Positions 1 to 64,000 of a stretch of 64,000 nt of DNA are shown in pieces. The stretch lies in sequence record NC_049851.1; one strand, given 5' to 3'. Below the pieces are notes generated by a model that had not been told where the DNA came from, made no database searches, and was given only the letters and a program-made list of their open reading frames with translations. The translations under genes were made by a program, and so were the position numbers. The first letter of the stretch is position 1, and every line of letters begins with the position of its first letter.

Positions 1-1
1 G

Positions 2-199
2 CCAGAGCCTCCGTGGCAAGACATTCAGGGCACCGACACGTGGACGTTCGCATACACGCAGACGGGCCACAGCGCTCAGGGCAGTCAGTGGGACAAGACG
101 CTGATCGTCGACGAATCCGACGTGTTCCCGGATCAGAAATGGGAGCACTTCTACACGCAGTTGACACGGACCGCCGTGTCGGCAGAGATTTACCTTTAA
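2..199 (+). CDS. C-terminal end (partial) of SF1B Dda/RecD-like helicase
   Basis: Manual translation of frame 2 (not in ORF track): ...TFAYTQTGHSAQGSQWDKTLIVDESDVF...FYTQLTRT...*. Matches degenerate SF1 motifs V (AYAxTxHKSQGSEW) and VI (YTAxTRA). Confidence 0.8.
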   Translation, partial: PEPPWQDIQGTDTWTFAYTQTGHSAQGSQWDKTLIVDESDVFPDQKWEHFYTQLTRTAVSAEIYL

Positions 200-208
200 G
201 GGGGCAGC

Positions 209-1099
209 ATGTCCAAACTCGTAACCGTGCAGATCAAGCCACGGTCGTTTCTTCAGAAGAAGTTCTCCGCTGGTCGCATGTGGTTCTTAGCCGAGCCCAT
301 CACCATTGACGGGGTGCACAACGGCAACTACGAGGTTGCTATCGCGGGCGGTCGGCACGTGATCAGTGGCCGTAGCCTGAACGTTCAGACGTGGACCACT
401 AACGAGGAACCAGTAGAGTTGCTGACGCGCCTAAACGGCTACATCTACTCGACGACACCGGGTCATGGTGACTTGATACTGCGGCCCGAGGACATCCAGC
501 CTCCGTCACCGCCCGAGCGTACGTTCGTCATGATCGACATCGAGAGTCTGGGGCTGCGCGTAGGATCGCCTGTCCTTTCTATCGGTGCGTGTGCCATGCA
601 ACGCGGTCTCGGCATCATCGACGAATTCAGCGTCGTGCTCGATCTTCAAGAGCAACTGGACAAGGGCGCTAAGGTAGAGGCCGACGCCTTCTACTGGTGG
701 CTGCGCCAGCCCGAAAAGCCGCGTCTGGCCATCGCAGGCCCCGACGTGAAGTACTCGACGCTGGAAGAGGCGCGCGAGCAACTGACCCACTTCTGGGCGC
801 GCGTAGAGGCCCACCCGTGCGTCGTGGATGGCAACGTGTTCGCGATGGCCCTAGGCAACGACTTCGACCTAGCACAACTCGACCTGTGGTTCAATGGCAA
901 CGTGCCATGGCACTACCGCGACAAGGTGTGCCTGCGCGCCCTGATCAACACGCACCCGAACTCGGTGGTGTGGGATAGCGAGGACAACTTCGGCAAGGAT
1001 CGCGAGGACCTGCACACTGCGCTCGGGGACGCGAAGGCCCAATCCCGGATGCTCATGCGCATGATCGCCCGACATCCCGAAATCTCGCAGGTGGTGTGA
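209..1099 (+). CDS. DEDD 3'-5' exonuclease (Rv2179c/ExoVIII-like) with ~100 aa N-terminal extension
   Basis: FVMIDIESLG (ExoI), GNDFDL (ExoII), HTALGDAKAQ (ExoIII). Confidence 0.85.
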   Translation: MSKLVTVQIKPRSFLQKKFSAGRMWFLAEPITIDGVHNGNYEVAIAGGRHVISGRSLNVQTWTTNEEPVELLTRLNGYIYSTTPGHGDLILRPEDIQPPSPPERTFVMIDIESLGLRVGSPVLSIGACAMQRGLGIIDEFSVVLDLQEQLDKGAKVEADAFYWWLRQPEKPRLAIAGPDVKYSTLEEAREQLTHFWARVEAHPCVVDGNVFAMALGNDFDLAQLDLWFNGNVPWHYRDKVCLRALINTHPNSVVWDSEDNFGKDREDLHTALGDAKAQSRMLMRMIARHPEISQVV

Positions 1100-1326
1100 T
1101 GACGAAGAAACAGAAGGCTCCGGGCCTGCGTCTGCAACTGCTGTCGGACGGCAGCACCGCCCAGTACCTCGAAATCTCGAAGCTGGCGACGCCGCACGTC
1201 GAGAAGGAGTTCATCCACTTCGACAAGCTGCCGGACGGCACGTGGCGTCTGCTCATCAACGTGCGTGACGAGAACGGCAAGCAGATTGCGACGCCGGACA
1301 TCCACATCATGGAGATCATGCGGTGA
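1096..1326 (+). CDS. hypothetical protein
   Basis: Overlaps both neighbours' stop/start codons (translational coupling). Start may be 1099. Confidence 0.7.
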   Translation: MMTKKQKAPGLRLQLLSDGSTAQYLEISKLATPHVEKEFIHFDKLPDGTWRLLINVRDENGKQIATPDIHIMEIMR

Positions 1327-1688
1327 GCGAGGATAGCAGTGACTGGGTAGGCGTCGATTTTGATTCGACGCTTGCTTATCTGGACGAGTGGCAAGGAAAG
1401 TTTCACCTTGGCAAGCCTATACCGGCCATGGTAGCATTCGTCCGCAGTTTGCTCGAACAGGGCAAGGAAGTGCGTGTGATGACGGCCCGGGTGTGCCCGG
1501 ACCCCGACTACACTGAAGAAGAACTCGAAGAGATTCATCGCCTAATCGAGGATTGGACTGAAGAGCATATCGGCACTCGCTTGAGCGCCACGTGTATGAA
1601 GGACCGGTACATGATCGCGCTCTTCGACGATAAGGCATTTCACGTGACCCCGAACACGGGGATCGTTCACATACCGGAGGATGAATGA
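1323..1688 (+). CDS. small HAD-superfamily phosphatase-like protein
   Basis: GVDFDSTLA (DxDxT motif I), MTAR (motif II), LFDDKA (motif IV). Confidence 0.75.
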   Translation: MSEDSSDWVGVDFDSTLAYLDEWQGKFHLGKPIPAMVAFVRSLLEQGKEVRVMTARVCPDPDYTEEELEEIHRLIEDWTEEHIGTRLSATCMKDRYMIALFDDKAFHVTPNTGIVHIPEDE

Positions 1689-1930
1689 AGTCCATTAAAT
1701 TCCAACGGCGCTGTAGCAGCGGCACGGAGTTTTACGAAATGCCGCTGGAAGAGGGCAACTACGGCATCGTCTACAACGGTGGTCCCACACTCGGTATCAA
1801 GTTCTTCTCCGACGACGGCACCGAATGCCTGTACGTCGAGTTGCCGAAACACGCTGCCGACAAGATGGCCGAGTACATCACTCAGGCCGACCGCAACCAT
1901 CAACTCTACAAAAACCTGAAGGAAATCTGA
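1685..1930 (+). CDS. hypothetical protein
   Basis: Coupled ORF (ATGA overlap at its start, TGATG overlap at its end). Confidence 0.65.
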   Translation: MKSIKFQRRCSSGTEFYEMPLEEGNYGIVYNGGPTLGIKFFSDDGTECLYVELPKHAADKMAEYITQADRNHQLYKNLKEI

Positions 1931-2634
1931 TGTTCAACGTCGACCCGCATTACGAAGCAAAGCACATTATTCGCGACACGTTCGAGCCTGACCACGCCGA
2001 CTATCTGCTGTCGGCCATGTCGCAGGGGCTGCATACGGCAAACCCGTACCACAACGTGGAGCATCAACTGCATGTCGCGTACTGGGCCCACGTGTGCGCG
2101 CTCAACGAGAACTCGTTGCTGGCCAAGCCTAGCAATCGCTATCTCGTCGAAAGCGATATCAAGGCGCTCCTGCTGGCCGCCATGTTCCACGACCACAACC
2201 ATTCGGGCGGTGTCGAGAACGATCTCGTCAACGTCCAACGCGCGATCCAGCGCGTGATGAGCCGCGACATCGCACTCATCATGGAAAACGAAGGCATCGA
2301 CAAGACGAAGGTGCGCAACCTGATCCGCGTCACCTGTTTCCACGAAGGCGAGTTCCGGCACGCGCCGAAGAATTTGCTGGAAAAGGCGATCCGCGACGCC
2401 GACCTCATGATGGTCTACACGCAAAGCGGCGCGGACGTGTCGACCGGCCTCATGTACGAGCAGAAGGGTGCACCCACTGGCTGGGTTCAGCGCTCGTACG
2501 AATTCCTGAGCAGCGCGAAGATGTTCACGCGTTTCGGCCAGATCGCACAGGCCCAGCACCTGAAAGACGCGTGTGCCGCGTGGAAAGAACAGCATGACCA
2601 GATCGTTGCGTACAACGCAGCCGCTGGAAAGTAA
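1930..2634 (+). CDS. HD-domain metal-dependent phosphohydrolase (PDE-like motif spacing)
   Basis: NPYHNVEH...AAMFHDHNHSGG...IRDADL. Start is the ATG at 1930 overlapping the upstream TGA; the ORF track's 1825 start is an extension. Confidence 0.85.
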   Translation: MFNVDPHYEAKHIIRDTFEPDHADYLLSAMSQGLHTANPYHNVEHQLHVAYWAHVCALNENSLLAKPSNRYLVESDIKALLLAAMFHDHNHSGGVENDLVNVQRAIQRVMSRDIALIMENEGIDKTKVRNLIRVTCFHEGEFRHAPKNLLEKAIRDADLMMVYTQSGADVSTGLMYEQKGAPTGWVQRSYEFLSSAKMFTRFGQIAQAQHLKDACAAWKEQHDQIVAYNAAAGK

Positions 2635-2663
2635 GACAACGCAACAATTACCCTTGAGGTTCT

Positions 2664-3239
2664 ATGCTGGAGAAATCCAAACCCGAGCGCTGGAAGGCTA
2701 TTTCGGGTTTCCCTGACTACATGGTGTCTACACACGGTCGCGTGAAATCTTTGGCTCGTGCAGTTACGTTCGAACGTGCTGGGCGCAGCGTGACCAGAAC
2801 AGCACCGGAGAAAATCCTGAAACAGCAGGATCACACGCAGGTGTACAAATCTGTTAGCCTGTACCGGGGTGGGCACCAGCACCTTATGCTGGTGCATCGT
2901 CTTGTTGCTGATGGGTTTGTTAAAAACCCCCAAAACCTTCCCGTCGCTATGCACGGCGACGACAACAAGCACAACAACCACTATAAGAACCTGACGTGGG
3001 GAACGCACAAGAAGAACGTGCAGGATGCTCACGCCAGTGGCTTGGCCAATACCGCTCGCGGTTCGCAGGCGGCAAAGGCCGTGGTAAATGAGGCGCAAGT
3101 GCTTGAGATTGTACGGCTTCTTAACTCCGGCGTGACTCAGAAGGAGGCAGCGTCTATGTATGGCCTGTCAAGGAGTTCTGTGTCACATATAAAGCTCGGC
3201 CTTAGCTGGTCGCATATAACCGGAATTGGGAGGTCCTAA
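2664..3239 (+). mobile_element. free-standing NUMOD4-HNH homing endonuclease with C-terminal HTH
   Basis: WKAISGFPDYMVSTHGRVKS (NUMOD4); VHRLVA...AMHGDDNKHNNHYKNLTWGT (HNH_3); C-terminal HTH QKEAASMYGLSRSSVSHI. Confidence 0.9.
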
Positions 3240-6200
3240 ATGTTGGAACGTGAATTCACCTTCGACCCGGCACATGACCTGATCGACAAGCGCGATCCGT
3301 ACAATCTGGTGATCCACCAGTGCAACGGTTGGGCGCAGAACAAGCGTCGCATCATGATCGTGTGCCAGTTCGTAGACTCGCGCGACCTGAAGGCCGGTGA
3401 AATGCTTGGTGACCGGGGGACTCGTCTTCCGTTCATCAACGCCATGAAATACGGCAACAAAATCGCGCGGTCGTACGCAGAAGACAAGAGCATTCCGCAG
3501 GCGTCCTATACGGTCATCAACTGGGCCGCATGCAAACACTTGAACCTCGGCACCGCGCAGAAGCGCGAAATGGAAGTCGCCTTCGGTGAGCGGATCAAAA
3601 AGGCGATCAAGAAGTTCCGGCCCACGCACATCCTGTTCTCGGGCGACGAGGCTATCCATTCGGTGTTCCCGCAGATCAAACACCCGCAGTACAAGCGCGG
3701 GTGGGTGCATCAGATGCAAGTCGGGGAAGAGAAGATCAAGGTCGTGTCGACTCTCGACTTCTTCCGCTTGCTCGATAAACAGGGCGAGCACGCAAACCTG
3801 TTGGGCTTCTGGTGCCGCCACTTCGCGAACCTCGTGATCGGCCGCAACCCGCACAACATCGCGGACCTGACGCCGACACCGAAGTACATCAAGACGCTGG
3901 ACGAGTTCACGCTCTTGATGAAGAAGTTGTACAAGGCAAGCGAAGTCGCGTTCGACACGGAAACGCGAAACTTGAGTGTCCTGTTCAACAAAATCCTGAC
4001 CATCCAGTTTGCGATGGATACGAACCCAGACCGTGGGTACGTGGTGTCGGTAGATCATCCGCTGGCCCACTGGACGAAGGAAGAGCGGCTGCACATCAAG
4101 CGCGAGTTGAAGAAGTTCTTCAGCGCCAAGAAGGGGCCGATGCTTCTCACCTTCAACGGTATGTTCGATTTGCGGGTCGTGCGCCAGCAACTGCGCATCC
4201 CAATCATCTGGCATCCGGTGTGGGAGATCACGTTCGGTGAGCACGCGCTGGACGAGAACATTTCGTCGCTCAACAAGGTGTGTAGCATGCCTGACGAGCA
4301 GTTGAAGGACTCGTCAAAGTTCGGTGGTCTTCGTCCAATCCTGTGTTCGTACGGCAACGACTTCTACTTCAGGGATGACACGGAGTTCGGTAAGGGTGAT
4401 CGCGGAAACATCGCGAACATCGACCCGCAGAATCCGGACTTCTTGATGTATGCGGCGATGGACGTTCAATCGCTGCTGCGCATCAAGCAGGAGCAGTTGC
4501 GCCGTGCGGACCGGATCATGCTCGCGGGCAAGGTCTGGCGTCCGCATTACGAGCGCCATATGATTCACCAGATGGGGTGGACGGCTCACCAGCTTTCGCA
4601 CCTCAAGCAGGACGGGTCGAAGATCAGCAAGTCGTACCTGCGCACCCTGCTCTCGAAAGAAGGGCCCCTGCGTAAGGAGTTGCGTCGAGCCATTGCCGAG
4701 TTCCGGGTCTACAAGGAAGTGCGTCAGGCAAACTCGGAACTGCTCAAGGAGTCGGGCTTCAAGGCCGGGTTCCTGTTCGGTGCGGCAAAGGCAGCAGGCA
4801 ACTGGATGTTTAAGCTGAGTCGAACGCCACACAAGGCGAAACTCTTCTTCGATATCTTGGGGTTGCAGCCGCTGTCGAAGACGAAGAGCGGGAACGATGC
4901 TATCGACAAGGAGTTCGTGGCCCATTACCGGGACAAGAACAAGATTGTCGGGCTGTATGGTGAGTATCAGGCGCTGACGAAGTTGTTGAGCACGTACGCG
5001 CGTGGCTGGTTCAAGCGATTGACCACCAACATGGACGCGGCAAAGGACAACCACCTTCGACCCGACTACTCGGTGTGGGCGGTTGTGACCGGGCGTCTGG
5101 CGTCGATGGGTCCGAACCTCCAGCAGATTCCGAGCCGTGGGAAACTGGCCAAGATCATCAAGAAGATGTTCGTGAGTACTCCGGGCTATCTCATGATCCG
5201 ATACGACTATTCGGCACACGAGGTGCGAATCTGGAGTGTTGCATCAGGCGACGATGCGCTGGCCGAGGCGTTCCGTGCGGGCCAGAAATTGCGGCAGGCG
5301 TACATCGCGGCCACGACCGACGAAGAGCGGGCCGAGATCAAGGCGCAGTTGAAGACGAAGGGCGACATTCACATCCAGAACGTCTTCCGATTCTTCAAGC
5401 AGTGGGTGGACAAGGACCATCCGCTGCGACATGCGATTAAGGCGGTTGTGTTCGGCGTGCTGTACGGTAAGTCGGCCAAGACGCTGGGCATCGACACGAA
5501 GCAGTCTGACCTTGGTGCAATCAAAGGCCAGATCAGTACGCTGTACGAAGAATCGTTGAAGCCTGAGACCGATAAGAAGCGAGTGGCCGAGATCAACCGG
5601 CTGATCGAAGAACTCGATCTGAAGCTGACGGCACTGATCGAAGAAGATCGGACGCCGTACGCACAGGACATCATCGACAAGATGTTCAAGGCGTTCCCGC
5701 AGGGTGCGACGTGGACTGAAGGCATGCAGCGCATGGCAGAAGAAGAGTACTACGTGTACAGCCCGAGTGGTCGTCGCCGGTTCTTGCCCGCTGCTATGAC
5801 ACAGGATCAGCAGATCGTTGCGCAGCAGGTGCGACGCGGTTCGAACGCCCCGATTCAGGGTTTTGCATCCGAGATCGGTGTGCGGGCTGGGCGCGAAATT
5901 CTGGAGGCGTACTACGATGCGCTGCCGCAATTCCGCGAATGGCTTGGGCTCGAAGGCACAGACTGGGACTGGCGTGTCCTGTTCAACCGGACGGTGCACG
6001 ACGCGAACTACTACAGCGTTCCGTACGCTATGGTGATCCCGTTCCTGCATATGATGCAGTATCAGGCGACGTATGGTGTGACGGCCGCGTTCAAGCGCGA
6101 CTTCAACATCAAGTTCACCATCGAGCCTGAGATCGAAGCCGAGATCATGGGTGCGAACGATACGGAAGGCAGTGCTTGGGACTGGAGCCTGAACAACCTG

Positions 6201-6410
6201 ATGGACTCGCTAAAAGCCGCACTCAAGAGTCAGGCTGCGGCCGGTCTCCTGAAAGGAACGGAAAGCGAAGTGTTTGAGCAAATCGTCAAACCTTGGCGCT
6301 CGAAGAAAATGCGTGGCTGGTTGCAAGAGAACTATCCGATGTTGGACGTTCGTGATCTGGACACGCAGATTCGTGGTGCCCTGAAACACGCTGACAAGGA
6401 GGCTGCATGA
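3240..6410 (+). CDS. polA: family A DNA polymerase with degenerate N-terminal UDG-like domain and 3'-5' exonuclease
   Basis: Exo motifs AFDTET, FNGMFDL, YAAMD. Pol motif A RYDYSAHEVR, motif B RHAIKAVVFGVLYG, motif C TVHDA. N-terminal KKFRPTHILFSGDEA...RGWV resembles UDG-fold domains of SPO1-type polymerases. Confidence 0.93.
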   Translation: MLEREFTFDPAHDLIDKRDPYNLVIHQCNGWAQNKRRIMIVCQFVDSRDLKAGEMLGDRGTRLPFINAMKYGNKIARSYAEDKSIPQASYTVINWAACKHLNLGTAQKREMEVAFGERIKKAIKKFRPTHILFSGDEAIHSVFPQIKHPQYKRGWVHQMQVGEEKIKVVSTLDFFRLLDKQGEHANLLGFWCRHFANLVIGRNPHNIADLTPTPKYIKTLDEFTLLMKKLYKASEVAFDTETRNLSVLFNKILTIQFAMDTNPDRGYVVSVDHPLAHWTKEERLHIKRELKKFFSAKKGPMLLTFNGMFDLRVVRQQLRIPIIWHPVWEITFGEHALDENISSLNKVCSMPDEQLKDSSKFGGLRPILCSYGNDFYFRDDTEFGKGDRGNIANIDPQNPDFLMYAAMDVQSLLRIKQEQLRRADRIMLAGKVWRPHYERHMIHQMGWTAHQLSHLKQDGSKISKSYLRTLLSKEGPLRKELRRAIAEFRVYKEVRQANSELLKESGFKAGFLFGAAKAAGNWMFKLSRTPHKAKLFFDILGLQPLSKTKSGNDAIDKEFVAHYRDKNKIVGLYGEYQALTKLLSTYARGWFKRLTTNMDAAKDNHLRPDYSVWAVVTGRLASMGPNLQQIPSRGKLAKIIKKMFVSTPGYLMIRYDYSAHEVRIWSVASGDDALAEAFRAGQKLRQAYIAATTDEERAEIKAQLKTKGDIHIQNVFRFFKQWVDKDHPLRHAIKAVVFGVLYGKSAKTLGIDTKQSDLGAIKGQISTLYEESLKPETDKKRVAEINRLIEELDLKLTALIEEDRTPYAQDIIDKMFKAFPQGATWTEGMQRMAEEEYYVYSPSGRRRFLPAAMTQDQQIVAQQVRRGSNAPIQGFASEIGVRAGREILEAYYDALPQFREWLGLEGTDWDWRVLFNRTVHDANYYSVPYAMVIPFLHMMQYQATYGVTAAFKRDFNIKFTIEPEIEAEIMGANDTEGSAWDWSLNNLMDSLKAALKSQAAAGLLKGTESEVFEQIVKPWRSKKMRGWLQENYPMLDVRDLDTQIRGALKHADKEAA

Positions 6411-6823
6411 TCGACAAAACCCTGTCGGCAGAGCGGGTAGGGGAAGAACTGCTATGGCAGATTTACGTGGAGCCGGAAGAAATGACGGCAGAGCAGTTGA
6501 ACGGTGAGGGCGAACAGCCTGACTACTACGCTCTCTACCTCACGGAGGCGGCCCACGGACATTTCAACATGCAGGTGGTGTTGGCGCGCGTGTTGCCCGG
6601 TGAGCCTGACCTAGGTGACATATACGTCTACGATCATGAAGTGTACAGCACGTTCGTATACATCGCGCCCGGCCGTCGTGCCGACGCGGAGGAACTGCTA
6701 TGTGACATGATCCGCATGCTCAGCGCCGGGAACGTAATCAACCCGATTGAATTGACACACGCGTTCGGTGGGATGGTGCGCGGTCGCCCGGTGCAGATGG
6801 GCACCATGCATCCGACCCACTGA
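6407..6823 (+). CDS. hypothetical protein
   Basis: ATGA overlap with pol; GGAGG RBS. Confidence 0.7.
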   Translation: MIDKTLSAERVGEELLWQIYVEPEEMTAEQLNGEGEQPDYYALYLTEAAHGHFNMQVVLARVLPGEPDLGDIYVYDHEVYSTFVYIAPGRRADAEELLCDMIRMLSAGNVINPIELTHAFGGMVRGRPVQMGTMHPTH

Positions 6824-7543
6824 GTGCACTTAACGCTAGACGTTCACATGACACACATTTATGGGTCACTAACTATCGACGCGCAGTCGTCGATGCCAGT
6901 GCTGCCCGTGCTAGACGTTGAACACGTCATGCATGGTCAGCACACCAACTCGTGGTACAAGGGCCAGTGGTCTATGGCACATGTGCCGGGGACCGCCCAC
7001 ACAGTGGTGGCGCTTCCGCAGCGCGGTAAATTCATGGACGTGTACACTGCGTCCGCTGATCTGGAGCGTACGGAAGCAATCGGTCAGCACATTGCGGACA
7101 GTCTGCGCGATCTCGATTCGAAGCATGCGGGCTCGCGGTGGCTGTACAAGCTGCACATGCTGATGCAGGAAACTGGTGCCGACGTTCCGTACACGTCGAT
7201 CATCAACAACATGAGCGAGCATGCGTCGTTCTCGCTCCTGAGCCAAGGGATTGACCTAGGGGTCTACGGTGTATATGATACGGTTAATCGTAGCGTACAA
7301 CTCGTGTGGACTACCGATCCCGACTTCGTTCAGAGGACGCGGGCAACGGAGCCCACGCGGTATCTTTTCCACCGCTACCCCGTAGTCCGTGACCGTCCCT
7401 TGTTCATACACACAGAGAACGTGTGTGCCAAGTGGTACGTGTGGAAGCAAGCATTCACGAACGTTGACGGGGTTCTCAAGGCATTCAACGTGCTCGAAAA
7501 CTTTCTCTTCAAGAATCCAGAAGTAGCTGAAATCCGGAGGTGA
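6824..7543 (+). CDS. hypothetical protein
   Basis: 239 aa ORF filling the gap between coupled genes. Confidence 0.7.
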   Translation: MHLTLDVHMTHIYGSLTIDAQSSMPVLPVLDVEHVMHGQHTNSWYKGQWSMAHVPGTAHTVVALPQRGKFMDVYTASADLERTEAIGQHIADSLRDLDSKHAGSRWLYKLHMLMQETGADVPYTSIINNMSEHASFSLLSQGIDLGVYGVYDTVNRSVQLVWTTDPDFVQRTRATEPTRYLFHRYPVVRDRPLFIHTENVCAKWYVWKQAFTNVDGVLKAFNVLENFLFKNPEVAEIRR

Positions 7544-7547
7544 TCTG

Positions 7548-8615
7548 ATGGGCGTATTGTCTCAAGAACGCCTCGAACACATCCGGCAGCAACTGGCCAT
7601 GCTTCCTAATGCAAAGCGTGGTGGCGCAAACCGGATCATGGTCTGCTGCCCCTATCATGGGGAGTCAAACCCGAGTGCCGGTATCTGGACGGAGGGGCCC
7701 TACGCCGGTCTCTTCCGATGCTTCGCGTGTAAGGCACGTGCCAAATGGGACGAGGTGGCTCCGAAGCTGGGGCTGAAGGCGTTCTATGATGGGCCGCCGC
7801 GCGAAGAGAACACGTCGAATCTGTTGATGAGTCGACTGAAGCAAGTCGAGGCCGCAACGAGCGCCGTGGACGCAATGCATGAGCGGGGTTACCGCGAAGA
7901 GAAGCTGAAGTTCTCGCGACTGGCCCCCAACAAGAAGTGGCGCACGATACCGACCAACCTGCTTCTGGAGTTGGGCGGAAAGATGTGCGTGAAGTATCTC
8001 GACGACTACAACACGTGGTCGACGACGAAGTTCATCTACCTGCCGGTCATGATCCGGGGCGAACAGCGCGGCTATTTCCGGGCCCGGCTCAAGAAAGACG
8101 AGAGCGGTAAGAACCTGCCGTCGTACCTGTTGGCTCCGGGCACACGAGGCTCGAACTGGTCGTCTCAAGACGGCCTGTGGCCCTACGATCATGCGATAGG
8201 CATGATGAAGAAGATGAAATCCAAGACCGTGGTATTGGTCGAAGGGCAGCGCGACGCACTGCGTCTGATCTTGGCTGGAATACCAGCCATGTGCATCTTC
8301 GGAACTCAGTCGTGGTCAACACATAAGGCGCGTCACCTCAGCCTCGGAGGCGTGAAGCGCGTTGTACTTTTCATGGACGGTGATGCCGCTGGCTTCCACG
8401 CAACGGAGCACATCAAGCCGAGCCTGAAGAACGAGGTTGAAGTGCGGGCTCTCTCACTGTGGAAGATGAAGGGCTCCCCGCTGCTTCCGTATCTCGAAGA
8501 CCTCGAAATCGACGATGCTACGAAGGCCGCAAAGAAGGACGGCGTGACGCTATGGGACCCGGGTTGCGTCCCGGATCGTATCATCAACCGTCTCCGTGAG
8601 AAGTATTTCGAGTGA
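7548..8615 (+). CDS. dnaG: DnaG-type DNA primase (CHC2 zinc finger + TOPRIM)
   Basis: CCPYHGESNPS...FRCFAC zinc finger; VLVEGQRDAL and LFMDGDAAG TOPRIM motifs. Confidence 0.9.
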   Translation: MGVLSQERLEHIRQQLAMLPNAKRGGANRIMVCCPYHGESNPSAGIWTEGPYAGLFRCFACKARAKWDEVAPKLGLKAFYDGPPREENTSNLLMSRLKQVEAATSAVDAMHERGYREEKLKFSRLAPNKKWRTIPTNLLLELGGKMCVKYLDDYNTWSTTKFIYLPVMIRGEQRGYFRARLKKDESGKNLPSYLLAPGTRGSNWSSQDGLWPYDHAIGMMKKMKSKTVVLVEGQRDALRLILAGIPAMCIFGTQSWSTHKARHLSLGGVKRVVLFMDGDAAGFHATEHIKPSLKNEVEVRALSLWKMKGSPLLPYLEDLEIDDATKAAKKDGVTLWDPGCVPDRIINRLREKYFE

Positions 8616-8622
8616 GGACAAG

Positions 8623-9009
8623 ATGCTTTTTCTGAAGAAGTATGCGATTGAAATAGTGCTGCTGATCGCGTTTGCAGCGCTTTGCGTTATGGTCGGCTAC
8701 GGCCACGGCTACAAGTCCGGTTGGGCTGCGCAGCAGGTCACCATCGACAAGATGGCGAAGGACGAAAACGCAAAGCGCGACAGCGACAACGGCCGTCTGA
8801 ACGCGGCCGAGCAGCAGGCACCGAAAGTCGCTGCGCAGGTCGCAACCACGGTACAGACGAAGGTCGAATATCGCGACCGCATCGTTCGCGAGTACTACGA
8901 AAAGACTCCCAGTGCTGAAACCTGCAAGTGGGCAGTCCCGACGATCAACCTGATCAACCAAGTCATCGACGGCCCGAGCCCGGCGTCGGACGCAGCAACG
9001 GAGAAGTAA
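8623..9009 (+). CDS. i-spanin (Rz-like)
   Basis: N-terminal TM helix (IVLLIAFAALCVMVG) followed by a helical periplasmic region; directly upstream of a lipoprotein. Confidence 0.75.
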   Translation: MLFLKKYAIEIVLLIAFAALCVMVGYGHGYKSGWAAQQVTIDKMAKDENAKRDSDNGRLNAAEQQAPKVAAQVATTVQTKVEYRDRIVREYYEKTPSAETCKWAVPTINLINQVIDGPSPASDAATEK

Positions 9010-9010
9010 C

Positions 9011-9319
9011 ATGCGATTGACAAAGACCGCCGTTTGTGCAATACTCACGGCCGCAGTACTTTCGGGCTGCGGAACCGCGCCGACACCCAGCACACCGGTT
9101 CTCGTGAGCGAGAAGCAGTCGCTCAACATCGATCCGAAGTCGCTGGATTGCGACGGATTGTCAAAGCTTGATCCGTCCAAGCCATACGGTGAGAAAGAAC
9201 AAGTCAAGGCCATCGAGGTATGGGCCAACGAGTTCGACACGTGCCGCCTGAAGTTCCGTGGGTTCGTCACCCTCGTCACCCCGCTCCTGCGCATCAACCA
9301 GCCTGCCGCTAGTAAATAA
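9011..9319 (+). CDS. o-spanin (Rz1-like lipoprotein)
   Basis: Signal peptide with lipobox LSG-C; Pro-rich mature N-terminus; further Cys residues. Confidence 0.78.
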   Translation: MRLTKTAVCAILTAAVLSGCGTAPTPSTPVLVSEKQSLNIDPKSLDCDGLSKLDPSKPYGEKEQVKAIEVWANEFDTCRLKFRGFVTLVTPLLRINQPAASK

Positions 9320-9320
9320 G
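9307..9320 (+). promoter_or_regulatory. recurring motif CGCTAGTAAATAAG (class A, candidate phage promoter)
   Basis: Identical 14-mer at 16661-16674. Core TAGTAAATA also at 18270 and 60976. Confidence 0.55.
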
Positions 9321-9356
9321 AGTGGTAGCTACCCTATAACCCCATAGAGGATCAAC

Positions 9357-10655
9357 ATGTCTGTATCTGAAAACATCGACTTCCTGACGCCCGGCTCGGT
9401 CTGGCTTCGTGAGGCCGATGGCTCCGTAGCGAAGTTCCTGATGCTCACGAACACGAGCCTGAAGAAGAAAACGCAGGAGCAGCACCCGCCGCAAGTCATC
9501 TACGTTGACGCGCAGGGGAACTTCTACAACCGACGCGTCGAGGACTTCTTCAAGGTCTACACGTTCCACAGCGTCGACGGCGACCTCGAACGTCGTCTCG
9601 AATCCCTGATCCAGTTCAACGAAGCCGATCTGGAGCACGTGCACGACCCGGAAGACGAGCCGGTGTCCGAAGTCGCTGACGCGCTGATCAACGAAGTCGT
9701 GGACGAAGTCCCGGGCGAGTTGAGCGCCCCTGCATTCGTGGAGCAGTTCGCAACGGACCCGAGCCGGTCCCTCAACGTGTACTTCGGTCTGATCAAGAAG
9801 GAAGACACGCGAATGCCAGTGCTGTCAGCCGCCGACCTGAACGACGCGCTGGTCCACTACTCGCAGAACCCGAACCAAGAGTACGGGATCACCGAGCACC
9901 GCCTCATGTTCTCGCTCGGCGGCCCGGTCACCATCGAGAGCCTGACGGAAGCGTTCCACCCGAGCCTCGAAGTCAGCACGTACGACTGGTTCGACGTGCA
10001 CGCAAACGAGAAATCGGAAGCCATCGTCTGGGAATCGTGGATCGGTGTCTACCCCGAATACTCGATCCGGGGCCTGTACGCGACTGTCATCGTTGGTGTG
10101 CCTGACGCAAGCGCCACTGCCGCAGAAACTACCACGATGATGGAGACTCTGGAAGCCGCGAGCCGTGAAGGCAACCCGGTCCCGCTCGAAATGTGGACAG
10201 CAGCCGCAGGTGTCGATAGCGCGGCACTTCTGGCTGAAGTCGATCCTGCTGTGCACACAGCGGGGTACGCGCAGGCAGCGCCGCTTACGGTCCCGGCCGA
10301 GACGACGGAAGCCGAACTGAACGTGATGCAGCAAGCATTCATCGATGCGACGGCGCACGCGCAGCCCGAAGAAGTTTCGATTCCGGCAGCTACCATGAGC
10401 CAGACGGAAGAGATCGCGATGCTCGTCCAGAGCCTCGGTCTGACTACCGACGCCGCAAGCGAACTGGCAGCAGATGCTGAAGTCATGGCCGCAATCGCTG
10501 CGGTTCAGGCAAAACGTCGTGAAGGCACGATCACACTGCGCAACGCAGAGCCGGTATCGGACGTGACCGACGTGGAAGCCACTGACATCGTTGTCGAACC
10601 TGCGTTCTCTCCTGAGACCGCAGCCGAGATCGGGCTGAACCAACAACAGCAGTAA
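9357..10655 (+). CDS. large acidic hypothetical protein
   Basis: 432 aa; GAGGA RBS; Ala/Glu-rich C-terminal half; followed by a terminator. Confidence 0.8.
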   Translation: MSVSENIDFLTPGSVWLREADGSVAKFLMLTNTSLKKKTQEQHPPQVIYVDAQGNFYNRRVEDFFKVYTFHSVDGDLERRLESLIQFNEADLEHVHDPEDEPVSEVADALINEVVDEVPGELSAPAFVEQFATDPSRSLNVYFGLIKKEDTRMPVLSAADLNDALVHYSQNPNQEYGITEHRLMFSLGGPVTIESLTEAFHPSLEVSTYDWFDVHANEKSEAIVWESWIGVYPEYSIRGLYATVIVGVPDASATAAETTTMMETLEAASREGNPVPLEMWTAAAGVDSAALLAEVDPAVHTAGYAQAAPLTVPAETTEAELNVMQQAFIDATAHAQPEEVSIPAATMSQTEEIAMLVQSLGLTTDAASELAADAEVMAAIAAVQAKRREGTITLRNAEPVSDVTDVEATDIVVEPAFSPETAAEIGLNQQQQ

Positions 10656-10667
10656 GCGGGTAACCGC

Positions 10668-10695
10668 AGTACCCGGGCCGAGTCCCGGGTATTTT
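10668..10695 (+). terminator. intrinsic terminator
   Basis: TACCCGGG-ccgagt-CCCGGGTA followed by TTTT. Confidence 0.8.
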
Positions 10696-10711
10696 CGTTT
10701 AAGGAGTTGCA

Positions 10712-11725
10712 ATGAAAGTCGATGTAGGCGATTACGTAATCGCTAAGCCCGAAGGTGCAAAGCGCGCAGTTTTCTTCAAGGTCTCGGGCATTTCCAAGGG
10801 TATCGTGTCCGGGCGTCTGGAGAAGGACGGCCACCTGCCCAATCAAGAGAGCAAGGCAATCGAGGCACCCGTCTCCCAACTGATCGCGAACTTGGGCACC
10901 GACCCGGGCCGTGGCCGTGCGTACGGCTGCGACACGAGCCTCGTGTACAAGGGCCGCAAGACCCATGACAAGTTCGGCCCGCTCTACTGGTTCTACAAGC
11001 CGGAAGGAGACGCAGGTGAACGTGTTGTGCGCGCCTTTGACAAAGCGTACAAAGTCTTGAAGAAGAACGGCTTGGACTTCATCATCCAGCCCGAGACGTG
11101 CGTCTGGGAGATCACGCCCCCGAACGGTGAGCGGTATGCTGGCATGTACAAGCGCTCGTCCAAGCCGGAGAAGAACCCGCACCGCCTGATCATCCGTCCG
11201 GAGGTCATGGAAGAGAAGGACTGGGCGTACGTGATCTACCACGAACTGGCAGGCCACCACCTGCACTACGAGTTCCTGACGGGCTCGAAGCTGGAAGGCG
11301 CGTGGGTGAAGCTGTACAACCGAAGCGTGAAGGTCAGCGTCGTCAAGAAGGAAGACTGTGCGCGTATCCTCGAAGATTTTCTGGGTCAGGAGACCCGGCT
11401 CTCGGACTACAAGGGCCAACTCGGTGAGGATGACGCAGAGGCCCTGAAGTGGATTCTCAAGGCCATCAAGACGAACCACAAGATTTCGCTTTCCGAGATC
11501 GATTTGCTGTTTGCTGCCGACTACGCGGACGACATCCGCGCGATCTGGCCGCAGCGGGTGTCGCGCGTCGATCTGGAGCCGCTGGTCACGGAATACGCGC
11601 TCAAGAACTACAAGGAGTTGATCGCTGAGTCGATTGCGTGGTATCTTTCGGGACTCCAGCTTCCGAAGGACGTGACGAAGCTCGTGGAGAAGACTCTTGC
11701 CTACGTGAAGGCGAACCATGAGTAA
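10712..11725 (+). CDS. putative zincin-like metallopeptidase domain protein
   Basis: VIYHELAGHHLH plus downstream EYALKNYKELIAESIAWY (resembles YAxxNxxExxAE third-ligand motif). Confidence 0.55.
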   Translation: MKVDVGDYVIAKPEGAKRAVFFKVSGISKGIVSGRLEKDGHLPNQESKAIEAPVSQLIANLGTDPGRGRAYGCDTSLVYKGRKTHDKFGPLYWFYKPEGDAGERVVRAFDKAYKVLKKNGLDFIIQPETCVWEITPPNGERYAGMYKRSSKPEKNPHRLIIRPEVMEEKDWAYVIYHELAGHHLHYEFLTGSKLEGAWVKLYNRSVKVSVVKKEDCARILEDFLGQETRLSDYKGQLGEDDAEALKWILKAIKTNHKISLSEIDLLFAADYADDIRAIWPQRVSRVDLEPLVTEYALKNYKELIAESIAWYLSGLQLPKDVTKLVEKTLAYVKANHE

Positions 11726-12059
11726 CATTCGCACCGTCGGCACGGACCTGCGTGTCCTTATCAACTCGTTCTCGTGTCACGTATCGAAGACGCAGCGGGC
11801 CACGATAAATATCAGTGGACAGGTTGAAAGAATTGGGGTATCATGCCACTTCACTTTTCAACTCGGCCCCAAGAAGACGCGTCTGACGTTCAAGGACGCG
11901 TGGATCAGGGACCAGTCTCATCCGCAAGAAGTGGCGTTTGCCGTTAAGTGCGCGCTGGCCGACTTCATTCGCAAGACTGATGTGGTGCCCGACGCTTATC
12001 GGGAACAGCTAGTTCAATTGGTGCTTCGGCATCACCTACAGGACAAGGAGCAACGATGA
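11718..12059 (+). CDS. hypothetical protein
   Basis: Overlapping coupled ORF. Confidence 0.65.
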   Translation: MSNIRTVGTDLRVLINSFSCHVSKTQRATINISGQVERIGVSCHFTFQLGPKKTRLTFKDAWIRDQSHPQEVAFAVKCALADFIRKTDVVPDAYREQLVQLVLRHHLQDKEQR

Positions 12060-12520
12060 TCGAATACACCAACCGCGAAGACTTCGATGACGGGCTGGAC
12101 AGCGAACTTCTCGTCAAGTTCGACTCGCTGTTGGGCGAGACCATCGTCGGCGTCGAAGACGACCCGCAGCGACGCTACATCATCTTCACGACGATGAGCG
12201 GGCGTATGCTCAAGCTTTACCACATGGACAGTTGTTGCGAGGATGTGTACATCGAATCGATCACTGGTGACCTGTTCGATCTGTTGGGCACCCCGCTTCT
12301 GCTGGCCAACGAGTCGACGAGCGACGAGAACCCGAAGGCGCAGCCGCGACCAGACTACCTCGATGAAGAGGACGACTGGGATGGGACGCCGGAACATTTC
12401 CAGTGGACGTTCTATCGACTGGCTACCGCACGCGGTTTCGTCGACATCCGATTCTACGGTTCGAGCAACGGGCACTACTCGGTGAAGGTACGGCTCGCAG
12501 ACATTACGGACAACCAATGA
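12056..12520 (+). CDS. conserved phage hypothetical protein
   Basis: LYHMDSCCEDVYIE...WTFYRLAT.RG.VDIRFYGSSNGHYS is a pattern recalled from many phage proteins; not searched. Confidence 0.75.
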   Translation: MIEYTNREDFDDGLDSELLVKFDSLLGETIVGVEDDPQRRYIIFTTMSGRMLKLYHMDSCCEDVYIESITGDLFDLLGTPLLLANESTSDENPKAQPRPDYLDEEDDWDGTPEHFQWTFYRLATARGFVDIRFYGSSNGHYSVKVRLADITDNQ

Positions 12521-12876
12521 CGATCAAGATCGTGGTGCCGCCTTCGGGCGGTATCGAGTGGGTCAAGAAAAAGAAGAACGTGCTCGTATCCGATTCTTGG
12601 CTACCACTAGCCTTTGCCCGCGAGGCCCACATCGAGGAACGGGAAGAAATGGTGATGGTGCGAAAGCCCACGCTGGTTACTCTCGACTTCGGTGCCGACT
12701 TCGACATGGAGCCGTGGATCGAACTGCTGTATAGGTACGCGCGCAGCAGCATGAGCGGCCGGTCGCCCAAGCGGGATATCGAGGTCGAGGGGTTGCTGTT
12801 GCGCGGCGTGTATCCGATGGACAACGTAGAGGGTAGCACGTGGGTGTGCTCCATCGACATGTGGGAGAAAGCATGA
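12517..12876 (+). CDS. hypothetical protein
   Basis: ATGA-coupled start at 12517. Confidence 0.65.
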   Translation: MTIKIVVPPSGGIEWVKKKKNVLVSDSWLPLAFAREAHIEEREEMVMVRKPTLVTLDFGADFDMEPWIELLYRYARSSMSGRSPKRDIEVEGLLLRGVYPMDNVEGSTWVCSIDMWEKA

Positions 12877-13334
12877 AGGTAGTGGACAAAGACATCATGA
12901 ACGGGGTGCTGGTCGTCGACTTCGAGGACTACGACGTTCAGGGTTGGTTCGAGGAAGTCACGGCTCCCAGCACGGATGTGGCGTTCGGCGCACCGCGCAT
13001 GTACCGACGTGATCTCGTGATCGACGGTACACTATACATCGGCCTGTTCCCGGTCATCCGCCGTGGCACGAGCACCGTGTGGGAGTGCAGTGTCCGGTAT
13101 ACGGACCCGCGCTACACCAATGTCAAGTTCGTTGTATGCGCTGACGACGTGAAGAGCAAGCACGATGGGCAGTGGCATTTCGTGTCAGCCCAGCAGATCG
13201 CGCGCCTCCACAACCTGCGGCCCAGTCAGTGGGTCACGTTGCAGCAGGCACAGAAAATCGGACTCTCGCTTGAGGGCCTTACGATCCTGCGCCCGCGATT
13301 CGACGGGGACTACAAGGACTACAGCGGGGCATGA
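12873..13334 (+). CDS. hypothetical protein
   Basis: ATGA-coupled start at 12873. Confidence 0.65.
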   Translation: MKVVDKDIMNGVLVVDFEDYDVQGWFEEVTAPSTDVAFGAPRMYRRDLVIDGTLYIGLFPVIRRGTSTVWECSVRYTDPRYTNVKFVVCADDVKSKHDGQWHFVSAQQIARLHNLRPSQWVTLQQAQKIGLSLEGLTILRPRFDGDYKDYSGA

Positions 13335-13720
13335 TGTTTAGCACCACCGCGTACCATTCGTCGAACTTCCTGTTCGATTTCCCCGTACAGGCAAAGGCTA
13401 ACGCGAATCGTAAATACACAGATCGGCATGCCAATGGCCTTCTAGGTCTGTGGTGCTCCGTTACCGAGCGCGGGCGCTCCGCATTCGGACGTTACCTGTA
13501 TGAATTCGAGATCGACGCTGACTGGCCTTCGGTCCTGAACATCAAGTTGAGCACTCTGTTCGGGATCAGTGATCCGACAGAGTTGCGTGACTTGCGTAAG
13601 ACTTGGCTCGATAATGGGACCAAGGTAGTGCGGCTTAGCGAGTGCGATCAGGTCTTTCAGGCCATTGTGCTCGATTTCCGCGTCATCAAAAACTGGCACC
13701 TAGTTGAAGAGAAGAAATGA
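13331..13720 (+). CDS. putative ADP-ribosyltransferase-fold protein (ART-PolyVal-like)
   Basis: AYHSS...F; GLLGLWCS; FGRYLYEFEI; LDNGTKVV...QAIVLD...IK parallels the YHG(S/T)...G.G.YF(S/T)...YG..LY...GYDG....E.VVF...QIK pattern. Confidence 0.5.
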   Translation: MMFSTTAYHSSNFLFDFPVQAKANANRKYTDRHANGLLGLWCSVTERGRSAFGRYLYEFEIDADWPSVLNIKLSTLFGISDPTELRDLRKTWLDNGTKVVRLSECDQVFQAIVLDFRVIKNWHLVEEKK

Positions 13721-14637
13721 GCCACACAAATCAACCGTTTCACGGTAAAGTTTCAGAAGTACGCGTGATCGAGCATTCGCGCTCATCGAAGTCGGGCACT
13801 GACCTGATCACGTTCCAACTGAAGTACCCACGCTACATCCACGCTGAGTTCATGACCCATCGTGTATTCAGCCGCAACGCCAGCAGCAGTCGTGCGATCC
13901 CAGCCAAAAAGCTGATCGCACAAGTCCGCGAAGAGCCGGTGTTCTTTGCTCACGTTGGCAAGAACATCCCGGGCATGCAGGCAGTCGACGAAGTGCACGC
14001 CGACACGCTGTCCCAGTTCCAATCCGAATGGAAGGAACTGGCCAACATCACTGCCGACTACGTAGAGCGTTGGTCCAACGACTACGGCATCCACAAGCAG
14101 GTTGCGAACCGCGTGCTCGAAGCATTCACGAGCATCAGCGTCGTGGTAACGTCGAGCCAGTGGGACAACTTCTTCGAACTGCGCGACCACGCGGATGCGC
14201 AGCCTGAGATCAAGGACTTGGCCGGAACCATGCGTGCAGCGCTCGCTGCGTCGGTGCCGCGTATCCTCGATCCGAAGGTGCTGACGGACCCGCGTGCATG
14301 GCACTTGCCGTACGTGACAATGCAAGAGCGTCAAGCTCATCCGATCACCGAGTTGCTGGCAATGAGTGCAGCGCGTTGCGCCCGGGTCTCGTACTTGACG
14401 CACGACGGCATGAATCCGCTGCTGGCCAAGGACATCGAGTTGTACCGTCGACTGGTCGAGAGCAAGCCGCTGCACGCGTCACCGCTCGAACATCAGGCGA
14501 TTGCTACATCCTTTGACTATCCGTCGAAAAACTTGACGGGTGGCTGGATGCAGCACCGGACGCTGCTTGAAACTGCTGGCTCCATCGATCAGATGCACGA
14601 ACGCATGGGCTTTGCCCCGGCACCCGTTACGCAATAA
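13717..14637 (+). CDS. thyX: flavin-dependent thymidylate synthase
   Basis: PRYIHAEFMTHRVFSRNASSSRAIP ThyX signature; SAARCARVSY; HASPLEH. Confidence 0.93.
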   Translation: MSHTNQPFHGKVSEVRVIEHSRSSKSGTDLITFQLKYPRYIHAEFMTHRVFSRNASSSRAIPAKKLIAQVREEPVFFAHVGKNIPGMQAVDEVHADTLSQFQSEWKELANITADYVERWSNDYGIHKQVANRVLEAFTSISVVVTSSQWDNFFELRDHADAQPEIKDLAGTMRAALAASVPRILDPKVLTDPRAWHLPYVTMQERQAHPITELLAMSAARCARVSYLTHDGMNPLLAKDIELYRRLVESKPLHASPLEHQAIATSFDYPSKNLTGGWMQHRTLLETAGSIDQMHERMGFAPAPVTQ

Positions 14638-14681
14638 GGGCCCGGCGCTACGTAATTTGATTGGGTGAATAAGGAGGGCTT

Positions 14682-15353
14682 ATGCTCACACTACCCCAGA
14701 TTGCGCAGCGCACGAGTGCACGACGTAAAGAGAGCGCTAAGTACGTGAAGATCACGTACCAGAAGCGTGGGTGGGATAGCCTCGGACGTGGCTATGTCGC
14801 CTGCGCCTCTTACTCGACCAAAATCTGGGACCCGTATAAGCGGAAATATGTTCGCAACACGCGGGGCCCCGGTGGTAAGCCGAGACGGTACGTGACTGTT
14901 ATTGTTTTTCTTGACCCGAGGCTGCATGTTGCTGTATCATGTAGCTGCCCAGACTTCCGCTACCGCTGGGAAGTCGCGTTGAACCGGAAACAAGCCGCCG
15001 AGATCGAATACTCGAACGGGGAATTGCCGGTAATACGAAATCCGCGCATGACCACCTCGTCTTGTAAGCATTTGTTCAAGCTTTACGAGACGATCAAACC
15101 TCAGCTTCCGGCCCGTCGCGCAGGCGACGATACGCCGCCGATTGCACCGCCCCAGATCGGGGTCGCACCGTCTCAGCTACGGAAGGTCGAGGAAGCGCGT
15201 CGCGCGGCCCTGAAGAACGCGGTTAAACCCGTGGTGATCAAGGCTCCGACAAACGTGCAAAGGTCGGTCAAACCGGGCAAGAAGCAATCCACGCTGCCGC
15301 GCTCTGCCGTCGCGCCTATTGCGCAACGCATGAAGCAGAGAAGGAATAAGTGA
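14682..15353 (+). CDS. SWIM zinc-finger protein, basic
   Basis: VSCSCPDFRYRW...SCKHL (CxC...CxH SWIM); AGGAGG RBS. Confidence 0.75.
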   Translation: MLTLPQIAQRTSARRKESAKYVKITYQKRGWDSLGRGYVACASYSTKIWDPYKRKYVRNTRGPGGKPRRYVTVIVFLDPRLHVAVSCSCPDFRYRWEVALNRKQAAEIEYSNGELPVIRNPRMTTSSCKHLFKLYETIKPQLPARRAGDDTPPIAPPQIGVAPSQLRKVEEARRAALKNAVKPVVIKAPTNVQRSVKPGKKQSTLPRSAVAPIAQRMKQRRNK

Positions 15354-16321
15354 TGAAAAGTTATGAACACTCAGCCTCGTTCTCGAAGCTGAAAAACATC
15401 ACGGAGAGGATTAGCAAGAACCTGACGACGCTGGAATATCTCCACACGCTCGACATGTTCTTGTGGAAGGCGCTCGCGCCGATCCACGCGGAGTGTCCGT
15501 CGCTTTTCCAGAACTACGTGGCAAAGATTGTGGCACGGCAGACCCGCAAGGCGAGCCGACGCTTCACCTCGGACGACCGGACAAAGCTTCCGATTCACCT
15601 GTTCAACATGGTGACTACGAAGGACCCGAAGAAGGCACACGAGCACGCACGTGCCATGCACCTGAATCGCGGTCTCATGTTCGGTTTCATCGCCCTGTTC
15701 TTCAGGCGCGTTGAACAGTACGAGCACCTGCACACTGCTCTCGATCTCGATCCGATTGTTCGGAATTCGAAGATTTACGAGATCGAGCGCAGTATCGGCC
15801 TCCGTCCCGGGGCCGCGCTGTTCACGGCGGTGCAGGAGGCGCGCTTCTGGTACACGAAAGCCCGCAACTTCAAGAACATGATTCTTGAAAAATACACGCG
15901 ACTCGCGCTAATGCATGCGAAGACCACGTATAAGGACTTCAACCACCACGTACGTCTGGATGACGTTATCCAGATTTACATGATCGTTGTGTCCCGGGCA
16001 ATCGACCGCTGCGACGCGCGTCAGGGCGTGCTCACCACGTTCATCACGAACTGGTTCAAGAGCGCGCGGTCCGAGGTCGCTGAAATGGCCAAGGATCAGG
16101 GTGATCAGTCGTACGAAGCACTGGTCGAGGAAATGGGGGACGCGAGTTCGGAGATTCTGGGCTCGACGGACGGAGGTCTGGGTGACGACATGCACGACCA
16201 CATCGCGTATGTTGCCAAGCAGATCGACAAGCAAGGCTATGTCCGGGCCGCACTCCATATCCCCGAGCGGCTATCGAAAAAACAGCTTCAGATTCTTGAG
16301 GCATTCGTTCTGGAGGAATGA
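15350..16321 (+). CDS. sigma70-like transcription factor (region 2 recognisable)
   Basis: ILEKYTRLALMHAK...LDDVIQ...SRAIDRCDARQGVLTTFITNWFK parallels sigma regions 2.1-2.4 (NLRLV..IAK...DLIQEG...A..KFD...G..FSTYA.WW). Confidence 0.7.
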   Translation: MMKSYEHSASFSKLKNITERISKNLTTLEYLHTLDMFLWKALAPIHAECPSLFQNYVAKIVARQTRKASRRFTSDDRTKLPIHLFNMVTTKDPKKAHEHARAMHLNRGLMFGFIALFFRRVEQYEHLHTALDLDPIVRNSKIYEIERSIGLRPGAALFTAVQEARFWYTKARNFKNMILEKYTRLALMHAKTTYKDFNHHVRLDDVIQIYMIVVSRAIDRCDARQGVLTTFITNWFKSARSEVAEMAKDQGDQSYEALVEEMGDASSEILGSTDGGLGDDMHDHIAYVAKQIDKQGYVRAALHIPERLSKKQLQILEAFVLEE

Positions 16322-16322
16322 T

Positions 16323-16673
16323 TTGAGCAATCCGCTCGAACTGTCGGTGACGGCAATGAAATCGTTGCTTGCCGACTACGCGCTCCGTGCGAAGCAAGCT
16401 GAGGAAACCGCAGGACTGCTAATGGCCAAGACGCTGGATGAGGTCGGCCGCCTGCACCTGTTCCAGTTGCTTCAGCAGCACATCGAGGCACGGGCCCACG
16501 ACAGAGCAGTTCACCAGCAGGCCGTGATTCAAACCACGTGCTTAGCACTCGCAACTGCGCTGTCGCAGGACGACGAATCCCTGCGTGACGCAGTGATACG
16601 CATCCACAAGAACCTGTCGCTCGCGGCTGATGCTGCGATGCAAGTACCCATATCGGCCGACGCTAGTAAATAA
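16323..16673 (+). CDS. hypothetical helical protein
   Basis: TTG start 5 nt after GGAGGA; 3' part of ORF-track 15987..16673. Confidence 0.65.
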   Translation: MSNPLELSVTAMKSLLADYALRAKQAEETAGLLMAKTLDEVGRLHLFQLLQQHIEARAHDRAVHQQAVIQTTCLALATALSQDDESLRDAVIRIHKNLSLAADAAMQVPISADASK

Positions 16674-16674
16674 G
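16661..16674 (+). promoter_or_regulatory. class A motif CGCTAGTAAATAAG
   Basis: Identical to 9307-9320; lies upstream of the SSB-like gene. Confidence 0.55.
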
Positions 16675-16720
16675 GTCAGCAGTAGCAACAGCAACCAACC
16701 AATCGCAAGAAGGAAGAAGT

Positions 16721-18256
16721 ATGGCACGCCAAAAGGGCACCGATTTCGACAACATCAACACCAACGGCAACAAACGTGACAAAGTGAAGGTCACGGACGT
16801 GGTGACCCTGTTCAAGTTCCCGGAAAAGAAGTGGGTGACTCTGCGCCTGTACGGTGACATCCACTCGTACGCAACCGCGTGGGTGAAGACGAAGACGAAG
16901 GACGGCAAGTCCACGAAGTTCCCGATCGATCTTCCGTCGTACGACCCGACGACCCAGACGTTCGACAGCACGAAGTACGACCCGTGGTACGAGTTCTCGC
17001 AACAAGAGCGCGACAACAACGTCGAGCGTGACGACCAGATGATTCAGGTCGGCCGCAAGTTCTACATGAACGCGCTGCTGCGTCACCTCCAGAAGCAACA
17101 ACCGAGCACGAAGATTCGTCCGACGAGCACCGAGAAGGAAACGGGCTTCAAGGACAAGGACAGCGACACGTGGACGCCGTGGCAAGTTCTGGCGCTGAGC
17201 CCGGGCCTGATCGGCAAGATTCGCGAACTGAAGGGTCTCAACACCGTGACCTCGAAGAAGACGGGTGCCACGAAGACGTACAACGTGTCGGACGAGAAGT
17301 TCGGTCGCGACATCCGTATCCTGTACGATTCGACGAAATCGCCGGGTGACCAGTACCAAGTGGTGCCGGGTGATTCGCGCACTCCGATGACGGAAGAAGA
17401 ACTCTCGTTCCTGCGCTGGGACACGTCGGCTCTCGCATCGGAACCGCCGAGCGACGAGGAAACGAAGAAGGAATTCGAGTCGTGGGCCAAGCGCAACGGC
17501 ATCAAGCTGAAGTCGGGCAAGCGCCGTGACGAAGAGGACATCGACGAGGACGAAGACGAGTCCCCGAAGAAGGGCAAGTCGAAGAAGACGACGACCTCGA
17601 AGAAGAAGCAAGTCGAAGAAGACGACGAGGACGATGAAGACCTCGACGGTGACGACGATGGCCTCGACGAGGACGAAGACGACGAACCGGCTCCGAAGAA
17701 GGGCAAGAAGGCCCCGGCCAAGGGCAAGAAGGTCGTCGAAGAAGACGACGATGACGACCTCGACGAAGACGAAGACGAAGACGAAGACGAGGATGACGAA
17801 CCGGCCCCGAAGAAGGGCAAGAAGGCGGCTCCTGCCAAGGGCAAGAAGAAGCAGGTCGACGAAGACGACGAGGACGAAGACGACGAAGACCTCGATGACG
17901 ACGAAGACGACGAACCTGCACCCAAGAAAGGCAAGGCAGTGAAGGGCAAGAAGAAGCCGGTCGAAGAAGACGACGAAGACGAGGACGATGACGACCTCGA
18001 CGAAGACGAGGACGAAGACGACGAGCCCGCGCCGAAGAAGAGCAAGAAGGCTGCACCGAAGGGCAAGAAGAAGCCTGTCGAGGACGACGAAGACGAGGAT
18101 GAAGACGAAGACCTCGACGACGATGAAGACGACGAGGACGAAGAACCGGCCCCGAAGAAGAGCAAGAAGCCTGCTGCGAAGAAGGTGGCAAAGAAGACCA
18201 GCAAGAAGAAGCCGGTCGAAGAAGACGAGGACGACGAAGACGACCTCGACGACTAA
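16721..18256 (+). CDS. probable single-stranded DNA-binding protein with long alternating acidic/basic C-terminal tail
   Basis: ~265 aa globular N-domain, then D/E and K blocks ending DDLDD*; immediately upstream of the RecA-like gene (gp32/UvsX-like synteny). SSB call is inference. Confidence 0.55.
   Translation: MARQKGTDFDNINTNGNKRDKVKVTDVVTLFKFPEKKWVTLRLYGDIHSYATAWVKTKTKDGKSTKFPIDLPSYDPTTQTFDSTKYDPWYEFSQQERDNNVERDDQMIQVGRKFYMNALLRHLQKQQPSTKIRPTSTEKETGFKDKDSDTWTPWQVLALSPGLIGKIRELKGLNTVTSKKTGATKTYNVSDEKFGRDIRILYDSTKSPGDQYQVVPGDSRTPMTEEELSFLRWDTSALASEPPSDEETKKEFESWAKRNGIKLKSGKRRDEEDIDEDEDESPKKGKSKKTTTSKKKQVEEDDEDDEDLDGDDDGLDEDEDDEPAPKKGKKAPAKGKKVVEEDDDDDLDEDEDEDEDEDDEPAPKKGKKAAPAKGKKKQVDEDDEDEDDEDLDDDEDDEPAPKKGKAVKGKKKPVEEDDEDEDDDDLDEDEDEDDEPAPKKSKKAAPKGKKKPVEDDEDEDEDEDLDDDEDDEDEEPAPKKSKKPAAKKVAKKTSKKKPVEEDEDDEDDLDD
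17530..18253 (+). repeat. coding low-complexity tandem repeat (about 5-6 acidic/basic units)
   Basis: Repeated gacgaagac runs and ccgaagaagggcaagaag-type units encoding D/E blocks and EPAPKK(G/S)KK. Confidence 0.95.
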
Positions 18257-18269
18257 GCCAGCGTCGACG

Positions 18270-18278
18270 TAGTAAATA
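18270..18278 (+). promoter_or_regulatory. class A motif TAGTAAATA
   Basis: Intergenic, upstream of the RecA-like gene. Confidence 0.5.
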
Positions 18279-18287
18279 AAGTAGGAC

Positions 18288-18323
18288 AGAGCCCGGTAGG
18301 CAGAAGTCTATCGGGCTCTTTTT
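18288..18323 (+). terminator. intrinsic terminator-like hairpin
   Basis: AGAGCCCGGTAG...CTATCGGGCTCT followed by a T-run. Confidence 0.8.
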
Positions 18324-18350
18324 GTTTCCTAATAACCGGAACATAGCTAC

Positions 18351-19847
18351 ATGGCAACGAAAAAGGCAGCAGCACCGGCAGCAAAGAAGGCGGCACCCAA
18401 GAAGGCACCGGCCGCTAAAAAGACGGCCGTGAAAGACGAAGTACTCGCGGAAATCGAAGCCGCGACCAAGACACCGAAGTTCGACGTGCGTTCGTTCTAT
18501 CGTGGAACCATTGACGACGTGAGCCGTCGTCAGGGCGTTGAGGCCGATCCCATGGAGGACATCAAGCCGCTGAGCACTGGCCTGCTGATGCTGGACCTGC
18601 TGTACGGCGGTGGTATCCGACCAGCGATGTACACGCACGCTGGCGACGAACAGACGGCAAAGACGACGCTGGCACTGATGGTCATGGTCAACGCAGTCAA
18701 CAAGAACGTGCCGCTGATCGCGTTCTGGGACTACGAGGGCTCGACGAAGAACTCGAAACCGTATCTCGCATCGATCCTGCGTTCGATGGGTGCCAAGGTC
18801 GGCATTCGAGACGTGTTCGGCAAGAAAGACAAGGAAACGGGCCAGTGGCTCGTGCATCCGGTCGTTCAGTACTACCCAGAAACCATTGGCGAGAAGTTCT
18901 TCTCGTGGATGGCCGCAATCCAAAAGCAGTACCCGGACAAGCGTCTGGTGGCCGGTAAGTGGTGGCTGATTTACGACGACAACAAAGCCAACAAAGCCAT
19001 GATCGGTGACGCACACGATCCGAAGATGGCCAAGAAATACGGAAAGGGCCTGTGGGTCGAAGCCCCGGACGGCAACCTTCAGGGTGTGGTCATCGTCGAC
19101 TCGTACCCGGCAATGAACCCGGAGTCGAACGACGACGAGGACGCAGACAACTCGTTGGGCGTCCACGCGCGATTCTTCGCCAAGCACCTTCCGCGCGTGA
19201 AGGGCCGCATGGGCAAGAAGATGATTGCACTGCTCGGCATGAACCAGCTTTCGGATATTCCGATGGCCATGTACGGGCCGAAGCAACAAGAGTCGTGCGG
19301 CAAGAAGCTGCGCTACTACTCGGATGTCCGAATCTGGAACACGAAGCGTGGCTCCGGCATGCCGTTCAACGCAGTCTTCGACAAGGAAGAAGGCACCGAA
19401 CTCGAAAAGAGCGTGACGGGCAAGGGCAACGACTCGTATCGGTATATCCAGACGAAGACGGTCAAGAACAAGCTGTGGACGCCGGGCCGGAAAGCGTGGT
19501 TCCGCATCTGGGTTGCAGACGCCGAAGGCAACGGCTGCGGTCTCGACCCGTTCTTCGACACGATCATGTATCTGAAGGAGACGGGACAGCTTGTCGGTAA
19601 CGACCGCAAGCGCCTGACCCTGAAGCTTGACGGCCTCGATCCGATCCACAAGCCCACGTGGATGGAACTCAAGACGTGGGTGCTCGGGACCAAGGAACAG
19701 AAGGTCGAAATCTGCAAGAAGTTCAAGATCGCGAAGCCGTTCTGTCTGCGTGCATGGTGCTTCAAGCAGAGCGAATCGGGTAAGGGCGAAACGCTCTACG
19801 TCGAGCAGAAGGGTGAGAAGAAGGTCAGCGAGGAATCGGAGGACTAA
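18351..19847 (+). CDS. recA: RecA/UvsX-like recombinase with Lys/Ala/Pro-rich N-tail
   Basis: LSTGLLMLDLLYGGGI; Walker A-like GDEQTAKTT; Walker B VVIVDSYPAM; NQL; CGKKLRYYSDVRI; KTVKNK. Confidence 0.88.
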   Translation: MATKKAAAPAAKKAAPKKAPAAKKTAVKDEVLAEIEAATKTPKFDVRSFYRGTIDDVSRRQGVEADPMEDIKPLSTGLLMLDLLYGGGIRPAMYTHAGDEQTAKTTLALMVMVNAVNKNVPLIAFWDYEGSTKNSKPYLASILRSMGAKVGIRDVFGKKDKETGQWLVHPVVQYYPETIGEKFFSWMAAIQKQYPDKRLVAGKWWLIYDDNKANKAMIGDAHDPKMAKKYGKGLWVEAPDGNLQGVVIVDSYPAMNPESNDDEDADNSLGVHARFFAKHLPRVKGRMGKKMIALLGMNQLSDIPMAMYGPKQQESCGKKLRYYSDVRIWNTKRGSGMPFNAVFDKEEGTELEKSVTGKGNDSYRYIQTKTVKNKLWTPGRKAWFRIWVADAEGNGCGLDPFFDTIMYLKETGQLVGNDRKRLTLKLDGLDPIHKPTWMELKTWVLGTKEQKVEICKKFKIAKPFCLRAWCFKQSESGKGETLYVEQKGEKKVSEESED

Positions 19848-20545
19848 TGGGATACAATCCGCTCGTGCTCTCCACACGTGAAGAGCAAGAACAGGCGGAT
19901 GACTTCCTGATGTCCCTGACGCAATTGGCACGGACTACTACCAATCCGCAAGGTAGTTCTCCTATGCAAGAGATTGAGCGGAGACTAGCCGAGGCGCAGG
20001 CCCCGGAACAAAACGCGAGCGCTCCGGCCCCCCAGCGGGTACGACGTTCGCGTTTTTTCTATTCTCCGACCAAGAGCTTCAAGGAGGCCGTAGACGATGC
20101 TAAGGGGATTTCTGAACCGAAGTCATTGCCTGTTGAAAATGGTGAGATAAACGACCGGGCCGAGGCGTACGCGCGTGAACTCCCTGTCGCGCTCTCGGAC
20201 AAGATCGCGGTTATACGCGAGTACCTGTTGAACGAGTGGGCACCGTCTGCGTTTGCGACGAGCGCGGCCACCGCACAGTTCATGGATGTTGCGCAACGTA
20301 CACTTGGGACTGCCATCGACACGCAGCCCATGATGAAGCTGCAACTCATGGTCGACAAGGCACTCACCGTCAAGATGGCTGAGTTCGTAGCCCAGTTCAT
20401 GAATCTGGACCCTTCGCAGGCACCGGCACTAGCAGATCACGTGGCCCCCAAGAAGGAGGCCATCATCATCCATCCACATGACGACGAGCGCCGTCAGCGG
20501 CAGCGTCCAGCACCACGCAGAGAACGAGAAGATGAAGAAGATTGA
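19847..20545 (+). CDS. hypothetical protein
   Basis: Coupled ORF between recA and terL. Confidence 0.7.
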   Translation: MGYNPLVLSTREEQEQADDFLMSLTQLARTTTNPQGSSPMQEIERRLAEAQAPEQNASAPAPQRVRRSRFFYSPTKSFKEAVDDAKGISEPKSLPVENGEINDRAEAYARELPVALSDKIAVIREYLLNEWAPSAFATSAATAQFMDVAQRTLGTAIDTQPMMKLQLMVDKALTVKMAEFVAQFMNLDPSQAPALADHVAPKKEAIIIHPHDDERRQRQRPAPRREREDEED

Positions 20546-22736
20546 CTATTCGAAGGTGACCGGCGTAGCTGATCATCTTGCGGAACTTGCCGAGTCGGGT
20601 GATTACAATCTGTTTCCCGGCCTCCTTTCGGACTCCGAAATGGAAGAGATTCAGCGTCGACGCGTGAAGGCAAAGCCGAAGGGCAAAGTCGCCACCGTGC
20701 GCGAAGACGAGTACATCATCAAGGGTGGCGGTGTCAGCGACGATGGTGAGGTCGTCGACGACTTTGACATCGCACGCTACATGGCAGAGGCCGAGGACAA
20801 GGAAACGGGCGTCCTGCACGATCTGAAGATCGATACGCGCGACATGCGCGCTGCCAAGAACTTCTACGACTACGCATTCAACATGCAGTCGGCAAAGGCA
20901 AACCCTCCGTGGTCGCGCCAGATGTGGGTTGGCCTGATGCTATTCGGTGAGGTGTGTCCACGCTGTTCGGATCACGACTGGCTAGACATTCACAACGTTC
21001 CGGTCGACTTCAAGGCCAAGGACATGCCGGATCGCCTACAGTTGCTGGAGTTCGGAAAGTGCCCGCGTTGCGGCTCCGACAAGTGGGACCTGATTCAAAA
21101 CCACGGACTCCGAAACTACATGCAGTACGTGGGCGTGATCGGGCAGCGGGGCTCGAAGTCGTCGCTCACCGCACTCCTGTCCTCGTACTCGCTGCATCGG
21201 TTTGTCAAGTTCCCGAACTACGCATCGCTGTCGAAGTCGATGCAGGCGTCGACCGAGTTGACCGGCACGTTCGTATCGCTGACGTTTGCCAAGGCCGTTG
21301 GTGTTCTGTGGACTCCGTTCAAGAAGATCATCGAAGAGAGCGACTGGTGGAAGGGATTGTTCGATATCCTGAAGCATCACGGTAACCAGATGGGCACCGA
21401 GTTGTACACGATGTCGAGCCTGTACCTGACGCTAGGCTACAAGAACATACGATTCTACCCAAGCGGCCCGAAGTCGAGCACGCTGCGGGGGGACACGCGG
21501 ATTCTTGCGGCACTGGACGAATTGGGTCTGTTCCCGCTTCCGACAGGAGATAGTGAGGAAGACGAAACAAGTGAACGTGCAAACTCGGACGAGGCGCACA
21601 AGTCGCTGTACAACAGTCTCGGTACTGTTTCGGTCACCTACGAAAACCTGCTGAAGGAAGGCGTATCCAGCGCACCGCCACCTCTGCTCTTCAACGTGTC
21701 GTCGCCGTACTCGCAGCGCGACAAGATGATGCGGCTGCTTCGGGAGGCGCGGACGCCGGACGGTGAGAAGGTGATGCTTGGCGTCAACCTCGCGACGTGG
21801 GAAATGAACCCGTTCTACACGCGAAACTCCCAGATCATCGCACAGGCGTACGCAGCCAACCCCGAAAAGGCGGCTCGTGACTGGGGTGCAAGTCCTCCGG
21901 CCGTACACTCGCGATTCATCCATCCGGATACTGTGGGCGAAGGTGTGTTTGTTGGCGGTCCTAACGCTCACAACTTCATCTACCAATTCGACAAGCCGGG
22001 TGAGGTGTATGGGCGCATCGAGCGGGTACGCGGTAACCAGTGGCCGAGCATCATCGCTATCGACGCAGGTTCCTCGAACAACTCGTTCTGTATCGCGGCC
22101 GTGCACTACAACTTCGAGACCGGGAAGACGGTGGTCGGAACCGCACTCGAATGTATTCCGATGAACGGGAAGAAGGTAAACTTCAACCTGCTGTACCTGA
22201 ACGTGATCCTGAAACTGGCGCGCGAAACGAATGCGGTTGGCATGGTGGCCGACCAATGGCAGTCGATTGATCTGTTGCAGCGTATCCGCGAGGACATGGG
22301 CCTGAATCCGCTCGGGAAACCCCGGTGCTTGCCTCGTCAGTACTCGCCACGTCGTAAGGACTTCGATGCATGTCGCGCGATGCTCACGTCGAAGAACCTG
22401 ATTCTTCCGACAATCACCGAGTCTGATCGGGATCGGATTGTGGCGGGCGGTATCGACGATTACCGCTCTGAATTCATGAACCGTCCGGTTCCCCACATTC
22501 TGCACCAGATGATCACGGTGCGCGATGTGGGCCCCGAAAAGTGCCCGGAAAAGGGCGAAGGCTACACCGACGACATGTTCCGGGCCATCGTTTTGGGCTC
22601 TACCATCGTCCACCATCCGAGAGTGATGGAGCGTCTGGCAGAAGCGCGGAACTTCAACTACGGCGGCGACAACGGAAACCGTATGCCGGAACCCGGATTT
22701 GCTGGTCGCTCGGGTGGCTTCGGGGCACGTCGATAA
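20532..22736 (+). CDS. terL: terminase large subunit
   Basis: Walker A-like GQRGSKS, Walker B AALDELG, NVSSP coupling motif, nuclease IAIDAG...ADQWQS...TDDMFRA. Start codon is uncertain. Confidence 0.85.
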   Translation: MKKIDYSKVTGVADHLAELAESGDYNLFPGLLSDSEMEEIQRRRVKAKPKGKVATVREDEYIIKGGGVSDDGEVVDDFDIARYMAEAEDKETGVLHDLKIDTRDMRAAKNFYDYAFNMQSAKANPPWSRQMWVGLMLFGEVCPRCSDHDWLDIHNVPVDFKAKDMPDRLQLLEFGKCPRCGSDKWDLIQNHGLRNYMQYVGVIGQRGSKSSLTALLSSYSLHRFVKFPNYASLSKSMQASTELTGTFVSLTFAKAVGVLWTPFKKIIEESDWWKGLFDILKHHGNQMGTELYTMSSLYLTLGYKNIRFYPSGPKSSTLRGDTRILAALDELGLFPLPTGDSEEDETSERANSDEAHKSLYNSLGTVSVTYENLLKEGVSSAPPPLLFNVSSPYSQRDKMMRLLREARTPDGEKVMLGVNLATWEMNPFYTRNSQIIAQAYAANPEKAARDWGASPPAVHSRFIHPDTVGEGVFVGGPNAHNFIYQFDKPGEVYGRIERVRGNQWPSIIAIDAGSSNNSFCIAAVHYNFETGKTVVGTALECIPMNGKKVNFNLLYLNVILKLARETNAVGMVADQWQSIDLLQRIREDMGLNPLGKPRCLPRQYSPRRKDFDACRAMLTSKNLILPTITESDRDRIVAGGIDDYRSEFMNRPVPHILHQMITVRDVGPEKCPEKGEGYTDDMFRAIVLGSTIVHHPRVMERLAEARNFNYGGDNGNRMPEPGFAGRSGGFGARR

Positions 22737-22749
22737 GCGGTTAAATCCT

Positions 22750-22762
22750 CAATTTTAGTGTA
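22750..22762 (+). promoter_or_regulatory. class B motif CAATTTTAGTGTA (candidate late promoter)
   Basis: Same 13-mer on the minus strand at 50570-50582. CAATTTTA also at 28095, 44535, 51648(-), 60947(-), 60965(-). Confidence 0.55.
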
Positions 22763-22782
22763 CCAATTATTGAGGATTGCGT

Positions 22783-23409
22783 ATGGCTAAAAAGAAAGTG
22801 AAAAAGCCGCGCGAAGCCTACGTTTTGCCCGAGACCTCGGGTCTGGCACCTGACACCAAGCGTGTTTTGGCGCTGGACCCGGGGTCTAGCAACACGGGTA
22901 TCGCGCTAGTTGCCGTAAATTCGGCAGGGCGGGTGAAAGTCATGGCCAACGCGGTACTGGAAAAGCCAGTAGCAGACCTAACCAAGTTCGGAGAATCGCG
23001 GACCGCGTTTTTGGCAGAGATTAAACGGTGGGTCGACTTGTACCAACCGCAGGGTTTCATTGCCGAGCGGTTCATGACGCGCGGACAGCAATCGATGGGT
23101 ACTACTATCGAATGCGTGTCCGTCATGATCGGGCTGATGGCCGGAACCTATCCGGAAATTCCGATGCTCACGATCCCGGCAGCGCAGTGGAAGAACGCAT
23201 GGCACCACAGGCACAAGGGTGCCACGCTCGAAGAGACGTACAAGATTTCGCGCACAACCCCTCACCAAGTAGATGCCGCGTTCATTGGCATCTACGCACT
23301 GGAGCGTGGGTTGGGCAAGACGTTCGAATACGACCCGATGCGTATCGTTCACCAAGCAGAGATCACAAGCTGTACCAGACTTGTAAATCGTAGACCAAAG
23401 AAGAGGTGA
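22783..23409 (+). CDS. ruvC: RuvC-like Holliday junction resolvase
   Basis: VLALDPGSSNTGIA; FIAERF; HQVDAAFIG. Confidence 0.88.
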   Translation: MAKKKVKKPREAYVLPETSGLAPDTKRVLALDPGSSNTGIALVAVNSAGRVKVMANAVLEKPVADLTKFGESRTAFLAEIKRWVDLYQPQGFIAERFMTRGQQSMGTTIECVSVMIGLMAGTYPEIPMLTIPAAQWKNAWHHRHKGATLEETYKISRTTPHQVDAAFIGIYALERGLGKTFEYDPMRIVHQAEITSCTRLVNRRPKKR

Positions 23410-23413
23410 GGAC

Positions 23414-23653
23414 ATGAAAGCACAACTTCCTCAAGCATTCACGAGTGCGGGCGTTACCCGCACCCAGATCGCAGCCGCAATCGCGCCCGCAAACAAGATC
23501 GAAGCGCGCATCAACATGAGCGCTGAAGTGGCGGGTGCCGGGCTCTGCCCCGAGTGTAAGAAGCCAATGGAACGCAGCAACGCCAACGGCTTCCCAGTCC
23601 TGATCTGTGAGGCGCACCGTATCGCTATACCGATGCCCAACGGAACCGTGTGA
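23414..23653 (+). CDS. small zinc-ribbon protein
   Basis: CPECKKPM...CEAHR; GAGGTGAGG RBS. Confidence 0.7.
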   Translation: MKAQLPQAFTSAGVTRTQIAAAIAPANKIEARINMSAEVAGAGLCPECKKPMERSNANGFPVLICEAHRIAIPMPNGTV

Positions 23654-23660
23654 GGCTCCT

Positions 23661-24527
23661 ATGGCTGAGAAAAAGAAACCCGCGCTGACCATCGAAGAAA
23701 TGATGGGCTTTGATCTGCGGGACAAAACCGATGCGGTGCCCAAGAAGGTGAAGAAGGACAAGACGAAGGTAAAACGGGCTCCGGCTCTGGATATCGAAGA
23801 CGTGGAAGCGGTCGAGATTCCGGTGCCGAAGAAAAAGAAGCGAGGGCGTCCACCGGAACCGCGCAACGACGAAATGACCCGTCGCGAGCGTGACCGGGAC
23901 GCACCAGCCCCGTCTACGGCTCTCGAAGTCATTGGGCGCGATCCGCTCGAAGACGACGAAGACGACATGGCGCTTACTGCGGTCAAGAAAAAGAAACATA
24001 AGGAGTCCGACGAAGATTCCGGAAACCGAATCTCTCGACTGAAGTCTAGCGGCCTGAACTCCATTCTTGGTGACGATGCCGAAAAGCTGCAACAGCTTCT
24101 CGAAGACGGTGACGCCGATTCAGCGGCCAACGCTCTTCAGAAGCGGATGCTTCAGACCTGTATTGACCTGATTGCAGAGGTTGAAAACGGGGTTCGTGAA
24201 TCGAAGGGGCGCTACGGTGTCCACTCGTTCAACAACCTCATCATGTCGATTCGTGAACTCATGACCGACATGCAACAAACGAAGGATCGGGGCGCTATAG
24301 GGCTGACTATCAGTGAGACGGTGTTGCGACCGCTCTTGCTCGACATTGCGATGATGATCATGAACGAAACAGCGGCTATTACGGCTGCTGTGAAGCCTTT
24401 AGTATCCCTTGACGACTTCAAAGAGTTTCGTAAAGAGATAGATGAGGTTCGCGCGCGTACCGGCGCGTTCATGCAGTCGTCGTATGCGGGGGCACGAGAT
24501 CGCATCATCGAGTTCATGCAACGTTAA
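23661..24527 (+). CDS. hypothetical protein (charged N-half, helical C-half)
   Basis: ATG 23661 after GAGG; could be a small terminase subunit but this is unsupported. Confidence 0.7.
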   Translation: MAEKKKPALTIEEMMGFDLRDKTDAVPKKVKKDKTKVKRAPALDIEDVEAVEIPVPKKKKRGRPPEPRNDEMTRRERDRDAPAPSTALEVIGRDPLEDDEDDMALTAVKKKKHKESDEDSGNRISRLKSSGLNSILGDDAEKLQQLLEDGDADSAANALQKRMLQTCIDLIAEVENGVRESKGRYGVHSFNNLIMSIRELMTDMQQTKDRGAIGLTISETVLRPLLLDIAMMIMNETAAITAAVKPLVSLDDFKEFRKEIDEVRARTGAFMQSSYAGARDRIIEFMQR

Positions 24528-24541
24528 CGAAGGTGGTGATC

Positions 24542-24679
24542 ATGGTCTTGTCGGCTTATGCTTCAGCGGTGCACCTCGGTGCCTTCATTCTTTCGGTGTA
24601 CGGAGTAGCGGAGTTCGCGCACGAGGTAACGCTGCACATAGCAGCAAAGGATATGTGGTGGCAAAGAAATCGACAATGA
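24542..24679 (+). CDS. unannotated 45 aa hydrophobic peptide
   Basis: MVLSAYASAVHLGAFILSVYGVAEFAHEVTLHIAAKDMWWQRNRQ*; AAGGTGGTG SD-like sequence; fills a 130 nt gap. Confidence 0.45.
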   Translation: MVLSAYASAVHLGAFILSVYGVAEFAHEVTLHIAAKDMWWQRNRQ

Positions 24680-25152
24680 CGCGTGCCGAGGTGGCAAGTA
24701 CCATCAAGGCCAAGGTAGCGGATTATTGGCGAGAGAAAATGTATGCCGTTAGCGCAGAGGTCGGCCTGAATAAGGGCGGTTCTCTGCGCGCTGACGTTTT
24801 AGCGGTCCACATGAAGAACGAAATCGTGATGGTGGAAGTCAAGTCGTGTTTGGCCGACTTCCGAAACGACCGCAAGTGGCCGCAGTACCTGAAGTACTGC
24901 AATCGACTGTTCTTCGCAGTCGGTGCCGCGACATACGAGAAAATCAAAGCTGATATTCCGCCTGAAGTTGGGGTGTTCGTCATTCGCTCCTATCTAAACA
25001 AGAAGTATTCGTACAAGCGTACAGCCATACGAATGGTCAGGTCTGCGAAGCATCGTGAGATCGACCCGAGCATTATGGCCAACGTGGCTATTCGCATGGC
25101 ATACCGTGGTGCCGACATGACGCGGTTCCGGGTAAACAACAGAATCAAATAA
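24658..25152 (+). CDS. mmcB: MmcB-like PD-(D/E)xK nuclease
   Basis: LRADVLAV...VEVKSCLADFRNDRKWPQYLKYCNRLFFAV. Confidence 0.8.
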   Translation: MAKKSTMTRAEVASTIKAKVADYWREKMYAVSAEVGLNKGGSLRADVLAVHMKNEIVMVEVKSCLADFRNDRKWPQYLKYCNRLFFAVGAATYEKIKADIPPEVGVFVIRSYLNKKYSYKRTAIRMVRSAKHREIDPSIMANVAIRMAYRGADMTRFRVNNRIK

Positions 25153-25162
25153 GGAGTAGTCA

Positions 25163-27118
25163 ATGTACACGCGCAATCGCATTCTCGGGGTCCATGGTGG
25201 CTCCATCAACGTAGACCCGGTTGGTGACAGTAACGTGGTTGCTGCCCGGGCAGTGCGCGCGAACATGATGCCTGTGACCGCGAACATGGGTTACGGCGGT
25301 CTGGGCCTCGGCGGCGGTTCCGGTGCCTCCACAAACGTCAACAGTTTCTGGGCATCGAACTATCAGTACATGATGACGGGCATCCTGCCCGCAGACCCCG
25401 GTCTTACCGATACTGCCAACCTGAAGCTGTTCTATCGGGACATCTACCTGTTCGACAGCACGGCCGGTTCCGCAATCGACATTCAGTCGCACTTCCCATT
25501 CTCGGACTGGGAATTGCGTGGCCTCACGGAGAAGGAACTTGCTCCGTTCAACGAGACGCTGATGCGCCTCAACATCCGCCAGATGCTGCCGTTGATCAGC
25601 ACTGCTTATCTGGTAGACGGATTCTTCTGCGGGTCCATGGTGTTCGATCCGCGTTCGCGCCAGTTCATGGATACGCTAATCCACGACGCGCTTTCCTGCA
25701 ACGTGCTTCCGTCGTCGTTCTTCTGCATCGATCCCGAGATCAGTGTGACTACGAGTCAGGCAACGCAGCAGATGTTGCATTCTGCCTCAGAGTACACGCG
25801 TCGCTATCTCGATTCGATGCCGCAGTCGTTTGTGAACCAGCTTCGCGACGGCGCGTTCACGTTGGACCCAGTGACCATGCTGTATGTGGCGCGTCGCTCC
25901 ACCACGGACCGTGCGTCGACCTCGTACCTGCACCGTATTCTCCCGATGTACCTGATCGAGAAGACGCTGTTCCGGGGCACGCTCACCGAGGCGCAACGAC
26001 GCCAGCGTGCAATGACCCACCTGACGGCCGGCGACGACAAGTGGACGCCGACTGGCGAAGAACTGAACGCGCTGGTCCGCACGTTCCAGCAGGCCGAATA
26101 CGATCCGCTCGGCGGCTGGGTGTCGACTCGTAACGCGGTTCAGGCGGTCGACATTCGACCCGGTGGTGACTTCTGGCGCTGGTACGATACGGCCGACGTT
26201 CTGGTGCCGTACAAGCTGCGTGCCATGGGCATCAGCGAGGCGTTCATGGAAGGCGACACTTCGTACGCGGCAGCAGAGTCTGCGTACTCGTCGTTCCTTG
26301 AGACCCAGAACTCGTACCGACAGTACCTGACGGACTCGATCTTCTACTCGAAGATTTTCCCGCTCGTCGCCGTCATCAACGACCTGTACAAGGACCCGAA
26401 GAAGCGTGCGCAGACCGGTCACGTCGTCGACTTCCTGTTCAACAAGGGCAACCGCCAGAACCTCAAGATGCCGCAGCTTCACTGGCACAAGAAGCTTGAG
26501 GTGAAGGGCGAAGAGAACATGATGGAAATGCTCGAACTCGCATCCGAGAAGGGCGTTCCAGTTCCGCTCAAGATGTGGATGGCAGCAGCCCAGATCGATC
26601 CGGAAGCGCTCGACCGCGACCTCAAGGAAGATCGTGCGTATCGCGCGATGCTCCAGAAGTACACGGGCAAGGACACCAGCTTCCAAGCCGAGACCGAGAA
26701 CATCAACAGCCCTTGGGTGGGCAAAGAGGGTGGATGGGGTCATGGTGGCCCGCGCAGTGATCGTGATGAAATGGAAGACCGTGGTATCGAGCGAGCCGAG
26801 GAACCCGAGTTGCGCGCCCTGTTCGAACGCACGGCCGCTGGTAACCGCACCAGCGAATCCTTCAACCTCAATAGCCGGGGCTACCGTCAGCCGCTGCTGG
26901 CACGTGAATTCGAAGGCGACTCGTGGACGTTGACGAAGACTGGCAAAATCAAGCACAACCCGAATCCGGTGAACGCTCGACGCCAGATGAACGACAACAT
27001 CTACAAGATCGCGAAGCGCGCGACACGCGATCCGAACTACCGTGCGGAGTTGAAGAAACGCAATATCGAAAAACGGGGAAGCGCGGTCCTGCGCCACAAC
27101 CCCGCACTCAAGGACTGA
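25163..27118 (+). CDS. probable portal protein
   Basis: 651 aa; AAGGAG RBS; DSTAGSAIDI...LNIRQML..I...YLVDG resembles portal N-terminal regions; lies near terL. Inference. Confidence 0.55.
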   Translation: MYTRNRILGVHGGSINVDPVGDSNVVAARAVRANMMPVTANMGYGGLGLGGGSGASTNVNSFWASNYQYMMTGILPADPGLTDTANLKLFYRDIYLFDSTAGSAIDIQSHFPFSDWELRGLTEKELAPFNETLMRLNIRQMLPLISTAYLVDGFFCGSMVFDPRSRQFMDTLIHDALSCNVLPSSFFCIDPEISVTTSQATQQMLHSASEYTRRYLDSMPQSFVNQLRDGAFTLDPVTMLYVARRSTTDRASTSYLHRILPMYLIEKTLFRGTLTEAQRRQRAMTHLTAGDDKWTPTGEELNALVRTFQQAEYDPLGGWVSTRNAVQAVDIRPGGDFWRWYDTADVLVPYKLRAMGISEAFMEGDTSYAAAESAYSSFLETQNSYRQYLTDSIFYSKIFPLVAVINDLYKDPKKRAQTGHVVDFLFNKGNRQNLKMPQLHWHKKLEVKGEENMMEMLELASEKGVPVPLKMWMAAAQIDPEALDRDLKEDRAYRAMLQKYTGKDTSFQAETENINSPWVGKEGGWGHGGPRSDRDEMEDRGIERAEEPELRALFERTAAGNRTSESFNLNSRGYRQPLLAREFEGDSWTLTKTGKIKHNPNPVNARRQMNDNIYKIAKRATRDPNYRAELKKRNIEKRGSAVLRHNPALKD

Positions 27119-27124
27119 CAAATT

Positions 27125-27367
27125 ATGTACTCCTTTCTTGTGAACTCTAGCCGACCGGACCCCAACGATTTCAGTTGGCACGTTTACTCGAAAGCTACAC
27201 CCACGGCAGTCAGCGCGAACCTCACGCTCGAAAAAGGCGTCAAGTTTGGGGTTCGCGCGCACCCGGTGTCGCAACACTCTGTTCAGGTGGTAGTCGCTGG
27301 TGCGTCGCGCGTCTATAGCGTGAGTGCCCACCGACTTCCCCGCCTCTCCAAAGGAGCACGAAAATGA
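27125..27367 (+). CDS. hypothetical protein
   Basis: ORF between coupled genes. Confidence 0.6.
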   Translation: MYSFLVNSSRPDPNDFSWHVYSKATPTAVSANLTLEKGVKFGVRAHPVSQHSVQVVVAGASRVYSVSAHRLPRLSKGARK

Positions 27368-27810
27368 AGCCGAACATTCTGCACTGGGGAATCGTGTACG
27401 ACAGGTACACCCCGGCCGTCGAAGGGCAGATCGTTCGCGATCTGATCCTCGTCATCAATAAGGCACGTAGTGAGTACTCCGACGTAATCGTCGTGTGCGA
27501 ATCCGATGAGCCGCGTCGCGCGGTCGAAGCTCTTGGCATAGACCTCGATAACACGGTTGAACTCGCGAAATACTGGGTGCAGTACAAGACAGGAGAGCGC
27601 TGGCCCCCGGTCCCCGGCAACGCCCGAGCCATCGTTCAGCGTGACCTGTATCAGAAGCCCGCAAAGGTACGTATGGACCCGAGCGGTCGTGACAAGGGCT
27701 TCTTCCTGCCAGAACAGGGGAAGCCAAACAACAACTACCTGACGCTAAACCGGCCAGCGCCTAACGGCTATGCGCCGGTTGACCCGATTCTGGTGTCGTT
27801 GTGGACCTAA
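27364..27810 (+). CDS. hypothetical protein
   Basis: AAAGGAG RBS; ATGA overlap. Confidence 0.7.
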   Translation: MKPNILHWGIVYDRYTPAVEGQIVRDLILVINKARSEYSDVIVVCESDEPRRAVEALGIDLDNTVELAKYWVQYKTGERWPPVPGNARAIVQRDLYQKPAKVRMDPSGRDKGFFLPEQGKPNNNYLTLNRPAPNGYAPVDPILVSLWT

Positions 27811-27819
27811 AGGACGATC

Positions 27820-28089
27820 ATGGAGATCAATGCAGCAACTCGTTTGGTGGCAACCGAGAAATGGAGCCACGATGTGCACACGAAAAAGCATCCGCCTGAG
27901 CACAAGTTCAGCGACGGCTCTGCCGAGTCGATTGCGGAATGGGCGCGCAAGTCGCACGGTGGCGACACCAAGAAGGCGATGGATTCGCTCAACTTCTACA
28001 TCAACCGGGCCGGTCACAACCTGAGCGAAGAGCAGCGGTCGAAGGTCGAGCACGCCAAGAAGCTGTTGGGCGGCGGGGACAAAAAGTAA
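27820..28089 (+). CDS. DUF3175-like small protein with N-terminal AAxRLVA motif
   Basis: KWSHDV...AMDSLNFYINRAGHNL...AKKLL matches the recalled DUF3175 consensus (SAMSMLxFYINRAGxNL). Confidence 0.65.
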   Translation: MEINAATRLVATEKWSHDVHTKKHPPEHKFSDGSAESIAEWARKSHGGDTKKAMDSLNFYINRAGHNLSEEQRSKVEHAKKLLGGGDKK

Positions 28090-28110
28090 GTTCCCAATTT
28101 TATAGCGGTA

Positions 28111-28312
28111 ATCCCGTGAGCGTATGGGACGTTTTTCTTCAGGCGAGTGTTGGTTTTGGGCCTGTACGCTGTTGTAGGAGAGGTCGTGCTTCGGCAGGCT
28201 GGTTCGCGGGAACCAGTTTAGACCTCTCCTTTCTTTTTGCCCCGGTGCTGGCAATCACCGTGAGGATCGCATATCTGCCAGCACAAAGGGCCTCAGTATA
28301 AGCGAGCGCCAA
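28111..28312 (+). ncRNA. candidate structured RNA / leader upstream of GIY-YIG gene
   Basis: Stems AGGAGAGGTC/GACCTCTCCT (28176-85/28221-30) enclosing TGC-TTCG-GCA and CTGGTTC/GAACCAG; GTGCTGGCA/TGCCAGCAC (28245-53/28276-84); no credible ORF. Confidence 0.45.
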
Positions 28313-29062
28313 ATGAAGTCCCCCATGAATTTTTATGTGTACCAACTGAGGCGCGCGGATCAGTCCCTGCCATTCTATGTAGGCAAAGGGAAGGATGATC
28401 GCGCTTGGGACCATACGCGTCCCTACAACCTCCGAAAAGACAAGTCGTTCAAGGCGAACGTCATACGCGCTGCGCACAGGGAAGGCGTAGAGATTGTAGT
28501 TGAGATAGTGCACACGAACCTCACGAGTGTGGCCGCTATCGATCTTGAAGAATACTGGATTGATTTCTACGGACGCCGCGATACCGGCACAGGATGCTTA
28601 GCCAATCTCACAGATGGCCGTGAAGGCACGTCGGGATTCAAGTGGTCCGAAGAGGCTAAGGCCAAGCTCATGGAGGCGCTGGCAGTAGCTAACAACACCA
28701 GAGAGGCTAGGGCGGCTAAATCGAAAGCACTCCTTGGCAAGAAGCGTGTTGCTGAATTGAAGCCGCGCAAGAAGAAGCCGCTTTCCGGAAAACCTGATCG
28801 CATGACTCCGCAGGGACGGGCACGACAGCTTGAATCGATCGTTGGAAAGCCACTATCTGAAGAAACCAAGACTAAGCTGCGCGTGGTATGTGCTGGAGAA
28901 AAGGCGTACAACGCAAGCTTCACTGCACAGCAGGTAATGGAGATACGGGCAGAGCACGCCAAGGGTGAGAAGTCAGCCACTCAACTTGCCAAGGACTACG
29001 GAGTATCCCTATCGGCCATGGGCAAATTGATTAACAGGCAGACGTATAAGGAGGTCCCATGA
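28313..29062 (+). mobile_element. free-standing GIY-YIG homing endonuclease with NUMOD3-like and HTH modules
   Basis: FYVYQL...FYVGKG...RAWDH; DLEEYWI.FYGR....G.LANLTDG.EG; LSEETKTKL; C-terminal HTH. Confidence 0.88.
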
Positions 29063-30207
29063 GTTTTTTGAGCGACGCAGTATCAAGAGCTACCCAGCAG
29101 ATTAAGACTGGCGTGAACTCACAAATTAGCAGACAGGTTCAAGGTATCAAGGGCGCAGTGTCCAGTGCCGAGAACGCTGTAGTAAACGCAGCGGCAGGTG
29201 TCGTAAATAATACGGTACGCACTGCTGTTGGCACCGCCATTGGCGCAGCCGCAGACCTATTGTCCGGTAACCCGGGAGGTGCGCTGACGACTCTGGCCAA
29301 TGCGCCAGAAAAGATTTTGGGCTCTGCACTAGGCGGCCTAGGCGGCTTTGCCGGGCCTTCGTCACTGGACCTAACGGGCCCGGGGACGCTATCGGAAATG
29401 TCGAGTTCGGGTGGTATCAACCCGGGCGACAACTTGTTCGGTGCCCTAAACCGCACGGACCCGATGATGAACTACAGTTGGTACTGCCAACTTCCGGTGA
29501 TCAGTCCGGGCTCCACGCAATCGGAATCTCCCACATCTGGTTCGATTCTCGGGAACTTGGCAGGTAGCCTAGGCAACATCCTGAAGTCGAGTATCGCAGG
29601 TTCCGTCAGCACGAGCGGAAGCGCGCAGCTTCCATGGTACTTCGTGGAGGGCGCTACGTGCCCGTTCCGTCAGTACGACACGGTGACGATCTTCCGTGAG
29701 GGCCGAGACCGCAAGTACCCGTCGAAGTATTCGGTGGACAACCTGCAACTTACGATGTACGCGGACTCCGCAAACCAAACCTTCCAGTACCTGCAAGCGT
29801 GGAACAACGCGATCCTGACGCCCTTCGGCGCGACGGCCGCTGCAACCATGGGCGGGGGCTGGGGACGCCCGAGCGACTACAAGAAGCCGATCTTCATCTA
29901 CCTGCTGGACGTTACGAATCAGGTAGTAGCCCTAATCGAATACGTGGAATGCTGGCCCGTGTCCGTCGAGCAGTACACATTGGAGTCCGGCTCTAGCCAG
30001 CGTGTTGTCAACCGCGTGAACTTCTCGGTCGGTGACGTGTTCATCAACCTGATGGAAGTGTCGAGCGATCTGATCGGTGAGGTGCTGTACAACGCAGGTG
30101 CAAGTGCAGTGAACGCAGGTGTGAGCGCCGTGGGCGGTTTGGCCCAGCAAGGCTTGAACACCGCAATCAATTCCATGAGCGGCGCGCTCGATGGAATTTT
30201 CTCATAA
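29059..30207 (+). CDS. tail-tube-fold baseplate protein (T4 gp19/gp54-like) with G/A/S-rich N-extension
   Basis: LQLTMYAD...YLQAW...DYKKPIFIYLLD...ECWPVSVEQYTL...VNFS resembles the gp19 family. Confidence 0.7.
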   Translation: MSFLSDAVSRATQQIKTGVNSQISRQVQGIKGAVSSAENAVVNAAAGVVNNTVRTAVGTAIGAAADLLSGNPGGALTTLANAPEKILGSALGGLGGFAGPSSLDLTGPGTLSEMSSSGGINPGDNLFGALNRTDPMMNYSWYCQLPVISPGSTQSESPTSGSILGNLAGSLGNILKSSIAGSVSTSGSAQLPWYFVEGATCPFRQYDTVTIFREGRDRKYPSKYSVDNLQLTMYADSANQTFQYLQAWNNAILTPFGATAAATMGGGWGRPSDYKKPIFIYLLDVTNQVVALIEYVECWPVSVEQYTLESGSSQRVVNRVNFSVGDVFINLMEVSSDLIGEVLYNAGASAVNAGVSAVGGLAQQGLNTAINSMSGALDGIFS

Positions 30208-30221
30208 GTAGGTAGACCTAA

Positions 30222-31652
30222 ATGTCCGAACAAAACTACGTACCGCAATCCCAGACGACTAGCTTCTCTGCGTTTCCAGCAGACAGGCAAGCCGAACTGG
30301 CTCGCATTCAGGCCAACAAGATGCAGAGCCTAGCGCATCTGCCTATGCCCGTGAAGATGCCGGACGGCACGGAACATCCGGGTCACCCGGGCGGCCCACG
30401 CGGCCCGCAGCACGTAGGCGCAGCAGCCCGACAGGCCGCGCGTCCCACGCACATGCCACAGGGGCCAGTGCTTGCGACCATCGACCCTAACCTCCAGATG
30501 CCTGCCTCTGCGCCTCCTGCCGTTCGACCGGGTGTAGCAGTCCATCGACAAGCAGAGCAGCAAGCGGATGCCATGTTCGCAGCCGCAGCCGGGGGCTTTA
30601 CGTCGCCCGTACCGCAGCCTCTTCCGGTGCCGGTCCCTAACACGCCTCCGGTGGCACACGCGATGGTTCCGCAGCATCAGTTCCATGCAGCGCCGATCCC
30701 GACTCCGCAGCCTATGGCACCTGCACCCGTAGCCCCGAACTTGGTTCAGGCGTACGTGAATCAGGTGGCGACGCAGCATCCCGGCGTCATTAACCCGGTG
30801 GCGGATTCCGAGTACATGTCGGTCGAGCTTCCCTCGCGTTTCTCCTATTACGGATTTACCGACCTGTACGTGTGTCCGTTCCGGGCGAAGCATCTGAGCA
30901 AGCTTCAGAAGGCGCATCGTGAGCAGTCGTTGCTTGCCATGGTCGAAGCCGTATCGGCAGTGTGCTATACGACAAGCCCTGAATACGCGGGTCGTCCGAT
31001 GGCGTTCGAACTCACGCTCCCTGACTTCTTCTTCGTCCTGTACTGGCTGCGCCTGAACTCGTTCACGAAGAGCAACTACGTGCACAACACGGTGTGCGAA
31101 GACAAGGGCCACGTAAAGCGCGTGTCATACACGCTGAACGCGCGCGAGTTCGATGAGCAGGTGGCTCGTGGTGATATGACGGCAGAGGAACGGGCACAGA
31201 TCGCGGCACTTGCGCTGCCCCCGGAATCGCTGAAGCTGTCGCAGATCATCACGCAGACCAACATGAAGGTTCGCGAACTGGAGACAAAGCCGGACCCGGC
31301 AGTCTACTGTCTGGCCGACGCGCCGGAACTGATCATGCGGCCCCCGACCATGCGCGATGTTCTGGAGTTTGCAGAGTCCCCAGAAATGAAGGACCCCGAA
31401 CAACGTTCGGAATTCTCGTTCTTGGCGCAACTCGCGACTCATATCCAGCACACTGCTGGCTACCTGACGCTGCGTCAACGCCTCGACATCGTTGGCGAGT
31501 GCTCGGCTGATCAGGTATCGCTGATCAAGGACTTCGAGAACCAGTTGAAAGACTACGGTGTCGAAGAGCGTGTACGTATCCAGTGCAAGGAGTGTGGTGC
31601 GGTCTCGGAGACGAAGTTGTCTCTGGCCGCCCACAGCTTCTTTCCCTCTTAA
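30222..31652 (+). CDS. baseplate hub assembly chaperone (T4 gp26-like) with Pro/Ala/Gln-rich N-terminus
   Basis: ELPSRFSYYG..DLYVCPFRAKHL; LTLPDFFFVLYWLR.NSF; MRPPTMRD; C-terminal CKECG. Confidence 0.65.
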   Translation: MSEQNYVPQSQTTSFSAFPADRQAELARIQANKMQSLAHLPMPVKMPDGTEHPGHPGGPRGPQHVGAAARQAARPTHMPQGPVLATIDPNLQMPASAPPAVRPGVAVHRQAEQQADAMFAAAAGGFTSPVPQPLPVPVPNTPPVAHAMVPQHQFHAAPIPTPQPMAPAPVAPNLVQAYVNQVATQHPGVINPVADSEYMSVELPSRFSYYGFTDLYVCPFRAKHLSKLQKAHREQSLLAMVEAVSAVCYTTSPEYAGRPMAFELTLPDFFFVLYWLRLNSFTKSNYVHNTVCEDKGHVKRVSYTLNAREFDEQVARGDMTAEERAQIAALALPPESLKLSQIITQTNMKVRELETKPDPAVYCLADAPELIMRPPTMRDVLEFAESPEMKDPEQRSEFSFLAQLATHIQHTAGYLTLRQRLDIVGECSADQVSLIKDFENQLKDYGVEERVRIQCKECGAVSETKLSLAAHSFFPS

Positions 31653-31668
31653 TAGCAGCAAGGACACG

Positions 31669-31821
31669 ATGGAACGGTACAACCTGATCGTTTCGGAGTA
31701 CGGTGTATATCCTCCGGACGACATGCCGATCTATCGCTTCCAGCAACTCAGTGAGTCGGCGCAGGCGCGTCGCGACAAGCGGATCGAGGCTGCTGAGAAG
31801 GGACACACTTTCGTAGGCTAA
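31669..31821 (+). CDS. small hub-assembly protein (gp51/gpGT-like position)
   Basis: 50 aa with AAGGA RBS, between the chaperone and the tape-measure-like gene. Confidence 0.55.
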   Translation: MERYNLIVSEYGVYPPDDMPIYRFQQLSESAQARRDKRIEAAEKGHTFVG

Positions 31822-31833
31822 CAGAGGTGAGCC

Positions 31834-33717
31834 ATGCCACAATTCAGTAGTGATTACGAAAGGCGCAAGTGGCAGTCGTTGCAGAATTCAGCGGGCGCGT
31901 CGCTCACGCATATCGTTCAGGGCCGTGCGTCCATGGCCGACGTGCAAAAGGTGACGACCGCGCTGAATGGTCTCAACAAGCTGGCGGCCGACGTGTTCTC
32001 ACGTGCCGTTAGCGCTGCCGAAGTTCAGGCCAAGAAGTTCGAGGCTCAGTACGAGCAGGTCCGAATGGATCAAGCTATCGACACGCTGACCTCGTTCGAA
32101 ATGGCGCTGAACGAAGCGCTTAAACCGCTGGTGCCTGAGTTGATGTCGAATATTCAAGAGGCTCTTGCTCTTGAGTTGTACGAAGCAACCGACGCACTGC
32201 AAAACAATCTGGGTCGAAAGTTCGATCATCTGCGCGAACTGATGCCCCCGAAGGACTTGCCAACCGTCAACGACGTGCTGGCGGCCAATGAACTGCTGGT
32301 CGAAGAGATCGGCCGTGTTGACGATGATAAGTGGGGACGACGCGAGCCCGTTCTTATAGACAAGATTGCCGACGTATTCCGTGGAACACTGCGTGATCTG
32401 GCTGACCAGATCAATCGTGAGCGCGCGGCCCAGCGTCAGGCTCAGGGTGGTTCGCGTCACCTCAGTCTGGAAGGGCCGAAGGGCCATGCCACGGTCGAAG
32501 TGCCGATGGTCGAGGAATCACCTATCATGTCGCGGGTCTCGGGGCTTCTGGGCGCACCTTCTGGTGCCACAGCAGCTTCGGGGCCTGTTGGCGCATCTGG
32601 TTCCCACCAAACTGCGTCGACTTCCATAGCGAGCGGTGCACTCGCCGCAGCCAATGGCCAGCGCACCAGCATCACGCTAAGCCACTCTGCCGAGAACGCA
32701 ATCGAGAACGCTGCCAATCACCAGACGGAGTTGTACAAGCGATTGTTCGACTTCCTAAGTGGTCGCAAGGGCTCGCAGGGTTCTGGTGATCACGATGGTG
32801 TGCAAGGTGCACTGGACGAGGAAGAAAAGGCTGACATCTGGTGGCGCTCATTCCGGAACTGGATGGGTCGTGACCTAGGTAAATCGCGCAAGAAGAGTGA
32901 GAAAGACGACGGTCCGTTCAAATGGCTCAAATGGCTGAAGGGACTGGGCCCCGTACTGCTATCTATGGTCACGAACCCAGAACTCTATCGGGCTATGGGA
33001 GAGTTGATCGAGAAGTACGTGACGTGGGATAACGTCAAGACCGCATTCAGCGCTGCGTGGGACTTTGTGGCCAAGGAAGCATCAGACACCATCGACTGGG
33101 TTATGGACAAGCTGCACCTGAAGGAAGTGGGTGAGTGGCTTGCCAAGCAAGGCAAGGGGATGGCTGAGAAGGTCGGGAAGTTCTTCGGCATCAATGAGAA
33201 CACCGGCAAGATCGGTAACGACATGAGCGGGGGCGGCGGTGAGAACCCCGACTTCGACAAGTCGCGAACGGGCGATCCGTACAAGAACGGCGGCCCTCCG
33301 GGTGCCGCAGCCGGTGTCTCTATGCCGGTGCCAGTTGGTAAGGACGGCCAACCGCTTCCGAATGCGCGCTCCGAGAAGGGCGACACGTACGTAAGCAAGT
33401 TGATGCAGAGCATAGGCTTGAACGCGGGTGATTCGTCGACCTATCAACAGGCGCTGATCAACAATCGCTCGACGCTGGTCACGCCTGCGGGCCTAACGGG
33501 CATGCGTGGAACGTACTCGGTCCCACAAAACCCTGCGATGATGAAGCCCGGCGTCTCGATTGATCCCAATGCAGTGGGCGTCATAGCCGAGTCCTCGGAG
33601 TTCACGCTCCCGGGTGCTGCAAAGGGCACAACGCAGGTTGGCATTGACACGTTCGGCTTCCAAGCAGCCTCGTCCGATTCGCTGCTGATGATGAACACGC
33701 ACTTCTTCACATCATGA
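31834..33717 (+). CDS. tape-measure/hub-like virion protein
   Basis: Helical N-half, W-rich amphipathic middle, Gly-rich C-half; position in the tail module. Confidence 0.5.
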   Translation: MPQFSSDYERRKWQSLQNSAGASLTHIVQGRASMADVQKVTTALNGLNKLAADVFSRAVSAAEVQAKKFEAQYEQVRMDQAIDTLTSFEMALNEALKPLVPELMSNIQEALALELYEATDALQNNLGRKFDHLRELMPPKDLPTVNDVLAANELLVEEIGRVDDDKWGRREPVLIDKIADVFRGTLRDLADQINRERAAQRQAQGGSRHLSLEGPKGHATVEVPMVEESPIMSRVSGLLGAPSGATAASGPVGASGSHQTASTSIASGALAAANGQRTSITLSHSAENAIENAANHQTELYKRLFDFLSGRKGSQGSGDHDGVQGALDEEEKADIWWRSFRNWMGRDLGKSRKKSEKDDGPFKWLKWLKGLGPVLLSMVTNPELYRAMGELIEKYVTWDNVKTAFSAAWDFVAKEASDTIDWVMDKLHLKEVGEWLAKQGKGMAEKVGKFFGINENTGKIGNDMSGGGGENPDFDKSRTGDPYKNGGPPGAAAGVSMPVPVGKDGQPLPNARSEKGDTYVSKLMQSIGLNAGDSSTYQQALINNRSTLVTPAGLTGMRGTYSVPQNPAMMKPGVSIDPNAVGVIAESSEFTLPGAAKGTTQVGIDTFGFQAASSDSLLMMNTHFFTS

Positions 33718-35192
33718 ACCTGACCGACGCCCTAGCGTGGACGGGGCCTAGCCCCTCCACCGTTAATTCGCATGACGCGGAACCGCTTAGCACTCGTCTG
33801 GACTACCTATCCGAGTCGATGGACCTTGAAACGTTCATAGACCACACGATGTATCCCAATGAGCAGCGCGTATCCGAAATGGAGTGGACGCTTTCTGGTC
33901 TAGCGAACTGGGGGGCGTCCGGACACAACAGCAGTGGTGATGGGGTTGAGCATCTGATCTCGTGGCCGCTGTTCAATTACCTGAAGCAGTCAGGACACCT
34001 TGATAATGGCGAGAGTCGTGATGGCTTCATGGCCAACGTCAGGTTGCGTCTCGACAAGATTCTCAAGCGCTTTGTGAAGAAGAGGCTCAAGAAGTGGTTC
34101 TGGCGATTCCTGCGCAAGGTCTTGAAGAAGGCCGTGCGTATTCTGTGGAACGCAGCACGCTGGATCATCGAGAACACATTCCGCGCGATTATCCGGCTAC
34201 TCGTACGCCCACTCATCGTTGGCGTGCTTGAGTTGATCGGCCTGAACCCGGAACTATGGCCATTCATTGCAGTGGCTGGCGGTATAGCGGTAGGCGGCTG
34301 GTGGGCTTGGAACAAGTTCTTCGGAGACAAGGCCCATGACACCACAGGCACTATCGTTGACACCGCAATGACCGTCGTCGGGCCGTCAGGCGCAGAGGCC
34401 CCTATAGGCGCAGGTGCTCCGATGGCGGCAAACGCGCCCGGAACCCGCTATGCTCCGGCCACCGAATTGAGCGGCCTGATCGCACGTGGTGAAGGTGACT
34501 ACAACGTGGTCAACTACGGCACGCGCGTCAAGGACAAGAAAAAGCGCAAGAGGGCAGGCACCGAAGACCTTGAGAACATGACCGTCAACGAGGTCATGCA
34601 GCATCAGCAGGCCGGTGACTTCAACGCTGCTGGTCGCTACCAGATCATCACGGACACAATGCCTGAGATTGTCCGTGGAATGGGCCTTACTGGTAATGAG
34701 AAGTTCGACAGGACTACTCAGGACCGCATGTTCAACTACCTGATCACGGTGAAGCGCCGACCCATTGGTGACTACATCAGTGGTCGCTCAAATGATTTGA
34801 ACGCCGCTATCTACGCAGCGTCCATGGAGTGGGCTTCGGTGGCAGCACCCGCTGGTATGCCGCTGTTCAAGAAGAAAAAGACCGACGTTACGCGTTATGG
34901 CGACGGAGAAACTTCGTACTACTCAGGAGTTCAGGGTAATCGGGCTTCGATACCTGCGATTGAAATGGGTGAAATGCTGGAGCGCGAGCGTATACGCGCG
35001 GCTGGCGGCCAGACCCAGACGCAGCAGTCGACGGTTCAAACACGTGACGGTACGACCATGGCGCAGGCGGATGCAGTGAAGGCCCGGCAGCGACAGGCAC
35101 AGCCACGTGGTGCACCACCGCCACAGCAGCAACAAAAAGACAAGGAAATCATACTCGGAAAGAACGGTGAACTAATCAACGTAACTTCGTAG
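33714..35192 (+). CDS. virion-associated peptidoglycan hydrolase (lambda-R/GH104-like lysozyme domain)
   Basis: IARGEGDYN...MTVNEVM...AAGRYQII..T...FDRTTQD...ASMEWAS; preceded by a hydrophobic segment. Confidence 0.78.
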   Translation: MNLTDALAWTGPSPSTVNSHDAEPLSTRLDYLSESMDLETFIDHTMYPNEQRVSEMEWTLSGLANWGASGHNSSGDGVEHLISWPLFNYLKQSGHLDNGESRDGFMANVRLRLDKILKRFVKKRLKKWFWRFLRKVLKKAVRILWNAARWIIENTFRAIIRLLVRPLIVGVLELIGLNPELWPFIAVAGGIAVGGWWAWNKFFGDKAHDTTGTIVDTAMTVVGPSGAEAPIGAGAPMAANAPGTRYAPATELSGLIARGEGDYNVVNYGTRVKDKKKRKRAGTEDLENMTVNEVMQHQQAGDFNAAGRYQIITDTMPEIVRGMGLTGNEKFDRTTQDRMFNYLITVKRRPIGDYISGRSNDLNAAIYAASMEWASVAAPAGMPLFKKKKTDVTRYGDGETSYYSGVQGNRASIPAIEMGEMLERERIRAAGGQTQTQQSTVQTRDGTTMAQADAVKARQRQAQPRGAPPPQQQQKDKEIILGKNGELINVTS

Positions 35193-35200
35193 GATTCATT

Positions 35201-36142
35201 ATGGCATCCTCTCCATACACAGTACTCATTCAGCGCTCCATGTCAGCGGACCCGATTTCGGTTCAGGCTCCGATGCCAGAAACGTTCTCGATGGACGCGG
35301 GTGCCTCATACGAGCAGCCGTTGCCGCAGGGCTTCACGAGCAGCGGCACAATTAACGCAGCGTTTGCCGCATTCGGTGTTCGTCTGGCGGTTCAGGCCAT
35401 GAGCGCCCAGCTATGGTCTGGCAACACAGAAACGAACCTGAGTCTCGAACTCCAGTTCCATACGGAGACCGATCCAGTTCAGGACGTGCGCACACCAATC
35501 GTGAACCTGCTGAAGCTGACAATGCCTAGCACCAGCAGCACCACCGGCCTGCTGGAAAGTCCGGGGCCCTCTATCGACTTCTCGAATCAGGCTGCTGCAA
35601 TAGGTAGCGACGCATTCTCGGCATTTGGAACTTCCATAGGCTCGGTTCTGGGGTCTGTCGGCACTACGGTACGCAACGCGTTCAACCGTGGGGGCCCGAC
35701 GCCGCAACCCGGATCGATAACAGAAACCAGCAAACAGTCCAACGACAGTTCGAACGGAACGGTTCCACAGGCAGTGATCCAAAACCCAAGCCTCGGGACC
35801 GCAGCCTACTGGAACACGAAGCTCAAGAACAAGATTTCGATCAAGCTCGGGAACTACATGTTCTTCGAGTCCGTGGTGATCACACGAGTGTCTATCACGG
35901 CGGCTTCGAATTTCGATGCGCAAACTGGACTACCTCATCACTGTCGCGTGCTCGTTGAGTTCAAGCCTCTGTTCATGCTCACACAGCAAGACCTCGACAC
36001 ACTGTTCGTTAATCCGGGCGGTGGTTCGGGTGGGACTCCGGGTAACAACTCGTACGGCTTCTCGTTGCCCATGGAATCTATCAACGGCGTGGCCAAGAAC
36101 GTGTTCAATAGCGTTCAGTCGACACTCGGTAACCTATTCTAG
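35201..36142 (+). CDS. baseplate/tube-initiator protein (gp48-like)
   Basis: ISIKLGNYMFFESVVITRVS...PHHCRVLVEFKPL pattern; synteny. Confidence 0.6.
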   Translation: MASSPYTVLIQRSMSADPISVQAPMPETFSMDAGASYEQPLPQGFTSSGTINAAFAAFGVRLAVQAMSAQLWSGNTETNLSLELQFHTETDPVQDVRTPIVNLLKLTMPSTSSTTGLLESPGPSIDFSNQAAAIGSDAFSAFGTSIGSVLGSVGTTVRNAFNRGGPTPQPGSITETSKQSNDSSNGTVPQAVIQNPSLGTAAYWNTKLKNKISIKLGNYMFFESVVITRVSITAASNFDAQTGLPHHCRVLVEFKPLFMLTQQDLDTLFVNPGGGSGGTPGNNSYGFSLPMESINGVAKNVFNSVQSTLGNLF

Positions 36143-36150
36143 GAGTTAGC

Positions 36151-36501
36151 ATGGACGGATACTCTGGCGACATGAATTGGTCGCGATACACGCCGGTCGA
36201 TAGCACGACCACGAACTATGACTTGTTTCGATCGGCATTCCGAAATGTTCGGTTCAACGTGGAATCCCAAACGCGCTACCAGATCACGAGTCTAGACATG
36301 GCTAACCTGCCGGGACTCGCGTACAAGTTCTTCGGGGACACCAGCCTGTGGCGCGCGCTCATGGCCTATAACGGCATCACAGACCCGCTTTCTGGGGTTT
36401 GCGTAGGACTCACGATCAAGGTTCCTACTAAGGCCGCACTTCAGAACTATGTGACTGGTCAGGTCAAGAGCCAACAGCAGCGCCAGTCGATCATTATCTA
36501 A
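36151..36501 (+). CDS. LysM/gp53-like baseplate wedge protein
   Basis: LPGLAYKFFGDTSLWRALMAYNGITDP...GLTIKVP. Confidence 0.8.
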   Translation: MDGYSGDMNWSRYTPVDSTTTNYDLFRSAFRNVRFNVESQTRYQITSLDMANLPGLAYKFFGDTSLWRALMAYNGITDPLSGVCVGLTIKVPTKAALQNYVTGQVKSQQQRQSIII

Positions 36502-36510
36502 GGAATTCAG

Positions 36511-37632
36511 ATGGGTTTCGCAGTCAACGACCGGCTGGAGGTCAGTCTGTTCATCAACGATCAGGAGTTCCCTCTTGATTCATTGAACGTGCTTCACTTC
36601 CTGCACATAGCGTGGGGGACGCGTGGTCTAGTCCCTACCATCCACCTGTCCGTGTTTGATGCGCAGCACACGCTGGATGCCGTTCCGCTTCAGGACGGCA
36701 TACCTATTCGAGTGGCGATCCGCGCGTATCAGGGCCAGACGCAGACCTACAACTTCCGGAAATACGACCACAAAAAGACGAACACCGGCAACGGCTTCAC
36801 GTATAGGCTGGACGGCTATCTGGACGTTCCAAAGTACTGGCTAGGGACATCCGTTGTTGGGATACGTGGCACTTCTAACGAAGTGCTGAATCAGATAGCA
36901 ACCTCGTGTGGCATGAAGTATGAAGGCGTGTCCACGGCCGACAGTCAGTTGTGGCTACCGCGTAACCGTACGTACGCAGAATTTGCACGCCACGTAGCCG
37001 ATGCTGGCTACGCCACTGACTCATCGTACATGGAAATGGCGGTCACGAGCTACGGAGCAATACGCTATCTGGATGTGAATGCACTACCACAGACCACCAC
37101 GAAGGTTACGCTCGGCCAGTTTGTGCAGGGGTCACTTACCGCTGCTGATTACAAGCCTCATGCCCGATCCGGTATGAACAACAAGATGACGGGTTACCAG
37201 AACACAAAGTACTCCCAATCGTTGTCCGGTGACGTGCTGAATAGTGCGACCTCGACCCTTGTGTTCAATCCGGATTCGAGTGCTCCGCTCTTCAACGCGA
37301 AGGTGCGCGAGGACGCGGCGCGCGGCTACCAGACGTTTGGTGGTATCGACGTTGGGAACACACACGCTAACTACGACAAGGCCCTGTACCAGAACCTCCG
37401 GTACTCGAACCTGTTCTCGCTCGACGTGGAGTTCCTGATGGCGTCACCTACCACATTCGAGCCCATGGACACGTTCTCGTTCATCGTGGATCAGGAAACG
37501 AATTTGGTCGACCGCGCATACGCCGGGACCTATACGGTGGTGGCACGCGCCATCTTCATCACGGGTGCTACGTACGCCGAAAAGATTCTGGGCACGCGCA
37601 GCGGCATGGACACGACATACACGAGTGGTTGA
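36511..37632 (+). CDS. baseplate hub protein (gp27-like)
   Basis: Lies between the LysM gene and the spike gene; size and beta-rich pattern fit. Confidence 0.6.
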   Translation: MGFAVNDRLEVSLFINDQEFPLDSLNVLHFLHIAWGTRGLVPTIHLSVFDAQHTLDAVPLQDGIPIRVAIRAYQGQTQTYNFRKYDHKKTNTGNGFTYRLDGYLDVPKYWLGTSVVGIRGTSNEVLNQIATSCGMKYEGVSTADSQLWLPRNRTYAEFARHVADAGYATDSSYMEMAVTSYGAIRYLDVNALPQTTTKVTLGQFVQGSLTAADYKPHARSGMNNKMTGYQNTKYSQSLSGDVLNSATSTLVFNPDSSAPLFNAKVREDAARGYQTFGGIDVGNTHANYDKALYQNLRYSNLFSLDVEFLMASPTTFEPMDTFSFIVDQETNLVDRAYAGTYTVVARAIFITGATYAEKILGTRSGMDTTYTSG

Positions 37633-37634
37633 TC

Positions 37635-38435
37635 ATGGGATTCAAAACACAGAATGCAAGCGTTAGGCAGACCGAAGATTATGGCAGCAGCTATTACGTC
37701 GGCGTCGTAACCGCAAACAACGATCCACTTGGCCTCAGCCGAGTGCAGGCCAACGTGCCGGGCCTCATGGATACTGCGGCCGGTGAGGTTCCTTGGATCG
37801 GGAGCCTGCGAGACAGTCCGTTTGGCTACGGAACAGGACCCAAGGGCCCTTATGGCTGGTACGGGAGCCCGCAGGTAGGCTCCAAGATCAAGGCAGAGGC
37901 GCAGGGTGGGGACATCCTGCGATGCCTCTACACGAGCCTTCTGACGAAGCCGGATATGCACCCGTGGTTCACGAACCCGCAGCGCTGGGGTTATGTCGAT
38001 CCGTCTGGCAACAGCCTACAAGTCGACATGGCGGCCGGTACGTGGGTGTGGACGCATGTTTCGGGTGACCAGATATCCTACGATGGCAGTGGCAATCGTG
38101 TGAACGTGATCAAGGCCAACGAGACAACGAATGTGCAGGGCAGCGAGACCCACAACATTCAGGGCAGTCTCCAGTTCAACGTGAGTGGCAATGCGACGGT
38201 CCAGTGTTCGTCGTTCAATCTCCAGTGCAGTGGCAACGCTTCGTACTCGGCGGTCACACACCAATTCAACGGGCCCGTGACGATGAGCAGCACTCTTGCC
38301 ACAGGCGGTGACATAACGGATCAGACAGCAAGCGGCAACAGCACGACAGTGGGTCAGTTCCGCACGGCTTACCGCAATCACTACCACCACGTGCCGGACA
38401 ACCCAGACACCAGTACTCCGATCCCGCAGTTCTAA
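37635..38435 (+). CDS. central spike (gp5/gpV-like OB fold + beta-helix)
   Basis: GVVTANNDPLGLSRVQANVPGL; VxG-type repeats; C-terminal NHYHH (HxH metal apex). Confidence 0.85.
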   Translation: MGFKTQNASVRQTEDYGSSYYVGVVTANNDPLGLSRVQANVPGLMDTAAGEVPWIGSLRDSPFGYGTGPKGPYGWYGSPQVGSKIKAEAQGGDILRCLYTSLLTKPDMHPWFTNPQRWGYVDPSGNSLQVDMAAGTWVWTHVSGDQISYDGSGNRVNVIKANETTNVQGSETHNIQGSLQFNVSGNATVQCSSFNLQCSGNASYSAVTHQFNGPVTMSSTLATGGDITDQTASGNSTTVGQFRTAYRNHYHHVPDNPDTSTPIPQF

Positions 38436-38456
38436 ATTTAATAGAAAGGAGTGCTT

Positions 38457-38885
38457 ATGAGTACACCAACAGCATACCAACTTAGCACCGTCGACGCGGT
38501 GTGGGTAGATGCGAGTTCGAAGTTCACGATGGACGGCAACCCGGACCTGCTGCCGGATGTGCTGGCTGTAAATAACTCGCTCTACAACCTGTTCTCATGT
38601 CAGATCGGGGCGCGGGCCCGTATCTTCCAACCGGAGTACGGAGCCGCGTTGCTGACGTTCCTTCAGGAACCACTGGATCAGGGAACAGCAGACAAAATTC
38701 AGGTGGCTTTCATTCAGGCAATCGCTCGATGGGAGCCGCGCATCAAACTCGACTTCAGCAACACGTGGGTCCGTCCGGACTACACGCTGCCCGGCTACCA
38801 GATTCGAATAGCGTACGCGCTGAACCTGAACCTGAGCACGCAGGGCGTTGCTGGTTTCACGATCAAGACTTCATCCACCCAGTAA
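38457..38885 (+). CDS. baseplate wedge gp25-like
   Basis: GARARIFQPEYGAAL..FLQEP...IARWEPRI. Confidence 0.88.
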   Translation: MSTPTAYQLSTVDAVWVDASSKFTMDGNPDLLPDVLAVNNSLYNLFSCQIGARARIFQPEYGAALLTFLQEPLDQGTADKIQVAFIQAIARWEPRIKLDFSNTWVRPDYTLPGYQIRIAYALNLNLSTQGVAGFTIKTSSTQ

Positions 38886-38894
38886 GGTTCAACG

Positions 38895-40724
38895 ATGGCC
38901 ACCTCAACTCGTCCCAACACACTAGAACTGTCGGACATGACTGCTGACGTTGATCAGTTCGTTCAGCAGTTTCAAGCGTTTCTGCAAGGCCGTCCAACGT
39001 GGGTTGGCAACCTGACGACCGCTACCTCGGAAACCCTGATTGAACTCGCGGCCTCGGTGGGCGCGTTCGCTCAAGGTCGTATCATTCGTGCTGCTGAGGA
39101 TTGCTTTGCGGAGACCGCACAGTCGGACTCATCGATCCTCAGCATCACTCAGATGCAGGGCTTGCGCATATCGCGCTATCTGCCTGCTGGTCTCCCGACG
39201 CAACTCTCGTCCCCGGTTCCGCTGACCGTGCCCCCGCTCACGCAGTTTCAGTGTGCGGGGCAATTCTTTTTCAACCGAGAGCAGATAACATTCACTGACA
39301 CGAACCCGGTGAACGTCACGCTGTTCGAGGGGCAGGTCTACGCCTACGTCATGAATGGTAAGGGTTCCGAACGACAGACGTTTGTCGGAGCCCAAGACGC
39401 GTTCGCAGTGTCTGACCGGGACGTTCAGGTGACGCTCAACGGCATGATCTTGCCCAAAGCGTACGGTGGCCTGTGGAACTTCGACGGGTTGCCCGGCTAT
39501 TCGGACCAGACGATGAGCGACGGTCGACTGCTCATCCAGTTCGGTAACTACGGCGGCCTGAATGGCTTCTTCGGCACGATCCCGGGCATCAACGATCAGA
39601 TTATCGTCAGCTACCCCATCACTCAGGGTATTTCGGGCAATAGCTTCACGACCATCAACAAGCAGGTGACGGTCGCTGGGTTCCCAGAAATCGGGGGCGT
39701 CGCAACCGCAAACCCGACGGGCGGCTCGAACGCGAATCCTATCGTGTCCTACAAGAACGTGGCGTCTGGAGGCTTCGGCACCTATCAGTCTGGTGTAACG
39801 AAATCGCAGTACCAGTCGATCATTGCTACGTATCCGGGCATCGTCGACGTGATGACGCAGGCCCAGCGTGAGATCGATCCTTCGGACCTCAAGTGGATGA
39901 ACGTGGTGCGTGTTGCGGCTCTCACATCGAGCCCGTGGACGCAGGCGCAAATTCAGGACTTCTTGAAGTACTGCCAATCGGTGACCATGTACAGCACGTA
40001 CTTCCATTGGCAGGATGCTATCCCGATTGACCGCGATGTCGAGGTCGATGTTTACATCTTCAACTCGGCAACTATCGAGGCAGTGCGAGAAGCTGTGGTG
40101 TCCGAGATAAATGGCCTGTTCGCACCGCGTCCCGGTATCTTGACCACCAACTTCTACGTCTCGGATTTGGAACGCGCGATCTTCCGCGCGGGTAAAGGTG
40201 CGGTGTCCTACATTATCCCTCGTAGTCCTACCGGTTCCATGATCGTCGGTGCGCCGCCGTCTCCGGTTGCCACGTACACAATCAATCCGAATCAGGCACA
40301 GGGCCTTCCGCAGCTTGTGTACGCGTATGGTATCTCGACGGACATGCAGAACGGTGACGTGGGCTATCCGAGTTCGTGGGTGTACCCGCAGGTTACGCAG
40401 GCAGATGGCACGTCGACGATAACGCTGACGTGGCCCGAAGTTTACGGGGCAAGTAAATACCATGTTTGGGGACGCGATTCGGCGCAAGGTTTCGGTCTGC
40501 TCGCCACGATCAATGCGGGCGATCCGCTGACGTTCACGGATAACGGGACCATCACGCCTGTGGGTCCACTTCCGCCTTCGGGCAACTGGCCGATTCGCTA
40601 CAACCGGCTGCGTCCGGTTGACCCGAATGACCCTACGAAGGGCACAACACTCAAAGTGAATGTGTTCTACGCAGAGCGTCAGCAGCGCTTCGACACGAAT
40701 CCGACCCGCATGCAACTTGGGTGA
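38895..40724 (+). CDS. baseplate wedge gp6/gpJ-like
   Basis: LIELAASVG...FAETAQSDSSI; IQFGN; NPTGGSN; GVTKSQY. Confidence 0.8.
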   Translation: MATSTRPNTLELSDMTADVDQFVQQFQAFLQGRPTWVGNLTTATSETLIELAASVGAFAQGRIIRAAEDCFAETAQSDSSILSITQMQGLRISRYLPAGLPTQLSSPVPLTVPPLTQFQCAGQFFFNREQITFTDTNPVNVTLFEGQVYAYVMNGKGSERQTFVGAQDAFAVSDRDVQVTLNGMILPKAYGGLWNFDGLPGYSDQTMSDGRLLIQFGNYGGLNGFFGTIPGINDQIIVSYPITQGISGNSFTTINKQVTVAGFPEIGGVATANPTGGSNANPIVSYKNVASGGFGTYQSGVTKSQYQSIIATYPGIVDVMTQAQREIDPSDLKWMNVVRVAALTSSPWTQAQIQDFLKYCQSVTMYSTYFHWQDAIPIDRDVEVDVYIFNSATIEAVREAVVSEINGLFAPRPGILTTNFYVSDLERAIFRAGKGAVSYIIPRSPTGSMIVGAPPSPVATYTINPNQAQGLPQLVYAYGISTDMQNGDVGYPSSWVYPQVTQADGTSTITLTWPEVYGASKYHVWGRDSAQGFGLLATINAGDPLTFTDNGTITPVGPLPPSGNWPIRYNRLRPVDPNDPTKGTTLKVNVFYAERQQRFDTNPTRMQLG

Positions 40725-40726
40725 TC

Positions 40727-41545
40727 ATGACTTACTTCAATTACCAACTCGATTGGCCAAGCACGGATTACAGGGAGAGTCTGCGTCTGGGTTACCGGAC
40801 ACCGCGCTCGATTCTGCTGCCTCCGTACTTGGCAATCAATCCGTACTACGTAGATTACGTGAACGCGATTGACAACGTGTTTGATGAGCAGGTGGACCTG
40901 AAGACTGAGACGCTTCTGAACCTTCGCAACATGTGGGTAACAAACCCGACCATGGAGCAGGAAATCGTGGATCAGGTCCCGGGCGCAGACCCAAACAATC
41001 CCGGAGGCCACATCGTTGAATTCGATGACTGGTCGCAGCCGGAGCGCGATCTTCTCGTCAAACAGGTGAACGCTCTTGGCATGAAGCTTGCGAATGCTGG
41101 CATCATCAGCAACAACTCGTATCAAGCAATCGCCCGCTGGGTCGGTATGTACTGGTACGGAAAGGGCACGCGAGCATTCATCGACTTCATCAACTACAGC
41201 CTGTCCTCGTTCCTAGATGTGAAGCCACTCTGGACGCAGGACTACGTGCACTTCTATAAACCGGACGATCCAGCCATCGGCGCGAAAATCTGGGAAGGCG
41301 GCACGTGGTATCCGACGACGCATGTGCAGATCATCGCGAAGGGCGGCCTTGGCGACCTAGATATCAACACGCTGGTGGCGTTCTTCTACGAGATCGCGAA
41401 CTACAACCTCGTGCTCTACTCGGTCGACGAAGAGTTCGACATGCCGATCACAGACGATCCGACGTTGGCGCGTACGGACGCGCAGATCGTGGCTCTCGGG
41501 CTCTGGGAGCACCAGACCATTTTCATTCAACCCAATACGAACTAA
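40727..41545 (+). CDS. baseplate wedge gp7/gpI-like
   Basis: YWYGKGTRAFIDFI; synteny after the gpJ-like gene. Confidence 0.7.
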   Translation: MTYFNYQLDWPSTDYRESLRLGYRTPRSILLPPYLAINPYYVDYVNAIDNVFDEQVDLKTETLLNLRNMWVTNPTMEQEIVDQVPGADPNNPGGHIVEFDDWSQPERDLLVKQVNALGMKLANAGIISNNSYQAIARWVGMYWYGKGTRAFIDFINYSLSSFLDVKPLWTQDYVHFYKPDDPAIGAKIWEGGTWYPTTHVQIIAKGGLGDLDINTLVAFFYEIANYNLVLYSVDEEFDMPITDDPTLARTDAQIVALGLWEHQTIFIQPNTN

Positions 41546-41557
41546 GGACTACGCATC

Positions 41558-43303
41558 ATGGCAGACCCTATCGTACCAAACAGTGCGTCGTTCCTGATCA
41601 CAGATGTGGGCTTGGCCGCTGCATCTGTCGCAAAACCCGATGGCCCGTATATCGAGATCGTGGAGTTCCGCATAGGCGACGGCTACGGCTACACGCCGAG
41701 CGCCAGTGACGTTGGCCTGAACGGCAACACCGTGTACACAGGCATCCCGACTTCCTACCAGTTCGTGGGCCCGGACACGCTGGACATCCTGTGTGAGTTG
41801 CCCCCGGACGCTGGCTATTTCGAGTTCGGTGAAGTCGGCCTCTTCCTTCCGGGCGGCGTGCTGTTTGCGAAGGCCGTGTTCCAGAAGCCGCAGCAGAAGT
41901 TCCCGAAGATGACGAGCGCGACCGTCAACACGTACTCGCTGCACTGCCTGCTGAAACTCAAGCAAGCGCTGGCTCTCATCAACGTGACGGTGCAACAAAA
42001 TCCAGCAATCCTGAACGTGTATTGCTGGTCGGATGTGCGGCCGCCTTCGCTTATGGTGAATCCGTACATTCCGGAACTGCTGGTGCACGAGTTGAGCAAC
42101 CGCGACGACGCCACAATCCTGACGCAGGCCGACGTCAACAGTTGGACTGCTGGGAGTACCAGCTACGCCACGTACTCGCCCAACGGCACGAACGCCACAT
42201 ACTTCCAAGCAGTTGCAGGTAGTTCCACGTGGTTCGAAGTACCGGCCGCACAGTGTCACCCATCCGATCTGGGTCAGGCTAACCGTCAGTTCATGGTGCG
42301 GACGTTCGACGGTTACTTCCGTTCCGTCAACAACATCACGGTCAGCGGCTCAAACTACCGATTCAACCTGAACTGCACGAACGACGGTACGTACAACAAC
42401 ACACCGTTGCCGCGTGCCATCGCCCCCGGCGACACGATTCGGATTTACCGCGACGATCAGATGGGCGGCTCGATCTACTACTCGCAGATCGTAGACCCGC
42501 CGTCGATACCGCTGGCCACGCTTGGCAATCCGGGTCTCGCGTATGGTCGCTACGGCACGTACATGCCGGGCCCGGGCGTCATCGAGACATACGGTATGTT
42601 GCAGAGCCCGAGTCTTGGTGTGAACCAGATTGTGGGTGCTGGCGAGGACATGAACAAAACCTCGTGGGTGTCGGGTCTGTACACCATCGATCAGAATGGT
42701 CACGGGCTACCTGCCAACCTGCCAGTGTCGGCCTCTGGACACGCATGGGTGCACTCGGAAAATGCACTTGCCGTGCAGCAGGGTACGCATAGCAACAACG
42801 TCACCCAGATTTTCTATCCGGCAGGTAATGGCGGTGGTGATAATCGTGGGCGTGGTGGCTACCCTCCGTACTGGCGTGAATGGAACGCCCTCAATGACCA
42901 GAACAATGGTCAGGGAGGCTGGACGGACTGGTTCGCGTTGAACGTCATCGGCAAGCAGGGAGGTGGCACCGGTAGCGTAGTGTCCGCGATGAGTCCCAAC
43001 TCGAACGTCGAAATCGACAAGATTGTCACGCTGACGATTCCATCGGCAGGCAACTGGACCATCATGGGCTGGGCGCACGGCATGGTGAGTGTGTACCATG
43101 GTGCGGTTCTGTACATCGACGCAGCGGCCGTGGACTCCACTGGCGCTTACGGTGATACCGAGGGTATCGGGTTCAACACGCTGTGGGGCACGGTCAGCCA
43201 AGGCTACAGCGCCGGGCAGCAGGTGCAGGTGCGTATGCACACCAACTCGACCACTGACAACTACGGCGATTTCCGCGTGATGGCTCTCGCACTGAAACTT
43301 TAA
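41558..43303 (+). CDS. tail fibre (gpH-type N-terminal baseplate anchor)
   Basis: ITDVGLAAA...IVEFRIGDG...FGEVGLF...LFA anchor; fibre-like middle (LPANLP...TQIFYP...REWN). Confidence 0.82.
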   Translation: MADPIVPNSASFLITDVGLAAASVAKPDGPYIEIVEFRIGDGYGYTPSASDVGLNGNTVYTGIPTSYQFVGPDTLDILCELPPDAGYFEFGEVGLFLPGGVLFAKAVFQKPQQKFPKMTSATVNTYSLHCLLKLKQALALINVTVQQNPAILNVYCWSDVRPPSLMVNPYIPELLVHELSNRDDATILTQADVNSWTAGSTSYATYSPNGTNATYFQAVAGSSTWFEVPAAQCHPSDLGQANRQFMVRTFDGYFRSVNNITVSGSNYRFNLNCTNDGTYNNTPLPRAIAPGDTIRIYRDDQMGGSIYYSQIVDPPSIPLATLGNPGLAYGRYGTYMPGPGVIETYGMLQSPSLGVNQIVGAGEDMNKTSWVSGLYTIDQNGHGLPANLPVSASGHAWVHSENALAVQQGTHSNNVTQIFYPAGNGGGDNRGRGGYPPYWREWNALNDQNNGQGGWTDWFALNVIGKQGGGTGSVVSAMSPNSNVEIDKIVTLTIPSAGNWTIMGWAHGMVSVYHGAVLYIDAAAVDSTGAYGDTEGIGFNTLWGTVSQGYSAGQQVQVRMHTNSTTDNYGDFRVMALALKL

Positions 43304-43315
43304 AGAGGTGTACTT

Positions 43316-43960
43316 ATGAATACAGCGGTTGAAGAAGTGAGCACAGTGCAGGAGCAGGAACCACAACCGATCCTGCGCACGTATTACCAGTACATTCCAG
43401 TAGAAGTGGCGGGTATCAAACTGTTCCAGTACAGCGGGAGCAAGATTCAGGCGCAGGAAGGCGATCAGCCTGCCAATTCCACTGAACTTGAACCGCCCCT
43501 CAGCATAGGGCCCACCCTGTGCTACTACTGGGACCAAGATCGCTATCGGTGGTTCTGGTCACCGGACCTCACGAAGCTGGACGGCGCTGGTGCGATCACG
43601 CGTGCAACTGCGGCGGCCGACGCCGCGTTCTCGAAGGCTATGGCCGCTCTCAACCGAGAGTATCCGGAGGCCGAACGCGCTACGTGGGTGCAACAGCGAG
43701 CCGCAGCCGATGCCGTGCTTGCAGGCGGCACCTCGAAGTTGCTGGCCTCGATGCTGTGTGCTGGAGAAACGGCTGAAGAGCTTGCGCTGAAGATCGCGAC
43801 AAAGGCAGATGCGTACGATGCGGCGCTTGGTGCCGCGCTGTTTGATCTCCGGAAGGCCCGCGCAGAAGCTGCTGCGGCCACGCTCGATTCGGCACTGGCT
43901 TCGTGCAAGACCGTGGAAGACCTAGTGAACTACGCGTGGGCTTCCGAGGACATCAAATGA
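43316..43960 (+). CDS. tail fibre assembly chaperone
   Basis: YPEAERATWVQQRAAA...LALKIATKADAY; follows the fibre gene. Confidence 0.75.
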   Translation: MNTAVEEVSTVQEQEPQPILRTYYQYIPVEVAGIKLFQYSGSKIQAQEGDQPANSTELEPPLSIGPTLCYYWDQDRYRWFWSPDLTKLDGAGAITRATAAADAAFSKAMAALNREYPEAERATWVQQRAAADAVLAGGTSKLLASMLCAGETAEELALKIATKADAYDAALGAALFDLRKARAEAAAATLDSALASCKTVEDLVNYAWASEDIK

Positions 43961-44469
43961 GCCAAGCTATCTACGCGCGAATCCTGTACGACGAGATTCG
44001 CATGATGGACCCAAAATCGGGCCTCTACGTCTGGTGTGATCCGGACGAGGCCGGAGTTCTGGAGATTCAGCGCATACTGCATGGCGCTCCGTTTAAAGTG
44101 GAAAACAGTACGGAGTACCACGTAACGGTTCTGTATCACGAGGGCAAGATGCCTGAGCGCATACAGATTCCGGTAGATCGGCCGACAAGTGCGCGGCTTG
44201 CCGGATTCGAGGTGTGGCCGACGGAAAAGGGCAATGTCATGGTGCTGCGTCTAGACAGCCCCGAGCTACAGGAACTCCACGCTGAGTTGCTGCGAACCGG
44301 GCTGACCCACTCGTTCCCGGACTTCAAAGCACACCTAACGGTTGCCAAGAACGTGGACATGAACGACAGAAAGACGCTCGGCTGGTATCTGTCTCGTAAT
44401 CATTACCTGAAGTACTGCCCTACCCATATCACGCTCGATGAACGTGTGAAAGCGTCGTCGCTCGCATGA
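43957..44469 (+). CDS. acb1: Acb1-like 2H phosphoesterase (anti-CBASS)
   Basis: SGLYV, YHVTVLY (HxT 1), FEVWPTEKGNVMVLRLDS, THSFPDFKAHLTV (HxT 2) align with T4 Acb1/57B (TGLYV, HSTICY, LEVWKTQDGSVLVLVLDS, THDFDDYTPHITL; recalled). Confidence 0.88.
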   Translation: MSQAIYARILYDEIRMMDPKSGLYVWCDPDEAGVLEIQRILHGAPFKVENSTEYHVTVLYHEGKMPERIQIPVDRPTSARLAGFEVWPTEKGNVMVLRLDSPELQELHAELLRTGLTHSFPDFKAHLTVAKNVDMNDRKTLGWYLSRNHYLKYCPTHITLDERVKASSLA

Positions 44470-44475
44470 CGCATG

Positions 44476-44514
44476 AAAAGCCCCGTACACTTGTTAGGTG
44501 TACGGGGCTTTTTT
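44476..44514. terminator. intrinsic terminator
   Basis: AAAAGCCCCGTACAC-7nt-GTGTACGGGGCTTTTTT. Confidence 0.92.
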
Positions 44515-44625
44515 GTTACATCTTCTTACATCCTCAATTTTATCGTGCAGAGCCAATTCGGACCTGTCTTCGTGCGAAAGTGACCAGTCGCACGTTGTTA
44601 GCAATACTGAAAGGATCAGAAGATC

Positions 44626-44844
44626 ATGCACTACGAAGAAAAAGGCCAAAAGCTGCAACGGGAAGAAAAGCTGCTGAACATTTCGGCAGCAGTACAGAGG
44701 AAATCGAACCGAACCCTTCTGTATTCTGGATTCTGCTATTACTGCTACGAACGAGTGCATTCGCCGCATATCTTCTGCGACAATGCTTGCCGTGAGGACT
44801 ACGAAAAGGAAATGCGCATCAAGAACGCCACGACATCACGGTAA
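44626..44844 (+). CDS. small Cys4 zinc-finger protein
   Basis: SGFCYYCYE...FCDNACREDYEK; sits alone between two terminators. Confidence 0.75.
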   Translation: MHYEEKGQKLQREEKLLNISAAVQRKSNRTLLYSGFCYYCYERVHSPHIFCDNACREDYEKEMRIKNATTSR

Positions 44845-44845
44845 G

Positions 44846-44886
44846 CAAAAGCCCCACAAGGACTGAGTCCTTGTGGGGCTTTTTGT
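44846..44886. terminator. bidirectional terminator at convergence point
   Basis: CAAAAGCCCCACAAGGAC-tga-GTCCTTGTGGGGCTTTTTG. Confidence 0.93.
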
Positions 44887-45276
44887 TTATGCGCTGTTCT
44901 GCGCGTAGTACACAGACAGAAACGCAGACTCCGTAGCGGTCGACGGGTTCTGAATTGTCACCGTGTCGTACGCGTCATCGATCACCAGCACCTTGTTCAC
45001 GTTGATGGTCGTCATCAACGTGCTGATGCCAAGGGTGACTTGCACTGGTGCACTCGTCCCTAGGCAGAACGCTGTGACCTTCTTCAGGGTGATAGAGGAA
45101 CCGGGGGAAAGACCGACGGACTGTGCCGCCATGTCGTCGGTTCCGTAAATCCCATCAACTTCACCGAGTTGCTTCAGGACCAGCCTGTTGCCGCCCGTCA
45201 CGTTGAGCCGGAAGCGCAGTGTCCGGGGCTTGACCGGAGGCAGGTTCGTGATGCCGCACACTTGATTAGTAGCCAT
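44887..45276 (-). CDS. small virion-like protein, paralog of the N-domain of 48453..50459
   Basis: QSVGLSPG...VLVIDDAYDTVTIQN aligns with QTIVLKPG...QLSIDDPVDQFFITN. Confidence 0.7.
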   Translation of the reverse strand: MATNQVCGITNLPPVKPRTLRFRLNVTGGNRLVLKQLGEVDGIYGTDDMAAQSVGLSPGSSITLKKVTAFCLGTSAPVQVTLGISTLMTTINVNKVLVIDDAYDTVTIQNPSTATESAFLSVYYAQNSA

Positions 45277-45285
45277 TAGCTTCTC

Positions 45286-47175
45286 CTAGATTACCGGAAT
45301 AGGGTTGCTGACGCGCTGTGCCAACGACGTGTAGCTGATTTCCATGTTTGCTACCTCTATGGAAAGTGGCACAGAGTCTGTTGCACGCGCGATGCCGTAA
45401 GATAGAGTTGCGGCACCCGATCCCATGGCCCCCGAGTAGTTCACCACGGGCTTGGAGTCGCGCCACACCTGAAGAGTGCCCTGCGAGCCCAGCACTACGT
45501 GCATCACGTAGTTCACCCAAACGCCTCGTTGTAGAAGCGCATCGGAGTACTGAATGATGGGTATGACATCGGTGGACGCTTGGGTGCGTATCGAAAGCGT
45601 ATCCTGCGCCACGTCCACGGTCAGCGTCTTGGTCGAGGCATCGCGGTCCAGCCCGAATACAGAGCACTGGGACGCTGTGCCTATGATTCCCGGATCGATC
45701 CTGAGCGCGAAGCTGAACCAAATGTCGGTGCCCGTGTTGAGCGTGGCCGTATCGACAAGATCAGCGCGATCAACTGTTGTAAGGTCCGAAACATCACGGT
45801 CACCCGGATTCACCAAGAACTGCTGGGCCGACTGCCTGTTACGGGCCTCCGTGTAGCCACCCAGTACACCGCGCACCGCCATTTGCCGCCCCGATACTGT
45901 ACGCACAGTGGTGGGACCGAACGTCAGCGTGTAGTTGATTGGCCATACGGCTTCCGCGAATCGCGTTGCGTACGCGCTATCGACGTTCGGTGCGAGTGCA
46001 ACCACCGATTCGATGGCCAGCGATCCATACTGGGGCACCGGAATCGTATAGCCGTCTGGTGTGGCAACCACTTGTCGAGACCACACACCACCGTCACGCC
46101 CCTGAATCGCGAGCGTATAGCCGCCATTAGGAATGAACAGTTTGGTCGTGGATGCGACGCGCGTTGTCGCCACAAACGCTGTGTTGTCCGAAGCATTTGC
46201 CCCGTCCTCGATCTGCGGCTTCGAAATTTCGACGGTTATGGAGAACGGGTCCGTGTCGTTGGTTGTGGCAATCACAAGGGCTGCGGACATCTGATCGCCT
46301 GCGATAGCCGAGTTCCAGATGCTGACGCGGCGACGCCCGTATGCGGGAAGCACCGTGTACGATGCGGCTCGCGCATTGCCCGTTTTGAGCACAACGCCGG
46401 TAGCCACGCCCCCAACGTTCAGCACGTTCACGGTCGCTGCGGTTGTGAGGCCGCCACGAGTCAGCGTGGGTGCCGTGCCCGAGCCGCTGTTGAAGCTGAG
46501 CGGAACGCCTGCTGGACTTGCTTCAGTACGCGTGAACCTGATCTGGAGTTTCGGGCCGACCTGCAACACCTCCCACAGAAGTGTAGGATCGCTAACTGTC
46601 CAGCCAGTTGGTAGTGAGCCACCGTTTGCGGACGTGCCGACCAAGGCCCCTGCGAAAGTGGGGTTGGTGATCAGGTTGCTTGTACCGCGCTGAACCATCA
46701 ACCGGCCATCCTCGTCGCGATCATCAACCGTCTGGTTGAATGTCTCGAACGGGTACGCCAGATCACGATAGCGCCAGAAGCGCCCGGCCATAAAGTCTGC
46801 TTTGTACAGCGAGGTGCGCGCCGTATTCAGGTGCGCGGTGCTAACAAACATCGGATCGATGAAGAGGTTGCCCTTCGTATCGATCTTCAGTTCTTGTCGT
46901 GGGACCACGGTTCCGAGTGTGCTATCCGTAGCCACATCGGAACCACGCAATTCCCAGACTGGGGCTTTGTACAGTACGCCATCGCGATACAGGGGAACGG
47001 TGTCGTCGGCTTGTAGCGGGATCGAGGCTTGCGCCATGGAGCCCGTGTAGAGCGTGTCTAGCGCAGAACCTACCGTACCCGATTCGTGTCCGATCAGCGT
47101 AGAGCCGTTCGGCGCGCGCAGCCACGCGGCAATGCGCTGCCGGAAACTCTCGTACAGTGCTGGTATGGAGTACAT
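45286..47175 (-). CDS. receptor-binding/tailspike-like protein with C-terminal lectin or polysaccharide-lyase-like domain
   Basis: N-terminal LRAPNGSTLIG...TVGSALD neck motif; GRLMVQRGTSNLI and QIEDGA...TTRVA fibre motifs; C-terminal WVNYVMHV...GTLQVWRD. Confidence 0.65.
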   Translation of the reverse strand: MYSIPALYESFRQRIAAWLRAPNGSTLIGHESGTVGSALDTLYTGSMAQASIPLQADDTVPLYRDGVLYKAPVWELRGSDVATDSTLGTVVPRQELKIDTKGNLFIDPMFVSTAHLNTARTSLYKADFMAGRFWRYRDLAYPFETFNQTVDDRDEDGRLMVQRGTSNLITNPTFAGALVGTSANGGSLPTGWTVSDPTLLWEVLQVGPKLQIRFTRTEASPAGVPLSFNSGSGTAPTLTRGGLTTAATVNVLNVGGVATGVVLKTGNARAASYTVLPAYGRRRVSIWNSAIAGDQMSAALVIATTNDTDPFSITVEISKPQIEDGANASDNTAFVATTRVASTTKLFIPNGGYTLAIQGRDGGVWSRQVVATPDGYTIPVPQYGSLAIESVVALAPNVDSAYATRFAEAVWPINYTLTFGPTTVRTVSGRQMAVRGVLGGYTEARNRQSAQQFLVNPGDRDVSDLTTVDRADLVDTATLNTGTDIWFSFALRIDPGIIGTASQCSVFGLDRDASTKTLTVDVAQDTLSIRTQASTDVIPIIQYSDALLQRGVWVNYVMHVVLGSQGTLQVWRDSKPVVNYSGAMGSGAATLSYGIARATDSVPLSIEVANMEISYTSLAQRVSNPIPVI

Positions 47176-47184
47176 AGGAATCCT

Positions 47185-47403
47185 TTAAGTGCAAATACAA
47201 ATTACAGGTACTTTGGGGGCAACCACGGCTTCCGTGATGACTTCTACCCACTGCTTACGCATACGTGTGGACGCTGGGTAAGTAGTGAGTGAGTCGGTCA
47301 CAACCTCCACATAACTCTTACGGACTCCAGTGGAAGCCGCAAGTGTAGAATTCGTAACCACCTCACCGTACACCTTACTTACTTGTGTGGTAGGCGTAGC
47401 CAT
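47185..47403 (-). CDS. 72 aa triple-repeat protein
   Basis: Three copies of [VM]xKx[YW]xEV[VI]T. Confidence 0.7.
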   Translation of the reverse strand: MATPTTQVSKVYGEVVTNSTLAASTGVRKSYVEVVTDSLTTYPASTRMRKQWVEVITEAVVAPKVPVICICT

Positions 47404-47405
47404 GA

Positions 47406-48443
47406 TTAGTCACCCATACCGACCTGTGCCGCGTTGACGCTGGTAACAGTCCATGCGCTACCTGCGCTGTCCCGCGTGAACACATCGGAGTACACAACGT
47501 TCGTGCCCACCAGCGAGCGCACTGCACCCGGGACTACGGTTCCGTTCGACTTTATCTGGGCCGTAACCGAGTGCTGAGCGTCTGCCCCGGGGTTCGAGGC
47601 ACAGGTGTTGACGACAACGGCGTTTACGTTTTGGGCTGCATATGGAAGCGCGCTCATCGTGTACAGATCAGACTTACCTGTCGTCGCGTCTGTCAGCGTC
47701 GCGGTCCCGGTCCACGGCTGCGATGCCACCTGCCAGTTGGCCCCGGCGCTGGGCGCGAATTGAGTGCTATCACCAGCACCAGCAGGATTCATTAGGCCGA
47801 TACGACGCGCGCCCACCGGAAACGTGTTGAAATCGGTGCCTGTGGTGTCCCAGATCAGGAAGTCGTCCAGATACGACAGGTTGTTGCTGGGTGTGTAATC
47901 GGTGCCGATAAACAGCGTCGGTATCACCTGTGCGGGATGATTGCTCAGGTTGTACGTACCACTGAATTGCTGAACACCATCCACGTAGGCCGTCACCTGA
48001 GAGTTGGCCCCATTCAGCGTGAACGAGACTTCGATCCAGTGATAGCCGTCACCCAAATACGTGGTGCCAGTTGCTACAGGCGTCGTCGTGTTGTTGTGCA
48101 GCGTCAAATAGCTGCCGTTGTACGACAGTAGCGTAGCGTTGGGGAGGCTGACCAAACAGTACTTGGGTAGATTGCTACCGCCACCGCCGTTCAGACGCAG
48201 CCGCCACCAACCAGCCACGTAGAACGTAGCGCCCGAGGCCACGCCTGCGCCCGGAAGATCACAGCGTAGCGAGGCCGCGTATCCCGCTGTGTTGTTGCAG
48301 AAGGCACGGCCGCCGAAGCGGCCGTTCGTGGGGTCGAGCCCGGCATTGCCCGCAGGCAGCGCAATCTGCTTGTACTTGCCGCTGTTTGCAACGTCGGTGA
48401 TTGTCGCGTACGAATCCCAGCCTTCAGAAAATAGGAGTGCCAT
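47406..48443 (-). CDS. ConA/LamG-like lectin-fold virion protein, paralog 1
   Basis: FSEGWDSY N-terminus; YHWIEV...AYVDG; YLDDFLIWD; shared C-domain ending WTVTSVNAAQVG. Confidence 0.7.
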   Translation of the reverse strand: MALLFSEGWDSYATITDVANSGKYKQIALPAGNAGLDPTNGRFGGRAFCNNTAGYAASLRCDLPGAGVASGATFYVAGWWRLRLNGGGGSNLPKYCLVSLPNATLLSYNGSYLTLHNNTTTPVATGTTYLGDGYHWIEVSFTLNGANSQVTAYVDGVQQFSGTYNLSNHPAQVIPTLFIGTDYTPSNNLSYLDDFLIWDTTGTDFNTFPVGARRIGLMNPAGAGDSTQFAPSAGANWQVASQPWTGTATLTDATTGKSDLYTMSALPYAAQNVNAVVVNTCASNPGADAQHSVTAQIKSNGTVVPGAVRSLVGTNVVYSDVFTRDSAGSAWTVTSVNAAQVGMGD

Positions 48444-48452
48444 ATTCTTTCC

Positions 48453-50459
48453 TTATCGCGTGCCGTTGAGCGTGATCGATACGCCGCTAAAAGTCGTGTC
48501 CGTGACGCCCGCAGCGAATGTCATCACGTCGCCTGCTGCAAACGTGACCGGGTTCGATATGTTCACGGTGCCAGTCGACGAGCCCGCAGGATACGTGATG
48601 TCACCCACCATTACACCGTTCTTGTAGATGCCTATGATCACGATGCCCGTCGTAGCCACCAGCGAACTCGACAAGTTTCCGGTGATGCCGGAGAGTCCCG
48701 CAGCGAACGCCACGCTACGCGCGAAGATCGTTCGGTAGAACGTAGCCCCAGCCACCGGAGTTCCCGGATAGAACGTCATGATGTCGTACGGCTGCGGCGG
48801 TATGGTTGCGGTGGGCGGCGCTGTCCATGTACCGTCTTCCCGCAGATACCTCGTGGTGCCAGCCGTCGAACCCGGGCTCGGAACAAGACCGTTTTTGGCG
48901 TTGACACCGGACGGACCGAACGTCGGAACGTTCATCTGGATCGACACGTTGTCGTTGCCGTCGGCCCCTACTATGATGTTGCTGTCGTATGCCACGATCT
49001 TGCGGAAACGCGTCTTGCCCGAGCCGTCGTTTGCAGCCGACATAACCGACGTGCCTGACGGTGCCGTGTTGTCGTAGGGCACTAGGTTCACGTTGCCGTT
49101 GCCGTCTGGCGACGCCCCGTTGACGGTCTTGACAGTTCCCGATGCCGTGATGTTGACCGTACCGTCTGCGGCCATCGACATGCCAGTCCCTAGCTTGATG
49201 CCACCGAGGACCGTACTCGATGCTTGTGGCAGCGTGTACGGGGCCGGTATAATAGGCAGTCCTAGCAAGTCTGAGTAGTTGCCAGTCTTAGCCACGGTGG
49301 CCAGATTCTGAACGTCGCTGGCTCGAATGGTCAACACATAGTTGCCTGTGTTGTCTGGGCCCGTCCCATTGATGCTAAGCACACCCAAGTTTGTGATCGT
49401 ACTGTTCGTATAGTCGATCCCACGGCCTGCCGTGATGCCTTGACCCAAGTTCGAGCGTATATCGTCGAGCACCGCCTGAAGGTTCTTGCCGTAAGTAGTG
49501 CCAACGAGTGCTGCGCCACCCGCACTGCCCAGATCGGATTCGGCTACAACGTCCGCTATCCGTAGTGCGTTGATCTCGACCGTGACGAGCGGCGCTCCTG
49601 CCACCACCATGGCCGCGACTTCTGGGGCAAGCACGATTTGAATGCCGCCCGTGCCGTCATAGGCCAGTCGTTCGAGATATGCACCCATCAAATAAACGTC
49701 AACGACGTTCGGGGTAAAGCCACCGGGTATCACGAACGTGCCCTGACCATCGGCGGTCGCGTACACGATCTTAATGGTACGTCGGTTCAGGTCGCCACTC
49801 ACTATCAGGTTATCGTTAGGATCACGATCGATTGTGATGTTGGCACCTGCTACCAGTGTTCGGAACTTCATGCGCGCGTCATGTGCGCCGGAGTCCGAGA
49901 TCAACGAGTTGCCGGTTCCGGGGTGTGCATCGACAGCCTCGATGGTGAGACTGCCGTCCCCCATGGGGTACATGTCGTTGATACGAAGGACGCCCGTGTT
50001 ATTGACCCTGATGGTGCTGCCCGTGTTGTCGATGCCGATGCCGGGGCCGCCCTCGATCACCACCTCGCCTGTCTTGTTGTTGACACTGGTGACAATACCC
50101 TTGATGGGCATTGGATCAGTAGTCGAGTGAACGACGAATGTGATCTGCACCACTGCGGTGTCAGTGTCCGAGCGGTTGGTGATGAAGAACTGATCTACCG
50201 GATCGTCAATGGACAGTTGCTGATCGACCGCTACTGCTGTTGGGGTTCCGGTTCCTACCACAGTCGACACAAACACAGGCTTGTCTGTGCTGATCGTGAG
50301 CGCCGAGAACCCAACATCCGCATCCCATTGCTGTCCCGGCTTCAGAACAATCGTTTGGTTGATGGTCTGATTGGCGTAGTACTTTGCCACCAGATTCTCG
50401 TTGATGACTGGAACACCGGAGCCGCGAGTGCCTGTCTTGATTACGAAGCTGTCGCCCAT
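48453..50459 (-). CDS. modular fibre protein with C-terminal 'AAGD' adaptor-like domain
   Basis: VxSVNxxxG repeats; LPQASSTVLGGIKLG; C-terminal PYDI...FAAGDV...ITLNGTR. Confidence 0.78.
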   Translation of the reverse strand: MGDSFVIKTGTRGSGVPVINENLVAKYYANQTINQTIVLKPGQQWDADVGFSALTISTDKPVFVSTVVGTGTPTAVAVDQQLSIDDPVDQFFITNRSDTDTAVVQITFVVHSTTDPMPIKGIVTSVNNKTGEVVIEGGPGIGIDNTGSTIRVNNTGVLRINDMYPMGDGSLTIEAVDAHPGTGNSLISDSGAHDARMKFRTLVAGANITIDRDPNDNLIVSGDLNRRTIKIVYATADGQGTFVIPGGFTPNVVDVYLMGAYLERLAYDGTGGIQIVLAPEVAAMVVAGAPLVTVEINALRIADVVAESDLGSAGGAALVGTTYGKNLQAVLDDIRSNLGQGITAGRGIDYTNSTITNLGVLSINGTGPDNTGNYVLTIRASDVQNLATVAKTGNYSDLLGLPIIPAPYTLPQASSTVLGGIKLGTGMSMAADGTVNITASGTVKTVNGASPDGNGNVNLVPYDNTAPSGTSVMSAANDGSGKTRFRKIVAYDSNIIVGADGNDNVSIQMNVPTFGPSGVNAKNGLVPSPGSTAGTTRYLREDGTWTAPPTATIPPQPYDIMTFYPGTPVAGATFYRTIFARSVAFAAGLSGITGNLSSSLVATTGIVIIGIYKNGVMVGDITYPAGSSTGTVNISNPVTFAAGDVMTFAAGVTDTTFSGVSITLNGTR

Positions 50460-50502
50460 AATTATCTCCGTTATGATGCTCTGCTAACTAAAATTACACA
50501 CC

Positions 50503-50535
50503 AAAAGAAAAACCCGGCTCGGGGCCGGGTTCTTC
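50503..50535 (-). terminator. intrinsic terminator
   Basis: Minus strand AGAACCCGGC-cccga-GCCGGGTTTTTCTTTT. Confidence 0.85.
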
Positions 50536-50617
50536 TGCGTGCCGCCTATTAATGTACCCATTGCATAGATACACTAAAATTGGCTGTTCGGTTATTGCCA
50601 ATACAGGGCCCTATTCG

Positions 50618-51112
50618 CTACGCGGTTGGCAATTCTGCGTTTACGGTCATGCCAAAACTACAGGTTCCGAAGCCTCCTAGTAGTTGGTTACCGGCAGGCA
50701 AGTTCAGGCGCACTGCGTTGTTCGTCTGTGAGGCCACGGTCGGATTGCCTGAGCTAAGGTTGGATACAGACACACCGCTGAACGCAAGCGTCGGGTTGCT
50801 GATACGCTTGTACTCGTACTGCGCCGTCATCTGCGGAACCTGTCCGTTGCCTACCTGTCCGGACCACGCGAAAGGTGTTCCAGAGAACGCTTCGTAGTAG
50901 AACAGACAGTCGTTGAGCATGGACGCTAGGTCGCGAAACTCGTAGCCCGTAAATTGCGGCCCGAACTCAAGCTGAACTTCAGACAGCAGCGCCGTGAACG
51001 TGCCGGGAGACGCAGCAGTAGCAATCTGCAATCTCAGGTAGTGGTTGGTCCCCAGAGTTTTGCCCACAACCGAGGGCAGCGCAAACGTCTGCTGACACCG
51101 CGTCCACGTGTA
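50618..51112 (-). pseudogene. headless tail-fibre C-terminal fragment
   Basis: Frame open from an in-frame TAG (51113-15): YTWTRCQQTFALPSVVGKTLGTNHYL...VQLEFG..FTGYEFRDLASMLNDCLFYYE (fibre-tip motif). No ATG or SD at its 5' end. Confidence 0.6.
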
Positions 51113-51134
51113 CTACTGGGGCCCCCGCCCCGAT

Positions 51135-51620
51135 TTACTGCGCTGTTGCCACAAGCCGTGCAGCGGCCCCCAGTCCACTGTCAAGCGCCGGTTGATCCTG
51201 CGGAATCTCGGTGCTGTTCGTGAACAGGGACCAGTTTGCATCGGCCGCTGTCTCGGTCTTGTTTGCGTCTTTGTTCTGTTCTTCAGGCGTCTTGCCGTCA
51301 CGCACACCATACGCGTCGTCGAGCGCTTTCTTGGCGTCGTAGAGGCGGGACTTGTCTGCGCCCTGAAGGTTTCGTCCCTTGCGATTGATGAACCCGTTCA
51401 ACTTCGAACTGGCCTCACCACGATCTTCTGAGTGCTGCTTGAGTTGGCGCGCGATCTCGCTGGGGCTCTCGGTGAACGTGCCCTTCGGCAATTCTGAGCC
51501 TGCGCGTCGGCCCTTGCCTCGGTACTGCTGGTCCATGCGCTGCTGCCACGTCTTGTCCTGATCCTGCTTAGGCGGGTCCGTGATTTGGCGCTCAGCCAGC
51601 AGCCTATAGGCTGCTTTCAT
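51135..51620 (-). CDS. DUF3175-like protein, paralog of 27820..28089
   Basis: LPKGTFTESPSEIAR...EASSKLNGFINRKGRNL...AKKAL; AAYRLLA at the N-terminus and AAARLVA at the C-terminus; GGAG RBS before ATG 51620. Confidence 0.7.
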   Translation of the reverse strand: MKAAYRLLAERQITDPPKQDQDKTWQQRMDQQYRGKGRRAGSELPKGTFTESPSEIARQLKQHSEDRGEASSKLNGFINRKGRNLQGADKSRLYDAKKALDDAYGVRDGKTPEEQNKDANKTETAADANWSLFTNSTEIPQDQPALDSGLGAAARLVATAQ

Positions 51621-51649
51621 AACCTTCTCCATGTTCTCTGGCTGCAATA

Positions 51650-51677
51650 AAATTGGGACGCCTCAGCGTCCCAATTT
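51650..51677. terminator. perfect 11-bp inverted repeat (terminator-like) overlapping a class B motif
   Basis: AAATTGGGACG-cctcag-CGTCCCAATTT. Confidence 0.7.
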
Positions 51678-51678
51678 G

Positions 51679-51966
51679 TTAAGTCGCCGATGTATCGCTT
51701 GGCGGTACAGGCAATAGCTGTAGTATGTAGGCCGTGTACGGCCGCACAATTGTCGTGTTGCCTATGTGCTCGGTCTCGTAGTACGTACGCTCATCGTAGT
51801 GCAGTTCACGACTAGTACCAAGTGCCGCTGGATCGAGTATCAGGACCCCATAGTTGAACTCGATTAGGTAGTCGTCCGGAACACTTGCGAGTACGTCAGG
51901 CCACTCTGTTTCGTCCCACGTCGCTACGTAGAACGTTTTGCTTATATCATCCTTGTAGGTGTCCAT
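51679..51966 (-). CDS. hypothetical protein
   Basis: AAAGGA RBS; fills the gap in the operon. Confidence 0.65.
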   Translation of the reverse strand: MDTYKDDISKTFYVATWDETEWPDVLASVPDDYLIEFNYGVLILDPAALGTSRELHYDERTYYETEHIGNTTIVRPYTAYILQLLPVPPSDTSAT

Positions 51967-51975
51967 ATGTTCCTT

Positions 51976-52341
51976 TTAACTCGGTGTGAACCAAGTAATA
52001 GTGGTCATTGGTTTAGCTGGGTCCAAGGTTGTCTGCGCTATGACCTCCAGCGTAACACCACTGTCTTGTGTGGTATACGGAAGGCCCGCTATGACTTCCA
52101 TGGATACACCATAATCGTTTGCCGGAATTAGGCCGGACGCCAACACCTCCATTTGAACCGCATAGTCATTCGCATTGAGCGGGGGTATGATCAGGACTTG
52201 TCGTGCTACAGCCTGACTCTTAACCGCCGATGACTGCGACAGTAGAACCTGCCGCGCTACTGCCCTAGCAGTAGACGCGGGAGATTGAACCGTGAGTAGC
52301 TGTCTGGCTAGGGCTTGGGCCTTTACTGGGTTACCTGCCAT
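51976..52341 (-). CDS. 121 aa repeat protein
   Basis: 3x A[LV]ARQ[LV]L, then 3x D[YS]xVx[ML]EV[LI]A. Confidence 0.72.
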   Translation of the reverse strand: MAGNPVKAQALARQLLTVQSPASTARAVARQVLLSQSSAVKSQAVARQVLIIPPLNANDYAVQMEVLASGLIPANDYGVSMEVIAGLPYTTQDSGVTLEVIAQTTLDPAKPMTTITWFTPS

Positions 52342-52355
52342 GGGCTACTCCGTGA

Positions 52356-54608
52356 TTACGTTATGTGGTTCAAAGCAAACTGCGAGGCTTTGATCGAGTT
52401 GGTGGTCCACGCCTTGTTGCCGTTCGGATCGATATCAGACAGAACCGACACGTATGCAGGAGTCGTACCTGACACCGTGACTTGCGAACTGTCCGTTTCA
52501 GCACCGCTACTCCGCAACCCGACGCTAACAACCGGGGCCGTGGTCGAGGTTTTGGTGAAATACGTCTCCACCAACTGTGCCCGAGCCGTATAGCCTGCCG
52601 GAATCGTGTCTGCCGAAGAGTACACGTCAACGTCTCCGGAGTTCGAGGACGCTACGTTCTTCGAACTCAGGCTCGATAGTGCAGCCTGATTCACTGCGCT
52701 GGCGTTAGTGCCCGAGCCACCGGTCGGGACCCATTGGGCCTGAACATCGGCATCGGGACGCTGAACCGCGATGTTGATTTGACCGAGGTTACCGCTAAGG
52801 CCGGTGCCGTCTTCGAGCGTCACGTAGATATCGTCGATTGCGGTAAAGCACCCCGAACGTTGGAAGCCGATCAGGAACAGGCCCGTCGTGTCGATGTTGC
52901 GTGTGAACTGATAGGTGAACTTCGAGCCGATCTGCACACCGTCAATGTACATGTACACATCGAACTGGTTGACTGACGCGCTGTTCTTGACATACCGCAT
53001 TTCGAAGTAGTGATACAGGTTCGACGTTGCAGACAGCGATCCTGTCAGATACGTTGTGCTGTTTCCTACCGAATCCAGAATACCCCACTGACGATTGCCA
53101 CCAGAGGCCCCCGCCACGAATAGGTGCAAGAATCCACCGTACGTGTTGAAGACCGTAAACTGGCCGTTCGCGGCGGGCGCTCCGGATGCAGATACCACCA
53201 GACCGCTGCCAACACCACCTGTCAATCCAGTTGCTGTGGCGTCGAGCGCCTCGTATACGTTCAGCGCCTGCCAATTGGTCACCATGTCTGGGGTGGTGGC
53301 GATAATACCGGTAACGGAGCTTGAGAACAGTACGTATTTGCTACCGTCATACAGATAATTTGTATAGCCGCCGGTCGCGACGTTCGTGAGTGGAGTGCCC
53401 ACCAGAGTCCATGTAACACCATCTAGTGTGCTGTATACCGACCCACCGTTTGTCACCGCATAGAGCGTGCTGCCGACCAGTATAAGCTGGGTCGGCAGTA
53501 CTGGCAAACTCAGACCCAGCGTCATCGTCACTGTTCCGGACAGCGGACTAGGCGTTCCGGGAGTGCCGCCCGGATTGGTCGCGTACATAAGGCCCATGTT
53601 CGTGGCAAACACATAGCGATTCGCAGCGGGCAAGAACGCCATATCCGTAATGTAGTTACCACTTGGACCCGGTGCCGTCCAACCCGTGGCGGTCACCGTG
53701 AAGCTGGTCCACGCGCCCGATGTGTTCAGCGCTGAGTTTGCGGCAACTGCCATCAGCCCGTAACCGGAGTAGAAAAGAGCAACAACACCACTGCTACCGC
53801 CCAACAAACGACTTACGGTAGAAACCGCGTTAATGGCTTGAGTTGCACCGCCCCCGCTCGACGCTAGGGTAAAGTTGCCAGCGCCCTTCTTGGCGTCCCC
53901 CACCATTGCATACATGATGCCCTGAAATCCTGAACTGGTATTGGATATCACTGGAACAACATGAGGAAACGCCGAGTTGCCGGTGTCCACTGGACACATT
54001 GGGCTGGAAACCGACGCACTCGGAGTGACTGGTAGTGCTACGTTAGTCCAAGACGAACCGTTATTCGTTGAGTAGTTTATAGCCGTCGTATTAGTGCTTG
54101 TGTTGGAGACAACCAGCGGCACGCTAGACGTTTGGGAGTACGTCATAGCTAGGGCACCCGATATCTGTGCTGGCGTGTCCGTCCAGTTGATCAGGTCTGG
54201 CGACGTGCTGATGTTCGTGCCTGTTGCCCGACGGAACCCCCAGTAACGGGTTCCGTCAAAACCGCACCCTTGGCCCAGTGCTGCGCTAACGTAATACCCA
54301 GCGTTGCTGTTGAGTTTGGCACCAAAACCGAGTGTGATACCGCCCGCGTTCCAAGCCTGTTGAACTGTGTAGCCCGTATTGTAGTATCCCCACGTCTGGT
54401 CAGCAGCAGCGCCCCACAGAGCCGACGATGCCGCAGACGACTGAAACGCACCCACGGGACGCAGTGACGTTCCCGGGACGTTAGTAACGCTAGGCGCAAA
54501 CGTCACCTTCTTGGTTGTGGGAGCCTGTGGGGAAACGCTCCAGTTTTGCAGCCGCAGGTCGCTGTCGTCGCGGGTCGTTTCAAAACCCTGCATGTATTTG
54601 AGACTCAT
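52356..54608 (-). CDS. lectin-fold paralog 2 with inserted Asp-box/beta-propeller-like region
   Basis: MQGFET N-terminus; STSPDLINW, YSTNNGSSW, YSTLDGVTW repeats; YMYIDG, AIDDIYVT; shared C-domain. Confidence 0.72.
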   Translation of the reverse strand: MSLKYMQGFETTRDDSDLRLQNWSVSPQAPTTKKVTFAPSVTNVPGTSLRPVGAFQSSAASSALWGAAADQTWGYYNTGYTVQQAWNAGGITLGFGAKLNSNAGYYVSAALGQGCGFDGTRYWGFRRATGTNISTSPDLINWTDTPAQISGALAMTYSQTSSVPLVVSNTSTNTTAINYSTNNGSSWTNVALPVTPSASVSSPMCPVDTGNSAFPHVVPVISNTSSGFQGIMYAMVGDAKKGAGNFTLASSGGGATQAINAVSTVSRLLGGSSGVVALFYSGYGLMAVAANSALNTSGAWTSFTVTATGWTAPGPSGNYITDMAFLPAANRYVFATNMGLMYATNPGGTPGTPSPLSGTVTMTLGLSLPVLPTQLILVGSTLYAVTNGGSVYSTLDGVTWTLVGTPLTNVATGGYTNYLYDGSKYVLFSSSVTGIIATTPDMVTNWQALNVYEALDATATGLTGGVGSGLVVSASGAPAANGQFTVFNTYGGFLHLFVAGASGGNRQWGILDSVGNSTTYLTGSLSATSNLYHYFEMRYVKNSASVNQFDVYMYIDGVQIGSKFTYQFTRNIDTTGLFLIGFQRSGCFTAIDDIYVTLEDGTGLSGNLGQINIAVQRPDADVQAQWVPTGGSGTNASAVNQAALSSLSSKNVASSNSGDVDVYSSADTIPAGYTARAQLVETYFTKTSTTAPVVSVGLRSSGAETDSSQVTVSGTTPAYVSVLSDIDPNGNKAWTTNSIKASQFALNHIT

Positions 54609-54617
54609 ACGTATTCC

Positions 54618-55760
54618 TTAACGAGAAGTCTGGCCGAACTCTCCGGCATTCAGACTGGCTGTTGTCCAAGGGTTCGTGCCGTCTGTTTCTGCCACCGATA
54701 GATAGCGCGACGGGCCGTTCGATGTTGTCATTTGCGTCACACCGGACGAGCTTGATGTTTTGAAAGACCCCTGAATGTTCTGATACCGATTCGAGTTGCC
54801 ACGCATCACGACCGCACGCACATCGGATACCGCAGGCACATTCCATTTGTACGTATCGGTCTGGCCGGTGGCGCTTGCGGTCACGTAGTTGGCACCGGTC
54901 GTATCGGTGGCCGATTGCCAGTTGGGTTCGGCACCAGATGGAGTCCACTGGGTGACCGATCCGTTGCCCGTTGCCGAGACTGCGTAAATACGGCGTGCCG
55001 TGATAGCGGGTTCCGTTTCCGGGGTCGGCCACACACCAGCACCGAGAGGCCACGCGGCGTCCGCACCCGAAACGTTCTGAACCACGAGGTCATCAACGAA
55101 GTAGCTGATGAAGTTCGAGGCGAAGAACTTGAGGCGGTTCGCGATCTGCCCGGCCGTGAAGTTGTCTGCACTCCACGTCACCGGAATATCCTGCTGCAAC
55201 GTCGTGCCGTTGATCGTGTACGTGGCAGTCAGGACAGCCGACGATGCAGTCGATGTCGTGCTGTAGTACGAGAACTGAAGCTGTACCCAGTAGTACGTGT
55301 TCAACTGGATGTTGAAGTTGTACGGAGAACTGGTCGGGCTGTTGATGTTGGTGACGAACTGTAGGTTGGTGCCGCCCGACGACGAATTGCTGATGTTCAG
55401 GAGCGGATACCACGAGCCCGGAACGCCTGCGGTTCCGAGTGCGAGCAACGTGCCAGACCCCGGGTTCATCGTGTTGATGTTCAACCAGAAGTTGAAGGCG
55501 AACGCGGCCTTACCGCTGGTGGCAGTGTTCCCGCGAATCATCTGCATGGTCGACGGGAACTGGTACTCGAAGCCCGAGGTCAGGGACGCTGGGGCCCCCG
55601 ACGACGGGAACGTGAGAGCGGCACCGCCAAATGCGCCAGCCGACAAGTTCACCTGTCCGGCTATGGAACTGTTGGTCACGAACCATGGGTAGTTTGCGGC
55701 AAGCGTGCCTGAAGGGTAGATGTCAAACCCCTCGGCCGCTGCAATAAATTGTGCTGCCAT
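54618..55760 (-). CDS. lectin-fold paralog 3
   Basis: AEGFDIY N-terminus; YYWVQL...YTING; FVDDLVV; shared C-domain ending WTTASLNAGEFG. Confidence 0.72.
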   Translation of the reverse strand: MAAQFIAAAEGFDIYPSGTLAANYPWFVTNSSIAGQVNLSAGAFGGAALTFPSSGAPASLTSGFEYQFPSTMQMIRGNTATSGKAAFAFNFWLNINTMNPGSGTLLALGTAGVPGSWYPLLNISNSSSGGTNLQFVTNINSPTSSPYNFNIQLNTYYWVQLQFSYYSTTSTASSAVLTATYTINGTTLQQDIPVTWSADNFTAGQIANRLKFFASNFISYFVDDLVVQNVSGADAAWPLGAGVWPTPETEPAITARRIYAVSATGNGSVTQWTPSGAEPNWQSATDTTGANYVTASATGQTDTYKWNVPAVSDVRAVVMRGNSNRYQNIQGSFKTSSSSGVTQMTTSNGPSRYLSVAETDGTNPWTTASLNAGEFGQTSR

Positions 55761-55770
55761 TTGTTACTCC

Positions 55771-57066
55771 TTATTGCCACGTGCCACGTATGGTGATGGT
55801 GATGAGCGAAACGTTCGTCGTCGCAAACTGATAGGACAACTGATCGCCTGCTGCGTAATTGGTTGTGCTACCCGTGCTCGTAAACGAGTTGCCGTTCACC
55901 GTGTCGATGTTGAGCGTGCCGACCTGCGTACCAGTATTCGGGGTGGCCGCCGGATACTTCATGATGCGTATGGTAGCGGTAGTGCCGCTGATCAGCCGCA
56001 CGTTTGCCACCGAGTTCGCCCAGTTCTGCGGGAACTGGCACGGGTCCGTGAACATGTAGAACACTTCGTTCACGATGTTCGGATTGCCCTGAACGTTGAC
56101 TGGCAGACGCGCGATGCTCGGGTTGGGCGGTTGGTTCAGCAGGTCCGTGTAGGAGCCAGTGAGCGCAACCGTCGACAGCGTACCCGACGCGAGGTTACCT
56201 GCGGTCGCTGCGGTGTTCGTGAACTGCACGCCACCCAGCGTTGTGGTAGTTGCCTTGGGCAGCGAATACGGCGTAGGCTTGTTCGACAGGTCGTTGTAGT
56301 TGCCGGACGTGGCGACGGTCGCAAAGCCCGCGATGTCGGTAGCCGTCAGCGTGACCGTGCCAGTCTTACCGTTCACGGACGTGACGTTGGAGCCAGAGTT
56401 AGCGATCTTCGTCCACACGTTGTTCGACACCAGCGCCAAGTCACCGACAGCCCACGTGCTGATACCGTCGATTGATGTGGAGCCCGCAACCGATACCACG
56501 TAGTACGAACCGTTTGCCTGCGCAGTGCCACCAGCAACACCACCGTTTGCGAGAACCGGGTTGTTCGCGTTAGCGTCCCAGTTCCCCTTGTACGACAGGC
56601 CCCCCGTGATAGACGACGGCAGATATTTTGATGCGACAGTGCCCGACGGTCCTGACAGCAGGTCGGTTGGTAGACCAACGTCTGCGGCCGTAAGCGTCAC
56701 GGTGCCCGAGCGCGAGTTGACGCTTACGACACCAGCGTTGGTGATATTGCCGTTCGAATCCACAGCCAGACCGCCGCTGGCCGGAACCATCACGCCACCG
56801 AGCACCGCTGCCGATGCTTTCGGGAGTACGTAGTTGCCAGCCGATGGTTTGTTGGTCAGGTCGTTGTAGTTGCCGGTGAACGCCACCGTGGACAGGTCAC
56901 CCGGACCCAGACCGATCTCCTGAATAGCACCCGTGTTGTCGAGTGTGTACAGTTTTCGGTCTGGGAAGTTGATGGCCAACTGGCCGGTGAGTATCTGCGC
57001 CGTGGTGGGGCGAGCACCAGCGGTCAGCAGCCGTGGGTGCTGAACCGGGATGTTAAGAGCAGTCAT
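55771..57066 (-). CDS. modular fibre protein with C-terminal 'AAGD' domain
   Basis: GQLAINFPDRKLY N-domain; VVSVNSRSG; YKGNWDANAN...GDLAL domain; YAAGDQL...ITIRGTW. Confidence 0.78.
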   Translation of the reverse strand: MTALNIPVQHPRLLTAGARPTTAQILTGQLAINFPDRKLYTLDNTGAIQEIGLGPGDLSTVAFTGNYNDLTNKPSAGNYVLPKASAAVLGGVMVPASGGLAVDSNGNITNAGVVSVNSRSGTVTLTAADVGLPTDLLSGPSGTVASKYLPSSITGGLSYKGNWDANANNPVLANGGVAGGTAQANGSYYVVSVAGSTSIDGISTWAVGDLALVSNNVWTKIANSGSNVTSVNGKTGTVTLTATDIAGFATVATSGNYNDLSNKPTPYSLPKATTTTLGGVQFTNTAATAGNLASGTLSTVALTGSYTDLLNQPPNPSIARLPVNVQGNPNIVNEVFYMFTDPCQFPQNWANSVANVRLISGTTATIRIMKYPAATPNTGTQVGTLNIDTVNGNSFTSTGSTTNYAAGDQLSYQFATTNVSLITITIRGTWQ

Positions 57067-57079
57067 TGTGTATTCCTAA

Positions 57080-59404
57080 TTAGCCGATGACGCCGCCATC
57101 GATAGTCAAGTTCTGCAAGAACGAAAGCGGAACTGCCGCGTCGCCCGTTGTTGGTGTGGTCAGCCCATTCAGGACTTGGCTACCCATGCTCAGCGGGCCC
57201 GTCATGGTCACGTTGCCCGAGACGGGCACCGCGTTCACGTTTGCAGCCGTGAGCGACACGTTACCGCTGCCGTTCGGGCTGACGCCGTTGACTGTCGACA
57301 CGGTGCCTGCGGGAATCGCGGCGGTGATCGTGACCAAGCCGTTTGCTTCGGCCAACGTAACGTTTTGACCAGCAACCAGCGACTTGATGATCGCAGAGTT
57401 TGCGGGCGGGTTGGATTCGACGAGCAGTACAGCGCCTGTGCCTGTTTGGCCCGTGACCGACGTTATCGCGTTAGCGATGGACGGAACAACAGACCAGCCC
57501 AAGTTCTGGCGCATGTAGCCGTTGCCATCGTTCGGGGCCTCCGGAACGCCGGTCCCCGAAATCTGGATGGAGTTGCCGGTGTTCGACAGCGAAATCGAGG
57601 GGCCTGCCGTGAACGTGATAGCGCCAGTCAGCGCGCCGGACGTTCCTGCCGTGATGGACGAAACTCCACCCGTGGCAGTCGACGCGATGGAAAGGTTCCC
57701 GTTCGCGTCCGGCGTGATCGTCACGCCCGATCCAGCAACCAGCGTCTTCAGCTTAATGTTACCGGTCGTCGACCCGTTGTTGCTGATGAGCGACGTGCCT
57801 GTTGCAGCGTTGTTGTCCGTGGCCTGCACAACTACCACACCGGTTTGTCCGGACACCGAAGCAACAGCACCAGTTGCCGAGATCGTGCCGTCCGCCGCGA
57901 TGCTGATGCCCGGACCGGCTTTGACGCCGCCTAGGTTCACGCCGGTCGGTGCCGCAAGCGACAGGTTACCTGTTCCGTCCACAGTCAGACCGGCCTTGAC
58001 AATCACACCACCGATGGTGGTGGTCGTAGCAGGGTTCAGCACTTGGTTCGCAGCAATCGTCAGCGTCTTGTTGTCGCCAGATGGCGTGATCGTGACGTTG
58101 GAGCCTGCGGCCAGCGACTTAATCGTCGCGATACCACCCGCAGTCCCGTTGTTGTCCACCAGACCAGTGCCAGTGCCTTCGTTGTTCACTGCCGTCAGCG
58201 CGCCCGAGGTTGCTGTCGAACTGATGGTGATGTTGCCGTTAGCGTCCGTGCCAAGCTGAATCAAGTTACCAGCAACCAGCGTCTTCAGCTTAGCGTTGCC
58301 AGTTGTTGCACCTGCGTTCGCGATCAGCGACGTGCCAGTTGCAGGATTGTTGTCTGTAGTACTGATAACAACTATGCCAGTCTGGCCCGAAACCGATTGC
58401 ACGTTACCCTGCGCATTGATTTGCAGGTTGCCGTTAGGGTCAGCAGCCAGTGTCACGTTGGAGCCAGCGACCAGCGTTTTCAGCTTGATGTTGCCGGTCG
58501 TCGCGCCACTATCCGTAATCAGCGACGTACCGGTTGCCCCGTTGTTGTTCGTAGCCTGAATGATAACGGCACCAGTTTGTGCGGACACCGAAGAAACCGG
58601 AGCCGGGACTGGTGCCGGGACTGAGATCGTGCCGTCAGCCGTCACGTTGATGTTGGCACCGATCTTGACTGCGCCAAGAACTGTGCTCGATGCCACGGCC
58701 GATACAATCTTGCCATCGGCACTCAACTGGATGCCCTGACCTTGCGGTACATACACACCGCCTAGGTGGGCCGCGTCCTGTCCCGCTGCCGGAAGAACGT
58801 ACTGGTTTGCGCCCGTCAGGACGAGGTTGCCCGATCCGTCTGGTGCGATGGTGATGCCCGAGCCCGCGACAAGCATCGCTAGACTCAAATTACCGGTTGT
58901 GGACCCATCGTTCTTGATGAGCGACACGCCGTTAGGAGCATTGTTGTCGACAAGCTTCACTACGACGTTGCCCTGCGAGTCCGGCGTCTGGTTGTTGACC
59001 GACCGAACGTCACCGGCAGTGTAGTTGGCCGTCGTCGTAGCCCCGTACACGGACCCATCGTTTGCGATGAACGTGGGGCCGCCCGGGTACTCGACACCGT
59101 TACGCCACACCTTCGAGCGTGTCGGCAGGCCCGAGTTGGGGTCCGTTACTTCGTAGAACAGATCGATTGCAGCACCGTCGATGATGCCTTGGCAGATCGC
59201 GGTGTACGGAAGGGCAAAGCGCCACCGGCTCTGGCCGATGTCGTAGATGTACGCGCCCTTGTCACGACCCGGGCCCTCTGTGGACGCCAAGATGACTGCT
59301 TCGGCCGTAGGGTCGATCGGCAGCGTGTCCACAGTAGGTGCCACCACCGTGTTCGCCACCCCGTTTCGGTGTAGCGTCAGGGAGTAGTAAAAAGTGCTGT
59401 CCAT
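57080..59404 (-). CDS. long fibre protein with tandem ~62 aa repeats
   Basis: 4+ copies of VxSVSGQTG...DNN..TGTSLI...TTGN.KLKTLVAG; ends in an IDGG motif. Confidence 0.82.
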   Translation of the reverse strand: MDSTFYYSLTLHRNGVANTVVAPTVDTLPIDPTAEAVILASTEGPGRDKGAYIYDIGQSRWRFALPYTAICQGIIDGAAIDLFYEVTDPNSGLPTRSKVWRNGVEYPGGPTFIANDGSVYGATTTANYTAGDVRSVNNQTPDSQGNVVVKLVDNNAPNGVSLIKNDGSTTGNLSLAMLVAGSGITIAPDGSGNLVLTGANQYVLPAAGQDAAHLGGVYVPQGQGIQLSADGKIVSAVASSTVLGAVKIGANINVTADGTISVPAPVPAPVSSVSAQTGAVIIQATNNNGATGTSLITDSGATTGNIKLKTLVAGSNVTLAADPNGNLQINAQGNVQSVSGQTGIVVISTTDNNPATGTSLIANAGATTGNAKLKTLVAGNLIQLGTDANGNITISSTATSGALTAVNNEGTGTGLVDNNGTAGGIATIKSLAAGSNVTITPSGDNKTLTIAANQVLNPATTTTIGGVIVKAGLTVDGTGNLSLAAPTGVNLGGVKAGPGISIAADGTISATGAVASVSGQTGVVVVQATDNNAATGTSLISNNGSTTGNIKLKTLVAGSGVTITPDANGNLSIASTATGGVSSITAGTSGALTGAITFTAGPSISLSNTGNSIQISGTGVPEAPNDGNGYMRQNLGWSVVPSIANAITSVTGQTGTGAVLLVESNPPANSAIIKSLVAGQNVTLAEANGLVTITAAIPAGTVSTVNGVSPNGSGNVSLTAANVNAVPVSGNVTMTGPLSMGSQVLNGLTTPTTGDAAVPLSFLQNLTIDGGVIG
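57680..59010 (-). repeat. coding tandem repeat units in fibre gene
   Basis: 24-bp identity CCAGCAACCAGCGTCTTCAGCTTA at 57732-57755 and 58269-58292. Boundaries approximate. Confidence 0.85.
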
Positions 59405-59409
59405 AGTTC

Positions 59410-60081
59410 TCACCACGTGAATGCGGCGTTAGCCGAGTTGAGGCTTGGCATGCGTTGTTGAACAAGCTGTGTCAACGCTTCGCCCTGAGCCCCGTTTATT
59501 TTTTGTGTAACCGCCGTGTATGCGTCCTGATCTGCGAGCGCGCTCAGTCCGTTCTGGCTCCAGTACCAACCGGCACTCATGAACAGATCGGCGGCCTGTG
59601 TCACAAGGTCGGGATTGCTGACGACGCGCGTATCCCCGTAGATGGCTTGGCTGTATGCTGTGTAGTTCGAGCGCCCCGTCAGGTGGAATGCACCTCGCCC
59701 GCGAAACAGCCAGCCATCACCAGAAGCCACGTTGCCGTTGCCCATGCGCGAGGCATAGACCAGATTCGCGAGCTTCTGCGGGTTGCCAACATAGCTCGGC
59801 GCATACGCCTTGCTGGTATCGGCTTGGTTCATGGTGAACCGCGAAGGCCACACGGCGACCAGCCGTTCCGGCGTCGTGTAGTTCAAGTTCTCCACGAGCT
59901 TCGAGAAGCCAGCCGTCTCGTACGCGGCTTGCGCCATGAAATAACGCACACGGCGCGGACTCGCGTCGATACCGAATTTTGCCATCGCCGCGTTTGCTGC
60001 GTCTGCCATCACCTGAAGCTGTGTGGCCGGAATTTGTGGCGCAAATTTTGCGAGTTGCGCGCTCGTGATTGCGTATGCCAT
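59410..60081 (-). CDS. endolysin, GH19 chitinase-like muramidase
   Basis: FMAQAAYETAGF..LVENLNY; DGWLFRGRGAFHLTGRSNY; SAGWYW; VTQKING. Confidence 0.92.
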   Translation of the reverse strand: MAYAITSAQLAKFAPQIPATQLQVMADAANAAMAKFGIDASPRRVRYFMAQAAYETAGFSKLVENLNYTTPERLVAVWPSRFTMNQADTSKAYAPSYVGNPQKLANLVYASRMGNGNVASGDGWLFRGRGAFHLTGRSNYTAYSQAIYGDTRVVSNPDLVTQAADLFMSAGWYWSQNGLSALADQDAYTAVTQKINGAQGEALTQLVQQRMPSLNSANAAFTW

Positions 60082-60545
60082 TAGTTCACCTCAAGAAATC
60101 CGATACGTGCGTCAACGACACCGTTCTTGAAAGGATTGAATTTGTAGATCATCTGAACGTGCGCCGTGTACGTGCCGGGGCGCAGGTTAGGAACTACCAG
60201 ATCGATCTTCTCAAAAGCGAAACCTTTGATCTCCACGTTCATGTGTTGCGGATACGTGTAGACGACGTTGCCTGCGGCATCCGTCAAGAACACGTTGTAG
60301 ATTGCACGTCGTTCGGTCTTGCTTTCGACGATGAGTGGTGGGTGGATAGAAACTTCGGACCCCGCACTAACTTGGTAGGTGTCCCTGATTGACACCGTTG
60401 TCTCTGGCGCGGGTTCGACGATCCAGACACAGGCCAAGATCATGAGCACGACCATCACCCATGGCGATAGTCGTGTAATCCATTGATCGACCCATAGTCC
60501 GAAACCAAAAAGTGCGTGGTGGCCGTTTCCTGCGAGCGTCTTCAC
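60081..60545 (-). CDS. single-TM membrane protein in lysis cassette (antiholin/accessory candidate)
   Basis: TM helix WVMVVLMILACVWIV followed by a beta-rich soluble domain; lies between holin and endolysin. Confidence 0.6.
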   Translation of the reverse strand: MKTLAGNGHHALFGFGLWVDQWITRLSPWVMVVLMILACVWIVEPAPETTVSIRDTYQVSAGSEVSIHPPLIVESKTERRAIYNVFLTDAAGNVVYTYPQHMNVEIKGFAFEKIDLVVPNLRPGTYTAHVQMIYKFNPFKNGVVDARIGFLEVN

Positions 60546-60546
60546 G

Positions 60547-60906
60547 TCATTCTCCTTTGTTTCCCTCAGTCGCCGGAGACTGGGCCGCGTCGTCCACCTT
60601 GAACCCCAGACTCTCCAAACGTTTCGTGTAAAAGCTTTCGAACAGCGCGATTGCGCGTGTCCCCATGAGACCGGCCGTCGCGATCAGGATTGCTGCAATC
60701 GGCCCGTCGATGTTGAACCACTCGCAAGCCCAGAACGTCATGAGACCTGCGAATCCCGCCGTGATCAGGTCGCGCACCAGCGTGACGAACCTGAAATCTT
60801 GCCCGTTGTTGAGGTACTTGACTGCGCCTCCGAAAATCGCGAGTCCGAAAACCCACGCGTACGTGCTTAGTCCGTAGCCGAACGGGTCCTTGTCACCCTG
60901 AAACAT
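60547..60906 (-). CDS. holin (LydA-like, multi-TM)
   Basis: YAWVFGLAIFGGAVKYL; LITAGFAGLMTFW; AILIATAGLMGTRAI; charged C-tail. Confidence 0.85.
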   Translation of the reverse strand: MFQGDKDPFGYGLSTYAWVFGLAIFGGAVKYLNNGQDFRFVTLVRDLITAGFAGLMTFWACEWFNIDGPIAAILIATAGLMGTRAIALFESFYTKRLESLGFKVDDAAQSPATEGNKGE

Positions 60907-60945
60907 GATCGTGCTCCATGTCAGTCACTCCTAGATTAACCCGTT

Positions 60946-60984
60946 ATAAAATTGGCGAATCCCATAAAATTGGGCTAGTAAATA
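60946..60984. promoter_or_regulatory. divergent control region: two class B motifs (-) and one class A motif (+)
   Basis: ATAAAATTGG at 60946 and 60964 point to the lysis/fibre operon; TAGTAAATA at 60976 points to the exonuclease operon. Confidence 0.6.
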
Positions 60985-61005
60985 GACCGGCAACAGGAGA
61001 AAACT

Positions 61006-61308
61006 ATGAAATACGGCGTCACTTTCTACTCGAACCTCAACGTCCTCAACCACGTGGACAACAGTCGAGAGATTGGCATGTTTGTCAAATCCGTGTTAGA
61101 ATCGGAGGATGCCCGAAGGCCGCTTGAGAACATTGAACTTTTTCGCGCGGCCCGTGACCGCCTGAACATCGAGATCGAAAAGCGGTTCGGTTCGGGCATG
61201 GAAGTTGTGTTGTTGGACGCCGAGGACTTCGACTTCGAGGCCGACGAGTTCAGCGACGCGATCTGTGTCAGCGTCCGTTCAAAGGAGAAGGGATACACCG
61301 TGCAATGA
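61006..61308 (+). CDS. hypothetical protein
   Basis: AGGAG RBS; coupled to the next gene. Confidence 0.72.
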   Translation: MKYGVTFYSNLNVLNHVDNSREIGMFVKSVLESEDARRPLENIELFRAARDRLNIEIEKRFGSGMEVVLLDAEDFDFEADEFSDAICVSVRSKEKGYTVQ

Positions 61309-62219
61309 AGAAGGGAAAGAAAGGAAAAATCTACGTGGCAGATGGGAACTGGCTGCTGCACCGCGTGTTCTTCACGTTGCGCACACACCGGCCCATAGAA
61401 GAAGCTCTGCCATACGCGTTTCTGTCGTTGATCTGCAAGGACGCGATTGCGACACGCGCCGACAGGATGCTAATCGCGTTCGACGGCCCCAAGGTGTTCC
61501 GGTACGAGCTTTATCCGGAGTACAAAGCAAATCGCGACGACAAGAAATCGAGTGGGCCCGTGGTTGACACGCAGTTCACGCAGCCGCAGGGCGATGTGTA
61601 CGACTATCTGCCAGACGTGTACAGACTGTTGACCGAGGCCGGTATCACGTACTTCCAGCCGCGCAAGTACGAGGCAGATGACGTGCTGCGCTCCGTGGTG
61701 CACGAATACGTACCTGAGTACAGCGTCGTGTGCGGAGCGCAGGACAAAGACGACTACCAGTTTCTTGGCCCCGGTGTCTCGCTATACGATTCGTCTCGCA
61801 AGGGGCCGGACGGCAAACCCAAGCCAGCGACGATCACTGCAAAGTCAGTGATGGAAGAGTTTGGGCTGACCCCGGCCCAGTTTCTCCAGTACCAGATTCT
61901 GCTGGGCGATCCAATCGACAACATACCGCGCATCGGAAATTTCAAGCCGCTAGGAATCCGAAAGAAATTGATCGAGCACGGTACGATTGCAGATTGGTAC
62001 AAGGCAGAGCCGGACGATCAACGAACGTTCGACGTGAACCGTGTGAAGATCGCGCTGAACCGGAAACTCGTGACACTGTGCAAAGGCGTGCTGCCGCCGT
62101 CTACTCCGGATGAGTGGAAGCCGCCCAAGGTAAAGAGTGACGAGGCGCACGGATTTCCTGAGACCTACCACGCGTGGCACTCGACGCTGTACCCGAAGTC
62201 TCGTGGCCTTTTCGGCTAA
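61305..62219 (+). CDS. 5'-3' exonuclease / flap endonuclease (PolI N-domain, T4 RNase H-like)
   Basis: VADGNWLLHR; IAFDG...FRYELYPEYKANR; YEADDV; QDKDDYQ; LLGDPIDNIP. Confidence 0.92.
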   Translation: MKKGKKGKIYVADGNWLLHRVFFTLRTHRPIEEALPYAFLSLICKDAIATRADRMLIAFDGPKVFRYELYPEYKANRDDKKSSGPVVDTQFTQPQGDVYDYLPDVYRLLTEAGITYFQPRKYEADDVLRSVVHEYVPEYSVVCGAQDKDDYQFLGPGVSLYDSSRKGPDGKPKPATITAKSVMEEFGLTPAQFLQYQILLGDPIDNIPRIGNFKPLGIRKKLIEHGTIADWYKAEPDDQRTFDVNRVKIALNRKLVTLCKGVLPPSTPDEWKPPKVKSDEAHGFPETYHAWHSTLYPKSRGLFG

Positions 62220-62221
62220 AG

Positions 62222-62259
62222 AAAAACCCCACATGGATTGCGGTCCATGTGGGGTTTTT
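62222..62259. terminator. bidirectional terminator
   Basis: AAAAACCCCACATGGA-ttgcgg-TCCATGTGGGGTTTTT. Confidence 0.92.
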
Positions 62260-62262
62260 GTG

Positions 62263-63999
62263 TTACGCGGAGCCCTTCAGGGTGAAGGCCGCGCTTGCGA
62301 GTGCTGTGTCGGCTGCGAGCGGGCCGACAACCAGCAGCGTGTCGCCTGCTGCCAGATTAAGGGCTGACGCCATCGTAAAGGTGGGCCGATTTGCGCCTAC
62401 CGCCCAGTTGATGGTGCCTACCGTCGTTGCCGTCGTGCTACCAGCCGGGATGCGCTGGATGTTGAACGTGGTAGCCGCAGCCGCGCCCGTCTGCGCATAA
62501 CCAGAACTGCCGGTCAAGCCAGCCGGAAGTGTGACTGCACGCGTGATCGGCATTTGCAGCACGATCTGCGAAGCCGTCATGGTGCCGCTCACACCGCCTG
62601 CAATGTCGTACGCCTGTGCAGGAGAGGTGCCGCTAACCTTGATCCAGTTCGTGTTGAACGCCAGCACCATATCCCCGACAGCCCAGCTACTCGTACCGTC
62701 TAGGCTGGTAGTACCGGCCACCGTTACTCGGTAGGCCGAACCGTTGCCCGGAACAGTCTGGTACACTTGCTGGCCTGCGGCCTGACGGAATGCCGTATCG
62801 ATGGTTTGCTGACCGCCCGTCAACAGCGCCGTGTTCGGGTCGATGGTGCCAAGACCCTGATACTGGGACACGTGGTTAGCGCTGGCATCCCAGTCACCGA
62901 TCACGTACACGGCCCCGAGAGGCAGTTGTGCGCGAGGCACGCGACCATACACGTAGCCATCTGTGGGGCCCGCGCTGCCCGTGTTCTGGTCAAGCGTGGC
63001 CACGCCTCCGGGCTGACCCTTCTGCGTAGTGGGTATAGCACCAACGTCGGAGGCGCTGAGCACTATGTTGGCATTGCTGTAACCGTTGACTGTTTGAATC
63101 TGGGTCTTCAGCAGGCCCGTTGAGTCGACGGTTAGACCCGCGCCCACGATCACGGCACCCAGTGTCGTGGTCGTCGCAATCGGAATCGAGCCGTTAGGAA
63201 CCGTGTTCCATGCACCCCACGTGTTGTTGACGCACGCGCGGTAGGCCATGCGCGTGCCCGATTTCCACGTTTGCACCACATCACCGCCAGTTCCCGTTGT
63301 CGTGAACGGCGCGACTTCTAGGATAGCAGCATCGGTTGCTGCGTTCGGCTTATTGAAGAGTGAGCTAACATCGGCAGAAAGCACAAAAAACAGGCCGGTC
63401 TGCTTATAAGCATTCATGTCAGCAGCGGCCGGTATTCTTGTTGGATGAACAAGACCAACTGTGGTATCCTGCACGACCACGTTTCCGTTTGCGTCGGGAC
63501 CCACACCATTCACAGTCATCACGGGGCTGATGCCTAGGTCGATGGTGCCGTCCCCAGCAATCGTGATGTGGCCGTTGGTCGGGGCCTTCACACCACCAAG
63601 CGTTGTGGTAGTGGCCACCGGCAGCGTGTACGGCACCGGCTTGTTTATCAGGTCGTTGTAGTCACCCGTGGCCGCTACCCGCGCCGCATCCGGAATGTCC
63701 CCGATCTTCAGGTTCACGTCCCCGGTCTTTCCGTTGACGCTGGTAACCGGGAAGATGCTCGAATTCACGTCCAGCACGCCTTGCGGAGTGATGGTCAGCG
63801 TGTTGCCCACGATCACGGCACCAAGATCAGTGTGCGTTGCAATCGGCAGGTTCGGAATCGTGGTGCTAAGTGCCTGTCGGCCGAACACCACGATTTTGTC
63901 ACCGACCGCAGGCAACTGCGCCAGCGGAGACGAAAACTGGAGCGTGGCGTCGGTCGAGGTCGTGATGACGCCCGTGACGTAGCGACAGAAGCTGAAGTT
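62263..63999 (-). CDS. modular fibre protein (5' end beyond window) with C-terminal 'AAGD' domain
   Basis: Frame open to the window edge; IPIAT..LGAVIVG repeats; VTSVNGKTG; DWDASAN...VAGTTSLDG..WAVGD; AYDI...LAAGDTL...FTLKGSA. Confidence 0.82.
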   Translation of the reverse strand, partial: NFSFCRYVTGVITTSTDATLQFSSPLAQLPAVGDKIVVFGRQALSTTIPNLPIATHTDLGAVIVGNTLTITPQGVLDVNSSIFPVTSVNGKTGDVNLKIGDIPDAARVAATGDYNDLINKPVPYTLPVATTTTLGGVKAPTNGHITIAGDGTIDLGISPVMTVNGVGPDANGNVVVQDTTVGLVHPTRIPAAADMNAYKQTGLFFVLSADVSSLFNKPNAATDAAILEVAPFTTTGTGGDVVQTWKSGTRMAYRACVNNTWGAWNTVPNGSIPIATTTTLGAVIVGAGLTVDSTGLLKTQIQTVNGYSNANIVLSASDVGAIPTTQKGQPGGVATLDQNTGSAGPTDGYVYGRVPRAQLPLGAVYVIGDWDASANHVSQYQGLGTIDPNTALLTGGQQTIDTAFRQAAGQQVYQTVPGNGSAYRVTVAGTTSLDGTSSWAVGDMVLAFNTNWIKVSGTSPAQAYDIAGGVSGTMTASQIVLQMPITRAVTLPAGLTGSSGYAQTGAAAATTFNIQRIPAGSTTATTVGTINWAVGANRPTFTMASALNLAAGDTLLVVGPLAADTALASAAFTLKGSA

Positions 64000-64000
64000 C

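What the first reader, a model, noticed from the sequence alone, without database searches (positions are those of the whole stretch)
44887..63999. Plug-and-socket fibre/lectin network: repeated [fibre with AAGD end] -> [lectin paralog(s)] -> [tiny triple-repeat protein] cassettes
Three fibres (48453, 55771, 62263) end in a homologous ~115 aa domain (..G(T/D)I/L....AAGD.(L/M)....(I/F)T(L/I).G). On the - strand, 55771 is followed by two lectin-fold paralogs (54618, 52356) and then a small triple-repeat protein (51976). Likewise 50459 is followed by lectin paralog 48443 and then a small triple-repeat protein (47403), then a tailspike-like RBP. The fibres share shaft modules (VxSVNG repeats, LGGV knots, WDA.AN domain). 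The repeated order suggests the AAGD domain is a socket for interchangeable lectin heads, capped or chaperoned by the repeat peptides. That would give a branched, multivalent adsorption apparatus built from a small domain kit. This is the strongest candidate for an undescribed system in the window.
Basis: partly seen in the sequence, partly recalled or inferred. Interest (0 to 1): 0.75.

Follow-up and report, generated by a model that had tools for sequence, protein, structure and literature searches.

The report
Conserved phage tail-fibre tip gene cassette
The repeated gene order in this Burkholderia jumbo phage is real: a fibre ending in a C1q-like head, then lectin-fold proteins, then a small tandem-repeat protein form an undescribed cassette found in many unrelated phages, probably part of the host-attachment apparatus.

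Summary
The window is Burkholderia phage BcepSauron, a 262-kb jumbo myovirus (100% identity).

**Observation: confirmed**
- Three fibres end in one homologous ~120-aa domain carrying the AAGD motif.
- Two of them are followed by ConA-like paralogs, then by a small protein of 3 or 3+3 tandem units.

**Recurrence**
- The same three-part cassette occurs in BCSR5, phiCbK, Achromobacter phage AchV4, GTA-like Burkholderiaceae prophages and metagenomic phages.
- Of 30 lectin cassettes, 24 have an AAGD-ending gene upstream and 29 have a repeat protein adjacent.
- Starting from AAGD genes, 23 of 56 loci have a lectin downstream. All 23 also have a repeat ORF after it.

**Structure and virion evidence**
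- The predicted AAGD domain is a jelly-roll head. Its best match is the distal domain of the phage 7-7-1 long tail fibre (TM 0.70), then C1q/TNF heads.
- The lectin is a two-domain ConA-like protein with no solved relative. Its family has about 25,000 clusters.
- Published virion mass spectrometry of AchV4 detected the AAGD protein and two lectins, but not the repeat protein.

**Interpretation: partly supported**
- The functional link is strong, but docking is only inferred.
- My reading: lectins are accessory binding subunits of AAGD-headed fibres, tethered by the repeat units.

**Verdict**
- New variant of a known kind.

The parts
48453..50459 (-). Fibre A (668 aa, BcepSauron_274), first gene of cassette A
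   Evidence: Shaft segments shared with the other fibres.
48456..48824 (-). AAGD head domain of fibre A (residues 546-668)
   Evidence: Domain model E 1.7e-27. AF2 model pLDDT 89.5, a 10-strand jelly roll. Best PDB match is the 7-7-1 tail fibre 9rkv, TM 0.70. It is 37-43% identical to the prophage 237-aa family but only 26% and 20% to its own two paralogs.
47406..48443 (-). Lectin A (345 aa), two-domain ConA-like protein
   Evidence: phrog_2448 E 1.4e-18. Laminin_G_3 E 3.9e-5, below the Pfam cutoff. AF2 pLDDT 90.2. Foldseek results.
47185..47403 (-). Repeat protein A (72 aa): 3 tandem units plus a hydrophobic C-terminal tail with Cys residues. Unannotated in GenBank.
   Evidence: The start codon lies 2 nt after the lectin stop codon.
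45286..47175 (-). 629-aa protein after cassette A, with a possible ConA-like or polysaccharide-lyase-like C-terminal domain. Membership of the cassette is uncertain.
   Evidence: PF14099 E 1.7e-5, below cutoff. No PDB hit. Absent at this position in BCSR5.
44887..45276 (-). 129-aa protein, last gene of the transcription unit before the hairpin at 44847-44883. Role unknown.
57080..59416 (-). 778-aa repetitive fibre upstream of cassette B, without an AAGD end. GenBank places its start at window 59404.
55771..57066 (-). Fibre B (431 aa, 'long tail fiber'), first gene of cassette B
   Evidence: 42 close orthologs in metagenomes.
55774..56151 (-). AAGD head domain of fibre B (residues 306-431), a divergent subtype
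   Evidence: hhalign against the other subtype: probability 92.4%, E 5e-7. Matches the C-terminal end of phrog_9625.
54618..55760 (-). Lectin B1 (380 aa)
   Evidence: BLASTP against lectin A, E 2.5e-8. Lectin profile E 4.5e-69 (this sequence is part of that profile). 54% identical to the BCSR5 ortholog.
52356..54608 (-). Lectin B2 (750 aa): an N-terminal extension of about 450 aa followed by the lectin (residues 458-744)
   Evidence: Lectin profile E 6.5e-21. phrog_30887 and phrog_2448.
51976..52341 (-). Repeat protein B (121 aa): 3 units of one type followed by 3 of a second type
   Evidence: GGAG lies 8 nt before the ATG. BCSR5 ortholog E 2e-23.
50618..51067 (-). Remnant ORF (149 aa), equal to the C-terminal part of a 372-aa fibre gene that is intact in BcepSaruman. 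One deletion relative to Saruman.
   Evidence: 99% identity to the C-terminal 149 residues of the BcepSaruman_272 product.
50506..50536 (-). Terminator-like hairpin (13-bp stem) separating the unit that holds cassette B from the unit that holds cassette A
   Evidence: a consensus match only.
62263..63999 (-). Fibre C (BcepSauron_288, 811 aa, runs off the window). Tail-collar-type N-terminus, AAGD head at 62266-62634, no lectin cassette after it.
   Evidence: PF12571 E 4.9e-4, below cutoff.

Best explanation
These genes encode the distal, host-binding end of the phage's tail fibres, built from a conserved three-part cassette.

(1) The AAGD domain is a C1q/TNF-like jelly-roll head that closes the C-terminal, distal end of trimeric fibres.

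(2) The ConA-like proteins are virion-borne accessory subunits that bind, or possibly cleave, host glycans. Their N-terminal half is variable and their C-terminal half is conserved. They have no anchor domain of their own, so they depend on AAGD-headed fibres.

(3) The small protein is a string of short beta-strand units, about 17-21 residues apart, ending in a hydrophobic tail. I propose that each unit grips one lectin subunit, with one unit type for each diverged lectin paralog. The string would then tie three copies of each lectin together at the three-fold fibre head.

On this reading cassette A carries one lectin species and cassette B carries two, which would give a multivalent adsorption apparatus.

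**Shown:** homology, gene order, recurrence across phages, predicted folds, and virion presence of AAGD and lectin homologs in AchV4.

**Inferred:** that the AAGD head is a trimer, which component contacts which, the stoichiometry, and that the lectins bind sugars.
For: **Context**
- The region is 100% identical to BcepSauron and lies in its fibre and lysis region.

**Recurrence, starting from lectins** (30 cassettes)
- 24 have an AAGD-ending gene upstream.
- 29 have a tandem-unit protein adjacent.
- In the first 17 loci (2,601 ORFs), the only ORFs with two or more strict motif hits were those next to lectin genes.

**Recurrence, starting from AAGD genes**
- 23 of 56 loci have a lectin downstream.
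- In 21 of those 23 the lectin starts within 22 nt of the AAGD stop codon.
- All 23 have a repeat ORF directly after the lectin(s).
- Lectins nearly always come with AAGD, but AAGD comes with lectins only about 40% of the time. That fits the lectin being the dependent partner.

**AAGD head**
- AF2 model pLDDT 89.5.
- TM 0.70 to the C-terminal 'triple jelly roll' of the trimeric long tail fibre gp015 of phage 7-7-1, then C1q, cerebellin and TNF-type heads.
- One BCSR5 fibre joins collagen triple-helix repeats (Pfam E 2e-16) to an AAGD head, the same layout as C1q.

**Lectin**
- AF2 model pLDDT 90.2 with two beta-sandwich domains.
- ConA-like matches in the PDB.
- Full-length matches (TM 0.76-0.87) to phage proteins, including an AchV4 'virion structural protein'.
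- The C-terminal half is more conserved than the N-terminal half: 39% versus 27% mean pairwise identity.

**Virion evidence**
- AchV4_0024 carries the AAGD domain, and 0025 and 0026 are lectins. All three were detected by LC-MS/MS of virions, at 91%, 75% and 36% coverage (PMC7996906).

**Repeat units**
- The usual count is 3 units per single lectin gene: Sauron A, phiCbK, L007, L012-L019, L024-L026, L028-L033 and L037.
- The number of unit types equals the number of diverged lectin paralogs in Sauron B, BCSR5 B, L021 and AchV4. Cassettes whose lectins are at least 41% identical have one type.
- Units occur naturally fused to a discoidin domain (L007), CBM-like domains (L028, L030, L031), an Ig-like domain (L017) and a second lectin (L005).
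Against: - No physical contact between any two components has been shown or predicted here.
- The AchV4 repeat protein (578 aa) and its third lectin were not detected in virions.
- In phiCbK only the large tail protein that carries the AAGD end is flagged as virion-associated. The lectin and the repeat protein are not.
- The rule of three units per lectin fails in L008 (3 lectins, 5 units), L020 (2 lectins, 3 units) and AchV4 (3 lectins, more than 20 units).
- 59% of AAGD-ending fibres have no lectin nearby.
- Some lectin cassettes have no AAGD gene within reach.
- In BCSR5 one lectin pair precedes its neighbouring AAGD fibre instead of following it.
- Sugar binding by the lectins is untested.
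Confidence: 0.5

Rival explanations
1. The repeat protein is a non-structural assembly chaperone. It would act like the tail-fibre assembly proteins encoded after fibre genes in P2, Mu, lambda and T4. Its tandem strands would transiently template folding or trimerisation of the lectins or the AAGD head, and it would not be part of the virion.
For: - It is the last gene of the cassette, the usual place for fibre chaperones.
- The AchV4 repeat protein was not found in virions although the AAGD protein and two lectins were.
- phiCbK gp316 is not flagged as virion-associated.
- The start of ORF 47185-47403 lies 2 nt after the lectin stop codon, which suggests coupled translation.
Against: - It has no similarity to any chaperone family in Pfam, PHROGs or NCBIfam.
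- The units are often fused to discoidin, CBM-like, Ig-like or lectin domains. Those fit surface display better than a transient chaperone.
- Small or low-copy proteins are easily missed by virion mass spectrometry.
Confidence: 0.25
2. The three gene types are independent adsorption proteins. They sit together only because fibre genes cluster and move as blocks. The AAGD head is itself the receptor-binding domain, and the lectins attach elsewhere, for example to the baseplate.
For: - 33 of 56 AAGD-ending genes have no lectin nearby, including fibre C of this window.
- L008, L010 and L020 have lectins but no nearby AAGD gene.
- In 7-7-1 the matching jelly-roll domain is simply the fibre's distal end.
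Against: - The lectins have no recognisable anchor domain. The jelly roll starts at residue 2.
- Lectin genes start 0-22 nt after the AAGD stop codon in 21 of 23 loci.
- The AAGD domain is the only part kept in front of the lectins, whatever it is attached to: a 237-aa protein, a 1,412-aa central tail protein, myovirus fibres or a coiled-coil protein.
- The AAGD head of fibre A is closer to prophage heads than to its own paralogs, and the same holds for lectin A. That points to transfer of head plus lectin together.
Confidence: 0.2
3. The ConA-like proteins are enzymes (polysaccharide lyases or glycanases) that degrade capsule or LPS, not lectins. This concerns their activity and is compatible with any of the assembly models above.
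For: - There are weak PF14099 polysaccharide-lyase hits in relatives and in the 45286-47175 product.
- The Pam4 homolog is annotated as a polysaccharide lyase.
- PDB fold matches include an alginate lyase, a GH131 enzyme and a beta-1,3-glucanase.
Against: - All hits to enzyme families are below their thresholds.
- The same fold search matches non-catalytic carbohydrate-binding and lectin domains equally well.
- No catalytic residues could be checked.
Confidence: 0.25

Closest known systems
Long tail fibre gp015 of Agrobacterium phage 7-7-1 with its garland protein gp014 (PDB 9RKV; PMC12796354)
   Same: The C-terminal 'triple jelly roll' (residues 473-587) of a trimeric myovirus fibre is the best structural match to the AAGD domain (TM 0.70-0.71, E 1e-6). 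Small accessory proteins bind the lower parts of the fibres.
   Different: There is no sequence-level similarity. gp014 forms homodimers around the baseplate, and its sequence was not compared with the lectins or repeat proteins. Searches from three lectins at E<=1e-3 returned no Agrobacterium phage.
T-even fibre-tip adhesin system (gp37 with gp38, as in T2 and S16); comparison from my own knowledge
   Same: A separately encoded protein, whose gene follows the fibre gene, sits on the distal tip of a trimeric fibre and provides receptor specificity. One adhesin chain meets a three-fold tip.
   Different: Neither gp38 nor gp37 families were hit in Pfam, PHROGs or NCBIfam. The folds differ and there is no tandem-unit protein. 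Attachment is not shown here.
C1q/TNF-family globular heads
   Same: Jelly-roll head at the C-terminus of a trimeric stalk. One BCSR5 AAGD fibre even has collagen repeats before the head.
   Different: TM is only 0.45-0.50 and identity about 10%. There is no sequence relation. The trimeric state of AAGD is inferred, not tested.
Branched receptor-binding complexes of phages CBA120, G7C and PhiKp24; comparison from my own knowledge plus the PhiKp24 preprint listed
   Different: In those phages, branching uses N-terminal adaptor domains of tailspikes. None was found here. The proposed connector in this cassette is a string of short repeat units.
phrog_2448 / Pfam Laminin_G_3 (ConA-like lectin/glucanase superfamily)
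   Same: The lectins match phrog_2448 (E 1e-18) and have the ConA-like jelly roll.
   Different: phrog_2448 has no assigned function. The second, conserved C-terminal sandwich domain and the linked genes are not described in any library searched.

Membership tests
ConA-like lectin/glucanase superfamily (Pfam Laminin_G_3, PF13385) | Jelly-roll beta-sandwich fold | tested here: met
   AF2 model pLDDT 90.2. 196 PDB matches at E<=1e-3, all of the top 50 at probability >=0.89 and most of them ConA-like domains.
ConA-like lectin/glucanase superfamily (Pfam Laminin_G_3, PF13385) | Score above Pfam's gathering cutoff (27.6 bits) | tested here: inconclusive
   Lectin A scores 24.3 bits, below the cutoff. 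The L012 homolog scores 29.4 bits, above it.
ConA-like lectin/glucanase superfamily (Pfam Laminin_G_3, PF13385) | Carbohydrate binding or catalysis | not testable with these tools
   No ligand or active-site analysis was possible.
phrog_2448 (phage proteins of unknown function) | Full-length profile match | tested here: met
   Lectin A: E 1.4e-18 over 3-343 of 345. Lectin B2: E 3.6e-18 over 521-744. Lectin B1 gave no PHROG hit.
C1q/TNF-like trimeric head | Compact 10-strand jelly roll at the C-terminus of a fibrous stalk | tested here: met
   AF2 model. Fold matches. The domain is always at the extreme C-terminus.
C1q/TNF-like trimeric head | Homotrimer about a three-fold axis | not tested
   Only single chains could be modelled. 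The trimer is inferred from the 7-7-1 fibre and from the collagen repeats in a BCSR5 fibre.
Tail-fibre assembly chaperones (Tfa / gp38 / Caudo_TAP type) | Match to a known chaperone family | tested here: not met
   The repeat proteins have no significant hit in Pfam, PHROGs or NCBIfam; the only matches at E<=0.1 are far below cutoff and lie in fused extra domains or are unrelated families.
Tail-fibre assembly chaperones (Tfa / gp38 / Caudo_TAP type) | Absent from the mature virion | tested here: inconclusive
   The AchV4 repeat protein was not detected by LC-MS/MS. There are no data for BcepSauron.
Branched tailspike complexes (CBA120 / G7C type) | N-terminal adaptor or branching domains on the binding proteins | tested here: not met
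   No such family was hit in any cassette protein. The lectins start directly with the jelly roll.
P2 gpH-type baseplate-attached fibre (Pfam Phage_tail_fib, PF12571), for fibre C | N-terminal tail-collar domain | tested here: inconclusive
   E 4.9e-4 and 20.5 bits against a cutoff of 23. This part lies outside the window.

The most novel reading that the evidence does not exclude
The tandem units act as an address code. Each short beta-strand unit recruits one subunit of its matching ConA-like protein, so a single small gene sets which binding heads, and how many, are strung onto a C1q-like fibre tip. If so, this would be a general, portable way of building multivalent host-binding tips. It would be shared by myoviruses, siphoviruses, podoviruses and prophages, across a lectin family of about 25,000 clusters.
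Probability: 0.25. Interest if true: 0.8.

Novelty: new variant of a known kind. Interest (0 to 1): 0.64.

Why it matters
- Tail-fibre tips decide which bacteria a phage can attach to, yet many fibre-region genes have no assigned function.
- This cassette accounts for eight genes in this jumbo phage.
- It also links a very large uncharacterised lectin family to tail fibres. That family has 25,028 cluster representatives, 9,245 of them at E<=1e-30.
- The same holds for a fibre-head family common in Burkholderiaceae prophages, with 553 proteins, all called 'hypothetical'.
- It gives annotators a simple rule: a fibre ending in the AAGD head, followed by a ~340-aa ConA-like protein and a small tandem-unit protein, marks an adsorption module.
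- It raises a concrete structural question about how a single chain with three repeats meets a three-fold fibre tip.
- The head, lectin and repeat protein appear to move together between a jumbo myovirus and small prophages of the same host family.

Tried and rejected
- **PDB sequence searches.** No informative hit for lectin A, the lectin profile, the 237-aa AAGD family, the AAGD profile, or the products of 45286-47175 and 52356-54608; the best was E 0.019 to an arabinanase CBM-like domain for the lectin profile. Fibre B hit only head-fibre shaft repeats weakly.
- **Locus search with the broad lectin alignment.** The search for related loci failed because no stretch was conserved enough. A single query found only the phage itself. 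A narrower alignment worked.
- **129-aa protein as a copy of fibre A's N-terminus.** I thought 44887-45276 might be a free-standing copy. BLASTP gave no match, only a weak hit (E 1e-3) to a BCSR5 127-aa protein. Dropped.
- **'Tailspike-like' for 45286-47175.** No support.
- **A strict rule of three units per lectin gene.** It fails in L008, L020 and AchV4. I kept only the looser link between unit types and diverged paralogs.
- **A disulfide between lectin and repeat tail.** Cys6 of the lectin and the penultimate Cys of the repeat tail co-occur in 10 of 12 loci, but lectin A of this window has Ser6. Left as a hint.
- **Literature.** No paper was found describing the cassette.
- **Complex prediction.** Not possible.

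Full report
**Identity and context**

Window 44887-63999 is 100% identical to Burkholderia phage BcepSauron (MK552141, positions 168887-187999). BcepSauron is a 262,653-bp jumbo myovirus of the genus Sarumanvirus. The region is 97% identical to BcepSaruman.

The region is a minus-strand block. In order of transcription it holds:
- a LydA-type holin, a 154-aa protein and a GH19 endolysin;
- a 778-aa fibre;
- fibre B (431 aa), lectin B1 (380 aa), lectin B2 (750 aa) and repeat protein B (121 aa);
- a 95-aa protein, a DUF3175 protein and a 149-aa fibre remnant;
- a strong hairpin at 50506-50536;
- fibre A (668 aa), lectin A (345 aa) and repeat protein A (72 aa);
- a 629-aa protein, a 129-aa protein and a 17-bp bidirectional hairpin at 44847-44883.

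Fibre C (BcepSauron_288, 811 aa) lies beyond a plus-strand 5'-3' exonuclease gene and runs off the window.

- The three fibres end in a homologous domain of about 120 residues containing AAGD.
  - A versus C: BLASTP E 2e-3. A BCSR5 fibre bridges them at E 4e-11 and 4e-5.
  - The B-type end is joined by profile-profile comparison only: hhalign probability 92.4%, E 5e-7.
  - Nothing else in the 64-kb window matches the domain model.
- The three lectin-fold proteins are paralogs. Lectin B2 carries the lectin at residues 458-744, behind an extension of about 450 residues.
- The small proteins are true tandem-repeat proteins.
  - Protein A has three units, 19-21 residues apart.
  - Protein B has three units of one type and three of another, 17 residues apart.
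  - Self-similarity is 20-40 times that of shuffled sequences.
- The 72-aa ORF is not annotated in either GenBank record. It differs from its Saruman copy by three nucleotides and one residue, and BCSR5 has an annotated homolog.
- The fibres share shaft segments.
- Two points of the finding do not hold. Fibre C has no lectin cassette. The 629-aa protein shows nothing tailspike-like.

**The cassette recurs far outside this phage**

BCSR5, a 227-kb Burkholderia phage, has both cassettes. Its second lectin pair and a five-unit repeat protein precede an AAGD fibre instead of following one.

I then collected lectin relatives by protein search, IMG/VR, GTDB genomes and GenBank phages. Each locus was scanned with profiles for the lectin and the AAGD domain and with a motif for the units.
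- Of 30 lectin cassettes, 24 have a gene ending in an AAGD domain upstream. One more has it directly downstream.
- 29 of the 30 have a protein with the tandem units next to the lectin gene(s). L009 has only one unit, and Pam4 is unclear.
- Among the 2,601 ORFs of the first 17 loci, the only ones with two or more strict motif hits were those next to lectins.

The carriers are very diverse:
- siphovirus-type prophage tail modules of the GTA/phiJL001 kind in Paraburkholderia, Cupriavidus, Caballeronia and others. The cassette there follows the Rcc01698-like host-specificity gene and precedes the lysis genes;
- the giant siphovirus phiCbK. Its virion tail protein gp317 ends in a discoidin-like stretch (identified by eye, no family test) plus an AAGD domain (HMM E 7.6e-12), gp316 is a three-unit protein and gp315 is the lectin;
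- the Casjensviridae phage AchV4;
- a contig encoding an SU10-type adaptor protein, probably a podovirus (L010);
- contigs of other jumbo phages (L005, L019, L020).

The reverse test starts from AAGD proteins. Three look-ups gave two cassettes with lectin plus repeat protein, and one variant with other proteins and a four-unit small protein. An IMG/VR scan found 150 relatives, of which 80 loci were kept. Of these, 56 have at least 2.5 kb downstream.
- 23 of the 56 (41%) have a lectin within 4 kb downstream.
- In 21 of those 23 the lectin starts within 22 nt of the AAGD stop codon.
- All 23 have a repeat ORF directly after the lectin(s).
- The generic repeat detector flags 5.6% of control ORFs.

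So lectins nearly always come with an AAGD-ending gene, while AAGD-ending genes come with lectins in about two cases out of five.

**Family sizes**

- The lectin profile finds 25,028 cluster representatives at E<=1e-3 among 1.84 billion. Of these, 9,245 are at E<=1e-30, and the 150 best listed are 310-374 residues long, nearly all matched end to end.
- The 237-aa AAGD family has 553 members within the searched length range, all called hypothetical.
- No Pfam, NCBIfam or PHROG family with a function covers the AAGD domain or the repeat proteins.

**Predicted structures**

Lectin A was modelled with pLDDT 90.2 as two beta-sandwich domains.
- Against the PDB it matches only generic ConA-like jelly rolls, including carbohydrate-binding modules, lyases, glucanases, calreticulin and the lectin-like subdomains of several binding proteins. 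TM is 0.3-0.5, so there is no solved relative with the two-domain build.
- Against predicted viral structures it matches whole proteins at TM 0.76-0.87. These include a protein named 'virion structural protein' in AchV4.
- The C-terminal half is the conserved half: 39% versus 27% mean pairwise identity.

The AAGD domain of fibre A was modelled with pLDDT 89.5 as a ten-strand jelly roll.
- Its best PDB matches are the three chains of the phage 7-7-1 tail fibre (9RKV; TM 0.70-0.71, E 1e-6). C1q, cerebellin, Pgp3 and TWEAK-type trimeric heads follow at TM 0.45-0.5.
- The 7-7-1 paper describes that domain as the C-terminal 'triple jelly roll' (residues 473-587) of the trimeric long tail fibre, whose N-terminus anchors it in the baseplate. 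Small garland proteins bind the lower parts of the fibres (PMC12796354).
- One BCSR5 fibre has collagen triple-helix repeats before its AAGD head, the same layout as C1q.

**Virion evidence**

In AchV4 the cassette is:
- 0024: 240 aa, AAGD domain at E 1.5e-13, with a weak DUF2793 match at its N-terminus;
- 0025, 0026 and 0027: lectins, at E 2e-26 to 2e-16;
- 0028: 578 aa, made almost entirely of tandem units of three types.

The published LC-MS/MS of purified virions lists 0024 (91% coverage), 0025 (22 peptides, 75%) and 0026 (14 peptides, 36%). It does not list 0027 or 0028 (PMC7996906, Table 1). I found no proteomic data for BcepSauron.

**The repeat proteins**

- The common form is about 74 residues: a short lead, three units 19 residues apart, and a hydrophobic tail whose penultimate residue is Cys.
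- The units also occur at the C-terminus of proteins with a discoidin domain (L007), a ~190-aa CBM-like domain (L028, L030, L031, L033) or a 430-aa domain (L014).
- They occur at the N-terminus of proteins with an Ig-like domain (L017), a second lectin (L005) or a long extension (L010, AchV4_0028).
- One lectin gene usually goes with three units.
- Where a cassette has mutually diverged lectins, the number of unit types equals the number of lectins: Sauron B, BCSR5 B, L021 and AchV4. Where the lectins are at least 41% identical there is one type: L020, and two of the three lectins in L008.
- The count of units is not strictly three per lectin.

**How it most likely works**

Shown:
- the three gene types are a conserved unit in fibre regions;
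- AAGD is a fibre C-terminal head by predicted fold;
- homologs of the head protein and of the lectins are virion proteins in one phage.

Inferred:
- AAGD forms the trimeric distal head.
- The lectins lack any anchor domain and almost always follow an AAGD gene, so they are accessory binding (or glycan-cleaving) subunits that depend on such heads.
- The tandem units each hold one lectin subunit through strand pairing. The small protein would then staple three copies of each lectin species at the three-fold tip, or string more of them in the long forms.
- Cassette A as a whole looks acquired. Its head is 37-43% identical to prophage heads but only 20-26% to the phage's other two heads. Lectin A is up to 57-61% identical to relatives elsewhere but only 26% to lectin B1.

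Rivals, set out with evidence in the Rival explanations section:
- the small protein is a chaperone that is absent from virions;
- the genes are merely neighbours and the AAGD head is the receptor binder itself;
- the lectins are enzymes.

**Comparison with known systems**

In principle this resembles a fibre tip with a separately encoded adhesin (the T-even gp37/gp38 type), branched receptor-binding complexes, and the 7-7-1 fibre with its garland proteins. None of the defining sequence families of those systems was found. A tandem-unit connector has no counterpart that I know of or could find. I therefore rate it a new variant of a known kind, namely an accessory receptor-binding module on tail fibres.

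- All contacts are inferred.
- The locus sets are biased towards the canonical lectin subfamily and contain some close relatives.
- The AAGD and lectin profiles were partly built from the window's own proteins, so only matches in other loci count as independent.
- The terminator and ribosome-binding-site calls are consensus matches only.
- One gene of the element is broken relative to its sister phage. ORF 50618-51067 is what remains of a 372-aa fibre gene after one deletion. That deletion also removed two whole fibre genes present in BcepSaruman.
- A MAG locus (L027) shows a lectin with a probable frameshift (not verified), which I did not analyse further.
- Slip: in my private reasoning I recalled from memory a few short motif fragments, for Pfam DUF2793 and for fibre N-termini, as leads. 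None was put into a tool call, a note or this report. The DUF2793 lead was tested only through Pfam.

Noticed in passing
window 47185-47403 (-): A 72-aa ORF that is conserved in BcepSaruman and BCSR5 is missing from the GenBank annotation of both BcepSauron and BcepSaruman.
   Followed up: yes
window 50618-51067 (-); L002 8732-11545: This 149-aa ORF is the C-terminal remnant of a 372-aa fibre gene that is intact in BcepSaruman. Saruman has that gene plus two further fibre genes here (371 and 184 aa). One deletion separates the two phages, so the spot between the cassettes turns over fibre genes.
   Followed up: partly
window 44887-45276 (-): This gene is annotated 'transcriptional regulator' in BcepSauron, but no family supports that. 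It has a weak match (E 1e-3) to a 127-aa BCSR5 protein that also lies next to a fibre gene.
   Followed up: partly
window 59410-60906 (-): The lysis genes sit directly upstream of the fibre genes, on the same strand and with no gap: a LydA-type holin, a 154-aa protein that Saruman annotates as an antiholin, and a GH19 endolysin. In many prophage loci the cassette also abuts the lysis genes.
   Followed up: no
window 51135-51647 (-): A DUF3175 protein (E 5.8e-6, at the Pfam cutoff) lies between the two cassettes. BCSR5 has two copies in its fibre region.
   Followed up: no
L035 5001-8308 (Cupriavidus taiwanensis prophage); also L046, L047, L049, L051: A variant cassette: an AAGD protein, then proteins of 130, 319 and 250 aa that do not match the lectin profile, then a ~130-aa protein with four tandem units of another type and a similar hydrophobic tail. 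The tandem-unit idea may extend beyond the lectins.
   Followed up: partly
L003 15380-17167 (BCSR5): This fibre combines a tail-collar-type N-terminus, collagen triple-helix repeats (Pfam E 2e-16) and an AAGD head. It is a phage fibre with the domain layout of C1q.
   Followed up: partly
lectin N-termini and repeat-protein C-termini in 12 loci: Cys at position 6 of the lectin co-occurs with a penultimate Cys in the repeat protein's tail in 10 of 12 loci. phiCbK lacks both. Lectin A of this window has Ser6 while its partner keeps the Cys. A possible disulfide, unproven.
   Followed up: partly
window 16001-20000: AT skew is unusually high here (0.30-0.35, against about 0.05-0.15 elsewhere in the window).
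   Followed up: no
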